A stretch of DNA of 64,000 nt from Raillietiella orientalis (taxonomy: Eukaryota), in assembly GCA_036172245.1 (NCBI GenBank), contig JAYWIR010000031.1, positions 186,001 through 250,000 on the forward strand. The letters are read 5' to 3'. How positions within the stretch are numbered: position 1 is the first letter of the stretch; each line of letters opens with the position of its first letter. The position numbers were made by a program, and so were the translations under genes. A model generated the notes under the pieces. It made no database searches. It was not told the origin of the DNA and saw only the letters and a program-made list of their open reading frames with translations. Of the stretch, positions 1 through 64,000 are shown piece after piece.

Positions 1-1071
1 CCCTCCTTGCGCTTCGTTGCCTAGAATGAGAGGGCGTGGTTTCTCTGCTTGCTTCCCCGGGAGGAGGCAGGGAGGAAGGCCGGGAACGGACAGGAAATGG
101 GCGCGGAAGGATTCCAGAACGAAGGAGGGACGCCAGGCGGAGCTACCCTCTCCCCCCTTTCCGAGGAATCTTCCGCCTACCCGCAAGCCACCCTCGAAGG
201 AGTTTACCACGGCCACCCCCCGAAGATCTCTGCAGCATCTGTGCGACGACACCGAGGTCGTACCGAGCGTCAGGGAAACAGGGGAAGGGGAGGGAAGGGC
301 AGGAGAGGAAGGAAAAAAAAAAAGGGAGGACGAAAAAAAACGGTCCTTTTGCGGAGGATCGTCCGGGAAGGCGGTTGCTCCCACGGAGACAAGGGTTCCT
401 CTCGAACGGGTTCTACCACCTTCTCTGGGGACATTCGGAGCGACCTGTGGATGGGGAGCGGAACTGGCAAAACGCACGTAAAATGACAAACAGGATGGAT
501 TAGAAACCCCTAAAATGTCATGCCACAGAAGCTGAATGCTGATTTTTTATTCAAAAAATTCTGTACGGTGATTTTCAGTTACCGATGAATTTTACATCTT
601 CGAATAGGATTGTTATTTTTGAGAAATAAGTCATCATCATCAAACGAATATATAGGCATGATTATTAGGAAGCTCAAGTTGCTGAATTCATTCCACAAAA
701 AACTTGCAAGATTTGCATCATGGAAAGAGATGTAGAGCGACGCATTATGCTGAGAACTCAAAAAGGCACTCCATCATAAATCACCATCAAACAGCTATCA
801 CAGAGAAACTTTTTCGGAGTAAAAGAATGAATCACACAAATTCTGAAATAAGAAGAATGCCAAAATTCCAATTAATGCTTTCAATGCAAATATGGTGCAA
901 AATTTCCACATAATTGGTGAGCATGACAGAAATAATATAATCAAAATTACGTATATTGTAGTTGACAGTAATAGTAGCAGTTAAATGTTAAAAATGAGAA
1001 TAATTTGTTGCCATTCCAAAAACTCTTGTGAAAACTACTCAACATAAATAGAATGCAACATACCTTCTTTT

Positions 1072-4000
1072 CTACTGTTTCGTACGTTTGGTTACACGTT
1101 TCTTCCTCGTATTCGGTAGTTCTTTGCTCTGTTTTGAAAAGAAAAAAATCAAGAATTATGAACATACAGGTTTATGCTGCATTCTATAACATATAAAAAA
1201 TAAGATGCAGGATATGCGCTTCATATCCTTCATCTTTCTCGGAATATTCTGAAAGGCTTACTAACTTTTGAAAGCACATTCAATGAAATGCCACTGACAA
1301 TGAAATTCCAAAAACAATTCTCAAAAAAATAAACAGTTCTGAAAAACATATAACTGGAGAAACAGAACAAAAACCAAAAGTTCTAAATAATTTTAACATG
1401 TATCTAAAACAAGTTCTGTCAAAAAAAAAAAACAATTTCAAGGCCAACTGTATCTAATAAAATTAATAAGATTTAGCATTTATGAACTACGTAACTGAAG
1501 GGCATGAAGAAAATATATGCACCATGTAGGCAAAATTTCTAATTTCTTCTTTTTCAGCAACACAAGCAAGTTCATAACAAAATTGTGCCAGATCATTTGT
1601 AAGAACTAAATCAGCACAGATACATGCATGCCTGAAGTTTTTCTATCATATAGGTGATCCAAAGGATATTGACAACATATACGATAAAAATCACTATCAA
1701 GTAATCTCATAAAATGAGTTAGCAATAACCACACAAATAAAGGCTGCTTTTCTTACAATAGTAACTGGTATAAAACAAAACAAAAACTAGGAAAAATGAA
1801 AAATAATTAACAGTAAAAGAAATATCGGAAGAAATACTGCCTTACAATACACCAGATTTTAAATCCTAAAATATACAAAAGCCACCAAATAATCAAATGC
1901 TGTTCGTCCAAACTGATAAAAGTATGGAATAAGGCAGGTAATATGTTAAATAAGAATTTTGTAAAAGCATTCTTCAAGAAAACAAAGTGTAAATCCCATT
2001 GCTGTTCAATTTAAAACTTGTGCACTAAAAGGAATTCTATAGAGAATAGAGAACTACTATAGATTCTCTATACAAATTACAATATTTTGTCTGTCCTTTG
2101 TCAACATTTGTCACCAAATCTCTCTTTATCAATACCTCTTTGGTTGCTATTTGAATAAAAGATCAATACCTTTTCTATAAAATTTACTCTATAACAACAT
2201 TATGGAGAAGTCCTGAAAATTACACCATCATTGCTTTCATAGTAAAACAATCTGAACCATGGTGATATTGAAATTAATCCCTGTAACATATGCTAAAAAT
2301 CAAATCTCATGCAACATCATAATAAATCACATATTAAATTACAATTTAATACATAGACATAAATGTTTTACATGATACACACCAACCATGAACATTTTCT
2401 AACCATACTTAATTCAACTGACGCTTGATATGAAAGCACTATTCTATTTCCTATTAAAAATGAAAATATTGAATCATTGCTTATGACTAAACAAAGTTAA
2501 AATCATAAGAGCAGAAGAACAAACAAAATGCAATTTGATGTCAATATCAATAAATGATATAATGACTTTAGGAGAGTTGGAAATATTACACCATTAATTG
2601 CTTACTTTAGCAGAAGCTGTACGTCTTCTTACATTGAAACTTGCATTGCTTTCATTACTACTAAAAATGGGAGAAAAGACATTACTTGCAATGAAATTCC
2701 CTACCAACCTTTGTGCTCCATTAATGACAAATGCTTGGTCTGTCTCATGGCAGAAATTATTGAAAGTACATGGAGATTGCTGCAAAGATTTTGGTATCTT
2801 TTTTGTCTTTTTGGTAGGTTTTCTTAAAACATACACTTCTTCCAAATCACTCTTGCTGCTAGTAATGTAATATTCTAGATAAACATTTCAAATATCAGAA
2901 GTTACTTATAAAGAGCATACCTTCAGCAGAATGCTCTGTATGTGATGGACTGGAAATCTCTGCATTTGACTTTTTGATGGTCAATGTTTTGTTCCCCGAG
3001 GTAATATAAGCCAGCTGTGACCATAAATCAGCTAGTCTCCAATCATTTCCTTTAGTCAGAAGAGAAGTAACACCCTCCATATCACTCTAGAGATAGGTAG
3101 TGCATAGAATATTATTTATGACCTACAAACAATTAATGCTCATCATCATTAATTATCCACATGCTTTATAAAATGACTATGTTGCTATCTAGTTCATTCT
3201 ATTGACATTTTTTGTTATTACCTTGGCAAAGAATTTGTAAATCAGGGTTCCAAGCAATGCAGTCCCTTGCCTAATTCCATTCATTAAAATGGGAATACCA
3301 TGTTTCTTGGAGGCACACAACACTTCATCTATACTCTGATTTTTAAATAATAATCATTTCTAAATGAATTACTCTTACATGTTCATGTTTGAGAAACCAT
3401 GGCTGTATGTAAGAGCGATATAAATAACATGCTCCTTTCTTGTCAGGGACTAAAAGCCATAAAATGCAAAAAAATTTTATTTCATGATAGAAAGGAAACC
3501 TTGAAAACATTGCATGTATTTTAGTAAAACACAGTGACTTACCAGAAACTTAACAAGATATCTCCGGAATATTCAATTACATTGAATATACCGATTACAA
3601 CCCAATACATCATCCATTTCACCTACAAAATAGCGAGGAATCAATATACTATAATTCAAAATTTTCGAAGCATAAACTGTCTTCATTTGAAGCAAAACTA
3701 AAAATGTTCAATTTAAAACATCAAGATCTAACTTTGATCCTACCTGAATATCTTTCCAATGAAATCTAAATTAGAATTCATTTCACATCATGAGTGTTTT
3801 TTTTTTTTTTTTTTTACAATAACATATAGACAATTACTTGAAACAAACATGTACATATAAATTTTGTGAAGAAACTTAAACTCACATGTTCTTTTGAATT
3901 TTTATTATGAAGAGTTTTACAAGAAGAATAAACGGGATAAAGCGTACCCAATACAAACCTAAAACATGTAAATGTGGGCATTACTATGCATATATTGAAA

Positions 4001-4152
4001 CTTTCATTATTTCTGTCTATACAATCAAGATTGAGCAACTTCAATCACTCAAAAATACAAGTATAAAATTCAAGTCTCACATACGATCTTTTACGTAACC
4101 ACAAATGAAACTAAAATTTTCACCTGGAAATCCTGAATATAAACGATAGCAT
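1072..4152 (-). CDS. REEP: Receptor expression-enhancing protein (REEP1-4 subfamily, TB2/DP1/HVA22 domain), ~302 aa, >=8 exons
   Basis: Hand-spliced GT-AG exons in consistent phase: 4152-4124 (MLSFIFRIS), 3958-3886 (FVLGTLYPVYSSCKTLHNKNSKEH), 3622-3543 (VKWMMYWVVIGIFNVIEYSGDILLSF), 3499-3379 (WFPFYHEIKFFCILWLLVPDKKGACYLYRSYIQPWFLKHEH), 3335-3222 (SIDEVLCASKK...), 3086-2921, 2874-2606, probable last exon 1128-1072 (SKELPNTRKKRVTKRTKQ*). GTLYP, VKWMMYW and WFPFY are REEP1-4 hallmarks. The C-terminal exon choice between 2606 and 1128 is uncertain. Confidence 0.92.
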
Positions 4153-5410
4153 GTCATACGCAATGTCCAATTCGATGCAATCTCGACTCGGTCACGATAT
4201 TTAAAACATTACACAGGAATTTCTTGGTGGGTTGTTGCTGTTTTGAAATATGCAGATGATCTTGTGTACGCATAAATTTGCTGTATTTGCGACAGATTAT
4301 AAAAATCTCAGGGCAAAACCTCGAGCTTTATTTAGTTGATTGGCAGTTACGAAAATAATCAAATATGAAGTACAGGGATACCAAGAGTCTAAGTAGTCAT
4401 AATGTTGCTTTTGTACTTCACTTTGCCAAATCATAAAATTAACAAAATACGAAGGAAGAAATCAAGCATTATCGCTGATACCAAACAGATTACAAATGCA
4501 TTTTTTATTATGGGCTGCTCTTTTTTGAGAGTATACCTACTGGAATTTCGAAACACCAAAACCACATGAATTCAAATTCAATTGTTTATCCTTCACTTTA
4601 ATTAAAAATTAATTTTCGATGCTGAATATGGTCCATTTGTTATGCATAGTATGAAAGTATTATCTGAGCATCGCTAAAATTTAGTTTTTATGTTTGAAAA
4701 CGTTTGAAAGCGTAGTATGATGCCAAATACAAGAAGATAAGATATTAAGAAGAACACATTGTTTTTAAAGCATGAACGCTAAAAGAACAATAAGTTTGCG
4801 TGTATGCTTAAGAAATTGAAATGGTCCGATAACAATCATCGAGCCCCAAAACGATTATTACTGAATGTTTTGGAAAGTAAAAAACGGAGTAAAATATGTT
4901 GAAAGTCTGTGAAATTACAGCTAAAGGGACGTTGGCAGACTATGTAGATTGAAATGAAAAGGAGTCTAAGATAAGCCTAATTTTTCTTAGGCTAACATAA
5001 ATAATGGAAGCTTACTACATAATATTGCAAATACCGGAAACCTGTGCCAGTTTCTTTGTCAATGGAAACGTCAATAATGCTTCATTGTGTTTGAGGGCTT
5101 TTGCTTTCACAGATTTACTAAGTTGTCTCAGAAATGCACATATTTATTACTAATTCACGTACCTGTCACTTCGGAGGTATTAAAACTCTCAAGTTAATTT
5201 TCTTAAGAATTTTTATTCTTTATTATAGCAAATTCATAAGAATTATTTTATCTTCAGGTTCCATTTCACATGCTGGAGTTTGAATAAATTAATTTTGTCA
5301 CTCGACCACCATCTTCATCATCTGAAGATTGAATACTTTCATAATTCAATTACTACACAGTGTAATAGTTGATGGTACGCTTACATGTATAAACCGCGAA
5401 AACGAAACTG

Positions 5411-6399
5411 ATGAAAAAATGGGGTGAAAAAAACCATGGAGAAATAAAACTTGCATACACAGACTTCATACACATGCATTTTATACTTATAGCGATGCAT
5501 GTATTCGAAAAGACAATCTCAGGTCTGCAGATTTCTCGTATTTCAGGAATGAAAATACTAAAGACAAATGGTATAACAGATCATCATACTGAAGTATGCT
5601 ATCCATTTGTTATCCTGTAGTCGATCGTAGGTTATCGCTCACTATAATGGCTTGCTTACTACATGCATTTGTTCTCATCTTTTACTGTAAGTTTGAATTG
5701 CTGATTGTCGAGAAACCCGAAAATTTATTGGTAAGAAATGTGCAAACACCTATTAGCAATTTTATATTGAAGTGTGTTATAAATTGATAAATTGCAGTTG
5801 GTTCTGTGCACGTCATTCGTGAGATATGTAACAACCAGACAGTTATGCTAGCAATAAATGTATGTGTGTAGCACAAATATGAGATCAAATGTAGTTAAAC
5901 AATATCTCTATAGTTTGAAGATCTAAACTAAGCAAGTTCATTTCGAAATCATCAGGTTGAATTGCAAATTAGGTTTCTTATAAGGGATGTTTGTTCCGAA
6001 GCGCAAAGGAGAGTACTTCTGGCTAACTTTAGTGTGAAACTGACACTCCATGTCAAAGCACACTACGTGTTGTCACAATATCTGATGCCATGCGAAAGTG
6101 ACCAAATACGAATCACATTGCAGTGGATCACATCATTGCCATGCACAGGGATCTACAAAAACTCTCATTCACAAGAAACCAGTTAGGGGGTGGAGGAAGC
6201 AATGAAAAGATTTTCGCACCTAAGGAAAAAGCGAGAACACGTGGACTTCGAGGGACTACCCAAAATCCCATTTCATATTTCAGATAGAGGAACTTTCGGT
6301 ATAGCTATGATGGGATACTCGACTCGAATGAATAATGGGCTTAGGTATTACGTACGATCATGTCTGATACACATGCAACTCGAACCCAAATCCAGATAA
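5411..6399 (+). mobile_element. Decayed Ty3/gypsy pol relic (RNase H + integrase core), AT-rich
   Basis: Collinear motifs across frameshifted ORFs: ITDHH (5573, cf. TDH), FELLIVEKP (cf. FEIVYKPG), ITLQWITSLP (6112, cf. ISMDFITGLP), GLPK..ISDRGTF (6277), RMNNGLRYYVR (cf. ERMNxTLEQYLR). Confidence 0.55.
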
Positions 6400-7559
6400 T
6401 AATGTGAATGCGAGGACCCTCTACGTGCACATCCCAATGCATTGCACGAAACCAATGCTGCTTTTGTAATGAAGCTCAAGATGTTTCGTTCCTTAGATGT
6501 TTCACGCTGTAGAAGAAATTCACGAACGCTTCACTGAAAGCAACCAAACAGAGAATTCTGGAAGTTTCTACCACTCTTAAGCACATGCTCAGCGACGTAA
6601 AAGATCACCCATTTTTCAGGGTTCCGTTATCGTTATCACTCTCCTAAATTAGAAAAAGACTTCCTAATTGCAACGAGGAACGTACTCAACAACTGAAAGT
6701 TAGGCATCTACTACCACTTGGAAAACAAAAACAAAAAACTAGAAACTGATAAATCTTCTTAGGTAAGATTCTGGCTGCTCTAAGTATGGTGCAACTCGGA
6801 GAGTTCTTCGGTGTGGAACGACAGCCGACTCTCTTGAAGAGTGGGCGGCGACAATCGTGACTTAGTGGACCATCTAAGAGAGGGCAGTTAACAAAAAGAT
6901 GCATGATGCTAAAACAAAAAACACAAATCGCGAAAGAAAGCTTCTGTTTGGAAGCACACAAAAAAAGGACTGTAAGCTATTGAGAAAAGAAGGAACCCAG
7001 CCGGATACTAAAATCAGGATATTCGAATGTCAGTCTTTGCGTAGTGCCTACTAGTGAGATGTGGGTGGGTGTTCCTCGTTTTTTTTTTTTTCTTTAAAAA
7101 AAAAAAATACTCAAGAAAATCGGCAGAACAAGAAAACAGACCTTGAACACGGACAGCAAAGAGGGCCCACATCTCATCTCGGAAAGTTTGTTCAGGACTC
7201 AGACGCGGATCCAAAGCAGATACAGCCACTGCAAAAGAGACAGCAACCAACGAAAGCAGGATTCAAATTATATCTATATACACACGAAAGTAGCACTTGT
7301 GTTTACATAGAGTTACTTCAAATTGTTCGTTTTCCCACTTTATGTTTGGTCCTTGGTCAGTCCGTGTTAACCGATGGTTTTCTAAAACAGCTTTAAGCAT
7401 CAAAATCTCGAAAGGCGTTAGGAGTTCAGTGAGCTCAGCATGCTTCTTTAATTGTTCTGCACATTTAATTGTTCTCCACAAGGCTCTCATTTTAAAGGAT
7501 GCAATAATTAGACGAAATACACATGTTTTGCAATAATTAAACACACATCATGTCAATCG

Positions 7560-8141
7560 CTGGTGACTTTGGTATCGAATGAAAGTCCGTGGAATGCGAA
7601 TTGAACAGCTTGCTAACCGAGCTTAAGAAACTCTTGAAACTTTTAGAGATTCCTCCGACGACCAGCAGGACAGCTTTGTTGGACTTTTGCGGCTTCATTT
7701 GCCTTCTACTGGTTTCCAGAACTCGGGAATCGTGGGAGCGTCATCTGGGTGAAGCATGGAAATGCGGGAGAGCAGATCCCGCTTCCTCTCTCCACGGACA
7801 CTTTCCATGTAACGAGTCTGCATCCCAGAAAGATGAGGATTGTAGGAATGAAGTCGCCTGAAAAGGTACAAATGCGACTGTGTTGCACAAACAATGAATG
7901 AACCAATCCTTACACAGCCTTTGTCTGTTGATTATGGCCAAGAGATAGAGTTTCTAATGTCTCTGCGCCAACCGTGGAGCAGGGGGTCAGACGTGGGAAA
8001 TGCGGAACCATAGCTACACTGGAAGAAGAGCTAAAGTTTCCTGACGGGTGCCTGACGGGAACAGTAAAGGCGCATCGCGTAACCCGAAGGGGATGTTACA
8101 AAAGTATGGGCACACCACAGATCCTCATCAGGTGGGCTGGT
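7560..8141 (+). mobile_element. Decayed gypsy integrase with chromodomain-like tail
   Basis: DFGI..ELNSLLTELKKLLKLLEI, SWERHL, PASSLHGHFP (cf. SPFxLLxGRxP), ELKFPD, then KAHRVTRRG...PQILIRWAG (8067-8141; chromodomain-like). Confidence 0.5.
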
Positions 8142-8659
8142 CCGAGAAGCCGGTCATGCAGAGAGGCAGTCGGAGCGCTTACCAACGGCTAGTGATTCCA
8201 CGTCTCCATCCTGCTCATTTCCAGTAAAAATCGGCAGATGGGACAGAAATCGTCAAAGGGGATCTTGAGAAAAAGGATTATGGCGTGTTTGGATGGCAGC
8301 AAAAGAGTACTCGGTGCAGCTACCTAATTTCACTGCTGAGAGACCTGTCGACCAAGGAATGGCCCGTGGAACCCTAAGTTAGGAAGAAACGAAAGAACGC
8401 CAGCGAACGTCTTCCTCTACCTAACCCTGGAACTAATAAAAGGCAGTAATCAAACAGAGGTCCAGAACTAAAGAATCTCAAGTCTGCTGGCCCCACCAGT
8501 CTGCCTGCTCGATGTTGAATCTGCTTGCTGTCCTGCATATTAAGGGGTTCAGTTCTCCCGGTTCGTGAGCAGTTATCTGGCAGGGAGGCACACACTGCTG
8601 CAAGGGATGTCAACAACAGTCTCAATTCCTGGATCTCAAGATGCTACTCCAGATCGAAC

Positions 8660-8980
8660 TCTTCTCTCAAGTCCGAAAGTTTATGAGAAAAAGAGGAATC
8701 CATGTCTGTAGTGATGAGCGAACCCGAAGTTCAATGGACCTATCCCGAACACGTCAGTCATCATCGGAAATATCGTGCACCTTTACTGGGACAAAAGACA
8801 CGAGCCTGGTGTTCCGAGTGCTTCTAACGACGCTAATATTGGAGTGAGCGCACGAAAATATCTGGAAACATGGAAGTGAGGCACTTTCCGCTTCCAACGA
8901 CAGCATCCTGCAATCAATATCTTAAGGATGCTGAATTGTGATTTCGCGAACGTCCAGAAACATAAATCACCTCGCTGGTT
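8660..8980 (+). mobile_element. Possible gypsy integrase relic
   Basis: QVRKFMRK, SMDL/GPIP, QHPAINILRMLN (cf. YHPQTNGLVERLN) in the expected order over several frames. Confidence 0.35.
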
Positions 8981-10099
8981 TTCTGAACCACAGCGTGAGT
9001 CGTCGTTGAGGGATCGATAAAAGTGACTTCCCAGCGCCAGCAATTCCACTTATTTGCCACCACGTGGGAGAATTTCAGTTGTCCGGGGAGGAGGAGACCG
9101 ATGCCATCTACAGGCTCATTCTTTCCGTATCAGCAGGAGGAACTTCAGATGCAAGTAAATTGAATTACATCGGATCACTAGTTTTGTTTCAAGATGCGCA
9201 AGATTTGGTGTGGAACAATTTCGATCAGGTTATCTGATCACGTTCTTGAGCACCAATCAGAAAATTGCCTCCAATCATCCCATAACGTTCCTCCATTCTC
9301 CTGCGGATGATCATAACGGAAATGGAAAGATCCCTCTCATCATTAGTCGAAAGGGTGACTATATCAAAAAATATGGCTGTTTCATCAAGTTGCCATGATC
9401 TTTACGTTTCTACTATACATTGCTAATGTATAATACAAACATACATTGTAGTGCAAATACACTGCAAATGCACTACTTTGTATGGAATGCCTTAGTTTTT
9501 ATTTGAGCGACAGGAAATGCTAGATCTACAGCTGCACAAAATGTAACATCTCATACACGTACAGATCTGTGTGAATAACAAAGGAGAGTGAGACATGCCT
9601 AGGATTAGCCATCAAACTGACCTATTTAGGCGCATAAATTTTCAAAAAAATGATAAAACAAGGTATATTTAATCTGATACATAGCTCCTTTGAACGCAGA
9701 TGCTCTGAGGTAAGGCAAAATCATTAAAGACGTGTTCTCAAACACGGAACAGCATCTGCGACTACCATCACCTGCCACTAAAACGGAACTCAAGAAATAA
9801 ACTTGCACCTGCTGCTCCCAATGCCGAAGTCAGCAGTGGCAAACTGATGCAATCACTCCATAGTCGCGAGTTGCTAAAGTTCTAGCTTTAGAAACTCTTT
9901 GAACAACTAGAGATTAAGGGGGGATGTTTGCTGGAGAATCCTTAAGAAAACATTCCACAGAGTGCACGCATGCATCAGACCTCAGATCGCGTCTTCAACT
10001 TTTCCGAAGTAGAAACACAGAACCTATTAATATACATGGAAGACAGGAGAAAGATTTTGGTCAGCAGTGTTTCGTGGTAGTTTTCGTCCGCATACCAAT

Positions 10100-10235
10100 T
10101 TTCCGGGTCAGCCAAAAGTCTTGCAAGCAGCTTTTGTTCAGTTTGGCTGCGGATGCAAAAGCTGACTTCAGGAACGTGGTCTCTGGTCGACACGTAACTG
10201 CACACATCTTTGTGACACACCCCTTGCGATCTGTT
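10100..10235 (+). mobile_element. Gypsy RNase H relic
   Basis: RVSQKSCKQLLFSL...FRNVVSGRHVTAHIFVTHPLR in ORF 9924-10265 (cf. RYSQIEKELLAIV...FRxYLxGRxFTVxTDHxPL). Confidence 0.4.
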
Positions 10236-11899
10236 TCTTTGTCTTACATTGCTCAATTGCCTTGAATATCAGAGAGAGCAGTGATGTGCAAACTTCGTGC
10301 CATGTATTCCAGTGATTATATTCCAAAATTCATACGTCGGTTTGCATCCAAGGAAAAAGTCCACATAAGCAAAAAATAAACTTCGCTTTCATATAAGTAC
10401 TTGTGAAACGAAATTCATGGAAATGTACAGTTGTTATTCAGTTTTTGTTACAGCAGCATTTATTCAAGTACAGTTAGACGTTTTCCATGAGAGTTTCGTA
10501 TGCGTCTCACGGGTCTTACCAGTCCAGCATATGGTATATTTCATGTAATTTTCTTGTTCCCCCTTTTATCTGTTATATCTCCTCTTGAATCTTCTAAATA
10601 TTATTAAAACTGACTTTTTTTTTTGGAAGAAACTTTTATTACCCACACTTCCAAGTAAAGAATCCGTTTTCAAAAAATAACTATGACATGTTAGCTCTCT
10701 AAGACATAAGGATAGCTCTTTTTTAACGAGGATTCACCCTCAGGAGCTTTACCAAAGAAGGTAGATTCTAAAGGCAAGATCCAGGCAACCAGTTTCTATT
10801 AATAGGCACACTTTCCCTCTCATTCAATCTTCAGACTTTCAGGCTTTCCACTGATCGTTGATGAGGATGTGTGTGTTTATTACCTGTAAACACGATCTAA
10901 AATTTTAGTATCCGCAGTTAGACGGACATGGCAGTACATCAATGTCTTTTTCCACAAGAATCCTTCATGAATGGATCTTTTTGCATTCTCCTCGAATTCT
11001 GCAAATATTTTCACGAACTAAGTAAATGGCAACGACCAAAACATTTGTTTTCGGATTTTGGACAAAATTCCTTTGGTCGCATCTTCAGGGCGAGAACAAC
11101 GAAACGGATACATTATCCGTAGTATCCTATTTATTGAGAAACGGAGATACAGTAATAAGGAATGCTCCACAATGCATTCCGTTTTTCGTCAAAGCACAGC
11201 AGAAATTACCAACTCGTTCAGTTGGCAGAAAATTTCACAGAGGGGTAGTGTTATTTATTGTCTTTGCCTGCAGAGTGACATCTGCATAGCCAAACACTTG
11301 CATTTCCATTCCAACTGCATTTTGGATCATGTATTCTTTTCAAATCTGGAAACATCAAAAGAATCTCGGTCACGTATACAGAAGAATCTTCTTTAAAAAA
11401 GTATTCGTCCTCTGTTCACAGGATTTCCTTTTCGTGAAAGCTTTTATGTGCGATTTTGACAATTTTTGAATAATTTCTGGCAGCTTGGAACACACACACC
11501 CATCGAGGTTGAAAATCTTGCTTTGCACGTCTCTATCCTTGGATTCAGAATTCATTCCCTTTGAATGCTTTACAACAATTTTGCAAAATTGTGTCATAGG
11601 TTTGATGTAGATGTACATTGAAAGTTACGCTGTTGCTCCTTGGCATAAATGCAAGCATATATATATATATATATTGTATTTCAAAGGAAGGAAAAATCTC
11701 CATAAATCAAATTGCCTTTGTTCATACGGAAAGTGCAAGTTGCTGGTTCTCGTTGCTTGGTAAAGACTTCGTTTTCTCATTTGTTTACTTGACATTTTTA
11801 TTGAGAATGACTTGTTTCCGTACTTTCACAAGAGAGTAATTAAGTTCCCTCGCTATCTATTTATATCCTGCGCATTCTTCCCTACTCCTATTAAAAAGG

Positions 11900-13001
11900 A
11901 ACAACCATGGTGCATTCCCGAAAACTCGCCAATGCAGTTGACTTTCACTTGGTTGATTAGTTGCACCTTTTGCAAATAGGAAGACCAATTCTCCATTTTC
12001 TCCTCCTGCGGTGCACAAACACGGATGTAGAAGGGATTACCACCTGAGAACGAGGCGGAATCTTCGAAATTTCGTGTTCCTGCATCAGAAATGAACGACG
12101 GCATTTAACTTTTCCCGTGGAGTGCCAGATCCAAATTTTTCCTGGTACTACGTTTAATATTTTCTGAATAAAGCATAGCTTGAATGTTTGTTACAGGTTT
12201 CTTAGAAGTTGTAAAGTATTGTGAGGACTTCTAAATGCTGATACTAATTCTGAAGAATTCATATTAGCACTTAGGAGAATTCTAGTCATTATTCATTCAC
12301 ACAGTAAGAACAAAAATGGCTGAAAAAAGATAGAGTACACTCAGTATCCATGATGTAAATATATACTTTGATATTCCAAGAATGCTGAATTGCAAAATGT
12401 GATTGCCTAGTAAGTTCTCTATACGCCTCGCGATGCCTTACAACTTGGAAAGTCAGCTGCAATGGCGAGTTTTCGTTGCTTGAATCGATTCACCGAAGTC
12501 CTATTCATTGAGAATGTTGTCACTTCAATGAAATTTCCTGTCATCGGGTTGGGTGGAGGTGTTTCTCAAGTATGTCGTAATCAGGTGACTCAGAATGGGG
12601 ATTCGCGTTTTTTCCGATGCTTCTCCTGCTTTCCTGAGCAGATATCCGAAGACACCTTGCACGAGACCGTTGGAAATTCGGTTTCTCTCTGGATGTACAA
12701 GATGGAAAACTGTCGCTTGCCTTTTCATCTTGAGCGAAGGTTCTGCCGAGTCGATCGAGTTGAAGATCTGCCCCCAGTCGCGTGATTCTGAAGTGTGCAA
12801 GCTGTGAACTGAACTCTTGGGTTCAGCACATAAAACCTCGATGTGAGACTCACCGCTCATCATGTTGATTTTGTTCCGGTCATGGTTTTCAGTTGTGATG
12901 CTATGGGCACACCATTCCTTTTTCCAGAGCAGTGGAATTTCGGAGTGAATAATGACTGTCCTGGTATCGAAAGGGTAGATGTGTTGCCCCCTCCAATGCA
13001 A
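11900..13001 (-). mobile_element. Gypsy integrase core relic (158-codon open frame)
   Basis: ORF 12525-13001: KEWCAHSITTE, SRDWGQIFNS (cf. SDxGxxFxS), HPERNRISNGLVQ (cf. HPQSNGLVER; catalytic E lost), LLRK, YLRNT; downstream GGNPFY at ~12040. Confidence 0.55.
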
Positions 13002-13079
13002 TTTGCAGCCTCATGTTCTGTCGCCGGGTTTCCCCATGAGCTCCCGTCCCGCCGGACGGGCTCCATGCACTTTGAGCCA

Positions 13080-13630
13080 TGATCGTCCCATTTCACGCCG
13101 GGGGGGGGGGGGGGGAGGGGGGTGAACGTCTTCTGGATGTTACAGCCAAGAAAATCACCTGCTGTTGGAGGGCTGCTGCTTGCTTCACCGCGGTGCACGA
13201 TCCGGCACGACCATGGTGTTCCATGGTTGCCACTCCCAATCTTCTGACCGACGCTTTTCTTCCGAGCGAGCGTCTTCCGTGCTGCACCATTCTGCGTGTG
13301 TTTGATTCTTCTGCGCGCCGAGGAACGCGAGTGTGTTCCCCGACACCGTGTTCGGCTGTGCTCGAACCCCCCAACGCAGTGCGCCGGGCCGACTTCGCCC
13401 GAGCGGCGTCGGCTGCCGCGAACATCCGCAGCTCTGTTGTTGTGCAAACACCGGCGGTGTGCGCATCGGGCACGCGGGGTGCACGCTGCGTGTTGTTCGA
13501 GTGCGGGGGACACGGTGGCGTCCCGGGGGAGGGGGATCCTCGCGCGGTGATTTGCGACACAAAAAACGGGTTTTTCTAGCTTTACGGTTCTCGCCTTGCT
13601 CGCCGCACCCGTTGCACTCGCACGAGCTCG
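13080..13630. promoter_or_regulatory. CpG/GC-rich island upstream of the ADISSP homolog (probable promoter), starting with a G16 run at 13100-13115
   Basis: Sharp ~550-bp GC/CpG-rich patch in AT-rich DNA, ending ~270 bp before the ADISSP ATG; no TE motifs recognised in it. Confidence 0.5.
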
Positions 13631-13900
13631 AGTTCAGTTTCGCTCTCGTGCTGCTAATGGGTATTTTTGTTTGTACAAGTGCCGAGGGGTGGTCACCTGG
13701 ACAGGGTAATGGTTCTCAAGAAAGCAATTTTCCAGGGCCCCGTTCGTGTGCTCAGAATGGAGGAAACTCAGTGGAGCGATGGTGAATAGAGATGTCGCGT
13801 TCCCTACTTCGGAAAATGATAGTGTATTTGATTGCAATTAATGAATTAGGAAAAAAAAATACTTAATTGGTATATGAATAATTAGGATTTAGCATAAGTG

Positions 13901-15346
13901 ATGGAAAATCATAAGAGAGGTATTTGAGGGGAAATCGGAACCAAGTTTTTTTTATCTGTTCACAGATCCTGGATTGCATGTGCATTTCCCAGAAGCTGAT
14001 GTAGATCATAATTACATTAAACCCGAAAAGACTGCTGAGAATGAGTTTTTAGTGAATCTTGGATTCCTCCAATACCTACATGATTACAAAATTACTTTCC
14101 AGTTACCATGTAGCTGCTTGCAGAATTCAGATACAATAGTCAATCCTTCTGGATATAATAATGTAGACTTAAGCCCTCAGCTGAAGCTTTTGCATTTTGA
14201 TTTTGTAGCAGAAAGCTCTTGTTTTGATATTTCTATTCAATATTTTGCCAATCAAGAAAAAGCAGTTGAAGAAAATTTTGAACTTAATCTATCACCACTA
14301 GTTGTGCTAAAAATTACATTAAGGGCTCGAGTTTTAGGTAAGCTTTCCAGATGCTAAATTCTTCTGCTGTGTTCTGCCTAGTACCCAAATGAATTATTTA
14401 CGTAATGATCCTTCAACTTTTGTTGCATAGCAATCATCATTATGAAATACTATGTTTGTTTACGCAGAACAATTTTGGAATCTGTTTGGTTTCTGTTTGT
14501 AAATTGTTGTTGGTGCTAAAGGATTTTCATGAAAACAAAAAAAATTCAGTGACTATTAATTGTCATTCAGTTCTAATATATTCAGTGTTATCTTATTGTT
14601 CATTCAGGCATTCTAATATATTCAGTTACTTGTATAGTAAGCAAATCAAAACTTTGATTGATCATTGGTTTTATGTTTACAACTAGTTCACATTGTTCAT
14701 AGTATTCCATAGAATATACTCATTTTTGCTGTAATTGACTAAATTTGGACTCTTGTGAATTAGCTACTTGTTTTGAAACTGCTAAAACTATTTGGTAATG
14801 TTTTCATTGACAGTTCTCCAAAATGTGATATGGACTTACCACAAGTGTAGAATACAGTGTATTGCCTTGTCAGGGTTCTTTCCTTGACTCATGCAGCCTA
14901 GAAAAATTTTAATGCTTTATTGCTGAGAAATTAACTATTCCCAGTCACTTCTAGGGATATGATCTCATAAATGTTTTCATTGCATCATTGTTGTTCCATT
15001 TTGTATTTTGATGTGATCTGCTTAGCCTTAAAGTGTTCAAACATGATTTACTTGGATTGGTATGCCTTTCACATATTTCTTAGCCTGGTTTCTAGGTTTG
15101 CTTATACCATGTGCATTATCCTATTTCTCTTGGAGTTCTGCTTATCTTGTGTGCTACACCATCACTGACAGTTAAAGTCTATCCATTCTTTGTAATTGCA
15201 TTTCTAACATTACCAGTAATAGAGTTGGTGTGCTTTATTTTTGCGTGCGTGTTTGGATTATTTTAGGCCCAGGAAAAGGAACTCCATTATTAAAAAACGG
15301 TATCAAATGCACTGGAAACAAAGTTGAACAAGAATCCGATGTGTGA
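13901..15346 (+). CDS. ADISSP: ADISSP / C20orf27 (UPF0687) homolog, 156 aa, 3 exons
   Basis: Exons 13901-13919 (MENHKR), 13966-14337, 15267-15346 (TGA), GT-AG and in phase. HVHFPE, FLVNLGFLQYLHDYKITFQLP and RARVLGPGKGTPLLKNGIKCTG match C20orf27 HVHFDE, FLVKVGFLKILHRYEITFTLP and QARVMDRHHGTPMLLDGVKCVG. Confidence 0.92.
14564..14626. repeat. Short intronic direct repeat (cattcag..ttctaatatattcagt x2)
   Basis: Copies at 14564-14586 and 14601-14626 in ADISSP intron 2. Confidence 0.7.
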
Positions 15347-16281
15347 TAATACCAGTTTGCTAGATTGGCAGAGTGGAAGATCATAATGGAAGTGATGGGA
15401 AGAACAAAAAAGCAATTACAGATTAAATTCCAGGCATTCGACAAATATGAAAAAAGAAATGCATCCTACAAAATCTGAAGAGAATTTGCATGTTTGACAA
15501 GCAAAATAATTGTTTGCTGTTGATAAACAGAAAGTTTTTATTTTTGAAGTGTTTTTGATTTCGTAGTGTACATATAAATTGTTTGTATGTACACATTTGC
15601 ACAGTTTTTTCTTGCAGGGTTTAAACTCCTTTTTTTGTGACAGGCAATGATCTGTTTGCCGCAATGAAAATTTCGAAAATTTGTGCAATGTCCGTAACTG
15701 CTGAATTTACAAAACGTCCTCGACGTAGACCGATTTTCAGGGTGTTTTCTTTCAGCTGCGTCACCCCTGCTTGGGATTTTTCGGTAAATTTGCCGTGGTG
15801 ATTGCATTTTCGACAAGTCACACAAGGGTACTTGGAGCAAGCGATTCTTGAACACGAATACGGTAGCCCTGTACACCACATATCACGGTCATTGATACGT
15901 CCAAGTACTGAATGGCACATGAAAAGTTCACCTCCTTGAAGGTGAGAACTTTTACGACGACCAGAACACCCTGCAGATGCGCGCAATTACTTGCGGCCTG
16001 GGGGGCTGCTGAAAGGAAACCAAACCATCTTCGGATCGTAGCGTTCCTCATTTTGAAACATCGGTGTCCTTGATGGAGTGCGTGTATCCTAGAAGTGCTG
16101 CGGTATTTCTTCGAAAATGCCGAGATTTGGAAAGTGCCTCGTCATTTTTGAAGTACGCCTTGTTTACTTTTAAAGTAAGCAAGGCGTACTTCAAAAGTGT
16201 ACGAATCTCTGTATTTGCACTAGTTGCAACCCACTTGTTAGCTGTTGCTTTGGTCAGCAAATCGTACGAATACTGTATAAA

Positions 16282-16390
16282 GTGGAAGCGAAATTTGTTG
16301 TTGGAAACTTGAACCTAGGTGAACAAGGTCGGTCGTTGACGGACATACTTCTTCGCGAGGAATATTTGCGGAGATTTCAGAAGGTGCAAT
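16282..16390 (+). mobile_element. Retrotransposon aspartic protease tail relic
   Basis: FVV...TDILLREEYLRRF (cf. DILLGxDFLxxF). Confidence 0.35.
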
Positions 16391-17769
16391 CGTGTGCATT
16401 GTATCCACAATCAAATAAAATAGGTGGTAGTGAAAGTAAACTCTGTGTACCTCCAGTTCTTTGTATTGGCGTATTTCTACTTGAGCACTCACTCTTGATG
16501 CACGGATTGGTTATATGTTCTGGTGTATTGAAAAAGAATTTTGCATTTTCAGTTACTTCGTTACAGTCCTGATTTCTTCCACAAGCTTGGCGTAGCCATC
16601 CAGTGTTGCCCCCGTTTTTACGCTTAGATAATTTGCTTTTGTATTTACTGTCTTATGTTTGCACTTTGAAGTTCATCTTCACGTGACAGATTGATTTCGA
16701 AGAACCGCATTGCATTTCGGGAATTGGGAAGCGAAAAATTTTTCAATGTATGAACTAAGATAAAATCTGGACTTGACAGACAGAGAGAGAAGAGGAATCA
16801 TGTTATTGTGTGCCATGAAATACTTCTGAGAAATGATGGAATTGTCGAGTAAGCATTCGTATTTTAGGAGTCGAAAAATAGCGTAGATTTAGGAAGATCA
16901 GTAAAATGGAAGGTTAAGAGTAATGCGTCGAGAATATCAAACGCAGTTTCAGAATCAGGGTCCCTGAAAATCAATAGAGTGAAAGTCAAAGAATACGTCG
17001 ATGTTATTCTGGAATACATTGACGGTGAATGCTGAAGTCATCTGGAATTTCTGCACCCGTCACAATCATTAAGAGAGTTTGATAAAACAAAAAAATTAGA
17101 TATTTATCTAGGTGAGCAAACTCGTCAAAAGGACATGCACGGGACTTTTGCCACGTAACCATGATATCGGGAAAACGAATTTATCTCTAAGAAAACAGTA
17201 AGTGAAACGATTTTCATCAAATTATTCCAAATCGTCGAAGTTTTTCTTCATCAGACCTAGTAGCTTTTTTTCCAGCAGGCAGTTTTGCTCCGGATCAGAT
17301 ACCCCGTTATCAATTCACTTGCGTGCATTCGCTTGCATATGTTGTAAATGTTTTCGGTAAACCCAATGGTGCTGCATTTCGTGTTATTCTCGTTCGAAGT
17401 AAGCTTGTAAATAAAAGCTTATGTGATCTGCAAGTTAATTTTTTCCTGAAATTCAGCTTTAAAATGACTTCAGCAAGGTGGACGTTGGGATAAAGAAAGA
17501 GGGATGAGGGAGAAATACTTTGAATAAGAATACTTCGAAGAATGAAATTTCGTAAATACCATTTTAGCTGTTACGAAAATTGTGGATATTTTATCATTAT
17601 TTTTTTTTAATGTGCAGTGCAAAATGCGCTTTTTCCCAAGTACAGGCTGACCCCTGCGATGTTGCCTCGTTTTGCGCCGAAAAAAACAAACTCCAGATTG
17701 AATGCCTGACGTGTGAACAGAATAAACACTTATACGGAAACAGTTCAGGTGTTTATACAGAACCTACGG

Positions 17770-19330
17770 AAATAAACGTACCACGCGGCAGTGATCAAAT
17801 GACCGACTGGTTTTCTGAACGAGTTGGATGACTGACTGGGCTGCTGCGTTTGTGGATCCGAAGATGATTCGATATATATCCCGTTGCCACGATTTCCCTT
17901 CTGTTGCATGACTCTAGGAAAATATGCAAACGTACTATGTGATGTGTTCTTTAATGAAGTGCGAGAAAGAAGCTCTCGCCCAATGAAACCAATAGATGTC
18001 ATGTCGGAATCACAGTGTGATGCAGGGAATGCTACGAGAGTTTGATTCAGTTTCCCCTGGCACTTTGCATGCTTTAGCGATTGCTTGTACAGAGGAACGA
18101 TATGACCGCAATGTTCCTTTATCGATCGAAATCTCTTTCCTGGGACCCTCGTACCTCAGAAGTAAAGTTGTGAAAAGCTTTGCAACGACGTAACACGAGA
18201 GATTCGATTTCAAGAACTGCTTTGAGAGTAATGGTCCTTCGTATTTCCTTTGCATCTGTAGCGAACAAAGTGTTGAAAAACGCCTACAGTTTTCTTCACC
18301 TTCACGTGCAATGTTAGGGATATTGTGGGTTGATGCACACGGATGTAGGAATAAACACATTAATTATTAACCATTGATAGAATCAACGATTAATTTCAGT
18401 AATTGAGAGTCCAGTGTGAATGGATGGAGTGCTGTATTTCAGAGAACCACGTAGCTCGAACATTTCTGAGCAAGAAATTCTGGATCAGAAAATAATAAAC
18501 CCATCATGATCCACAAAATCGATTCGTGTGTGGGTTTTAGAAAAAAATATTAGCGCTAGTCCGGCAATCCGTTGCACAATTTCACCGAAACGAGGTTTCA
18601 AAAGACAAGCCATTTCTTGCAGTTATCGACGGATTTGTTCTTGTCACCACTTCCAGTAGCAAGAGATCTATCATTTCATTACTGGAAGCATCCTGTCCTG
18701 TAATTCTTCCGATGGAACATGATCAATGAACGACCTCGTGCTCTTCGTTATTTCCGTTTTTTTCCCCACATTCGTCGTGATTCGAGAGTCTGTGCGAGTT
18801 TTCCGGCTGGCGAATACTTCAGTATGACATGCACGGTGAGAAAGGTCTCCTAGCAATCCGGTAAAGCGGAGCGCAAGGACGACTCTGGAAAACGGCATCT
18901 CCATGTCGGGGCCCCTGGTTGGTTCCTTCGTCTGGCCACATTCTTCGTGACAAATTCAAGGGGGAATCTTTGCACTCCACGTCAAAAAGTTCACGCCACG
19001 ATTGTCATAGATGTCCTCGCCGACAGCTCATTAAATACTGCTCGCCTTATGAGGATGAGTTGAAGGTCGCTGTGCATGTGTGATGGAACTCGATTCATGC
19101 AGGCACGAACTCAATGAACACACTTGCACGAAGGTATCTTTGGAGGGCGTGTCTTTTCACACTTCTGTCTTGTTTTGCGAGGTCTTCTCATTCCTGGGGG
19201 TTGTTTCGTTAGTGTGCTTTTCTTCAGCTCTCGCAAAAGCTGTCTGGCAGAAGCCGCTTTCTCATGCTGTGGTACTCCGAAATCTATCCCAACCTTCCCG
19301 CACGATTCCTCATCAAACATGGACTTGCTC
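17770..19330 (+). mobile_element. Decayed gypsy (Mag-like) RT...integrase relic
   Basis: QMTDWFSERV (cf. EPTDWVS), FVDPKMIRYISRCHDFP, MQGMLREF, CTEERYDRNV (cf. TxEEHDRNL), EISFLG; later LHVGAPG (~18900) and QKP..LRNLSQPSR (~19250). Confidence 0.5.
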
Positions 19331-20199
19331 CCTGGAAGTGGAAGAACTAACCCGTGTTATTAGACTCCTCTTGCGTTTCTTGCTTTTACTCTCTTGTGTA
19401 CGTGAGCCTTCATCGTGATACACCTACAGCAGAAGAAACCATAGTTGCAAAAGGATAAATGGGATGTACAAGGGTTGTGTCCGACAGGGATAAAGCGTAG
19501 CAGGCAATCATTTATTACAGGTCGCCATCCGCTAGTGATTTTTCGAAGATAACACTCTGCTCCGTCATGTAAGCAGGAAGGAAAATTAGCTAGACACGGA
19601 AGGAGAGCTTCAGGGAGGTTTGCGAAGTGTGCTGCTTCACACACTGGAGGATGGGAAGATAAAGAGATTCACGATGTCTGTACCGTGCTGTTTCGTACAT
19701 TTGTATTCGTGCTGTTTTTGTCTTGTCGGTGTGTGTAATCTACTGTTTAATGGAAGAAAGGTGGGGAAGGTGCAACGTAAGTGACTAGCAGGGTATTGCA
19801 AGCTGGCGCAAGAGGCATCGATGCAAACACGTGGAAGTTTCCGAGGGATTTTTTGGCTTCCTTCGATTAACCAGAGAAGATTTTGGCAGTCGAGAAAAAC
19901 AAAAAACAAAAAAAAATGGAAACATGCAAAAAGGAATTCTATATTCGACTCTTGACGCAAAATATCTGCTTTCTTTCCGTTTCTCTTTAGTTCATTCTGC
20001 TCAGGGCATCTTTCAAGAAGTCTTTAGAGATTGTCAGTTGAATGTCCTATGAAGCAGGGGATTACAGAAGTCAGATTTTTTATTTTTCTTCCAGCTACTT
20101 TATCCCTTTGGGTTTCGGCGCGCGAAATTTCCACCCGAGTAGAGACATGCCGTTAAGGTCATCGGCAAGAGGCAGGGCAGCCTTTCATTTGTGGATCCA

Positions 20200-21100
20200 A
20201 ACTTTAATCTTCGAATGGTGCAATTGACCTCGTTGGGTTTCAAGAAGGGAACTGGGAACAGAATATGAGGGGGGGAAATCTATGACAGCAGCTTCGGTGC
20301 GAGCAGTAAAGTGTCCGTCGACATAGTTTCGTTTTGGTAAACGAGCTTTAAGGTTCATGACGTCACCGGCATGCTTCTCCCAAAGTCTGGAAAGCCAAAA
20401 TGATGGAAACGACGCAGCAGTGTTCATTTCACCTCCCCTCCTCTCGAAGACGAAGGCGCCTCGGGTGGGGGGAAGGGAGAGGGAAGTCGTCCAACAGCCG
20501 CGTAAGGCATTGCAAAATTTCGCAGCACAGGAAGGCCGCAAAAGGACACGCCAACTGCTCTAAACGGAGGAATCCCAAGAAGCGGTGGGATAGCTGAAAA
20601 CATCCCTTTGACTTTTTTGCACGTATCGTTGCAGCTGTACCCGGGTTTGACGTGGCACATCGGTGCGATGCTCGCGCAGTCGGTTTATTGGGGCACCATT
20701 CGAAAAAAAAAAAAAAAAATCCTCGGCAAGGAATCTCTCCCCGGGCGCTCCTAAGCAACCGGCGCTCCGCAGCTCGCTAGACCGAGGGGGAGCACTCTGT
20801 CCGCTCAGGGTGGCACGCAGGGAAACGGCGTGCAACCGGGTTCCACGCCGGGACCGTCGCCAGGAGTCCGGGGTTCCATCCACCCTATCGAAAATGGGGG
20901 CACGCGGGTCCGAGGTCCTCACCGTGGCATCCATCCTGGCGATGGCGACAGCCGGCGATTCACCGAGAACGCCCGGAGCCGATCGGCGAGTGACGCGGAG
21001 ATCGAAGTAACCGCCTCCTCCCGGAGAGGGGACGAGCGACGACGCGACCTCCGGCGCTGCGAGGAGGGGGAGGGAGGGAGGGGGAAAGGAGTCCCAGAAG
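20200..21100 (-). mobile_element. Gypsy RT-RNase H relic straddling the AT/GC boundary
   Basis: ORF 20560-21114: PSPGGGGYFDLRV..GVLGESPAVAIARMD (cf. TPxGxYEFxVMPFGLxNAPAxFQRxMD); ORF 20185-20541: WLSRL, KRNYVDGHFTARTEAAV (cf. FRxYLxGxxFTxxTDHxAL). Confidence 0.55.
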
Positions 21101-21249
21101 ACTTCCATCTCCACGCTCGCTCTCTCACCCGCCTTGGTTTTCTTCCGACCTCCGCTCCGTTTTAGAGGACGCCATGAAATCGAGGTCGCAGGGCTGCACG
21201 TCTCTGTCCGGGACCGGTGCGACCCTTCTGACCACCTCGACCCCGTTAC

Positions 21250-21720
21250 ACCTCAGCGAAGTGTTTCCAGCTGCGCGCGGTGTTCCCGAGGAACGCACCT
21301 TGCTGATGCGACCCATCGGGAGCGGCCCTCCCCGATTTCGGCGGCCTCATTTTCCCTTTCCCGCCATCCTTTCCTCCCTCCCCCTCTTCGCCCACAAGGT
21401 GAAAAAGAAGGCTTCCGTCTTGCCTGGGCAGGAGGAGAAGAATGAGAAGGACAAGGTGGTTTTCGCGAGACCACGGAGCGGGCCGGCGAGCGTCGTAGAA
21501 GCTGCTCTGCCAGCCCGACGCATGCACGTTCCTTTTGCTTGCGCTCAGGGGAAAGGGGGGGACCCGCGTGAGGCGACCCACGCCAACGTGGAGAAGGCAC
21601 CCGTCCCTCGGCAGCACACGAGCGCACGGGATGCCCGGGTAGCCTCGGGCTCTCTTCCAGTTCTGATTCGCCCCATCGCATCACGGTGGGCGCCTCCGCT
21701 GTCCGGTTGTGGAGAGGCGC
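21250..21720 (+). mobile_element. Gypsy pre-RT/RT N-terminal relic (GC-rich)
   Basis: One frame of ORF 21174: LSEVFPAARGVPEER..RRPH, RSGPASVV, RMHVPF (cf. RMCVDY), ASGSLPVLI, PPLSG. Confidence 0.45.
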
Positions 21721-21939
21721 GTTCGGGACACGAGTCTGCCTTGGCACAGCTTCCTGTAACGGCGCCCATCCCAGAAAGATGGACGCGAGGCGGGCGAGAG
21801 CGCCCGAAAGAGGTAGAGGGGGGAGCAGAGTCGCAGGGCTTCCGGCACTCGCCCTCGCGCGGATTCGGGGGTGGATGGGGAGGCCTCGGGTCAGCGGTCT
21901 GTTCCTTCCCGGTGCGAGGAGCAGCTCCAGGAAAGGCGC

Positions 21940-23100
21940 GGGATGAAAGTCCGCCCCAGTGAGCAACGCTCGGAGGGAGTGCTGCCCACGTTCCTCTCCC
22001 AGCGGGTGATGGCGCGTCGGGCGTCCGCGTGCGCCATCGCGGCCCCGCCCCGCCCATCAGGACGGCGTTCCGCCACCACGGCCACGTGGTTTTCGGTGCC
22101 TCAATCGCTCTCCACGGTGAATGCGGGGGCGACGAATCCTCCCCCCTCCCCTTCGGCTGCACGCCCGCGGTGGGTCAGGCGACTCTCCTCGCCCGGAAGC
22201 GGCAGACCACCCCCGAGACCAGCTTCCTTCCCGTCCCCTGGTGGGGATGCTGCGGTCGGGCCAGAGGCGTCTCACGAAGAGGATCCCTCCCTGCCACAGC
22301 GCTCAAGAAGCCTTTAGAGTGGTGTCTGCGTGACCCTCCTCGAGAAGAAAGGAGGCGGAGGCTGCGCACGAGGCCTCGGACCGGGGGCGTGTGGCGGCAC
22401 CTTGCGGGGAGAGCCCTCACCCTCCGCCGACCCCGAACCACGGCGGGGGGGGGGAGCAGAGCGGAAAAGCTGGGAGGAAAGGGCCACCGGCGGCGGTGCG
22501 CGGACAGAGGTCGAGACCCCGCAGGCCGTGCTGCGGCAGGCAAGGTCGTTCGTTACTCTTGCCGGTAGCGCTGCCGGCGGGAAAGGCGGGCCCTCTGCCA
22601 CCACCATCGGAGAGGGCGACAGGCGCGTCCTTCTGGGCGGAAGGTCGCCCATCGGGGCGGCGCCGGACCAGAGAAGGGTCTGCCGCCGAGGGGGCAAGAT
22701 AGGTCCTCGTGACTGGGGAGACGCGATGCGACCTCGGGAGGGAGGAAGACTCCGCAGGCATTCCTCCTGGCTCCGCCAAGGTCGCGCAAGGGGTGACCTT
22801 GGCGCAAGCGCGCGATCCGGAGTCCCTGGGTCGCGACCGAGGCGACGCCCCCGCGGGGGTTTCCCTCACGAGATCGCGATGGGTGCGCGGTGGCGTTGTT
22901 TGCTGCCACGGCAACGGTGGGAAGCGGCGGCTGGTGGGAGATGCGGGGAGGACGGCGCCTGGATCCAGGACTTGCGCGTAGCAGCTCCCGACGCTTTGCG
23001 GGTCCTCTGGCCGTGAGCGAAGAAGCCTGTGAAGAAGCAGTAGCCGTCCAGGTGACACGAGGGAATCGTGTCCGGACGGCCATCACTCCGATCCGTTTCC
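21940..23100 (+). mobile_element. Gypsy RT-RNase H relic (GC-rich)
   Basis: GMKVRPS, ATWFSV, ETSFLPVPWWG, SLPAT, EERRRRLR, TPQAVLRQARSFVTLAG (cf. PKTVKQVRSFLGLAG), TRCDLG, WVRGGVVC, VTRGN..TAITPIR, in gypsy order. Confidence 0.6.
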
Positions 23101-24047
23101 TAGCAACCGAGGAGAGGAGAAGGGAGGACGGCGAGGTGATCCCGGCGCGCTCTCCTGGAGGAGAAGCGCTGGAAAGGTCGGCAGGACGAGCCTCTCCCGG
23201 CAGCGAGCGGGAACACGAGCTGCCGGAGCAACGACCTCTGGGCTCCTAGCAACAGCGGGACCGGATGGATCCGCTCCCGTTCCCGGGAGTCCCTCTCGGG
23301 AGTTCTTCTTCGTCCTCCACCTTCTCTCCTCTCTCCCCCGTCTCCGTCGGTGCGTTCGCGGGAAGCCGCCAAGTCAGCCGGGACGAGGTCTCTGCCGCTG
23401 CTGCTGCTGCTCTTGCTCGCAGCGCGGGTGGCGGCGTGGGAGGGGAAACCAGCGAGGGGCGGGCGGGCTCAGGGAAGAGGCGGTAGCGGAGAAGAGAGCG
23501 GATGGAGGGAAAGGCGAAAGAGGGTCCAGGGGAAGGCGGGAAGAGTCCAGCAGGGGACGTTCCTTCCCCCCTCTTTCCTGCCCCCCTCCGAGGCCGCGCA
23601 CGATGGGTGCTCGGTCCGGGAAGGCGACGGCAGGCTGCAGCGGCACTTCCGCTCTTGCAGCCTCCCCTCGAGCGCGCGCACTCCGAAGTTTCCATCCTTC
23701 CTTCCTTCCCCTGTTTCCCTATGGAGTGCGTGCCAGCCCTGAAGACGGGGGGCGGCCTCTCCGCGATCTCCGGAGGAGGAGGAAGGGGGCATCTGCGCGC
23801 GGTCCATGCGGAGACACGCGCAGGATCCCGGGAAACGGGATGCCTCTCCGGAGGGGAAGGAAGCGTTGCCCTGCGGCTGCGATCTCTGTCCGTCGCAAGC
23901 GCCCGTGTCGGTCGGTGGACGGGCGAAGGGGAAGCCATTTCGAAAGCGAAAGTGCGACCGGCCGCATTGTTGGACGACGACGTGGAGCGCCGTCTGCCGC
24001 TCTCTGCCCGCACTCGCGGGAGGCACGCATTGCCTCTTGCTCCTGTT

Positions 24048-24064
24048 CACGTGCGCTTCGCATG
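24048..24064. promoter_or_regulatory. Consensus ChoRE (CACGTG-cgctt-CGCATG)
   Basis: Matches CAYGNG-N5-CNCRTG; ~3.5 kb upstream of the PPP1R3 ATG in TE-free sequence. Confidence 0.4.
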
Positions 24065-24382
24065 CCGACGTCTTTTTTGTAAGGTGTGCATCTGCGCATT
24101 TGCCTGGTTCTTTGTGGCAGAGATCTGTATCAGCTCTCAGGCCGCGGTCTCCCAGTCACACTAGGGCCACCTTGGAATCCTCGCACTTCTCGTAGAAGCA
24201 CGCGGAGAGCTCCTTTTTTCCACTGCTCGAACTTTCACCGCTCGCCTCATGAGTTCTTTCGTGGGAACATTCGTTCGCATGTGGGAGCTCCTGGTCATCT
24301 CATGAATTAAAAACGTCGGAACGTTCCCAACAAGTGTTCGGGCTCCGACTTTTGCTTCACGCGGTGTTCCCTCCCCTCTCTT

Positions 24383-24400
24383 CCCCCCCCCCCCCCCCCC
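24383..24400. repeat. C18 homopolymer (G-quadruplex-capable on the minus strand)
   Basis: Direct reading. Confidence 0.85.
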
Positions 24401-25673
24401 TCAGAATCCGTATCGTGTTTTGTTTTCCGCCTCAGCCGGGAGATGGAGCACGTGCAGTCCGACGAAACGAGCCTCGTCGACCTCGAACTAGCATGACGAA
24501 GCTTACGTTTTGAGCACGTGTAATGGGAATGCGCGTGCGTGGTGGTCGTACCAAATGGACGAGCGGCTCCGCCTTCCAGCAGCGTTTCCGCTTCGTTCGT
24601 GCGATCGCGGCCACGTGCAGTTGGCCCGCGACCTGCACGGGTCACCCCTAGCAGCAGTCGCCCCCGGGAACACACCCCTGTCCCTTCCCGCGGGAAACGC
24701 TTCGCCGTCGTGTCCATCGTTGTCTTCGCGTCTGCCACCTGGGGCCCCACTAACGTCGAGGGTGCCCCCGGTCACAACGCCGGGCGTTTCCCCCAGACCG
24801 AGCACCGCGGAACTCCCCCCCCCTCCCCCACGGTCCCTTGCACGAGTGGTTTGGGCACCGCAGCCTTTTCCCGAGCTTGCGATGCGTCGCTGTCCAAAGC
24901 TGGACATTCCGTCAGCGGATGAAAAAGGCGCCTGAGATCAACCCCGTCGCGATGGGGGGTGAACCGTGGAGCGACAGGTGCCCCTTTCGGCGGATCTACT
25001 GGAGGAAAAAAGACCCCAGGAAGAGTAGGGAATCCGTTTCCGGACCTTCGAGATGTGGCGAAAGAGTTCCGCAAGCGCCCACAGCGAGCACACTCGCGGG
25101 TCGGAACGCCCTCTCCCGGATGACCAAGGCGCGGCTGGAACGGATCCGCTGAGGCTTTGCCAAGTACCCCTGGGTGTTTCAAGCACACCCGACTCGTCGT
25201 CGTCGTTGTTTCGGCTGCAACTCGGGGGAGGGGGAGGGAGGGAGAATCGCCACCACCGAGGTCGTCGTGGACGAGTGGCCTGCGACCTGTTGGCGTCGCA
25301 GGGAGGAAGGGGGGGGGAGAGCGTTGCCGGAAAGTTTTCTTCCCTTCTTGCGTGCGTCCTCTTTTCTTTCCGGTGGACGTCGAAATTCGCGCGGGAAGAA
25401 AGGCGCGTTCTCTCCCATCACCACCTCAAGGTCCGCTGCAGCCTCCCGTCTCCAAGGTTCCCCTATTTACGTCAGCTGCCTCCTCTCACAAGCACGCCCG
25501 CACTCACGCACGCACAGACACACGAAGGAGCAGGTATCCTCTGACATCGCCAGAGGGCTTCCCCGCATTGCTGCCCGCGTCCCCCTAATCGGAAAGGGGG
25601 TCGTTTTCTCCCGCGAGAACCTTGGTACGCGCGTTCCGGGGGACGTCGGGAGTGCGCAGACGCCCCAGAGAGG

Positions 25674-25690
25674 GTGCGCGCGCGCGCGCG
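25674..25690. repeat. Alternating purine-pyrimidine run containing (CG)7, Z-DNA-prone
   Basis: gtgcgcgcgcgcgcgcg read directly. Confidence 0.8.
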
Positions 25691-26626
25691 GAGCCGCGCC
25701 GCGGCGGCGCAGCGCGGCGGGCAAAGTGCCGCCCTCTCCTGGCCGCCGCGAGAGGCTCGCGGCCGCGGAGACGCGGCAGTGCGCTGCGATCCCGCGGGGA
25801 GGTTGGCTGAATGCAGCCATGGGCTCCTCCTTCCCGGTAGGCTCCGGCGCGGGATCCACTGACGCCACCGCCGCCGCAGCTTCCTGAACGACCTCCTCCT
25901 CCGGGCACGTGAGTTTGCAAGCAGTCCGCCGCGCCGTGTTTCGCCAGAGCACGCGTTGAGGGAACGTCTCGTGGAATGCGTCCTGGTGTGGGGAAGGTGC
26001 GCTCGCGCCCTTCTCTGGGGTGGATTTTTTTTTTTTTTCTTTCCGTCCCCGGGAGAGTCTCGGCATGCGTGTGTGTCTCGGGGGCCGAGTGGATGGGCCG
26101 GGTGGGTTACGAGTGTCCGTCGTCCGGTGTCCCGCGACGTTCCTCCATGGATCCGGGGAAGGGAGGGCTGAAAAAGAAAAAAAAGAAGAAGGATCGTGAA
26201 CCAGTGGAGAGTGACGTCATCGGTGGTCTCTCTGCGAGGTCAAGGAGTGAGAGAGGTCCGGCTTTTCCTGGAGGAAAGGTCGAGTCTCGAAAGGTCACTT
26301 CGTGCTCGAATTCATGGAAAAAGTGCGTCCGACGCGATGAAGTGAAGCGCCTCCCGCGAAGTCGCTTAACTTGGAGGAGTCCCGTGAGACACTGGGCTGG
26401 CAGAGTCCGCTGGTGGGGGTGGACGGGTGTGGTGTGGGGAGCTTTCACCCTTCACGTGGGTTGGTTACGTCCGGACACTTCGTGGGAACGAGCCAGCAAG
26501 CAGCGGACAGCCGCCGGCTTGGCGGCGCGACCGCGGGCACTCCCCTTCCTCCCCATCCCTGCTTTTTCCCGGTTCCCCTTCCATTGTCCCGTGTCCTTTT
26601 CCGCAGCAACGAGAGAAGGAGACGTG

Positions 26627-26634
26627 TATAAATA
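26627..26634 (+). promoter_or_regulatory. Candidate TATA box (TATAAATA) of the PPP1R3 gene
   Basis: Perfect TATA sequence standing out in ~70% GC DNA, ~940 bp upstream of the ATG; TGACGTCA at 26212-26219 and several CACGTG sites nearby. Confidence 0.5.
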
Positions 26635-27221
26635 CTCCCCGTTGGACGCGTTGCGCGCAAACACCGCGCCCTCTGCCGTTCGCTGCGAGCGGGCTCCGTG
26701 CCGTAAAAACAGATCGCCCTCAACGACCTTCCCAAGGGAAGGCGCAGCGTGCGCGAGGGAGGATAACGGAGAGTTTTCGCTCCCGGAAAAGGAAGAAAAA
26801 AAAAAAAAAAAAGGGAGAAGGGAAGGAGAGTACGGTAGCGACAGCGGACCGGGGGTGTAGCGCGGGTGTGTGCGTGCGCGCGAGCCAGTGGCGGTGGCAG
26901 CGCAGCAGCAGCCTGGGACGGGGACGATGGGCGGCGGTCCGCACGTGCGACGCGTGCATCGTCGGGTGCTCACACGGGCCGCATGGGGCGTGTGGGTGGA
27001 TGGGTGCGGATCGCCGTCGTCGGACGCCGCGCGCGAGGCAGAACCTACCGGAGACGGCGGCTTGGGCCAGGAGAGAGCGGTTGGGTGGTGGTTCCTCGAG
27101 CAGGCACGTGCGGACCCTTCGCGCAGGGGTGGTTGGTGGTGCTCCCTCTTCTTCCCCTCCCCCCTCCTTCCCTTCTGATCCTCCACTCAGGAAACCGGCC
27201 CGACAACGAGGCACTCCCGTT

Positions 27222-27238
27222 CACGTGATGGGCACGTG
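27222..27238. promoter_or_regulatory. Perfect carbohydrate response element (CACGTG-atggg-CACGTG)
   Basis: Two canonical E-boxes exactly 5 bp apart, 330 bp upstream of the ATG of a glycogen-targeting subunit. Confidence 0.7.
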
Positions 27239-27566
27239 CTGTGCGCGGTTTCGGGCGTCGCGCTCTGCTGCGCGCTTGTGCCGTTGCGGCCGACGCCGCT
27301 ACCCACGCGTTGCTCGGAGAGCGCCCGCACTCGCATCCCGCGCGGCTGCGCGTACGGGTTGGTGTGGTCGGTCGGTCGTCTCGCGCGGGTGGCGCTGGCC
27401 CCCCACTCCCCCCGACGGCGAGACGGGATCGATGCGGACGAATGCGCCTCTGCGGCGGGGAGGAACCCACACGAGGAAGAGGGGTGGGAAGGTGGAACAG
27501 CAGCACACACACGCCCTGGCGTGTATCGCCCTTAGTCGTGAAACCACTCATGTGTTCTTTCAGGCG

Positions 27567-28615
27567 ATGACATGCACCCTGAGGTGACACGAGCTGGGCA
27601 GCGTGCCCTACTTCGCGAGAGGTACCTGAGCCCCTGCTGCTGCGCATAGGAAAAGGTAGGTCTCGCCATCCCCCTTCCTCCCCTATCCCCCAGCGTCCCC
27701 CCTCTCCACCGGCCCCGTGCCCCCTTTTTCCCTCCCTTGAGAGTGGTGGACCCTCTCCCGTGCAGTGCCCCCAGGTGTTCCAGCCCGATCGGCATGCCTG
27801 TGAACGTGCAACTGTTCCATCCTCCTCCTACGCTGCCGCACCAGCGGACCATGCTGGACGAAGGGTTCCTTGACCGCTTCGCCGTCCTGGACACCCTGCC
27901 GACCCGCCGCCAGCTCCCCTTCGTGCTGAAGACGCCACAGGCTAAGCCCGGCCTGATCACCCTCGGCATCAGGAGCTACTCCCTGCTTGGTCCCTGCAGC
28001 ACCGGCAGCGGCGGCGGGAATGGGAGCATCAGCGCCTGCTGCATCCGGCAGAAGAGCAAGCGGCGCGTCTCGTTCGCCGACGAGAGAGGGCTGCAGCTGA
28101 CCCAGGTCAAGTGGATGCCCGGGTCTGACGACCGCAAGGCGGACGGCAGGCGGCAGCAGCAGCAGCAGCAGCAGCACCACGCTTCTCCACGGCTCTGGAA
28201 GTGGACGGGCGCCTTCCGAATGCTTGTTCCCAATCCGACCAGCACAGTCCAGCTGACCGAAGTCCGCATCAGTGACGCGCTGACGGGTTGCGTCCAGGTG
28301 CGCAACCTGGCCTACGAGAAGTCCGTGTGCGTCAGGTGCACCTTCGACGGGTGGCGCTCCTACGAAGACACCTACTGCGAGTACTCGTGCCCCGCCCAGC
28401 TGGACGGCTTCGACCTCTTCCGGTTCTCCGTACTAATCCCCCGCAACCGCGTCGTCCAGCGCGTCGAGTTCTGCGTGCGCTTCTGCTGCGAGCGCCAGGA
28501 ATTCTGGGACAACAACGGGAACAAGAACTTCGTCATCGAGAGGTCGGACGAGAGGCAGAGCAAGCAGCAGCGGAACCAGTCCAGGATGCCCGAAGAGTTC
28601 GACCACTACTGGTAA
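27567..28615 (+). CDS. PPP1R3C: Protein phosphatase 1 glycogen-targeting regulatory subunit (PPP1R3B/C-like; RVxF + CBM21), 288 aa, 2 coding exons
   Basis: Exon 27567-27583 (MTCTL, phase 2), intron 27584-27765, exon 27766-28615. Motifs MPVNV, KRRVSFADERGLQLTQVK (PP1 docking), GCVQVRNLAYEKSVCVRCTFDGW (glycogen binding), VEFCVRF and FWDNNGNKNF (substrate binding). The symbol gives the closest vertebrate type, not proven orthology. Confidence 0.95.
28154..28174 (+). repeat. (CAG)7 polyglutamine tract inside the PPP1R3 CDS
   Basis: Direct reading; lies between RVxF and CBM21. Confidence 0.9.
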
Positions 28616-28849
28616 AGCCGTGCTCGGCGACCTCGTTTGCCCCGCTTCCGTCCCCGTTGTCTTCCCACTAGAGCGGTCTGGAGAGAAAGCTCGGAGCTAG
28701 TGGGAGGAGGGGACGGACAGAGAACACAACTTCCCTCCGCTCCTCTTCCTCCTCCTCCTGTAACTTGGTGGTGGTGCCCAAGGGCACATCGTATCACTTG
28801 GTCACGACAAGCTCCCTGGAGCACGTTTGCATGTCTTTTGTTTTCGTTG

Positions 28850-28855
28850 AATAAA
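28850..28855 (+). terminator. Polyadenylation signal of the PPP1R3 gene
   Basis: AATAAA ~235 nt after the stop, flanked by T/GT-rich sequence; TE relic begins just beyond. Confidence 0.65.
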
Positions 28856-29009
28856 CGGAAGGATTTTTGTTGGCACTAGAGCAGGGACTTCGGCCGCCCA
28901 CTCCTTCTTTTTCGCCGCGAGCGAACCGCTTCCAGGGAGCTGCCCGACTGGCACACCCGCCGCCTGCTGACTTTGGAGGACAGAGACTTTGCGCGGCGGC
29001 GGCGGCGGC

Positions 29010-31070
29010 AGAGTCGCCTCTGGAGGGTGTCCCGAAGGCTTCCATCCTCCCTGCTCGGCCCTCTGGCACCGTTGATGGTCGCCACTACCACCCGAGACCC
29101 GGCAGCAACGCCTCCGCGCATCGGGTCGAGGAGGTGTCGGGAAGGGAGACCTACGCACGGTCTCTCTCCCCTCCTCTCCAGCGGCCGGAAGCTACGCGGT
29201 CGCACCCCCACGGCCGGCGGTGGCCTGTGTGTAGCGCAAAATTTTCGCACTCGGAGCCACAGTGTGGCTGGGAATAGCAGGCGGGGTGAGTCTTCGCTGC
29301 TCGCCGCCGAAGGGGAGAGTGGAGAGCGAGAGAGAGAGAGACAGGTGGCAGGAAGGAAGAGGTGGGTGGAGGGACGAATCACGACGAGGAGACCTGCTCC
29401 CTCCTGGGGGTCATCTAGAACAGCGCCTCGAAGGTCGCTGACCATTCCCTGGGGCGGGAGGGAGGCAAAGGCTCATCCCTCTGGCCGGTTCGTGTTGCCG
29501 CTCGCAGCGGCAGGCGCCGCCGGAAACGGGCAAAAAGTTGCGGCGCGTGCCCGACTTCTCCGTCCCGGTCGGGGCGAAACGGGACATTCCTCCCCCCCGG
29601 ACGGAGACCCTTGCCAGAGGCGGAAAAGGCAATCCTGCGGAGCGAGGAGTTGGCCCCCTAGCACGGTTGCCCCCCGAAACCAGGGACTCTGAACCTTCCT
29701 GCCTAAGGCCTTCCGGGAGGGTCGGTGGGTGCGGCCTCTGCCGGCGGCTCTTGCTGTCTTCGAGACCGTCGAAGAGCCCGTGAACAGGGCAAGGAATGGA
29801 TTCGGTCGCCACCTCCTTCGAACGTTGTCGGGAAGAGGTGGAAGCTGGAAGCCACGCTCCTCTCGAGAAGCTCAGGGCGTCCGAAGTCGTGAGTGTCTCG
29901 CCTTGCCAGGAAGCGGGAGGCGCTGCCGCCCTCCAGCCACCAGGAGGGCACCGGCCTTGACAGAGCTTTCGGGGGTAGGGCGGAAGCTCTGAAGGCGAGA
30001 CCGCGCAGCTCCTCCCGCTCCCGTCTCTGCGGGGAGAAGGCGGCTGAGAGAAGGGTCATCCGGGGCACCCCTCGTCGGTGCTGGGAGGCCGGCCAAGGAA
30101 CCACCAGCTCCCCTTTAGCATGGGATCACCCGCGAGTCCTTGCATGGCTATTGACCGGGGACGGACTAACGGCGCAGCCAGGAAACCGTGGGGAAGAGGA
30201 GAGCGGCGCGGCCGGCGGCTCAGCCCCGGAAAGGAAGAAGCTGGGGCGGAGAGCGCGCTCTCGGGAAGTGGCGCCAGTGGCCCTCCGTGCTCCTCTCGAT
30301 CCCATCATCAGGTAGGGAGGGCGTGCCGCGGAGCTTCCCGTGACCCCGACCGGGATCCGAGGAGGCGGGACGTCTTTCCCGGAATTCCACACGGGAACTT
30401 TGAGACCGCCCCGACGGCTTCCAGCAGCGGTCGCCCTCGGCTGCCGGAATGCCGTCATCTTACCGCTGGAACCTCCCCTCAGAGCGAGAAGTAGCACTGC
30501 ACCTACGCGGGGAGAGCCATCAGGGAATCGTGGGGAACCCTTCTGCACGTGCCGGAGGCTGTGGCAGGGACGGGCCCTCGACTTGCGGCGCCTCCCGGCC
30601 ATTCCTGGGGGACGGACGGCCCTCTGCCTGCGCCGCTGAAGCGCGCTGAGTTCCGGAAAACAGGAGGAAGATCCCGGCTGCTGCTGATGGTCGCCACGGA
30701 CTCGAGAAAGCGGTGAGCGAGGTGGTGGTGCGATGATAACCCAGGGCTCTGCGAGAGACCTGTCATTCCCGCCGAATTCTCCGAGGGTGCTCCCCCCGGG
30801 TCCGTTCGCCCCTGAGGGCTCACCGGTCGCCTACTCGACGGAAACCTGCTGGGGTACGGGGGCAGCACTGCCCTCGCCTTCTGCAGGAGCAGGGGTCGCT
30901 GGCCCTTTCCGGGGGAGAAAAAGTGCTGCCCCGCAGGCAGGGGCGACCCACGTTCGGACTCCGCCCACACGCGCTCCGTCGGGGGAGGGGGAGACGGAGG
31001 CTGCGGATGACCCTACTCCTCAGGATCCTCCGAGAGAATCACCCTCTTACGGAGGGGTCTAGGGGGATGG
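29010..31070 (+). mobile_element. Gypsy RT-RNase H-integrase relic (GC-rich)
   Basis: RRLPSSLLGPLA, LRPSGRVGGCGLCRRLL (cf. LRSFLGxxGYYRRFI), SRLCGEKAAERR, WDHPRVLAWLL (cf. TDHxALxWL), PEFHTGTL (cf. EELHTGHLG), RLLLMVATDSRK. Confidence 0.55.
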
Positions 31071-31354
31071 ACAGCTCGGAGGGCGGCGTACCTTGCGTCT
31101 GTGACCGCCGAGCTGGTCCTCTCCTCCCCCTGTAAACGTCCTGGGGCCGCCACTCCGCGCTGGGGAAGCGGCTCCGGCAAGGCAGCGTCCATTCCAGGGG
31201 GTGGCCCTCAGGGGCTACGAGGGGGAGGAAGGTTCAAGCAAGGTGCCGCCCGCTGACTCTTCTCCCTCCTCCTCGCTGGGGTGCCTGCTGGTCAGCATCA
31301 GCGCAACCGCGGGTCGCAGAACCGGCAGCGACCCCGGTCACGGGACGGACACCG

Positions 31355-33690
31355 TTGGGGCTAGCGAAAGGAAGTGGAGGGAACCCCCGGAGTCTGCCTG
31401 GGGGGCAACTTACTCCAGAGGCGCTTCCCGACAACCGAGACGGAAGTCCGGCAGGAAGCGAATCTCCGGATTCAGGACGCGTGCGCGGAGCGGGCCCCGT
31501 CGCTGACCACCCCGACGAGATCTCCCGGGAGGAGCTCGGAGTGAGCCGGCGCCGTCTGCCTGAGCACCGGGAAGGCGTGTGGATCGCCGCTCCCGGGATC
31601 TCTCGCTGCGAATGGTCGCAGCCTCCAGCAGGGAAAGATGAGAGACCGCTCTCTTCCCGGCGCTCCGTCCGGAGTCTTTGCCTCAGCGCCCCATCTCCGG
31701 TCGGGTCGTCTCCCTGGCTACGGGAGAATGAGGCAAGGCCGCACTGGAAACGCCAGGGCTTCCCATGATGCTCCCCCCTCCCTTCGAGAAGGAGCATTCC
31801 CGCAGCTTCCCGAAATGGACGCAGTTTCCCCACCCCTGGAGAGAGGGGTCGAACCGTTCCAGTCGCCAGGGAACGGGCCGAGGACCCACCTCCGGAGATT
31901 TCCCTCCGGCAGCAGAGCGCCCGCCTGAGTCACGGAGGAGGGAGAGAACGGTCGAAGATGGCTCCGGTGGTCAGCGGCGGTCGCGGGTCCATCAGCCCCT
32001 CAAAGGAAGCGCGACGGGCCTTCTCCGGATCCAGGAAGCACCTCCTTCCCGGAAGCGCCTGAGGAGCTCTCAGGAAGAAGGGCAGACCCTTCGGGCATGC
32101 GGATGAACTGTGACGCCCCAGAAGACCGCAAGTGGAAGCTCCGCGGAGTCTCCCTTCTGCCGTATTCTTCGACCCTCATCTGGATGAAAGGTCGAGGTCA
32201 CGGCCGGAGTCCGTGATGCTCTTTCCTGGGGGGGGGACGTTCCCACCGGGAGAGGAAGATTCCGATGTCACCGGGGTGGGAGCGCCAAGACCTCCGGCGA
32301 ATGGCTTCAGAAGCTCCCAATCTGCTCCCGGTCATTCCTGGGATTGGATGGTAGACCCAGGCGAAAGACCCTGGCTGCTGACGGTGTCCACAGACACGGG
32401 AAAGTGGCGGACGCGGTAGTGATGCGAGGATGACCCAGGACTCCGCAGATGACCTCTCATTCCTGCCAAGGGCGTTCCCGACGGTGGGGCTCGGCAGCCC
32501 AGAATCCCGACGAAAGGTCGTCTCAGGGGTGCCGGATGGGGAGCACCAGGGTTTCCGGGGAGGAAGAAGGCATCCAGAGGACTTCCCCCTTCCCCGAGCA
32601 CTCCCTTCTCCACAAATTCCTCAATGAGAAGAACCCCCAGACGTCCCTTGGTCTCTCCTCAGCCTCCGCTGCTGGAGCCCAGAGCTGGGAAAGAGAAGCT
32701 TCCTTCCCGCCGCCGGCCCCCTGGGACGCCCCTGGACAGCATCCCTTCCCTTTATATTGTCCACGGGAGAAGAGGGGATCTGAGGTTCCCTTCCTGCTGC
32801 ATATGTAGGCACGGCCCTCTCCAGCCCTGTGATCCCTCCGGCCAGGGATGCTCGGTGTTCGGTCTGGGAAGGTCGAACCCGCGGGAAGAGGGAAGGGATC
32901 ACTTGGACGGAAGGTTCTCCCTGTCGAAAAGTGTGTGGCGGAAGCAGCGCCTCCGGATCGAAAGGGGCACCTTTGGCTCCGCGTCGCCCTCCGTGACGAG
33001 GCCGCCTGCGTGCCAGGGAGTGGCGCTCGCCGAACGGCGTCCCAGTGCACCCCCGAAAGTGTCGTCGCCGAGCGTGGGGAGAGGGGCTGCGATCCCTCCC
33101 CCCTTCCGGACCACTGCGGAGCGCACGAGTGGTAAGCGTTGCGCAAACACTGCCCGCCGCCCTTGGCGAAAGGCTTGAAGCTCCGCCTGCCGGTGGGGCT
33201 GGTCCGGCTGGCGCAACAGCCGGCCTCGGCTTGCGCAAGCGCCCTTGGGCCTGGGATGTGGTTCCTGGGGGCCGCCACCGCAGCCGCTACCACCGCCCGC
33301 CCTCACACTTCGGCCTCCCTCCGCCTGCCTTGGGGCACTCCGCCTTCTTACTTTCCGGAGGGCCTCCCGAACCGCTGTCCTTCCTGGGTCCGGTGTAGCG
33401 TCCCTGCTTTCTCACGGGAGGGATGGGGCCGCACGTTCGGAGGCGGCGATCGCTGATCCAGTAGAGACGCCAAGCAGCGCCCCTCCCTGCCGGGGCGGGC
33501 GTGGACGACCACGAGACTACCGGTCTTCGTGGCCTTCCGCCCGTTGCCACGGAGGCAGCTCCCGGTTCCGGCCCGGTCCTTCTTGCAGGATGTTCCTTTC
33601 CTGGTTTCCGCGGACACCTCCGTGGGGACGCTTCTGTGGAGCGAGCAGGTGGGAAAGGGAGGAGGATGCTTCTTCCATTTCTATGATTTC
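31355..33690 (+). mobile_element. Gypsy RT-RNase H-integrase relic (GC-rich)
   Basis: NRDGS, EISREEL, LPEHREGVWIAAPG..CEWSQPPAGKDERP (cf. EDREKTAFxTPxGxYEWxxMPFGLKNAP), EDSDVTGVGA, LTVSTD, LYCPREKR, GHLRGDASVERA..RMLLPF. Confidence 0.6.
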
Positions 33691-33849
33691 CCGGACGGTC
33701 AAGCCCTGACTCTCGATCCTCTCCCTTCCTTCCCGGAAGCTACTCCCGCTTCCCGTATCCGGGGTCCTGACCCGCAGTCCTCTGTGTGATCTTCTGAGGC
33801 GGCCAGGGAGCCAATCGGTTCGACCGTCTGGCACGCCAAGGGACGGGAG

Positions 33850-34200
33850 GACTACAGCCAGCTACAGGAGAGAGAACTGGGCGGAAGGAAGGCGATAGGT
33901 CGTTCCCTCGTCTCACGCATCCCCTGGAGAGCGATGCACCGAGCGGGAAGGGGTGCGCTGCGCTTCCTCAGATCCTCCTGTGTGGCCCGGGGTGGCCCCT
34001 CGCTCTCCGGCTCACTCTGACGCTCCCCTCTCACTGGGGATTCCCGCTCCGTAGGCGCCGGCAGGACCTGGTCTGAGAGATGCGGTAGGATCGAGGTGAT
34101 CCTGCGCATCCTGCCGGAGCGTTCCAGGCGTCCTCTTTCGTAGAGATCGTAGAGAGTCGCTTCTCTCTCCCGAGCGACTACTTTCTCGGGATTCGGGGCC
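33850..34200 (-). mobile_element. Gypsy RT thumb/connection relic
   Basis: PNPEKVVA (cf. PDPEKVxAI), ILPHLSDQVLP, QEDLRKRSAPL. Confidence 0.4.
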
Positions 34201-34899
34201 AGAAAACTGTGTTCACGGACACGGACACTGTGGCGTCAGAAGATGGCAGCACCTGCGCGGAGCTCAGCATCAGATGAGGAGCTCGCAAGCGAGGGGCGCA
34301 CCGATCTGGGGATGCTCCTAAACGGAAGTGGTCGCTCATCCTTCCTCCTCCTCCTCCCCTGGCTCCCCGTTCTTCTCGCTCCTGCTTTGGCGGAGGGTGG
34401 AAGATCGGCTGTTTTCCCTACTCCTGCGCGTGGGAACAGCGGCGACTCGATCGTGCTTGACGTCACACCGGTCAGTTCAGCTCCCCCTTACCAGGGCATT
34501 CCGCCGCGACCTCGGCCTCTCCCCAGCGGCAAACCCGCAAGCGGGACGACGGCACCTTTCTGGAGCGCTCCCGGGAGAGCCAGCATGGCATCCTCTCGCT
34601 CGAGCCTCCAGCCCGGCGCCTCGTCCCACCAGAAGGCAGCAGGAAGACGAGGAGGACGAAGAGAAGGAAGAACAGGGAAAGCGTCCCTTCAGGAAACGAG
34701 GGGTTCGTGACCTTTGAAAAGTACCAAAGACGTGCAACAAAGAAGGAAGCAGCGACACTTCCAGGCAAGGGACAATAGATAGTGGAAGGAAGTGCGCACG
34801 CAGCGCCACACTCGAGGGGGTGCGTGGGGGTAACTGCGCAAGGAGGGGACGATGGACGAAAGCACAGAAAAAAAAATTGCGCACGGTTGTGGGGGAGGG

Positions 34900-36550
34900 G
34901 AGAATCAGGGGGACTCTGGGCATCCCGTTGACTGGGATTCCCAGAGTCCTTACACACCTAAGGCTACCCTCTGTACCGGCGATGTTGTCCTTGTTGTTGA
35001 CCTCGAGATGGGGCCACTTGCTGACACGACGACTGAGGTCCTCCTCCTCTTGCTCTTCCTCTCATTCCTTCCTCCTTCCTGTCCTCTCTTGCTCTGCCGT
35101 CGGAGGAAGATCAGGAGAGCCTTCCCTGCGGAAAAACGGAGGGGGTCACCTCTCCAGACTCCTCCTTAGCTTATCCCCCTTAAGATCATGCTGCGTCTAC
35201 CCCTAGAGTCTCCTCTAGGATCTTTGACGAACATCCATCTGTTGCCAAAGCGACGGAAGCGAGGGTGAGTGGGAAAAGAAACCAGAGCGAGAGAACAAGG
35301 CGTCTCCCGCTCTCCCTCCACTTCAGCAAAGAGAAGGGGACGGTCTCCACAGCGACCCTGGGAAGATCGGCGAGAAGCGCCATTTAGTACGATCGCCTCA
35401 CGGCTCTGTGGGCGACGGAGACGAAGGCGCTCAAGTGAGCCACCGGAGACGTCGAGAGGAGTTCAGGAGCGTTCTCAAACAGGTCCGACTCAAGGTCAGA
35501 GGTCATAAAAGTCCAGTGGACTGGCCAACGGTGCTCGTGGAGAGAGGGATGGACCCAATCCCAAAGGAGGTACAACATCCTGGCAGGTGGTGCTGGCAAA
35601 AACATCCTGGCAGGCATCCCCTACCCTCCTTTCGCGAAGGGAGGGTAGGGGGTACTGAAGCTTCTCCTCCCCACTCACCCTACCCCTTTCCTTTCACCTT
35701 CCGGGAGGGCACAGAAGATGACGGAAGCGGAAGCCGGCCGTTTCCTGGTCCACAGAGGAAGCGGCAGCACGTGGACGAGATCGCGCAGAAGGGGGCGCTG
35801 CTGGAGGCTCCGCAGGCACCCGACGGAGCAGCGGAGGAAGGTCACAGAAGTCACAAGGCAGGGGACGATCGTCTTAGGATCCTGTCGCGCGTGAGCACGC
35901 CTTGTCCCTGCCCTGACCGACAGCCTCGTGCGCCCACGTTGCCGCGCACCTCCCTCTCCCCAAAAACGCTTTCCTGAAAGGAGGTTGTGACCGTCGCCCC
36001 GCTTGCCCAGATGCCCCGTCGACTCTCAGAGCTTTCCCGCCGGCAGCCGAAGGGTCGAGGCGCAGCCGCGCCTTCTGGAAGCTCGGAGGCAGAAGGAACT
36101 AACGAACCATGCGCCTCCTTGGCCACTCCCGATGGTGGCGACCCATGAGCTGAGTCTCTCCGGGACCGATGGCTCATGGACACCCCTCGCAGGGGGCAAG
36201 GGAGGGAGTGAGTCATCCGAGCTTCGAAGCAATGTCACTGAACAAGAAGAAACGTCAGTGAGCTCAGGATAGGGTAAGAGGAGCCGGACAGTGGCAGCAG
36301 CATCTCTGCGAAAGCCTTCAGAAACCATGGAGACGGCTCCCTACACCGGCTTTTACCTAGGACACGAGTGCTCGCAGTTGTGCTCGAGACCGAGTCCTTT
36401 CGTTCGGGAACCTCAAGAACATGAAGGAAGGGAAAACAAGGAGTGGCCTTAAGAAGAGGAGCGTCTGCCTTCCTCGGCGAGCTGGGGATGACTGACGGTG
36501 TCATTGGGCACAAGCGGGGGGAGAAGAAGGATCACGTAGGAAGACTCAGA
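34900..36550 (+). mobile_element. Gypsy RNase H-integrase relics (probably two pieces)
   Basis: GHPVDWDSQS (~34920); TIASRL..RRSS, EEFRSVLKQVRLKVRGHKSPVDW, EVQHPGR; HAPPWPLPMVA..GTD..TPLA; MTDGVIG. Confidence 0.5.
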
Positions 36551-37199
36551 AAGTCTCTTGCGTCGCGGCACTCCCAAGCGGCAGACAAGCAGGATGCTTC
36601 CAAGGAATTGCCTAGAGGGCCGAAAGAAGACCGTGCGGTCTCTGTGGAAGCGGAAGAACTCGATCCGAGAACGAAGAGGGCTGGGTGTCTGGCAGAGGGG
36701 ACTAGGAGCACGTAAGTAGCGTAACCGCGAGAAGAACGGAGCGAAAGAGAAAAGGAATCGACGGTCAGAGGTCAAGGGTCGGGGATGGGAACGGTCGGCA
36801 ACAGGTTCTCGGACCATCCGATGCCGGAGCAAACCTCGGAGAAGACCGCGGGGTGGGTCAGAGGGATGCACAGCTCTGGGGCGCCGCCGTGCAGCAGTTT
36901 GCGAGCGCACGCGGACCGGCCAACGCAACGCTTCCAAAGGGTCACTCGTAGGAGGGAGAGGATGGACGCGCCGACTGCCCGGCACTTAAGGCAGAGGACT
37001 GAAAAAAAAAAAAAAAAAAATGGAGATTCGATTCGTGACTGTCTGATGCATCCTGCAAGGTTCTGGTAGGAGGTTCTTACGGTAGATACCAAGCACGAGG
37101 CGTACACACTCTGAGATGTGCACCTTTTTGGTGCTTTGTTTTCGGCCATCTTTCTGAATGCCTCTCAACGCGAAGATGGACGAGGGGCAGAGTCAGTCC

Positions 37200-38280
37200 T
37201 CCCGTTTGAGCATCTGAGAAGATCTAGAGACTTCGAATTATCCCACCGGACCTCCTCAGGAAGCGTTTCGGATTCCAGAGCAGGCAGACGAGGAGGAACG
37301 CCCGGTTTTCCTCCATCGGCGTGGCTGAAGACTTTGAGTTCTTGGTTCGGCACAACTGCTCGAGAGGAGCTCGAAGACGAAGCCCATCACCATGAGTAAC
37401 TTCAGGGATCTCATAGTGACCGAAGGAACCTGAGGGAACTTGGTGAGAGCTGTGGAAAGGCGGCGTCTCCTCCAAAGTTGGGCAGAGGAGTCTGCAAGAG
37501 CCCTTGCGCACCCTGCAGCAGGAAGGAGGAGCAGCAGCAGCCAGCTCTGCCATCGACTCGGCATTCCCTGGAAGGACCCAGGAGGAACTCGCGTACCTAG
37601 GAAAACAATTCCACTTTCGGAAAAAGCCTCTCCCCTCGCATCTGCTTTTTCCATCCTCTTCAGATGAAGCTGCGGCATTTGCTCCCCAAGCAATCCACTT
37701 CCCGGTCACGAATCAGTGGCACAGCACGCGCTCAGGCGAGCAGGTGGGGTCCACGGACGCTCCCAGAGTTCCGGGAAATATGGGGATATACATCGGCCCG
37801 CACGCGCGTGTGTCGAAGCGGCACGTTTCCTCGAGAGGCTGGCTGACCCCAGAACAAGCTATCTCGGGGCTTTTCCTTCTCCCCTCCTCTGACAAGCCCT
37901 GCCTCCAATCCTCTCACCAGATGGAACGCTCTGCGTGTGGGCCCAGAGAGTCCCACTACACGCACACCAGGGAGAGAAGAGCGACTCCCACTGCGCTCGC
38001 AAACGGAGCACCTGACCAGCCTCCGACCGACGTGCATTTGGCCTGCTAACGTGTTGGATGGGGCGCGTGGATTTCATTCATCCCCTGAAGTTGCAGTTTG
38101 CTTGCAAAAGCACCGAGCATTCTGGATTTCGGGGATCCCGGAAAAAATTACGTTCGGGGAAAAGCTTTTATGCCGACGTTTGCCCTTCTTCGGCCGTCCA
38201 TTCTCATCTGGCTGCTCCAAATCTTCATTTGTGTGCGCTTTTTTCCGGTGGATCCAGCTTGCACCCAGCCATTGACCATT
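37200..38280 (+). mobile_element. Gypsy RT-RNase H-integrase relic
   Basis: FELSHRTSSG, FPPSAWLKTLSSWFG, SWAEESARAL, LAYLGKQF, FPVTNQ, VLDGARGFH, AFWISGI, CRRLPFFGRPF..FVCAFFRWIQLAP (cf. WxRxHIDFAGPF..VVDAFSKWxE). Confidence 0.6.
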
Positions 38281-39389
38281 GACATTCCTGGGGAACTGGA
38301 GACAATACCGTTCGATGATCTAAACACGCCCTCAGGATGAAGACCTCGCGCCGCGGAGATCTCTCGCGGCTAATCCTCTGCGAAAATCGCAGGTCACAAG
38401 ACGCGAACGTGCGAAAGCACAGTAGCGGCTTCTCAAGGCCACCAACAAGATCCTCCGTGTTTCTGAAATTCCAAAGGGAAGATTCAAGCTACCACATCGG
38501 TCCGGATGATGCATTGGCTGGTGCCTGCGCGTCAGCCCAGGAACCCCTGAGACGCGAACGGTATCTTCCGGACCGCGCCGAGGCTGAGCAGAGCTGCGTT
38601 CGGGGCGGGCTAGCGTGTAGGAACAGCCCCGTTGGGTGTTGTCGCGCAGGTTCTGCGAAGAGTGAGCCCCATCGGCAGATGATGGAATGCTCAGCTCTTA
38701 CTTTCTGTGGCCGAATTTTCTTTTACCAGAAGCAGAGAGGCAAACTTGTCGACCTTCTTACCGACGGCTTCCATTTGCTCGAAATGAGATCCAAAAGGTC
38801 AAACACTGTGGAGCACTTTTCGTGTCTGTCACGTAACCATCTGTTCCGAGTCTGATGCTTTTTTTGGAATGCAAGTCAGCTGCTAAGTGAATTGAATACA
38901 ATGATGGTGACGATCCAATGATCCAATGAACAATCGAGTAGAAATCAATGAAGAGCGCCTTTTTATAAACAAAATAACAAAACAGTAACCACTGCAACGA
39001 CATCCACCTACGAAGAACACTGATGTTCAGAATGAGCCATTAAGAGACACTCTCTGAAAAGCAAAGTTGCTTGGGTCAAGGATCTGTAATCTCTGTTTGA
39101 ATAACCGTATCTGGACACGTGGAAGACCGCCCGAAGACCACTGTCCGCCAACTCATTCGAAATAGCGTGAGCCAAGAGAAGAAAAAAAAAAAAAGTGCAA
39201 AGGCAGGTGGTTTTTTCCGACAAGAAAAGAAGACACACTTATTGAGATTCTTCCTGTAGTGTTGCTTCGGCGACGAGCCATCGTTTATCCGTAAAGAGGA
39301 TGCGCCATTACAGAAATCAACGCCCCACGAAACTCGCTGTGATCCTGAAGTGTTTTGGAGTCAAAGGCAGATCGGTGGCCCTGATGCAA

Positions 39390-40860
39390 CACTGAGCACG
39401 TTTAGGTGTAATGAGCGAATGGGGATTCCAGGCCCCGGGTAATTCCAGAGTGCATGCCACTCCGTACTGTGCGGAGTGCACCGCATAGCCTTGATTCGGT
39501 TTCGTCCTGGAGAGGGGATGGGGGGAATAAAAAACAGCTAACAAAATCCATATGTGGCTAATCGCACGCTTCATTTCGTAACGTGAAATCTCGCAGTCCT
39601 CCGGTGCAAATTCTGAGTCAGAACGAATGGTCCCGCCCCATATGATCGGAAACAGCTCCGTACCCCGCCACCTATCTCGTGCTGGTATATCATGACCGTT
39701 GTTTTCGATTCATGGCTGAGGTGCAAACCAACTCTCCAGCTTGCTGGTAGCTTCCGTGGTGAGACATCGAGTGACTAACTGGTCTTTTCGAAGGCAGCCT
39801 GCTTGACTGGCTTTCGATCCAGCGGGTGCCCTGCCAAGAAGACAGCTCTGAATCAAAAACAGTACCCACCTCCTTGGTGCAGGCTGCTCTTCCAATGACT
39901 AACCTAGACAGAGAGCGAGGATGAGTGCTTTCGTTGCGTTAGTCAGAACAGCGTGCCCAGGTGTTGAGGGAAAAAAGAAAAAAAAAAAGCGATCAAACCA
40001 ACGCAATCCTGAGGTTTCGAAAAAGCTTTGCTGCGGATTAGGGTGCATTTCAACAACCGAGGCTCCAGAAACAAAGGAGCTGTGTATGTGCGTGTGTTTT
40101 TTTTCTTCTTCTTAGGAATACCAAAGCAGCGGCAGCATCGGTCCTGATCAAAAATTAAAAAGGAGTGCAAGTTAAACGGTCTCCTAGCAGTTCTACTACG
40201 ACGCTGGTTTTCTTGATCACGTAGTAATCGAATTCCGGCCAACGGTGTGTGATGTCAAAAGCTGGATAAATTGCTACCGGTGCTCCTGATTTCAGTGTCA
40301 CGACTGAACGGGAGAGAAGATAGAAATGTGGTGACTTAATTAAATCTCAAGACCACGGGCGAAAGGCAGGCACGCTGACGGACGCCGGTCTCAAAGACGG
40401 CTTATCGAGCTGCCTCTGAACTTGGAGGGCACACTGGGCGCTGACGAAATCGAGCCTGTCTGGTTGCTCCAGACAACACACTTTCAAAGAGACGGCGGCG
40501 CATCGGGAAGCGACGTTTCAACATCTCCTCCCTCTCCAAGCTGCTGGCGTCCCGGTAGGAGCAGCGCCATAGCAAGAAAGGGGGAAAACGAACCCTGAGT
40601 CACTCGTTGTTGGGGAGAAGGATGTGGCATGCTTTCGAAAAGATACGGAGAGTGCTTCCTCGACGCCGGAGCCTGGCGACGGCAGGGTGGTGGCTGCCGG
40701 AATACGGCGAAGAAACGACCGGGGAGGGGGAAGAACTTGACTTTGCGATGGGGAGGCGAAAGAGATACATAAGGAGATGGTAGCAGTTTCTTCAGCAGTG
40801 CAGGCGATAGCAGCGATCGCTTTTTCCTCCTGAGACGGCACCACTGGTCAGTTAACGGTA
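39390..40860 (-). mobile_element. Gypsy RT thumb to integrase GPY/F-region relic
   Basis: DQWCRLRRKKRSLL..KKLLPSPYVSLSPP; FLIFDQDRCCR; ACTLELPGAWNPHSLI (cf. AYxLELPxxWxIHPVF). Confidence 0.5.
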
Positions 40861-42099
40861 TCATCTCATTGTGATCTCGGGGCATATGTGCTGCTCTTTC
40901 CAAACCCCCGCAGAGGTACCACAAGAATGGAAAAGCAATAACGTTGCACGGGCTGGAGGTAAAGAAGGAAAAAAAGAGTTCCTGAAACCTCCACGATGGT
41001 TCAAACCGCCAGACCAACATCCGTGAATCGCGGCCACATAGAACAACCGATTCGGGAACCTACACTTCTTCAGGAAGCTTCCAGAAGACATGAATTCCTT
41101 TTCACTGCCTTCCTCGCCTCACAAATTCCTCGCTTCTCCCTTCGTTCCCCTCTGTTTGGAAGGGAGGAGCGCTCCCGATTCATGCCGGTTCAGGATCACC
41201 TAAGGCACAGGGGACATGGGGAAGGCAACGACAGAGATGAGGGAGGAAAAGTGGCAGGCGCACGAGTCCTGTCCCTTCAGGGAACAACACGTGAGCACGA
41301 AAAGGGACGCGCACTCCTATGAGTTCCACGGACTCCTCGCTGCTGCTACCTGGCGTTCGCAGAGAGCAGTTTCGGCCACGCACTTTGATCCCGAGATTCC
41401 TTTTTCTTTCTCCTGGCTCGGAAACAATTTCCTTCGGATGCAAAAGACTACGGGCTCCTACGTTTTAAAAAAAGGATCAAGATTTCGTTCGTTCTGAAAG
41501 AAAGCGGGCGCCCAGCCTGGCCCTGCGTAGCTGGACCACACAAGGAATCGGCGGGCGGCCTCCCCGAAATACGGATCAGAACGACCACTGTCTGGTTCTG
41601 AGGAAGGACCGAGAGAAACTATCGAACGGTCCTATCGTTGACGTCAAACTGTCAAGTGGTCCTGCTGTCTTCCGTACCGCCAAACTCGAGAGGGAGCGCA
41701 CGCCGGGCACTACGTTGCCGCACTGCGTTCGGAAAGCCGCGCCGTTGATCAGTGCGCCTCCGAAGAGGCCTCTCTTTGGCACGCGCGCCACCCCCGATGA
41801 GCAGCAGCAGCAGCGCCGCTCTCCCGCGCCTCGCCTTCTGCAGCTCTTCGAGCACGTGCGCGCACCTGGTTCCGAAGAGACCTCCATGGCGCTAGAGGAT
41901 TGAGAAATGCGACTCGCGTGGCCGGACTCGAATGCAAAGAGAGAACAGCACCATCGGATACGCCGTCACTCCTTCCCTCTCCTCTGGATGTGACTTCGCG
42001 CGCCGCAGCTTCTTCGCCCGTCCGAAGGCTCTTGAGTTTCAGGGAAGCAGGCGCGCGCTCTCTTTGCAGGACACTTGGCGATGCCCTGAGCCATCTACC

Positions 42100-42750
42100 T
42101 CGAGCCCGGCTCTGGGATACTGGTAGAATACGCTGCCGCCTTGGTGACGCTCGGGTTCGCCACCACGTGCGGCCGCCCCGACCGCGCGACCTGGATTTCG
42201 CCACGCTTACGCTGGCGCGCACGCCAGAGAAGAGGCAGGTCGCAGCGGTACGCGGACGCCGTGCGCGTGTGCTCCACGGTGTGTCGTGACGATCCCGCCG
42301 TTCGGGAAGCATCTCCCAGCACTCCTGTCAGGGGTGCCAAGGACAAAGTTGGACGGTGCTGCCACTTCGGCTCCCCTGAGGGAACACCCACGAAACCGGG
42401 TGTTCCCTCAGAGGCCACGTCATGTTCTGCCGTCCTTAGTTCATGAGGAGGCCAGGGACGAAGGTTAGCTCCCAGGTGACGACACACGTCTCCTCGTCTG
42501 CCTGCTGGAGAGCGCTTCGCCCAGAAGGACACTCCCGTGGTTTGCCGGCGCGACCGTCCCGAGAGCGCCACTGAAGCCGAGGGGAACGTGTAGCCGGAAG
42601 TAGCTCCAGAATGATCTTCCTCTGGGAGGAAGAAATGGTGCCATTTGTCGCGCGGAGGGGAGGTGGCAGTCCCGGATGTCGTCGGGCCCTCCGCTTTCGG
42701 GAGGAGGCGCCGCGGAGCGTGCTGAATCGGTAAGGAGCGAGGAAGAACGG
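42100..42750 (-). mobile_element. Gypsy RT N-terminal relic
   Basis: PIQHAPRRL, SPPRDKW, GYTFPSASVAL, VSFWAK in ORF 42095-42754. Confidence 0.4.
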
Positions 42751-43219
42751 GCATCTCGGCTTGAGCGGAGCCCGGATTTTGGGGTTTTGTCTTTCACCCC
42801 TCACTCATCCTTCCTCGAGGCGAGTCCTGGGGCGTGTCTTCCTGATCGGTCCTGCTTCCTCCCCCTTTCCCCGAAAACTAAACCGCGGGAACTGGAAAAT
42901 TCCTATCCGCCTAGTGCCAGAGACAGTTAGGGAATTCCTCTACCCCTTCCCTCACTCCGCACTGGGATGCCAGAAACACGCAGAGAGAGGGGAGGAGACG
43001 CTGAAGCTCCGCGGGTGCCTCCTAGCCTCTGGCAGCTGAGCGGGGGTGCGGTGCTGGAAGCGCGCGAGTCGAAGAGGGTGCATTCAGGGAGGGGCAGGCG
43101 AAGAGCATCCTTCTTTTTAAGGGGAGGAGGAAGTGTAACCAAGTGCTGAAGAAGCTCCTTAGGGGTAGCCCACGAAGCTCTTTGACGCCGCCCACGCCGC
43201 CCGAAGGTGCATGCGGTAA

Positions 43220-43320
43220 CTCCTCAAGTTGGAGGGTAACTACGGTGGGACCACCCTATGAATCCATGAAGGGACTCCGGAGGAAGGATTACATTCCTCT
43301 CACGCTTGTAAGGGATCACC
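43220..43320 (+). mobile_element. Integrase fragment relic
   Basis: WRVTTVGPPYESMKG..YIPLTLVRD (cf. WxxDxVGPLPxSxxGxxYILTxVD). Confidence 0.35.
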
Positions 43321-43470
43321 GAATGGACCGCACGTAGGGTCAAATTCCAATTCCGGCCACTCGTCGGGGGAGTGTCCGGGGGTTTGCGGCTTCCACCAGT
43401 GCCGCCGCGCCGAAACCAACCAGGGTCATCTTGCGGGGGGGACTCGAGACTCCGGCATCGACCCTTCCCC

Positions 43471-43525
43471 GGCGGGACTCGAACCCGCGACGTTCGGTGC
43501 CACCGCAGCCACACGGCCGCGCCGC
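43471..43525 (-). other. Degenerate tRNA-like element (perfect T-arm / B-box), possible tRNA-derived SINE head
   Basis: Minus strand GCGGG-TTCGAGT-CCCGC stem-loop with an A-box-like TGGCTGCGGTGG upstream; no room for an anticodon arm. Confidence 0.45.
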
Positions 43526-44091
43526 GGGCTTGGGTCGCGGGGTGGCCCCAGGTTCTTCGAAACGAGGAGAGGCAGGTTTCGGCCGTGAAGGTCACGGAAT
43601 TGAGTCCCATGGGACTTCTTTCAGGTCCTTTCTTCCCTGAAAGAACAGGTAAGGAGGCGTGGCCACAAGAACGTGGCCACGTCGACAGAACGGACGGTGG
43701 CCATGGCCACGAGCACAGGTGGATGAGTTTCACGCGCGCGCAGACACGCGTTGCGTAGGGTCGCACACGTAGGCGCGCGCGCGCGCAAGTCGGATCGATG
43801 GCTCCTCCCCCTCGAAATGGGACCCGCCCCACGCAGCAGCGGCACGACCTTCTTGGCTCGCCCTGCGCCCCACCGCGAACGCCCTTCAGGGAAGAACCCG
43901 CGAGCGCGCTCGGGCATTTCTCTCCTTGCTCCCAGAGCGGCCGCCTCTCCTCTTCGATGTCGGTCGAATTCGTGTCGGAAAACGGAGCCCTGAGGCAAGC
44001 GTGGGAGCGACCCTGTGGTGGCCGCCGCCACGTTGGCGCAAGAGCTCGCCGATGGAAAAAAGAAAGAAAGAAGGCCACTCGGACCGCGCTG

Positions 44092-44156
44092 GCGGCGGCC
44101 GTGTGGCCAGGGCGTCCACGCGCGTGGCCGCTGGCGTGGCGGGTTCGAACGCCTCC
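44092..44156 (+). other. Second degenerate tRNA-like copy, inverted relative to 43471-43525
   Basis: Shares GCGGCCGTGTGGC (13 nt) and GCGGGTTCGA (10 nt) in the same order. Confidence 0.4.
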
Positions 44157-45049
44157 TCGAGGGCGCCAAGCCGGACGCTCCTTCGACCAGCAGCATCCAG
44201 GTCTGGCTCCCCTTTCCCACCTCCCATCCGGCCTCGCCTCGCGTGCATGGCTGCACGTGGAGGCCCTACCATCCAGTCAAAGCGCGAGGTAGGACGACAG
44301 TCCTCGAGCGCTTGGGGGGACCGAAAAGTAGGGAAAAAGACCTGCGACGACGAGCATCTTTCAGTCCCACCAGGGCGTCTCCCCTAGCAACAGGGGTCGC
44401 TGTGCCTTGGCAGTCAGGTGCGCTTCGAGTGATGGGGAAGGGAGAGAACGAGACACCCCGTGCGTTCGGCGGACGCGGTCGGACCCGCTGCCCTCCCTCC
44501 TCCTCCACCCGAGCTCGGAATCTCTTAGGGGGGCTGAAAGACGCAAAGTTCCGCACGGCGTGGGTGCCTGTATGCGATCAGAGGAGCGAGGAGGAGAGCG
44601 CCCATCTGCACCCTCTCGGCGAGGCTGCCGGCAGCAGCCGGTCATCCCTTTCCAGAGTGACCGGAAAAGGGCATGAGGAAGGAGAAGGAGGAGGGAGAAA
44701 GAGGGACGGGGAGGGTGAACGAGAGAATCTCGGGGTGGCAGCAGCCTCCGCGAGCCAGAGAAAGGGCGAGTCGGCAGCAGTTCGTTCAGTCACTCTCAGA
44801 TAAATAGATGGACCAAAGGGAAGAGAGCGAGAAAGCAGATGGAAGGTGTGGGAAGGAGATGCAAGGCCTTCGCGGGTCAACGAGCTGCTGCGCTCGGAGA
44901 CCCGCCGCCGCCGCCGCCTCCACCCCGAGATCATCGAACTTCTTACGTCGGCTTGTCTTTCCTTCCCCTTTCCTCCTTCCCCCCACTTTGGTGGGGCGGG
45001 ATGGGGGGGGGGGGGCACAATCCCGACGCTTCGAGCTTCATCTCGAGCG

Positions 45050-47910
45050 CACGTCGCCGCAGCTTTGATCACGGGTTTCGAGGGAGGGGAGAAGAGAGAG
45101 GAGGCAGGATGACCGGAGATGAGGTTGCAGCTTTTCCCTGGGGAGGTGGGAATGCCCTGGTTGCGCGCGACCTTCGACCCTCGGAAGGGGGAGCGGAGAG
45201 CAACGGAGCCGCGGTCCCTGCGGAGCAGATTCTCCCGAAGAAGTTTTTTTTTTTTCCTCCACCCTCCCCTCCCGAGGAGCAGGAGGAGCGGCGCCAAACT
45301 TCCGCTTCCGGGTTCCCGAAGAATCCGGTGGAGAAGGGATTTTCGAGGCCCCCTGCGATCCGTGGCGCGCCCTGTTGCCAGCTCGCCACCCTCCGCGGCA
45401 GGCGAGACAGCCGAAGGAGCGACCGACCCGTCGCTTCTCCGGACGACAGCAGCGACCTCCCGAGCGGGGAGCCCTCCAGGGAAAGTCTCCCGGCGCGTTT
45501 CCCGGAAGGCACCTGTGGGGAAAGGGCAAAAAGGGGAAGAGGGGACGGAGACCAGGATGAAGGGACAGGACGATGCCTCAGGGCGCGCGCCCCCTCAGCA
45601 ACGCGACCTCCGAGCCAGATGAGAAGAAGAGGGCCGTCCCCAGTGCCTGGGGTGGTTTCTGAAAGCACAGCAGCCCCGTCCGAGGCGACATCTCCCGACC
45701 AAGGGACTCCGGACACGGGTTACGGAAGACAGTGGCCTGAGGTCACCTCCGCGGGGACGAATCTCGTGGTCAAGGACGCGCCGCCGTTTTAGGCAGCAGC
45801 CAGGCTAAAAGAAGTTGCGAGATTTCAGCGGCTTTTGACTGGTATCCCTGCCTTTATGGAAGGCAGGACCTCCGACGAGGAAACCCGAGGAAAAAGGGAA
45901 CCCCCCGAGTCAAAGGACTGGCATCCGACCGGCTACGTGCACCTGGGGAAGGTCCACGGGGCGTATGAACTCCAAAGGGCCACGTGGACCACAAGACCGC
46001 CTCCAGAATCCTGCCGCCTGAGGTAAAGGAGTCTCCGCCCTCCCAGCAGGCGTCCTCCCGAAGAGCGAGACCACGTCTTCCTGGTTTCGAGAGGGTGTCC
46101 ATCCTCGTAGGACCACGATCCCCGGCCCAGGGTCCCGAGACAGAGGGGACAGGAGGGGGAGGGAAGTACAGAGCCAGGTCAGATACTCCCTGCTTGAGAG
46201 GGGAAGATGCCGCAAGATTTGGGAAGTGATTCGGGATCAGCCCCCGAGGGAAGACAGGGAAGTCGAGGAAGGGCGGATGGAATGGCAGAACCCACTCCCA
46301 GGAAGATCTGTGCACCGTTCCGGTTCTGGTGGATGCCGGGATGCGTACCCAGGAACGATCCGCCAAGCACTCCGGAGGGTGACGAACAGGAAATCCGGGC
46401 AGGTGGCCTCGGGCAGTCGACGTCCTTTTCCTCCTCTTCCTCATTCCTCCCTTCCTTCTTCCCTGCTTCCTTCCTTCCTCCTCTTTCTTTCCTTCTCCTC
46501 CTCCCCTTCTCTCCTGTCTGCTTGCTTTCTTTCCATGATCATCGACGACGACCGCGGTGAATGAGCTTTGACAGCCAGGGCGCCCCGAGGCGTTGCTTGC
46601 CCTCGGCTAGGGGGCTGCCTGCTCTGGAACGGTCACCCGGCAGCACCAAGATGTGTCATCCCCCCGTCCCGATTCGACTGCCGCCGACTCCAGGAGAGGA
46701 GTTCTTGGGCGGGAGTGGCGCGTGCCGCAAAAGGGCTGCGGGCGTCGGATGAAGCCTGCGACGGGAGATCCCTTCAGACGAGACGGTGAGCCTCAGGGAG
46801 CGGCAGCATCCCGGGGCGGGGAGCTGCGCGTAACCCGGTGGAAGGAAGGCGGTGGGAACGGGGAGCTCGTGGCAGTCTCCACGGAGGAACGGAAGGGGGA
46901 GGAGCTTCGGGAGGGTGAGAGGTCCTGCCAGCCGTCCTTCGAGATGAAAGTGGGAGAGCGAAGCTTCTCCTGCACTCGCGGAGGGGACGGAGAGACTCGG
47001 CTGAGGGGCGCGCCAGAGCTCTGCCCTTGGCCGCCCTTCCCGCAAAGTCAGGGAGGCGCTCCTGACTCTTTCCGGGAACTCGCGGGAAGGGAGGCTTCTC
47101 TTCCCGCGGCCCAGGGCGTGAGGGGGAGGTACCAGGCGCGCGCGAGGTTCCGCAGGATCCGCGCTCACAGTTTCCCCAGCCAGGAAGGTGCTGGGACGCT
47201 CGAAGAGCCGGGAACGCTCTCCAAGGCCGCAGGGGCCGCTGCTCTTCCCGAACATTCCGCGTCACGAGACTCCCCGAACACCCGACGCGCGCGGCCCGCT
47301 GACCGCGGTGGGGAGGCAAACGGAGAAGCGCCCTCCTGACCCGCGGGCCCCGGGGGTGCCTCTGGAGAACAGTTCGCTTTCGCGCGCGGGGTCTTCAACT
47401 CCGGATGAGGGTCGACCCCCTCTTGGTGGCTTTTCCCGCCCTCCCGTGGACGCTTCAGAAGGTTTTCTTCGAGGTCTTCTCGGTCTCGGAGGAGGGAGAC
47501 TTTGGGGTGGGGTGGACTCGGGCTCATAAAGGAGAGGACGTGCTCTGGAGCAGGCGCTCCCTCGCCCAGAGCACTCGGCGTGTGCCACGTGCCGCCGAGA
47601 GCTCCGGACGATAAAAGGGAGAGGAAGAAGAGGATCCTCGAGAGCACCGCCGCTGTTCAGGGGTCCCTCCGATAACACCCACATCTCCCCCTCTGCAGAC
47701 CGACCCGCGTCTCCGGGTTTCCCTTGACCCGTCCCTTGCCACTGATCCCGACGCGCATGCCCCCTGGCGCTCCATGCAGGTGACCTATGTCTCGACTCCC
47801 GGAAACCTTTCTCGGATCAACGAGGGAAGCCCCGAAAGAGAGTGCCCAGGCGACCTGGAGAGCGAGCTTACCGGATCCTACGAGTCGCCGCCCCCCCTCC
47901 TGAGGGGCGT
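45050..47910 (+). mobile_element. Near-complete decayed gypsy pol (protease-RT-RNase H-integrase)
   Basis: VAAALITG, VGMPWLR, TGYVHL..GAYEL, MEWQNP..SVHRS..ALRRVTNRK, AASR..GELVAV, APDSFR, PLLVAFPALPW..QKVFFEVF, SDN, TYVSTPG..INEGSPER, ESPPPLLRG, all in PR-RT-RH-INT order. Confidence 0.65.
46425..46532 (+). repeat. Polypyrimidine (CCT/CCTT-like) tract
   Basis: ~105 nt almost purely C/T, interrupting the gypsy relic between RT thumb and RNase H. Confidence 0.8.
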
Positions 47911-48179
47911 CTCGGATGAGGAAGGACTCAACCTTTTGGGCGACCTATCCCCTCGCCATTTGGAGAAGGAAGGTGCTTCCTACCTTCGAACTCTGAGGCC
48001 TCTCCTGGCCGCTTCCAGGGGCAGAGCCGCCCCCTGAGGCATGAAGGAGCCGGCGAGGGGGCCCACATGCTCGGGAGGAGCGAGCTCGGCCCTCTGCTCC
48101 TCGCAGCCGCCCTTTCTGCTCCCCTTTCTGCTTCCCTTTCCCGCAGCCGGACATCGCGTCTCCTCCTCCCTTGTCGCGA

Positions 48180-49960
48180 AGGTGCTTCTGCAGGCAGCCT
48201 GCTCCCGTCCCCCTGCGTATGGGGGAGCTCCCGTCCCCCTTGACGCGGTGGGAGGTGAAATCCCGACGTCCCGCATTTCCGATGGACGGGAGCTCCCCCC
48301 TCCGACACCAAGAGAGCTGGCTCTCTTGGTGTCTCTTGCTCTCTTGCTCTCTTGGTCTTGCATCCCTCCGCCAGAGGGACAACGAGGGAGTCCCCGTCAC
48401 CCTTCCGGCCCAGGACTTCTAGAAGGTTCGGCCGAGTTCCTCGGCAATGTCCCTCCGAGAGGAAGGGATGACTCTTGGAAGTGCCTCTGCTCCAAGAGGC
48501 GGCCCGGAGGTCGCCGCCTCTTTCCTTTTTCAGATAGAGGAGTGGCTGAGGAGCCCGATGCGGTGTGTTTGCGGCCGCGATAGTCGGAGCACCCACTTCC
48601 AGTGCCACGCTAATTGCGCCACGCCATTTCCTTTCCGAGGTTGAGGAACACGCAGAGCGGGACGTCACCCCTGAGGGAGTGCCGGAGTCAGGAAGCAGAA
48701 AAATAAGGAAAATGGGGGAAAGTAAGGGGTTGCCGGCTGCTTCCGCAGACCGTGCCCTCCTTCGCCCCTTCCTCTGGCGGCGAGATCCCATTTTGCCGCG
48801 TCCCTCATCAACGCGGAGGTGGCGCAAGGGACATTGTACGCACGGGGGTCGCAGGGGAGGCCACAGCCTTCTCGCAACCACGAAGGAAGGTGGAAGCCCT
48901 CCGCGCGCGGAGCGTAGGCACCTCCGGGACACCTTCGCTGCGAGGCAGCCGCCCCCGGGGGCTCGCTGCGATCGCCAGAGGAGCGGGAGCGGAAACACTT
49001 CTTCCGGTTGCTCGAGAAACCCCAGCGCGCGAAGCCACTGCTCCCTCCCTCTCGAGGGAGGCAGCCATCCACGAGGAGAGGATAGACCATGCGGAAGATC
49101 CGCCCGCCCAGAGGAGCGGCCCTGTATTGCGGACGCGAAGGGTTTCTGCGTCAATCCGCAGGCCCCTGGGGCTTCGTACGTGACTCTGGCTGCGGAGGAC
49201 TCCCGCCCGCCCCTCCCACAGGCAGCTTTCGCTCCTCTCCTGTAGTGAGAAAGAAGGGGATGCTTCGTCGGATCCCTCCTGGGAGACCGTCCCTAGGTCG
49301 TGGGAGGTTCGAACCAACCTGGGGTCGGTCGCGGAGACTGCCTCCGGCGGGCATGCGTGGTAGCTCGCGGGGGCCTTCTCGGAGGGAACCTGCAAGGCTC
49401 CAGCCGGTCTAGGCTGCGAGCCAGCGGGAACGCCGCTCCCCAGCAACCGACCACTTGCCCGTCCCAGAAGGATGTCGCGCGCAGGAAGACTCCAGTGGCG
49501 CACCCAGACTGCGGTTGTCTGGCAGGCCGTCTTGAGCATGGGGACGCCGCATCCTTTGGCGGGGTCCTCGAGGCGAACCTTCCACCTTGCAGCACCGCAT
49601 GGGACCCACCCATCTTGCATCGTGGGGCGGGAGGGAATCGAAGGGCCGGAAGGGAGGTCAGCGGGAGTGCTCCTGAGTCGGTGCCGGTCTTCTGCACTGG
49701 CGTTGCATCTGCTCCAGCTCCAGGAGGTCGAGACCATCCCGACGCGGAGCACGAGCCCTTCAAGCGGACCCGGGATCTCTGCGTTCACTAGCGGACTTCC
49801 CCCCAGGAGGTCTCTGGTCCGCTTCTTCACACAACCGAAGGGGAGGAGCAAAGAGCAGGATGCGGAGGATGGGGACCACGAAGCCTCGGCTCCTTCCGTC
49901 AGGAGAACCTCGCCATCCTGGAATGGGCCAAGAGCTTTCTGGATACAGCTGGACCACGCC
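48180..49960 (+). mobile_element. Gypsy RNase H end-integrase (HHCC, core, GPY/F) relic
   Basis: LPSPLTRWEVKSRRPAFPM..SWLS, LWRRDPILPRPSSTR..HGGRRGGHSLLATT, CIADAKGF, SPSWNGP. Confidence 0.55.
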
Positions 49961-50329
49961 CTTCGCGAGGGGGGAGGAAGTCCCCAAACGGTGCTCCGAG
50001 ATGCTTAAAGTTCCAAAGTGCAGAGATCCCCAAGCGGGTTCCGTCTGGCCCGCCCAGTCCACGCCGCGCCAATAGGACGGGCGGACGATTCGTCCCGTTT
50101 GCGCGCGCGCCAGCGCCGCGCCGCGAGGTCAACTCGAAACCCTCGAGCGACGCTTCTGGAGTTGACATGGGGAGGAGGATGAGGGGATCGTCAGCACGGG
50201 CCGGCACGGCAGGAGGCACGCTTGGCACGAGTTCAGGAGGGCACCAACTAGGAGCAGGCGACCGAGGTGCCGCCCCGCCTCCAGGAGACGCGCTCCAAAG
50301 AAAGAAACGGTCGGCGCAGTGCGGAAAGC

Positions 50330-50790
50330 TCCGGTCTCCACGCCGAGACCTTCGGCAACCAGGAGTCTCCTCTCCTGCCGTGACCTTCTGGCGATATTTG
50401 GGGAATGACCCACTGTGTCGACGCCCCCCGAGGCGTTCCTGCCAAGCTTCGAGGCGTTCCGAGACAAGGAGAAGGGACTGTTCATCGCGAGGTCTGCTCA
50501 CAAGTGGGGGGAGTCTGGAACGCCGAGGAATCTGGGAAAAAGCGAAAGTTCAGCCCTACGCATGAGCACCTGGTTCAGCTCCGCCTCCGGTACACCAAGG
50601 TCATAAAGACGGAAGATGTGTCCCATTCCGGAGCCAACGCCCATGAGCGGACGAAACCTCGGGCGGAAGCTGCCCTCCTCCTCCTCCTCGCTTCGATCCC
50701 CAGAAAGTGCCACCTTACGAGTCATCCCGGAAAATCCCTCTCACGAAGGAATCTCTGCATCCCTCCAACCCATCTGGAATCCCTCCACCT
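50330..50790 (+). mobile_element. Gypsy RNase H relic
   Basis: ORF 50405: CVDAPRGVPAKL, VHREVCS, KRKFSPTHEHL, KVIKTED, CHLTSHPGKSLSR, LCIP. Confidence 0.55.
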
Positions 50791-52199
50791 GTCACGGATT
50801 GCCGTAGGTCCCGTTCAGGACCTACTCGCGTGCAGGCGAGCTGGACCCTTCGCGGCAGTCCGGGGAATCCCATCTTTGTCTGCGGAGACTCCCGCAGTCC
50901 TGCTGTCCTCTTCGCGAGCGATCCCTCCTTCGAGGTCCTCAAAACTGCGGCGCCCCAGGAACTCGCCTTAAAAAAGCCCGAGAGTCCAGCAGAGATGCCC
51001 GGTCGCTCAAATGACCTGACACCTCTGCTGAGATGCAGCAAAGACTGGCGGCGCCTTCTTTCCTGACGGTAGCCAAAGCGTGGACGAAGGAGTGAAGCGC
51101 TTAGAAAAGAGAGGGTGGCACTGCACGTGGCAACTATAGGTCCTAGGCCCTCTGTGAACGGCTCCAGAAAAGCCTAGCAGAGAGGACGGCTCCTGCAACT
51201 TGCCCGACGGTCTTAGGAGAGGTGCGGAAAAGCCACCACCCTATCTCCAGGTGGTAGCGGCCCCGCGGTGAGTACGCTTCAAAGGGAGGAAAAACAGGAC
51301 TGGAAAGACTCGATCTCTTGCTCGACCCACGCCTCCTGCTCAGCGACTTTGAACTCCGTGACCGATGGGGAAGAACGGAAGGAGATCGAGAGATCGGTCG
51401 AATGCTTCCCTCTTCCTCCCCCTTCTCATGACCCCACTATTCCTCCCCTCCTGCTCCACTCGACCGCTTCCTCCTTTACTCCACCACTATTGCTATTGAA
51501 GGGGGCTTCAACCTTTACTCCTACTCTTCCTACTCCACTCATCCACCTACTCCTGCTCGACTTTCTACCCCACTGCGCTCTTTTAGCTGCTTCTGCATTC
51601 CTCCGCAAAACCTCAGAGGCACGAGAAACGATGGAGGCTGCAAGAGAGGATAGGAGCTTCTCCTTCCACGAAAACGGAGGAAAATGATGGACCCAGGAGA
51701 AAGGCAGGCAAGGGGACTCCTTAAGGAACACGGATGGCGCATGGACGCCGGAAGTGCCTCGCGCCGGGCACATGCACGCACGCCGCTCCCGCCAGAGGAT
51801 TCCGCCGCAGGAAGTCCCACTGGGAGGAGGGAAGGAGAACTCTAAGGTCGCCTCGGGGCGATGCGCAACGGACTCCCTCGACTCCTGACAGGATCCTCGC
51901 CTCGCTTGGGAAGGGGAGAACATGGCGGGCGCGTCGGACCCGTCCGGGCAATCTCAGAGCGAGGAAGGCTCTAGAAACGCAGCTCTCGACCTGGGTGGGC
52001 AGGGTTCGAGGGGCCCCCTTTTTCTGCTCGATTCTCAGGCGACCCAGAGGCGTACCGCAGCGTTTTGGAATGTCTGACACCCCTCACTGAGGTGCCCCCC
52101 CCCTGCGGCCCGTCCCACCGATCTGCCCGCAGACTCTCCGAACCGTGTCCCTCGTCACCGATCGACGATACCCACGGAAATGGCCCTCCTGACCAGGGA

Positions 52200-52400
52200 G
52201 GAAGGAGGGACAGGGGCATCCGGCTCCCGGAGAGCGAGTGCGCCAATCCGCGATGACGTCAGGAGAAGATACGAGACCGGGTGGAAGGGGACGCGGCTGC
52301 TCCTCCAGGAAAGCGTTCTTCCTGAGAGATCGTTTTCCTGACCTGCGGCTGTCCTCGCCCCCGGGAGTATGGGATTTTTCAGCGCTGCTCCCGGACGAAG
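52200..52400 (+). mobile_element. Gypsy RT N-terminal fragment
   Basis: GIRLPESECANP (cf. GIIxPSxSEWASP), SSPPGVWDFSALL. Confidence 0.4.
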
Positions 52401-53039
52401 GCAGGCAACAGCGCGCGTCCCGAAACGCGGAAGGAGGATCCGCCAGAGAGCACCGCCGACTCCGTGCGAGGCTTTCGAGCCGCCCTCGCTGCAGCTTCCC
52501 CCCACACCATGGACCACCTCGGTCGTCCGCCACCCTCGCCTTGCTACACGCCTCCGTTCAGGTCCCTTGAGTGACGTGGCTCCACTGCCTCGGGTGCTTC
52601 CTCTTGGAGATCGAAAGTTGCCTCCCGCCGCAGCATTCCCTGCAGAGCGAGTGGGAGCCCTGGAGGTCCACCTCTCCTACCCTGCCGGGACTCCTTCCCG
52701 GAGGTAAGAAGTAAGATAGGAGAAGGGCAGCTGCCTCGCAGGCGGTCCCTTTGGCATGGCACGAAAGGGGAGGAGCCTGTAGGGCTTCTCGGAGAGGGAC
52801 AGTCTCCCGTCTCTCCCTCTCTCCCACCGCTCTCCGTGCGCACCTGGAGGCCTCTGTCGGGCTCTCCTTGACCGGCTCACTCTTTGCGCCTGCCTATAGA
52901 GCGCTTCCCGTCCATCTCCCGCTCGGAGGGCAAGGGGCAAGGACTGGATAGGATGACGTCGAGAGTCGGCTGCTCTCCAGGATGGCTCCTGGTCCTTCGT
53001 GCCCCAGAAGGGAGCAGACCCTTCTGGGGCACGAAGGGG

Positions 53040-54500
53040 AAGGGCAACCATGTGCTCGAATCTACCACCGTGCTGCCGTCTCCCTGGGCTCCCCGTTCCG
53101 AGGAAGGCAAGGACCTTCCTCCTCCAGCAGCCCAAAAATTCGGAGCCGCGTCAGATGGCCCTTTTTTTCTTCCCCCCGGGGGTTTCCCTGGACACTGGTC
53201 CGTTGTCGGAGGGAGGTACCGGTTTCCAGAGGGGTCCTGAGGTAGAGTGTCCGGTAGCGCTCACGCAGACCGGGCGGACGCTTCCGGAGCGAAGTACCCT
53301 GAATCTGCCTCCCGGCAACTTCCCGGAGGGGAATGGAGGGGTCCTCCCCTGACCCAGGAAAGCCCAGCCTCTCTTGTGTGGCTTCTGGATCGACTGGTTT
53401 AGACGACTGGCCGGGTCGGGCCAGATCGTTCCCAGGGATGCTGGATCCGGAGACGCGCGGCGGCATCCCGCTCGAGGCAAGGACGAGGGTGTGTCCGGGA
53501 GCGCGACGCCCCCTGGATCCAACCTGCATGCAGGCCCTTACCTCAGACGCAGCCGGCAGTGCCCCGGCTGGCGCCCCGGAGGGATAGCGCGCGCTGGAGG
53601 CGCATCGCCGGCCAGAGTGCGCACGCTTGCGCTGCCGCCGGAGGAGTGGTGGTTGCCATGGTTTCTCCACCGGCCGCCGCCACGATAGGGAGGGAGGGAG
53701 GGCGTCCGGAACAACAAGGGGGGGGAGTAAAACACGCCGGGCCCCTTCCGAGTCCTGGGGCTACTTCTCCTGCTCTGAGCAGCCCAAGCACCCGCATCTC
53801 CTCTCAGTCTCCGCTTGACGGTCCCTCAGAAGGGCGCCTCCGGGTAATGCAGCGATCTCGGTGGAATTCAGCCTCCCGCCCTGTCCAACTCCAGAGGCAG
53901 CCCTCAGGCGAGGCGAAGGTCAGCAGCCTCACCCTGCCGCCTGAATTCCCAGCGCACTCGAAGGCGAGCGGCCCCCGGACCCAGAGTGAGAGATCAGCTG
54001 GCGCTACGGCTCTGTGAAGAGGAAAGGGAAGGAAGGGGATACGGTAACGGTCCCGAAGTAAAAAGGGGGTGCCCTCTGACTGTTTCCCCCTGGCTTAGGC
54101 GCCATCTTGCCTTCCCTTCCCCCTCCCCCATAGGCTCTCTTCTGGGTCGAGGAAAATCCACGGTGCAGAAGGGCGTCGAGAGGAGCCCAGAGACCTCTGT
54201 AAGGAACTCCCTCGCGTCCCCGAGAGGGGGTGAGGAGGAAGCCACCCCCTCTCGGGGTTCCGCACTTTCCCACGAGGCTGCCCTTTCTGGTGGGGCCGAG
54301 GTGGACCCTTCATCCCTCAAGCCCGTCGTCAATGGCGATGGCTCGGAGTGACCCTCCGCCACGCAGAGTCTGGCACTCCAGCTTCCCCGCTCTTCCTTCC
54401 AGGGTCCGTGAGGAGCTCGGAGGCTGGAAAAGGGCTCAGACCGGCCTGCAGGGAGCTCCTCGGGCGCGAGGCACTCCCAGGTCGCTCACGGTGGGGTGCA
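53040..54500 (+). mobile_element. Gypsy RT-RNase H-integrase zinc-finger relic
   Basis: PSPWAP, GRYRFP, GLDDW (cf. YLDDI), GIPLEARTRVC, TSPALSSP..LDGPSEG, SRPVQLQRQPSGEAKVS, GKSTVQKGVER, FPALPSRVRE. Confidence 0.6.
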
Positions 54501-55556
54501 AGGCGAGGAAGGAGAGCCGAGAGACAGCACATAGACCCGGGACGACCCGCGGGCTAATACGCAGAGCGGGACCGACGAGAAAATGGCAGGAACGTGGCGA
54601 GGAGGAGGAGGGGGGGGATTTCGGATGCGGTTGTCCGCGCTACCTCCGTCTCCTCGACAACAGGGCCTTGCGAAGTCGTAGATGCGCGCTGGACCCCGCC
54701 GTCGCGTGGTGAGTAGCCGCCCATCGGTCGCCACGGACCGGTTCCGCGTCGCCAGGGAGGCGGGGAGCCCTTCTTTCCCCTCCGCTTTCTCCTACGAAGC
54801 TTCCCTTGAAAGCGCAGAGGGCTTGTGGGGAGGGACGGTTTAACCGCGCCGGCGGCTGACCTCGCGGGGAGTCGGAACGTCGGCACTTCCCCCGCGAGAT
54901 ACCACGATCCCCCATCCCGCCCCTGTCCCCGAGAGCGCACCCCAGCGAGCACCCCGAGCAGAGAGGCCCGCCGAAGCAGAAAGCAAAAGGGGACCAGGCG
55001 GAGCGCGGAACGCACCTCCATGGCGACGGGCTTCCTTGCGACGCAGGACGGGTGCGGGCGCGCGCCCGAAAAGGGGAAGAGAGGCAAAGAAGCGGTTGTG
55101 GCGGTTGCCACGGCAGGCAGCCGCGAAGCAGCGAGCGCGAGAAGTGAAGCGAGCGTGGTGGTTGCTTTGGGAATTTCCTCCCCCACCCACCTCGCGTTTT
55201 CGCTTTTCATGGCTTTTTGCTTTTTGGCGTGTTGCGTTTCCCATTTTCCCCATCTCCTCACGGATTCGCGTTCACGAGCCGCTCGGTCCTCCACCTCTTG
55301 GCCCCTTCCCCCCTTTTTTTTTTTTTTTTTTTTTTCCGCTCTTATCCCAACACGAAACACGCTTCCTTCGGCGAGTGGCGCGTCCACCTTTCGAGTGACA
55401 ACTTCCTTCGACTGCGGTGTCGTGGCGCGTTTCAAAAGCCGTCGGCAAACCCCACCTTGTGCGGGTGTGCGTTTCCCGGAGAGACGCTTCTGACTGATTT
55501 TTCCCATGAACCACCCCAATGCAACATGACGGCGACTTTTTCTTCTTTTTCGGAAA

Positions 55557-55576
55557 AGAGAGAGAGAGAGAGAGAG
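55557..55576. repeat. (AG)10 microsatellite
   Basis: Direct reading. Confidence 0.9.
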
Positions 55577-56629
55577 GAAACCACTCTCGCGTGCACGCAC
55601 GTAAACACGTACGAATTCATCACCACATCATGCAGAGCAGGCGATTCTGGAACGGGAATGCGGCCGACCTGTGGTGAATAATCGCTCGGGAGGAATGAGG
55701 GCGGGTGAGAGCTCGCCAACCAATCTCGTGGGTATTTCGAGTTGCTTGGATACGCAGCTGGGAATGCAAAAAACGCAACCCCAACTGCGCGCATAAACAT
55801 CCCTCAAGAGCATCCATAAACACACACGCACATCGAGAGGGCTGTGGTGCTGCGGTGGGTAGTCACCGCACGTTTCCCAAGGCGACGGATTCGCAAAACT
55901 TGGTGCGACCAGAAGGAAACCACCACTTCTTCCTCGTAATTTGTGATTTCTTTCCATCTCACAAAGTGGCGCTCGTTTGCGACTCCTCCTGGCTCAAAAA
56001 TAGGAACGGCGTTGTGACAGGGAGATAGAAAACGAGAGAAATGATGTTGCAGGCATGCTTGCTTCGAGCGGCTTTAAGCTCTAGGCTACGAACGGCGAGG
56101 AAAATAATAAAAAGGAGCAGAATTGACTACGCTGCCCATCTCCGTGACTTCGGGTTCCGAAAAAGCGCGCCCCATGAATCACTACCGAAAACGCGTTTCC
56201 ACCGCAGCCATTCACCGAATCCGAAAGGAATGGGAACGCATCTCCCACATCCAAAGATCTTCTGAATGCGGAAACGTATTTTCCATGTCTCAGTGGAAAA
56301 TGGAACTCATCACTATTTATCAAGTCGGTGTCACCTGGTGCGAAAATCCATCGAAGCACCTTTGGAATTCTCCGAAGGCAATCCATCACGTGGTATTGCC
56401 AAATCTCCATCGACTTTCAAAGTGGCCGATTTGAAACACAGGAAAAGCGCAAAGGAAGGAAAGCTTTGGATTCGGTCTCGAAGAAATTCATGCGATCTGA
56501 AAAGTTGCGATGCACGTCGAGAGAGCAATGCAGGGCGACCGCGCGTGCGTGCTGGGCAATGAAACAACAGCGAGGAACTGGAAATTCCTCCGATTGCAGA
56601 GGCAACAGCACTCCATGATCACTTGAGAG

Positions 56630-57570
56630 GTGCCCTCGTTGCATAGCTGGCCGAAAGCACGCCGCCAAACTTTATTGACCGTCAGACTGCAAACATCATC
56701 AGCTCCGGCAGAACGCAAGGCATAAAAAGCACTGACTACATCAAAGCTCGTTCCGGGACCACCTATGCCTGAAGACATTGGCATTCGACTGGTTGGGATT
56801 CGGTTGCGAGCTACGAAGCCTTGCGACATTCGGCTCTCCCTCCTCTCCCCTAAGTGGGGGGGGGGGGGGAAGGGGAATCGCTGTTTATCTTGGTGGGACG
56901 GAAAGATCACATTCGATCAATTCTGTGATCAGTCACCAAGCATCCTTGGTTTAGAAGAAGAAGGAGAAGAAAATGCTCCCGAAGTGCTTACGAGCAAGCG
57001 ATCGATCTATCGGAAGATTTCCGTAGAAAAGGAATTTTATTTTTAGAAATCTAAAAATAGTTTGTCCTTGATGAGAATTCTAGCACCAGTTGTCAGTTCC
57101 AGACAGAAAAGAATGCAAAAGTTGGACTATCTCTCGGTGTCTAATGTATCGAGGGTGAAAATTGCACAGCCAGATCATCCACCTGAGACTCTTCTCCCGA
57201 AAGAGCCCCAAATTGCGTTTCCAACATCCCAATTACTCATCTAAAACGGTGTACTCCTTTGTCGTGGAGCTCCGCATTGGGATAAAAGAATGAAACCATT
57301 CTTTTGAAATTTTCCTCTTCCGATCAAATCTTGTTTATCCCCACTTGTTTTTCTCGAGTGCCCTTAGCGTGCCAACGTCTAATCATAGAACCGATCACCA
57401 ATGGATTCCAAAGCACACAGGTGTGCAGGGAAACTTTTCAAGGGAACCACGAACCCCTATCTCAGTAGTCTTCCCAAGCTCGTTTCTTGGTCAGAATGGA
57501 GCCTCGAGATCTCACCACTTCAAAGCCAAAGTGCTTCCTTTGGCTGCAAGGAAAAGTTTCTTCTAAGCGA
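56630..57570 (+). mobile_element. Gypsy protease-RT relic
   Basis: GALVA*..NFIDRQTANI (cf. ALVDSGA..NFID), LSWWDGKITF, SIYRKIS, FFSSAL..HQWIP, SKPKCF. Confidence 0.5.
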
Positions 57571-58779
57571 ACATCTCCAGTGGTCAGCTACTTGCCGGTG
57601 ACGGAAAACCCAACTGGTGTTCATGACAACTTGCAAGTTCTTCGGCTATTCGATAACGACAAGGACGTAAACCCCAAAGGTTTCAAATGCTTAATCCCCT
57701 CTTGTCTTGCGACCTCACAGCCTACGAATGGTCTGATAGGCATTTCGAGCGGTCCGCTGCACTCATAGAGAGCCGATTTCAGGTCATTTTTGAGGTCCCT
57801 TTCAGGTTTCCGGCCGGGAAATCACGCCGCTCTCCCGAAATCAGCGATTCATCAGTCGGCTCTTAAATTCATGACCTGGGCTAAGATTTGCACTCTTGAA
57901 GATGCGAATCGTAGCCTGGAGTAAGATGAATTGCATTTTCTCCGAGGGTGTTCTTTTTTTTTTTTTTTTTTCTAAACTCCCCAAAGTTCCATACAGGTTC
58001 ATCGTGGAGGGCAGTTTCTATTTGTTTCTCGTGTTTCTGTCAGCTTTTCTGTTTCACCGATTTCGTTTTGGCCTTCCGTCCATGCTGTTGCTGTTGTTTT
58101 TTTTCTTCCAAGGGAAGTGAATTCTTTCCTACTTGGTACTGCAGGTCGTTGATTTGCCCCCATAATGAAACTTACGTTGCGATGCTCCAATATTTATTGC
58201 GGAACCACTCATTATTCTAACTTCCACAAAGAATGCATTAGAAGCTCACGTGACTACCTATTTTACTGTCTTGGTGATTAAAGTACAATCGGTGAGACCA
58301 TGTGCCGTCAGTTTTAACATGCATCGTTTTTCCTAGGGCATTTTTGTGGTTGTGGAAATTATTAGGACCTATGAACTTGTTGGTCTCTCCAGAGTCGGTA
58401 TTTGAAACAGCTGATGATTTTTTTCTATCCGCTCTAATGTGCGAGCATCATTAGGGATTCATTCTTGAGATACTGCGTGGCTCTTACTTTCTGAACGATC
58501 AACGATGAAATGCTCAAAATGAGTAAGAAAAAAAAAGAAAAAAAAAAAACTGCCTACGGCAACTTTCATTGACTTGCAATTGCTGACCTGTTCCATTATC
58601 CGAAACTCGAACTATAGAAATCTGTAGAAACGGGATGAACTCATGACTCCAATCACTGAAGTTTTCACCAATTAAATATCGGAATTGATCACTTCAAGGC
58701 ATCGTGTGAACAAACATAACTGAATAACTGAAAGATCATCCAGTAGCAGATCAGGTCCGACATCAACCAGAGAAAGCTT

Positions 58780-59100
58780 TAGCAACGGTGATTGCTCTTC
58801 AGCAGCGCGGTCGAGAGTATTTGGTTGGCTACTTGGCTTCTGGCTCGCCTAAATGGCGGACTTAAAAGTGCTTTCCAGCTTTAACGATGATTACTGCTCA
58901 TCATTATTGATTATTACTGAACTGTTTGAGAGCATCTCGTGGAGGCACAGTTTCCTACTCGGTGACGTACCCAAATCTTCAACACGCGCATTTTTCAGAA
59001 CGTGGCTGCAGGCGCGGGTGAATTCTGTGTGAAGCAGGATTTTTTTGTAAGAAGGAAGTACGAGTGAAACCATTCCTCGGGCAACCGCCGCTCTTGACAG
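58780..59100 (+). mobile_element. Gypsy RNase H relic
   Basis: ALQQRGREYLVGYLAS; LLII..WRHSFLLG (cf. WRHYLLG); LQAR. Confidence 0.55.
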
Positions 59101-61789
59101 AAGTGCTGGGATCGACGACATTTGCTTTCACGAGGAGCGTGTCCAAGGAACAGATGAACTTATCTTCCAGGAAAAAGTAGAAGAGAATAGAAGAGATTCC
59201 GTTTACTTCGCTTTATCACCTGACTCTAGCTTACCTCTCTAAGCTGCTTGCTTGCCATCCAACCACAGATCGTAGGAAACAGGGAGAGCATCAGCAGAAT
59301 GAAGCCGAAAGAACCGATCAAGTATTCACCGAGAAAGAGATTGGATGGATTGCCCGGGGGACATCGACGCAAAATCTGCGAGGAACAGCTACTGAGACAA
59401 ATCAACCAATGCGAATAACCGCAGTGGCTACCTTGCAATTCACAGGATTCCGCAGAAATTCGCTCAGATGATCCTTTTGGTTCAGGAACGAATTTTCTTT
59501 CTAGGTACTAGGACTGGTGCCGCTGAAAAGTGGTCTCCTCTTAGCGACCCTTTGCAGCTCCCACTGCCCTGAAGCTTTGTAACCAGAGCTCATGCATTTG
59601 GGGGGCACGAATTCGGTCTCGGCCCGTGCCAACTGGAAAAGTCAGGGGAACAGTCAGAGAAACCTTCGAGTTTCAGAGTTTTCGACCACGAAATCGCACT
59701 TCCACGTAGGCGTGCTTTAATGACAACTACTACTAAAGAACAAGCAGTGCTTCGGGCGGCGGGAAAGAATCTTTTCATTTCGTTTTTTCAACTTTTCAAC
59801 CTCCGGAAGCTCTGATGCTCCCAGGGAACTCTGCCCGAAGCTCTACTGCAATTTACTACGAAGAGTGACTCGTTACAAAGCGGATTCCTCAGATCCAATA
59901 CATAACGGACACTTTGACATTGCCTGACTCCTAATGAGTACTGGGTAGTAGATCGTCTCGCCGCCTATTCCAGTTCCCCGATCATCGACGAAAATCTACT
60001 GCTAGATTGATAGCAATTGTCATCTGTCATCTGGTGCTGAATTTCTCATGCTGTTGGAGTCTATAGCTCTGTTTTAGATGCCATCATGTACAGAATGAGT
60101 GGGGAGGCATCACTCGTGGTACGAGAGTTGGGGCTATCAGGACTCGAGAATCCAAGAGCTTCTACGGCTTATGAAGGGGGGAGGGGGAGGGAAATAAGAT
60201 GCAAGAAGGTTCGCTTAAATTGGGAATGACGCATCATCTGGCCGTTCTGATCGGTTCTGACTGCTTTCTGCATCTTGAATGATGGGAGTGAAACGACATT
60301 GCATCATCGTGCTGCTGTTCCAACGGAAGCTTTCGTTCCTATTCTTTGACATCAGGAGATGTTGCTCTGAGCTTGTAGTAGGAGGCACTAATAAATCATT
60401 GAGCTGCAATATACTTAGATATCGCACATCAGAGATAACGTCAAAGATCGCGAATCACTTCGAAATTCAGGCACTGCAATTCTAATAAATGTTTAAGATG
60501 ATTTCATCCTTAAAGCAATAATTCTCACAAGAAGAACTACCATGCTTGCAAATAACAAGCATTAATATCTATTATTTCTAATGTGGGGATTTCTAATGTT
60601 CTTTCATCGACGTGCGATTCGTTTGGACCTGTTGCTCCGATTACGAATGCTTCAAACCTCTTTTATGTACTGATCTCTTATTTTATTTCGCCTTTGTCTT
60701 TTTCCTAGAATTTTCATTCACTAAAACGATTTCTCATGCTTTCGAGTAACTTGTTATCACACATGTGCTTAACTACGTGAAAAGGAATATGAATTTTTTA
60801 TCCACTGCTTTGCTTTAAGCTTTAAACTCAATTACGTGAACCGCTTATACTTTTGAACCTTATGACAGAATAAATAATAATATGAGCGAATAGAATAATG
60901 TGCGTTTTTCACTTCTTCCTGTGTTTCCTTTGTTTTTGTTTTTTTTTCATCACTCACTCTTCATAGCCTGCACATTAATTACCCGGGAATATCACACGGA
61001 GAATACGATATCGTGATGTTTGCCTCATGGCACTGAGCGTATACATGTACTTAGCTCAGTTTGTATTTGGAGCTTCATTTGAATGTTCCATATAGTACAA
61101 ATTAAGCCACATCCTTAATACAGAAAGTAACTTTTTCCCCTAAAGCAATAAATAAACCTCGGCTCCTCCGTGTCTTTTAAAAGCGCAAACACAAGTCGTG
61201 CGACGTGGTGTTCCCATTTCCTTGATGGAGGGCTGAAGAAACAGACTGTGATTTCAGTTTCCTATGGAAACCACGTATGAGAAGCAGCAGCTTCCTTCCG
61301 TGTACGCAACGTCATATTTTCTCCATATTCCATTCATTTCGCCGTTTCTTGGTTACGGTCGAAACCGCTTTTCCGGGTTTGTTCTCTTTTTTCTTCCTCG
61401 TTAAGAGCGGTCCCTGGGGAGCGGCAAAACTGTTTTGAAAACTGAATCGTGTGGCTGAGGTGACGAAACAACGGAATGTTTGCCAAGGAACAAAACAGTG
61501 CTTGATAACGATCTCAGGGAAGCAGCTCCCATTGCAGAGTATCTGCTGCCGATAATATCGACACGGAAAAGTGGAACTGCACTTGATAATGACAGAAATA
61601 ATAAGTCCTAAGAAGGAGAACACATACACACGATGGGCCGCAAAGACAAGAAGAACATCTGCAGGAGAGAAAACACGAGAGGCTTCGACAAGATTTTGAT
61701 CAATTAGATTTTGATTCGCATGCATCTTCGACTTTCCGTTGATCATTTTCTCGACGATAAACAAAAAAAGCACCGTGACGTTAAATGAA

Positions 61790-62160
61790 AAGCGATGGGG
61801 AATTAGAAACGTGTGCCAAGGGTGGAACAAAAAGTCTGAAGCCGTCAACAACATATGTAGAACGCATACGATTGCACACGCTTTTTGCGGGTGTGCCCGA
61901 CCTTCGTCTAAACTTAAATCTTCAAAAAATAGCCGAACGCTACTGTTGTGTCCTCTGTGGATCCAAGGGGTCTCACTTAAGGAGTGGGAAAATCTTCGGC
62001 AGTTCTTTCGGAGTACCCTTAGGTGTCTCGAAGAAGTTCCTCGTCTGATTACGCCTCTGCGGAAAAAACGATGCCGAGCGCTAGAAAGAAGGACATCTCA
62101 GCGAGTAGCGATTTTGCGGAATATGGTACTCTGGGATGGGCTACTTGAGCTCTGCTCCCC
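61790..62160 (+). mobile_element. Possible gypsy integrase relic
   Basis: WGIRNVCQ, YVERIRLHTLFAG, EVPRLIT, WDGLLE. Confidence 0.35.
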
Positions 62161-62779
62161 TTTGCAGCATCTCGTGATGATGTGCCTTCCAGAGAAGAAT
62201 CCTTAACAAAGAAGTCAGCGGTGAGATAAGCGCGCTCTGAGAATGTTCTTGACACCTGCACGGATAACAGGAACCGAACGTGCACCTCCTAATCTGCCGA
62301 ACATGCATCTCTTGTCTTGTTCCAAGGGCTGAAGGCTCCGCTACCCAGGAGGAGAGAGGGGAAAAAGGAAAAAAGGGAGGCAAAGCAAACACCCCAAGAA
62401 AGCAATTTAGGGACAAAACTATGCTGATTCCGGGCTACTGACGAACCTGTTCCGGGGACAGGGTCGTCTCATTTCGAGAGCTGATACGAGAGTCGTTCTT
62501 GACCTATTGGGGTGGATTCTTGGATGGAATTTCATCTCCCCGCTTGATTCAGTTCAAACCAGTTTTTTTTTATTTTTTTCTATTAGAGTCCCGAATCTAC
62601 TGTCTGTTACGCATAGAAGCGTGATCTCGACACTGTTGTGATGTGCTCTTCCTTTTTGCTTCAGGCACACGTAAAAAAGACACGGCTTGAATTACGACTG
62701 ATCTTCCTGAGCAAATGTTTAGAGTAGGCAAACCACAACCTTCTCGGATCAGGTTTCCCGCTCGCCAAAGAACCATCAC

Positions 62780-63580
62780 CAGACCTTTAACTGTGACCTT
62801 GAGGAGTCGTTGAGGTTACAGATTATCGCTGGCGAATAACCAATTACCGAATTACTTCCTGGAATGGCGGATAGTCAGCAAGGTGTAAACCGCTGATGCT
62901 CCTCCGCCCTATGCATCTCGCAAATGTACCTGGATGTGTATGCGATACACAGTCAGGTACACGCGGGAAACACTTTGTTTGGTGAAAAGAGCCCAAGCCA
63001 CTTGAACAGCATCGTGTCATGTGCTCCAGAGAGTGCGCTCTTGAAGGACGTCTGTAAGCGAGAGCAAATAGCGTGGAGAATACGCTTCATCCATTTACGT
63101 CTCTCGAACGTGTTGAACTTTCGGTATAGCGGAGAAACTGTACTGCGTGTTCATCTTCTCCACTCAACAAGAGACGGATTTAGAAATGCTGTTATCCCAA
63201 TTTATTTCGAGCATTGAAATGACAACAAGCCGGCGAACACGGAAGCTGGATCAGGCGATCTGAAATGCTTCATGAAATTATAAACTGACGCGAAATATTC
63301 CCTAGAAGATACGGCGTGGAAGGCATCTCGTGAGCGCTGAAGCTTCCAAAAAGAGGACTCCACGGAAATGTGAGCCAGATAGGTCAGATCCTGCGATCCA
63401 GAAGAAGGGAAGAAACAACCTTAAAGATCTGAGATTTGTGGAAAAGGCAGGAAAGCACTGGGCGTCCGAATGAGTCGAAGAAGCTCAGAAGGAAAATGGA
63501 AATGGCAAATTTACAAGGGTGAGCTAACGATAGTGTTTCAAGGAAGAGGATATACTTCTCATGGGTATGAGATCAGCAGC
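62780..63580 (+). mobile_element. Gypsy RT-RNase H relic
   Basis: CDLEESLRLQI, LLPGMADS, MYLDVYAIHS, LKCFM, ALGVRMSRRSSEGKW..IY..RGYTSHGYEI. Confidence 0.5.
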
Positions 63581-64000
63581 GCGGATCTGAGACGGCAGTA
63601 CCACTTTTAACGCTTTCTACTTCGACGACGAGCAAAGCTCAACCCAAGGTCCCTATGCAGACGCAAAGAATTCCAGGAGTCAGCAACTCGTACAGGAATA
63701 GAAGGACACAAGTAAGAAATCCTTCCAAGTCCTCCAGAGAATAAGAGTCGCAAGTTCTTGTGCTTTAAAGGCGCAAGAACCCTCGACTGCTGTGACTCTT
63801 CCATAAATTTTCGCCCTATCTCTCGAATTCCAGTATTATTTCCGTCGTGGGAACTTTCCACCCTCTTATTTCCAGCTCTCTTACTGGCATTTTGGGGTCT
63901 ACCATTTTAATCTGCGTAATTTTGCAATATTTTAAAAGAAGAAGAGAAGGAGGAGGGGGGAAAAAAATAAATAAACCTTTCAACACGCTTTCCTTCACTT

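Follow-up and report, generated by a model that had tools for sequence, protein, structure and literature searches.

A GC-rich block of 35 kb that may be a small isochore-like domain

Classical isochores are hundreds of kilobases long and fairly homogeneous in GC. In vertebrate H3-type isochores and in the GC-rich gene regions known from birds, which are gene-dense, the GC3 of genes follows and exceeds regional GC and amino-acid composition shifts toward GARP; the leading explanation is GC-biased gene conversion (gBGC). Among invertebrates, the isochore-like structure of Schistosoma mansoni is reportedly of modest amplitude. It is reported as compositional heterogeneity in an invertebrate (PMC5010904), and gBGC is described as widespread among animals (10.1101/184283). 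For the honeybee, a very strong fixation bias is inferred in the GC-richest regions: gBGC grows stronger as GC rises, B exceeds 15 where GC is above 0.55, and GC is predicted to equilibrate at about 0.96 (PMC4406589).

Here we describe a GC-rich block within a stretch of 64 kb of DNA (the window). The block resembles the honeybee domains attributed to gBGC in its invertebrate-type, AT-rich background with GC-rich segments, in a GC content that tracks over coding and non-coding sites, and in GC-rich parts without CpG loss (PMC4406589). It differs in its CpG observed/expected ratio (o/e), which is about 0.9 here and in excess in the honeybee, and in its amplitude, since most of its 35 kb lies at 0.60-0.71 GC, higher than the top bin (>0.55) discussed for the honeybee; moreover, gBGC is the attributed cause there and a probable one here (PMC4406589). 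With vertebrate and bird isochores it shares a GC3 above regional GC, a GARP shift in the embedded gene and gBGC as the leading explanation. Unlike vertebrate isochores, however, it spans 35 kb rather than hundreds, its flanks keep CpG (o/e 0.89), and it holds one gene in 35 kb where they are gene-dense. Compared with the structure in S. mansoni, it steps from about 0.41 to 0.65 in a few hundred bases.

Extent, edges and texture of the block

The sequence-only reading of this DNA had proposed an extreme-GC domain of about 35 kb, and such a domain is indeed present. Maximum-likelihood change-points fall at 20,431 (0.41 to 0.65) and 55,313 (0.64 to 0.46), delimiting an unstranded block (20431-55313) of 34.9 kb, short of classical isochore length, with both its left and right edges inside the window. 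GC is 62.5% in the block versus 41.3% in the flanks. Between 21 and 55 kb, 27 of the 34 1-kb windows have a GC of at least 0.60, versus none of the 28 outside. Per-kilobase GC is 0.60-0.71 across most of that span and 0.49-0.52 at 38-41 kb, where a dip had been noticed; in the flanks it is 0.30-0.49, except for a patch of 0.55 at 13-14 kb. A further patch that had been pointed out, at 1-480, has 60.2% GC, and the four 60-base line counts given in that reading (17, 20, 46 and 44 G+C) are exact.

The central dip (37001-41500; GC about 51%, falling to 0.39-0.45 at 38.8-40.2 kb) lies between sub-block A (20431-37000, 64.4% GC) and sub-block B (41501-55313, 63.8% GC), none of them assigned a strand. 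The dinucleotide signatures of A and B are close (delta* 43), and that of the dip is like the right flank (delta* 35). Shoulders of intermediate GC, with no hard step, stand at both edges of the block. At the left edge, GC rises from about 0.55 to about 0.69 just past an A17 run (20703-20719, plus strand); at the right, a T22 run (55314-55335, plus strand) coincides with the change-point. Block and flanks alike contain long homopolymer runs, and each of the four bases forms them.

CpG had been called abundant in the block. It is denser there (8.8 per 100 bp, versus 3.8 in the flanks), but it is not specially enriched, with an o/e of 0.90 in the block and 0.89 in the flanks. CpG density thus merely tracks GC content, and CpG decay has no role in the contrast. 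The retention of CpG in the flanks also implies that this is not a globally methylated genome of the vertebrate type. CpG islands are defined by GC above 50%, CpG o/e above 0.6, a length over 200 bp and contrast with a CpG-depleted background. The whole block lies above the numeric thresholds (GC 0.625, o/e 0.90); because its background, at o/e 0.89, is not CpG-depleted, the concept does not discriminate here.

It could be argued that this composition is itself selected, the block being one extensive landscape of regulatory or structural character, unmethylated and with many polypurine tracts and G-quadruplex motifs, whose GC is kept by function. Its formal agreement with the CpG-island thresholds, its 21 G4 motifs (null 7.0) and its 31 purine/pyrimidine tracts of 20 nt or longer (null 0.5) would all suit such a landscape. 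We nevertheless hold this to be extremely improbable: the tract excess (12 in the flanks, null 0.03) and the CpG o/e of about 0.9 are seen in the flanks too, and selection on the base composition of 35 kb of non-coding DNA is implausible on general grounds.

In its short-word texture the block stands apart from the left flank (delta* 173-202). TpA is 0.34-0.36 in the block versus 0.54-0.66 in the flanks, and GA is 1.32-1.37 in the block. Texture of this kind (TpA, GA and delta*) is not expected from context-free W-to-S change, a point against the explanation that we prefer below. Tetranucleotide usage is common to the four segments of the block (r 0.25-0.57). Left-flank segments correlate at 0.04-0.26 among themselves and at 0.04-0.33 with the block; because they agree with one another as poorly as with the block, the signature test does not single the block out.

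That last result bears on whether the block, or else all sequence rightward of about 20.4 kb, could be an assembly chimera or contaminant from another, GC-richer eukaryote, joined to an AT-rich host. The large distance between block and left flank would fit a chimera, as would junctions at or near homopolymer runs and the position of the recognisable flank genes (REEP-like and DUF4517), all of which lie left of the block. Yet the left flank is as heterogeneous internally as it is distinct from the block, GC passes through intermediate shoulders at both edges, and the dip in the middle is close to the right flank in signature. CpG o/e, the excess of purine/pyrimidine tracts and the homopolymer habit are common to block and flanks, which argues for one genome. 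In addition, the block is not prokaryotic or viral and its one gene, described below, is of an animal type. We consider a chimera improbable. A bacterial or viral insert is rejected, because there is no coding periodicity beyond that one gene and there are nearly no Pfam matches (1 of 434 frames). A fungal RIP-type mosaic of AT-rich and GC-rich DNA is rejected too: the AT-rich flank is depleted in TpA (0.66), not enriched, and carries animal-type genes. No telomere-type repeats were found.

One gene in largely non-coding DNA

The Pfam scan covered 434 stop-to-stop frames in ~20.0-56.9 kb, all 60 aa or longer: 173 with a minimum of 120 aa, searched at E<=0.001, and 261 with 60-119 aa, searched at E<=0.01. 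A single match was obtained, to CBM_21/CBM53. It belongs to an intact, intronless gene (27851-28615, plus strand) of 254 aa plus stop, in which a KRRVSFAD PP1-docking motif is followed by a CBM_21 glycogen-binding module (E 5.5e-26). The motif aligns with KKRVVFAD of PPP1R3C, and the protein's PDB matches are PPP1R3C, 3B and 3A, the RVxF stretch included. An RVxF docking motif upstream of a CBM_21 module is the arrangement that marks PPP1R3 proteins. The gene is animal-type and PPP1R3-like, and encodes a subunit that targets protein phosphatase 1 to glycogen. It is like the PP1 subunits PPP1R3B/C/D in this order of RVxF motif and CBM_21 and in its one coding exon; it is unlike them in showing 29-37% identity to all retrieved relatives but one, the nearest named being a bryozoan protein (37%). 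The exception, from another dataset, is identical at 219 of 255 positions (86%) and has the same start Met. The nearest atlas clusters are chordate-dominated, not arthropod, which is a further difference from the honeybee; the earlier reading's placement of this DNA in an invertebrate is plausible. A metagenome scan found no relative of the locus.

With GC1/2/3 of 0.58/0.45/0.90, this is the sole recognisable gene and the sole strongly coding segment in the block. A frame-plot across the whole window gave 14 windows with a spread of at least 0.27, 13 of them on the PPP1R3-like gene and one at 35281. Other long open frames are rejected as genes, since a composition null reproduces them: frames that reach 150 aa number 106, versus 104.5 +/- 7.4 under a local Markov null, the longest has 454 aa where the null averages 568, and they show flat GC across codon positions. 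Outside the block, a 261-aa frame (61315-62097, minus strand) is rejected likewise, having flat codon-position GC and a length reached in 10% of null simulations. No RNA genes or tRNAs were found. Apart from the PPP1R3-like gene, the block is almost wholly non-coding.

The domain had also been read as dead transposable elements drifted to GC, with Gypsy motifs rewritten into frames rich in Gly, Ala, Arg and Pro. Our data do not support this. None of the 434 frames matches a retroelement family in Pfam, domains for RT, RNase H, integrase, protease and gag being absent from all of them, and the whole 64-kb window contains no TE domain. Hallmark motifs are at or below null, with no RT YxDD (null 0.4), no CCHC (null 0.1) and two D[ST]GA (null 2.5). 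Direct repeat families, LTR-like repeats and dispersed repeats were not found; a sensitive blastn self-search returned only five small matches, four of them palindromes, and tandem repeats are confined to small arrays, in eight rows of which several overlap. The Gly/Ala/Arg/Pro-rich frames equal the composition null for GC-rich non-coding DNA. The only diverged repeat found is a plus-strand pair, 30661-30773 and 32358-32467, of about 114 bp and 76% identity (score 86 versus a null maximum of 35). This ancient pair is what one might expect if the domain were built of old Ty3/Gypsy and other copies rewritten toward GC. Long A/T runs (A17, A17, A19 and T14) could then be old poly(A) tails, and other relics may be eroded past recognition. 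Set against the missing domains, motifs and LTR-like repeats, such an origin is very unlikely. Recognisable TEs are no part of the domain.

Silent sites and the process behind the block

Silent sites were compared between one gene inside the block and two exons outside it. In the PPP1R3-like gene, GC4 is 0.87 (103/119). In the AT-rich flank it is 0.22 (12/54) in a DUF4517 exon (13902-14354, plus strand; Pfam E 2.1e-16; GC3 0.27) and 0.20 (4/20) in a REEP-like (TB2/DP1/HVA22) exon (3346-3549, minus strand; Pfam E 9.3e-11; GC3 0.24). The nearer of these, the DUF4517 exon, ends 13.5 kb from the PPP1R3-like gene. A word-based search retrieved no homologues of either exon. For this one gene and these two exons, GC3 tracks regional GC, as expected of an isochore.

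The shift extends to the protein. GARP/FYMINK is 1.32 in the window protein and 1.44 in its 86% relative, versus 0.41-1.06 in 15 other homologues (P0004-P0018). Every site class is thus displaced toward GC, as expected of a gBGC domain: non-coding DNA at 0.64, GC4 at 0.87 and GARP/FYMINK at 1.32. The proposal of a sharply bounded regional process that moves all site classes toward GC is upheld by these data, with GC4 at 87% versus 22% and 20% and a GC-type shift in the protein.

Non-coding DNA adjoining the gene has a GC of 0.64-0.65, and the GC4 of 0.87 is well above it. This gap counts against the explanation that we favour, in that one regional process, acting uniformly and at equilibrium, is insufficient alone; either GC must peak around the gene, the non-coding DNA must be out of equilibrium, or codons must be under selection.

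On balance, we lean toward the view that the block is native host DNA and a small isochore-like domain, or mini-isochore, produced by a regional GC-biased process, most likely gBGC. A regional process has raised G+C in non-coding DNA and at synonymous sites, has shifted amino-acid composition the same way to a weaker extent, and ends within a few hundred bases at either edge. Its driver would most likely be gBGC, acting in a segment that has long been recombination-active. The domain is probably older than the split from the species with the 86%-identical protein, because that protein shows a matching shift toward GC-type amino acids.

A regional bias in mutation, as opposed to fixation, would likewise shift all site classes and could have sharp borders. 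It would operate through a segment-specific chromatin state, a replication-timing domain or repair, with AT-to-GC change raised or GC-to-AT change lowered. The extreme TpA depletion, the GA/AG excess and the shared tetranucleotide usage are the expected trace of context-dependent mutation. In its pure form, however, this explanation predicts that four-fold sites should be close to neighbouring non-coding GC, rather than at 0.87 versus 0.64, and animal mutation is AT-biased almost everywhere. We judge it unlikely.

Returning to the mini-isochore, its fullest version can be put forward only tentatively. This would be an invertebrate-type genome with stable, kilobase-sharp mini-isochores, in which a recombination- or chromatin-linked GC-biased process, independent of DNA methylation and TEs, has brought silent sites to about 87% GC while an exon only 13.5 kb distant is at about 22%, in a state conserved across species. 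For now, the single locus is a high-amplitude example of a known phenomenon.

The origins of GC-rich domains have been argued mostly from vertebrates, in which CpG methylation is confounded with TE content and gene density. In this block, methylation-driven CpG decay is no factor, there are no recognisable TEs, there is one gene, and the borders are sharp. If the block is native and recurrent in the genome, allele-frequency and recombination data could separate gBGC from mutation bias with few confounders. Overall, if this reading is true and there are many such domains, the genome would offer an unusually clean system in which to tell gBGC apart from accounts of the origin of isochores based on mutation or methylation.

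A sharply bounded GC-rich block

Per-kilobase GC lies between 0.30 and 0.49 in the flanks and rises to 0.60-0.71 across most of 21-55 kb, where 27 of 34 1-kb windows reach at least 0.60, as against 0 of 28 outside. Two-segment likelihood change-points place the edges at 20,431 (GC 0.41 to 0.65) and 55,313 (0.64 to 0.46); the block between them is 62.5% GC, and both flanks pooled are 41.3%. The large GC-rich domain proposed in the sequence-only reading is thus borne out, as is its dip near 38-41 kb (GC 0.49-0.52 in the per-kilobase profile), which is framed by inner change-points at 34,643 and 41,503. The G+C counts of the four 60-base lines that it cited (17, 20, 46 and 44) are exact, and its GC patch at 1-480 is indeed 60.2% GC, with a CpG observed/expected ratio of 0.86; this patch may be a promoter or the edge of a further GC-rich segment. 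Another patch, at 12801-13850 (56.4% GC, CpG observed/expected 1.0, a G16 run at 13100), lies immediately 5' of an exon encoding a DUF4517 domain, which begins at 13902. It carries several overlapping long frames with flat codon-position GC, and could plausibly serve as a promoter of the CpG-island type or as a first exon.

An A17 run (20703-20719) and a T22 run (55314-55335) stand at opposite edges of the block and are mutually reverse-complementary. The repeat search and blastn self-comparison found no homology between the sequences beyond them, and because runs of at least nine bases are common window-wide (32 in 64 kb, about one per 2 kb), the pairing may be coincidence.

CpG was said to be abundant in the block, and its density is high (8.8 per 100 bp; flanks 3.8). 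The observed/expected ratio, however, is 0.90 in the block and 0.89 outside; there is no specific enrichment, and CpG abundance merely follows that of G and C. Only two stretches are clearly CpG-depleted: 2001-4000 (observed/expected 0.22), overlapping a REEP-like exon, and 14001-16000 (0.51), overlapping or adjoining the DUF4517 exon. To judge from base composition, these look like germline gene-body methylation in a mosaic-methylated genome in which the block and the intergenic flanks retain CpG.

The block is distinctive in texture. Its TpA relative abundance is 0.34-0.36 (0.54-0.66 in the flanks), GA relative abundance is 1.32-1.37, and the dinucleotide distance to the left flank (delta*) is 173-202; the most frequent hexamers are GGGAGG, GGAGGA, GAGGAG and GGAAGG, and there are 21 G-quadruplex motifs where the null gives 7.0. 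The dinucleotide part of this texture would suit foreign or chimeric DNA, as would the tetranucleotide correlation among block segments (0.25-0.57), which exceeds that among flank segments. However, left-flank segments correlate with one another (0.04-0.26) as weakly as the left flank does with the block, so the tetranucleotide test is non-discriminating. We regard a foreign or chimeric origin as very unlikely: both edges have shoulders of intermediate GC (0.55-0.56 at 20.4-20.8 kb; 0.47-0.54 at 55.2-57.0 kb), in dinucleotide usage the central dip matches the right flank (delta* 35), and the block's one recognisable gene, PPP1R3-like, is of animal type. Block and flanks also have in common their CpG observed/expected ratio, long runs of all four bases and a large surplus of purine/pyrimidine tracts 20 nt or longer (31 in the block, null 0.5; 12 in the flanks, null 0.03; longest 50 nt).

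Open frames and the search for genes and transposable elements

Frames of 150 aa or longer number 106 in the block and reach at most 454 aa. In 200 simulations under a local second-order Markov null, the expected number is 104.5 +/- 7.4 and the longest frame averages 568 aa. The ten longest observed frames have flat codon-position GC and are rich in R, G, P, A and S, as random GC-rich DNA encodes. Given this match to the null in number and length, and the flat codon-position GC, we rejected the long frames as genes. The Gypsy motifs "rewritten" with Gly/Ala/Arg/Pro codons described earlier fare no better, since such frames equal chance translation of GC-rich DNA, which probably accounts for that impression.

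Pfam was scanned with stop-to-stop frames of at least 120 aa across the whole window (E<=0.001; 192 frames, 173 within 20,188-56,916) and with frames of 60-119 aa in 20.0-56.5 kb (E<=0.01; 261 frames). Of the resulting 434 frames of the block region, a single one matched, at 27650-28612(+), with the glycogen-binding module CBM_21 (E 5.5e-26) and CBM53. None of these 434 frames matched a retroelement family, and the Pfam frame scans found no transposable-element domain across the full 64 kb. In the flanks, the DUF4517 exon (13902-14354, +) matched with E 2.1e-16, and a scan of 146 flank frames recovered the TB2/DP1/HVA22 (REEP-like) exon at 3346-3549(-) (E 9.3e-11), together with P53 and Lin-28 zinc knuckle matches below the curated cut-off. 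The P53 match, at 582-773(-), is a weak one to the DNA-binding domain (E 0.0091, 16.3 bits, cut-off 27); an exon from a gene of the p53 family may lie here.

Retroelements carry hallmark motifs, which we sought by translating the block in all six frames. The reverse transcriptase motif [YF][VILM]DD (0; null 0.4 +/- 0.6) and CCHC (0; null 0.1) did not occur, D[ST]GA (2; null 2.5) and HHCC (1; null 1.4) were not enriched, and the loose D..D..E spacing (43; null 34.1 +/- 4.6) was judged not meaningful. No direct-repeat families were found in the block. With hallmarks at null and no matching frame, the claim of dead Gypsy elements was not upheld.

Sensitive blastn self-comparison gave five small matches, four of them near-perfect short palindromes (16139-16204, 35618-35651, 48304-48333 and 52994-53037; 30-67 nt, 86-94% identity). 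The window's sole dispersed similarity is an ancient pair of repeats, roughly 114 bp long and 76% identical, both copies of which lie within the block (30661-30773 and 32358-32467; score 86, shuffled maximum 35). Tandem repeats form small arrays only, and searches for Rfam families and tRNAs found none. A bacterial or viral insert is excluded by the single Pfam match among 434 frames and by coding periodicity confined to one gene.

The PPP1R3-like gene and silent-site GC

The closest match to this gene's product, a protein from another dataset (219/255 identical, 86%), starts MLDEGFLD, and the coding sequence was therefore placed at 27851-28615(+), encoding 254 aa. A KRRVSFAD stretch aligns with the PP1-docking stretch of PPP1R3C, the CBM_21 region matches solved structures of PPP1R3C, 3B and 3A (E 8e-19 to 3e-13), and in a protein atlas the protein falls among PPP1R3 clusters (scores 0.97-0.98). 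Among named relatives, the closest, at 37% identity, is PPP1R3B-like and comes from a bryozoan. Neither flank exon (DUF4517, REEP-like) retrieved homologues in a word-based search. In a frame-plot made across the entire 64 kb with windows of 300 nt, codon-phase GC spread reached at least 0.27 in 14 of these, 13 on the PPP1R3-like gene and one at 35281, implying that this gene is the sole strongly coding segment and that the other ~34 kb are non-coding.

GC at the three codon positions is 0.58/0.45/0.90, and 103 of 119 4-fold sites (0.87) are G or C. The corresponding third-position and 4-fold values are 0.27 and 12/54 (0.22) in the DUF4517 exon, which ends 13.5 kb upstream, and 0.24 and 4/20 (0.20) in the REEP-like exon; non-coding DNA adjoining the gene has GC 0.64-0.65. 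The GC shift is therefore regional and sharply bounded, and affects all site classes without CpG decay or recognisable transposable elements. The protein is shifted too: it has a GARP/FYMINK ratio of 1.32, and its 86%-identical relative one of 1.44, whereas the 15 homologues P0004-P0018 range from 0.41 to 1.06; two highly divergent matches reach 1.60 (P0019) and 1.78 (P0020). Judged by protein composition, the GC pressure on this locus is probably common to the species that carries the 86%-identical relative.

A candidate driver and its context

GC-biased gene conversion, the best-documented process with this footprint, is our proposed driver, and would have produced the regional shift. One account calls it widespread among animals (10.1101/184283), and a honeybee study reports that its strength climbs with GC content (B >15 where GC >0.55), with a predicted equilibrium GC of ~0.96 (PMC4406589). 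GC at 4-fold sites (0.87) exceeds non-coding GC (0.64). A gene- or promoter-centred peak would fit this excess, as would younger non-coding DNA or dilution by AT-rich insertions, and codon selection may contribute. The context signature (TpA loss, GA/AG excess) suits context-dependent mutation at least equally well; regional mutation bias, which we think unlikely to be the cause, therefore stays a serious rival to gene conversion.

At 34.9 kb the block is shorter than a classical isochore. As in isochores, GC3 tracks the region (0.90 in the block, 0.27 and 0.24 in the flank), on a comparison of one gene with two exons. Unlike vertebrate GC-rich isochores, the block is gene-poor and sits in a CpG-retaining genome. 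Compositional heterogeneity has already been described in the honeybee (PMC4406589) and in Schistosoma (PMC5010904). The block would belong to this known class of heterogeneity, as a single locus with a candidate driver, and stands out by its amplitude and sharp borders.
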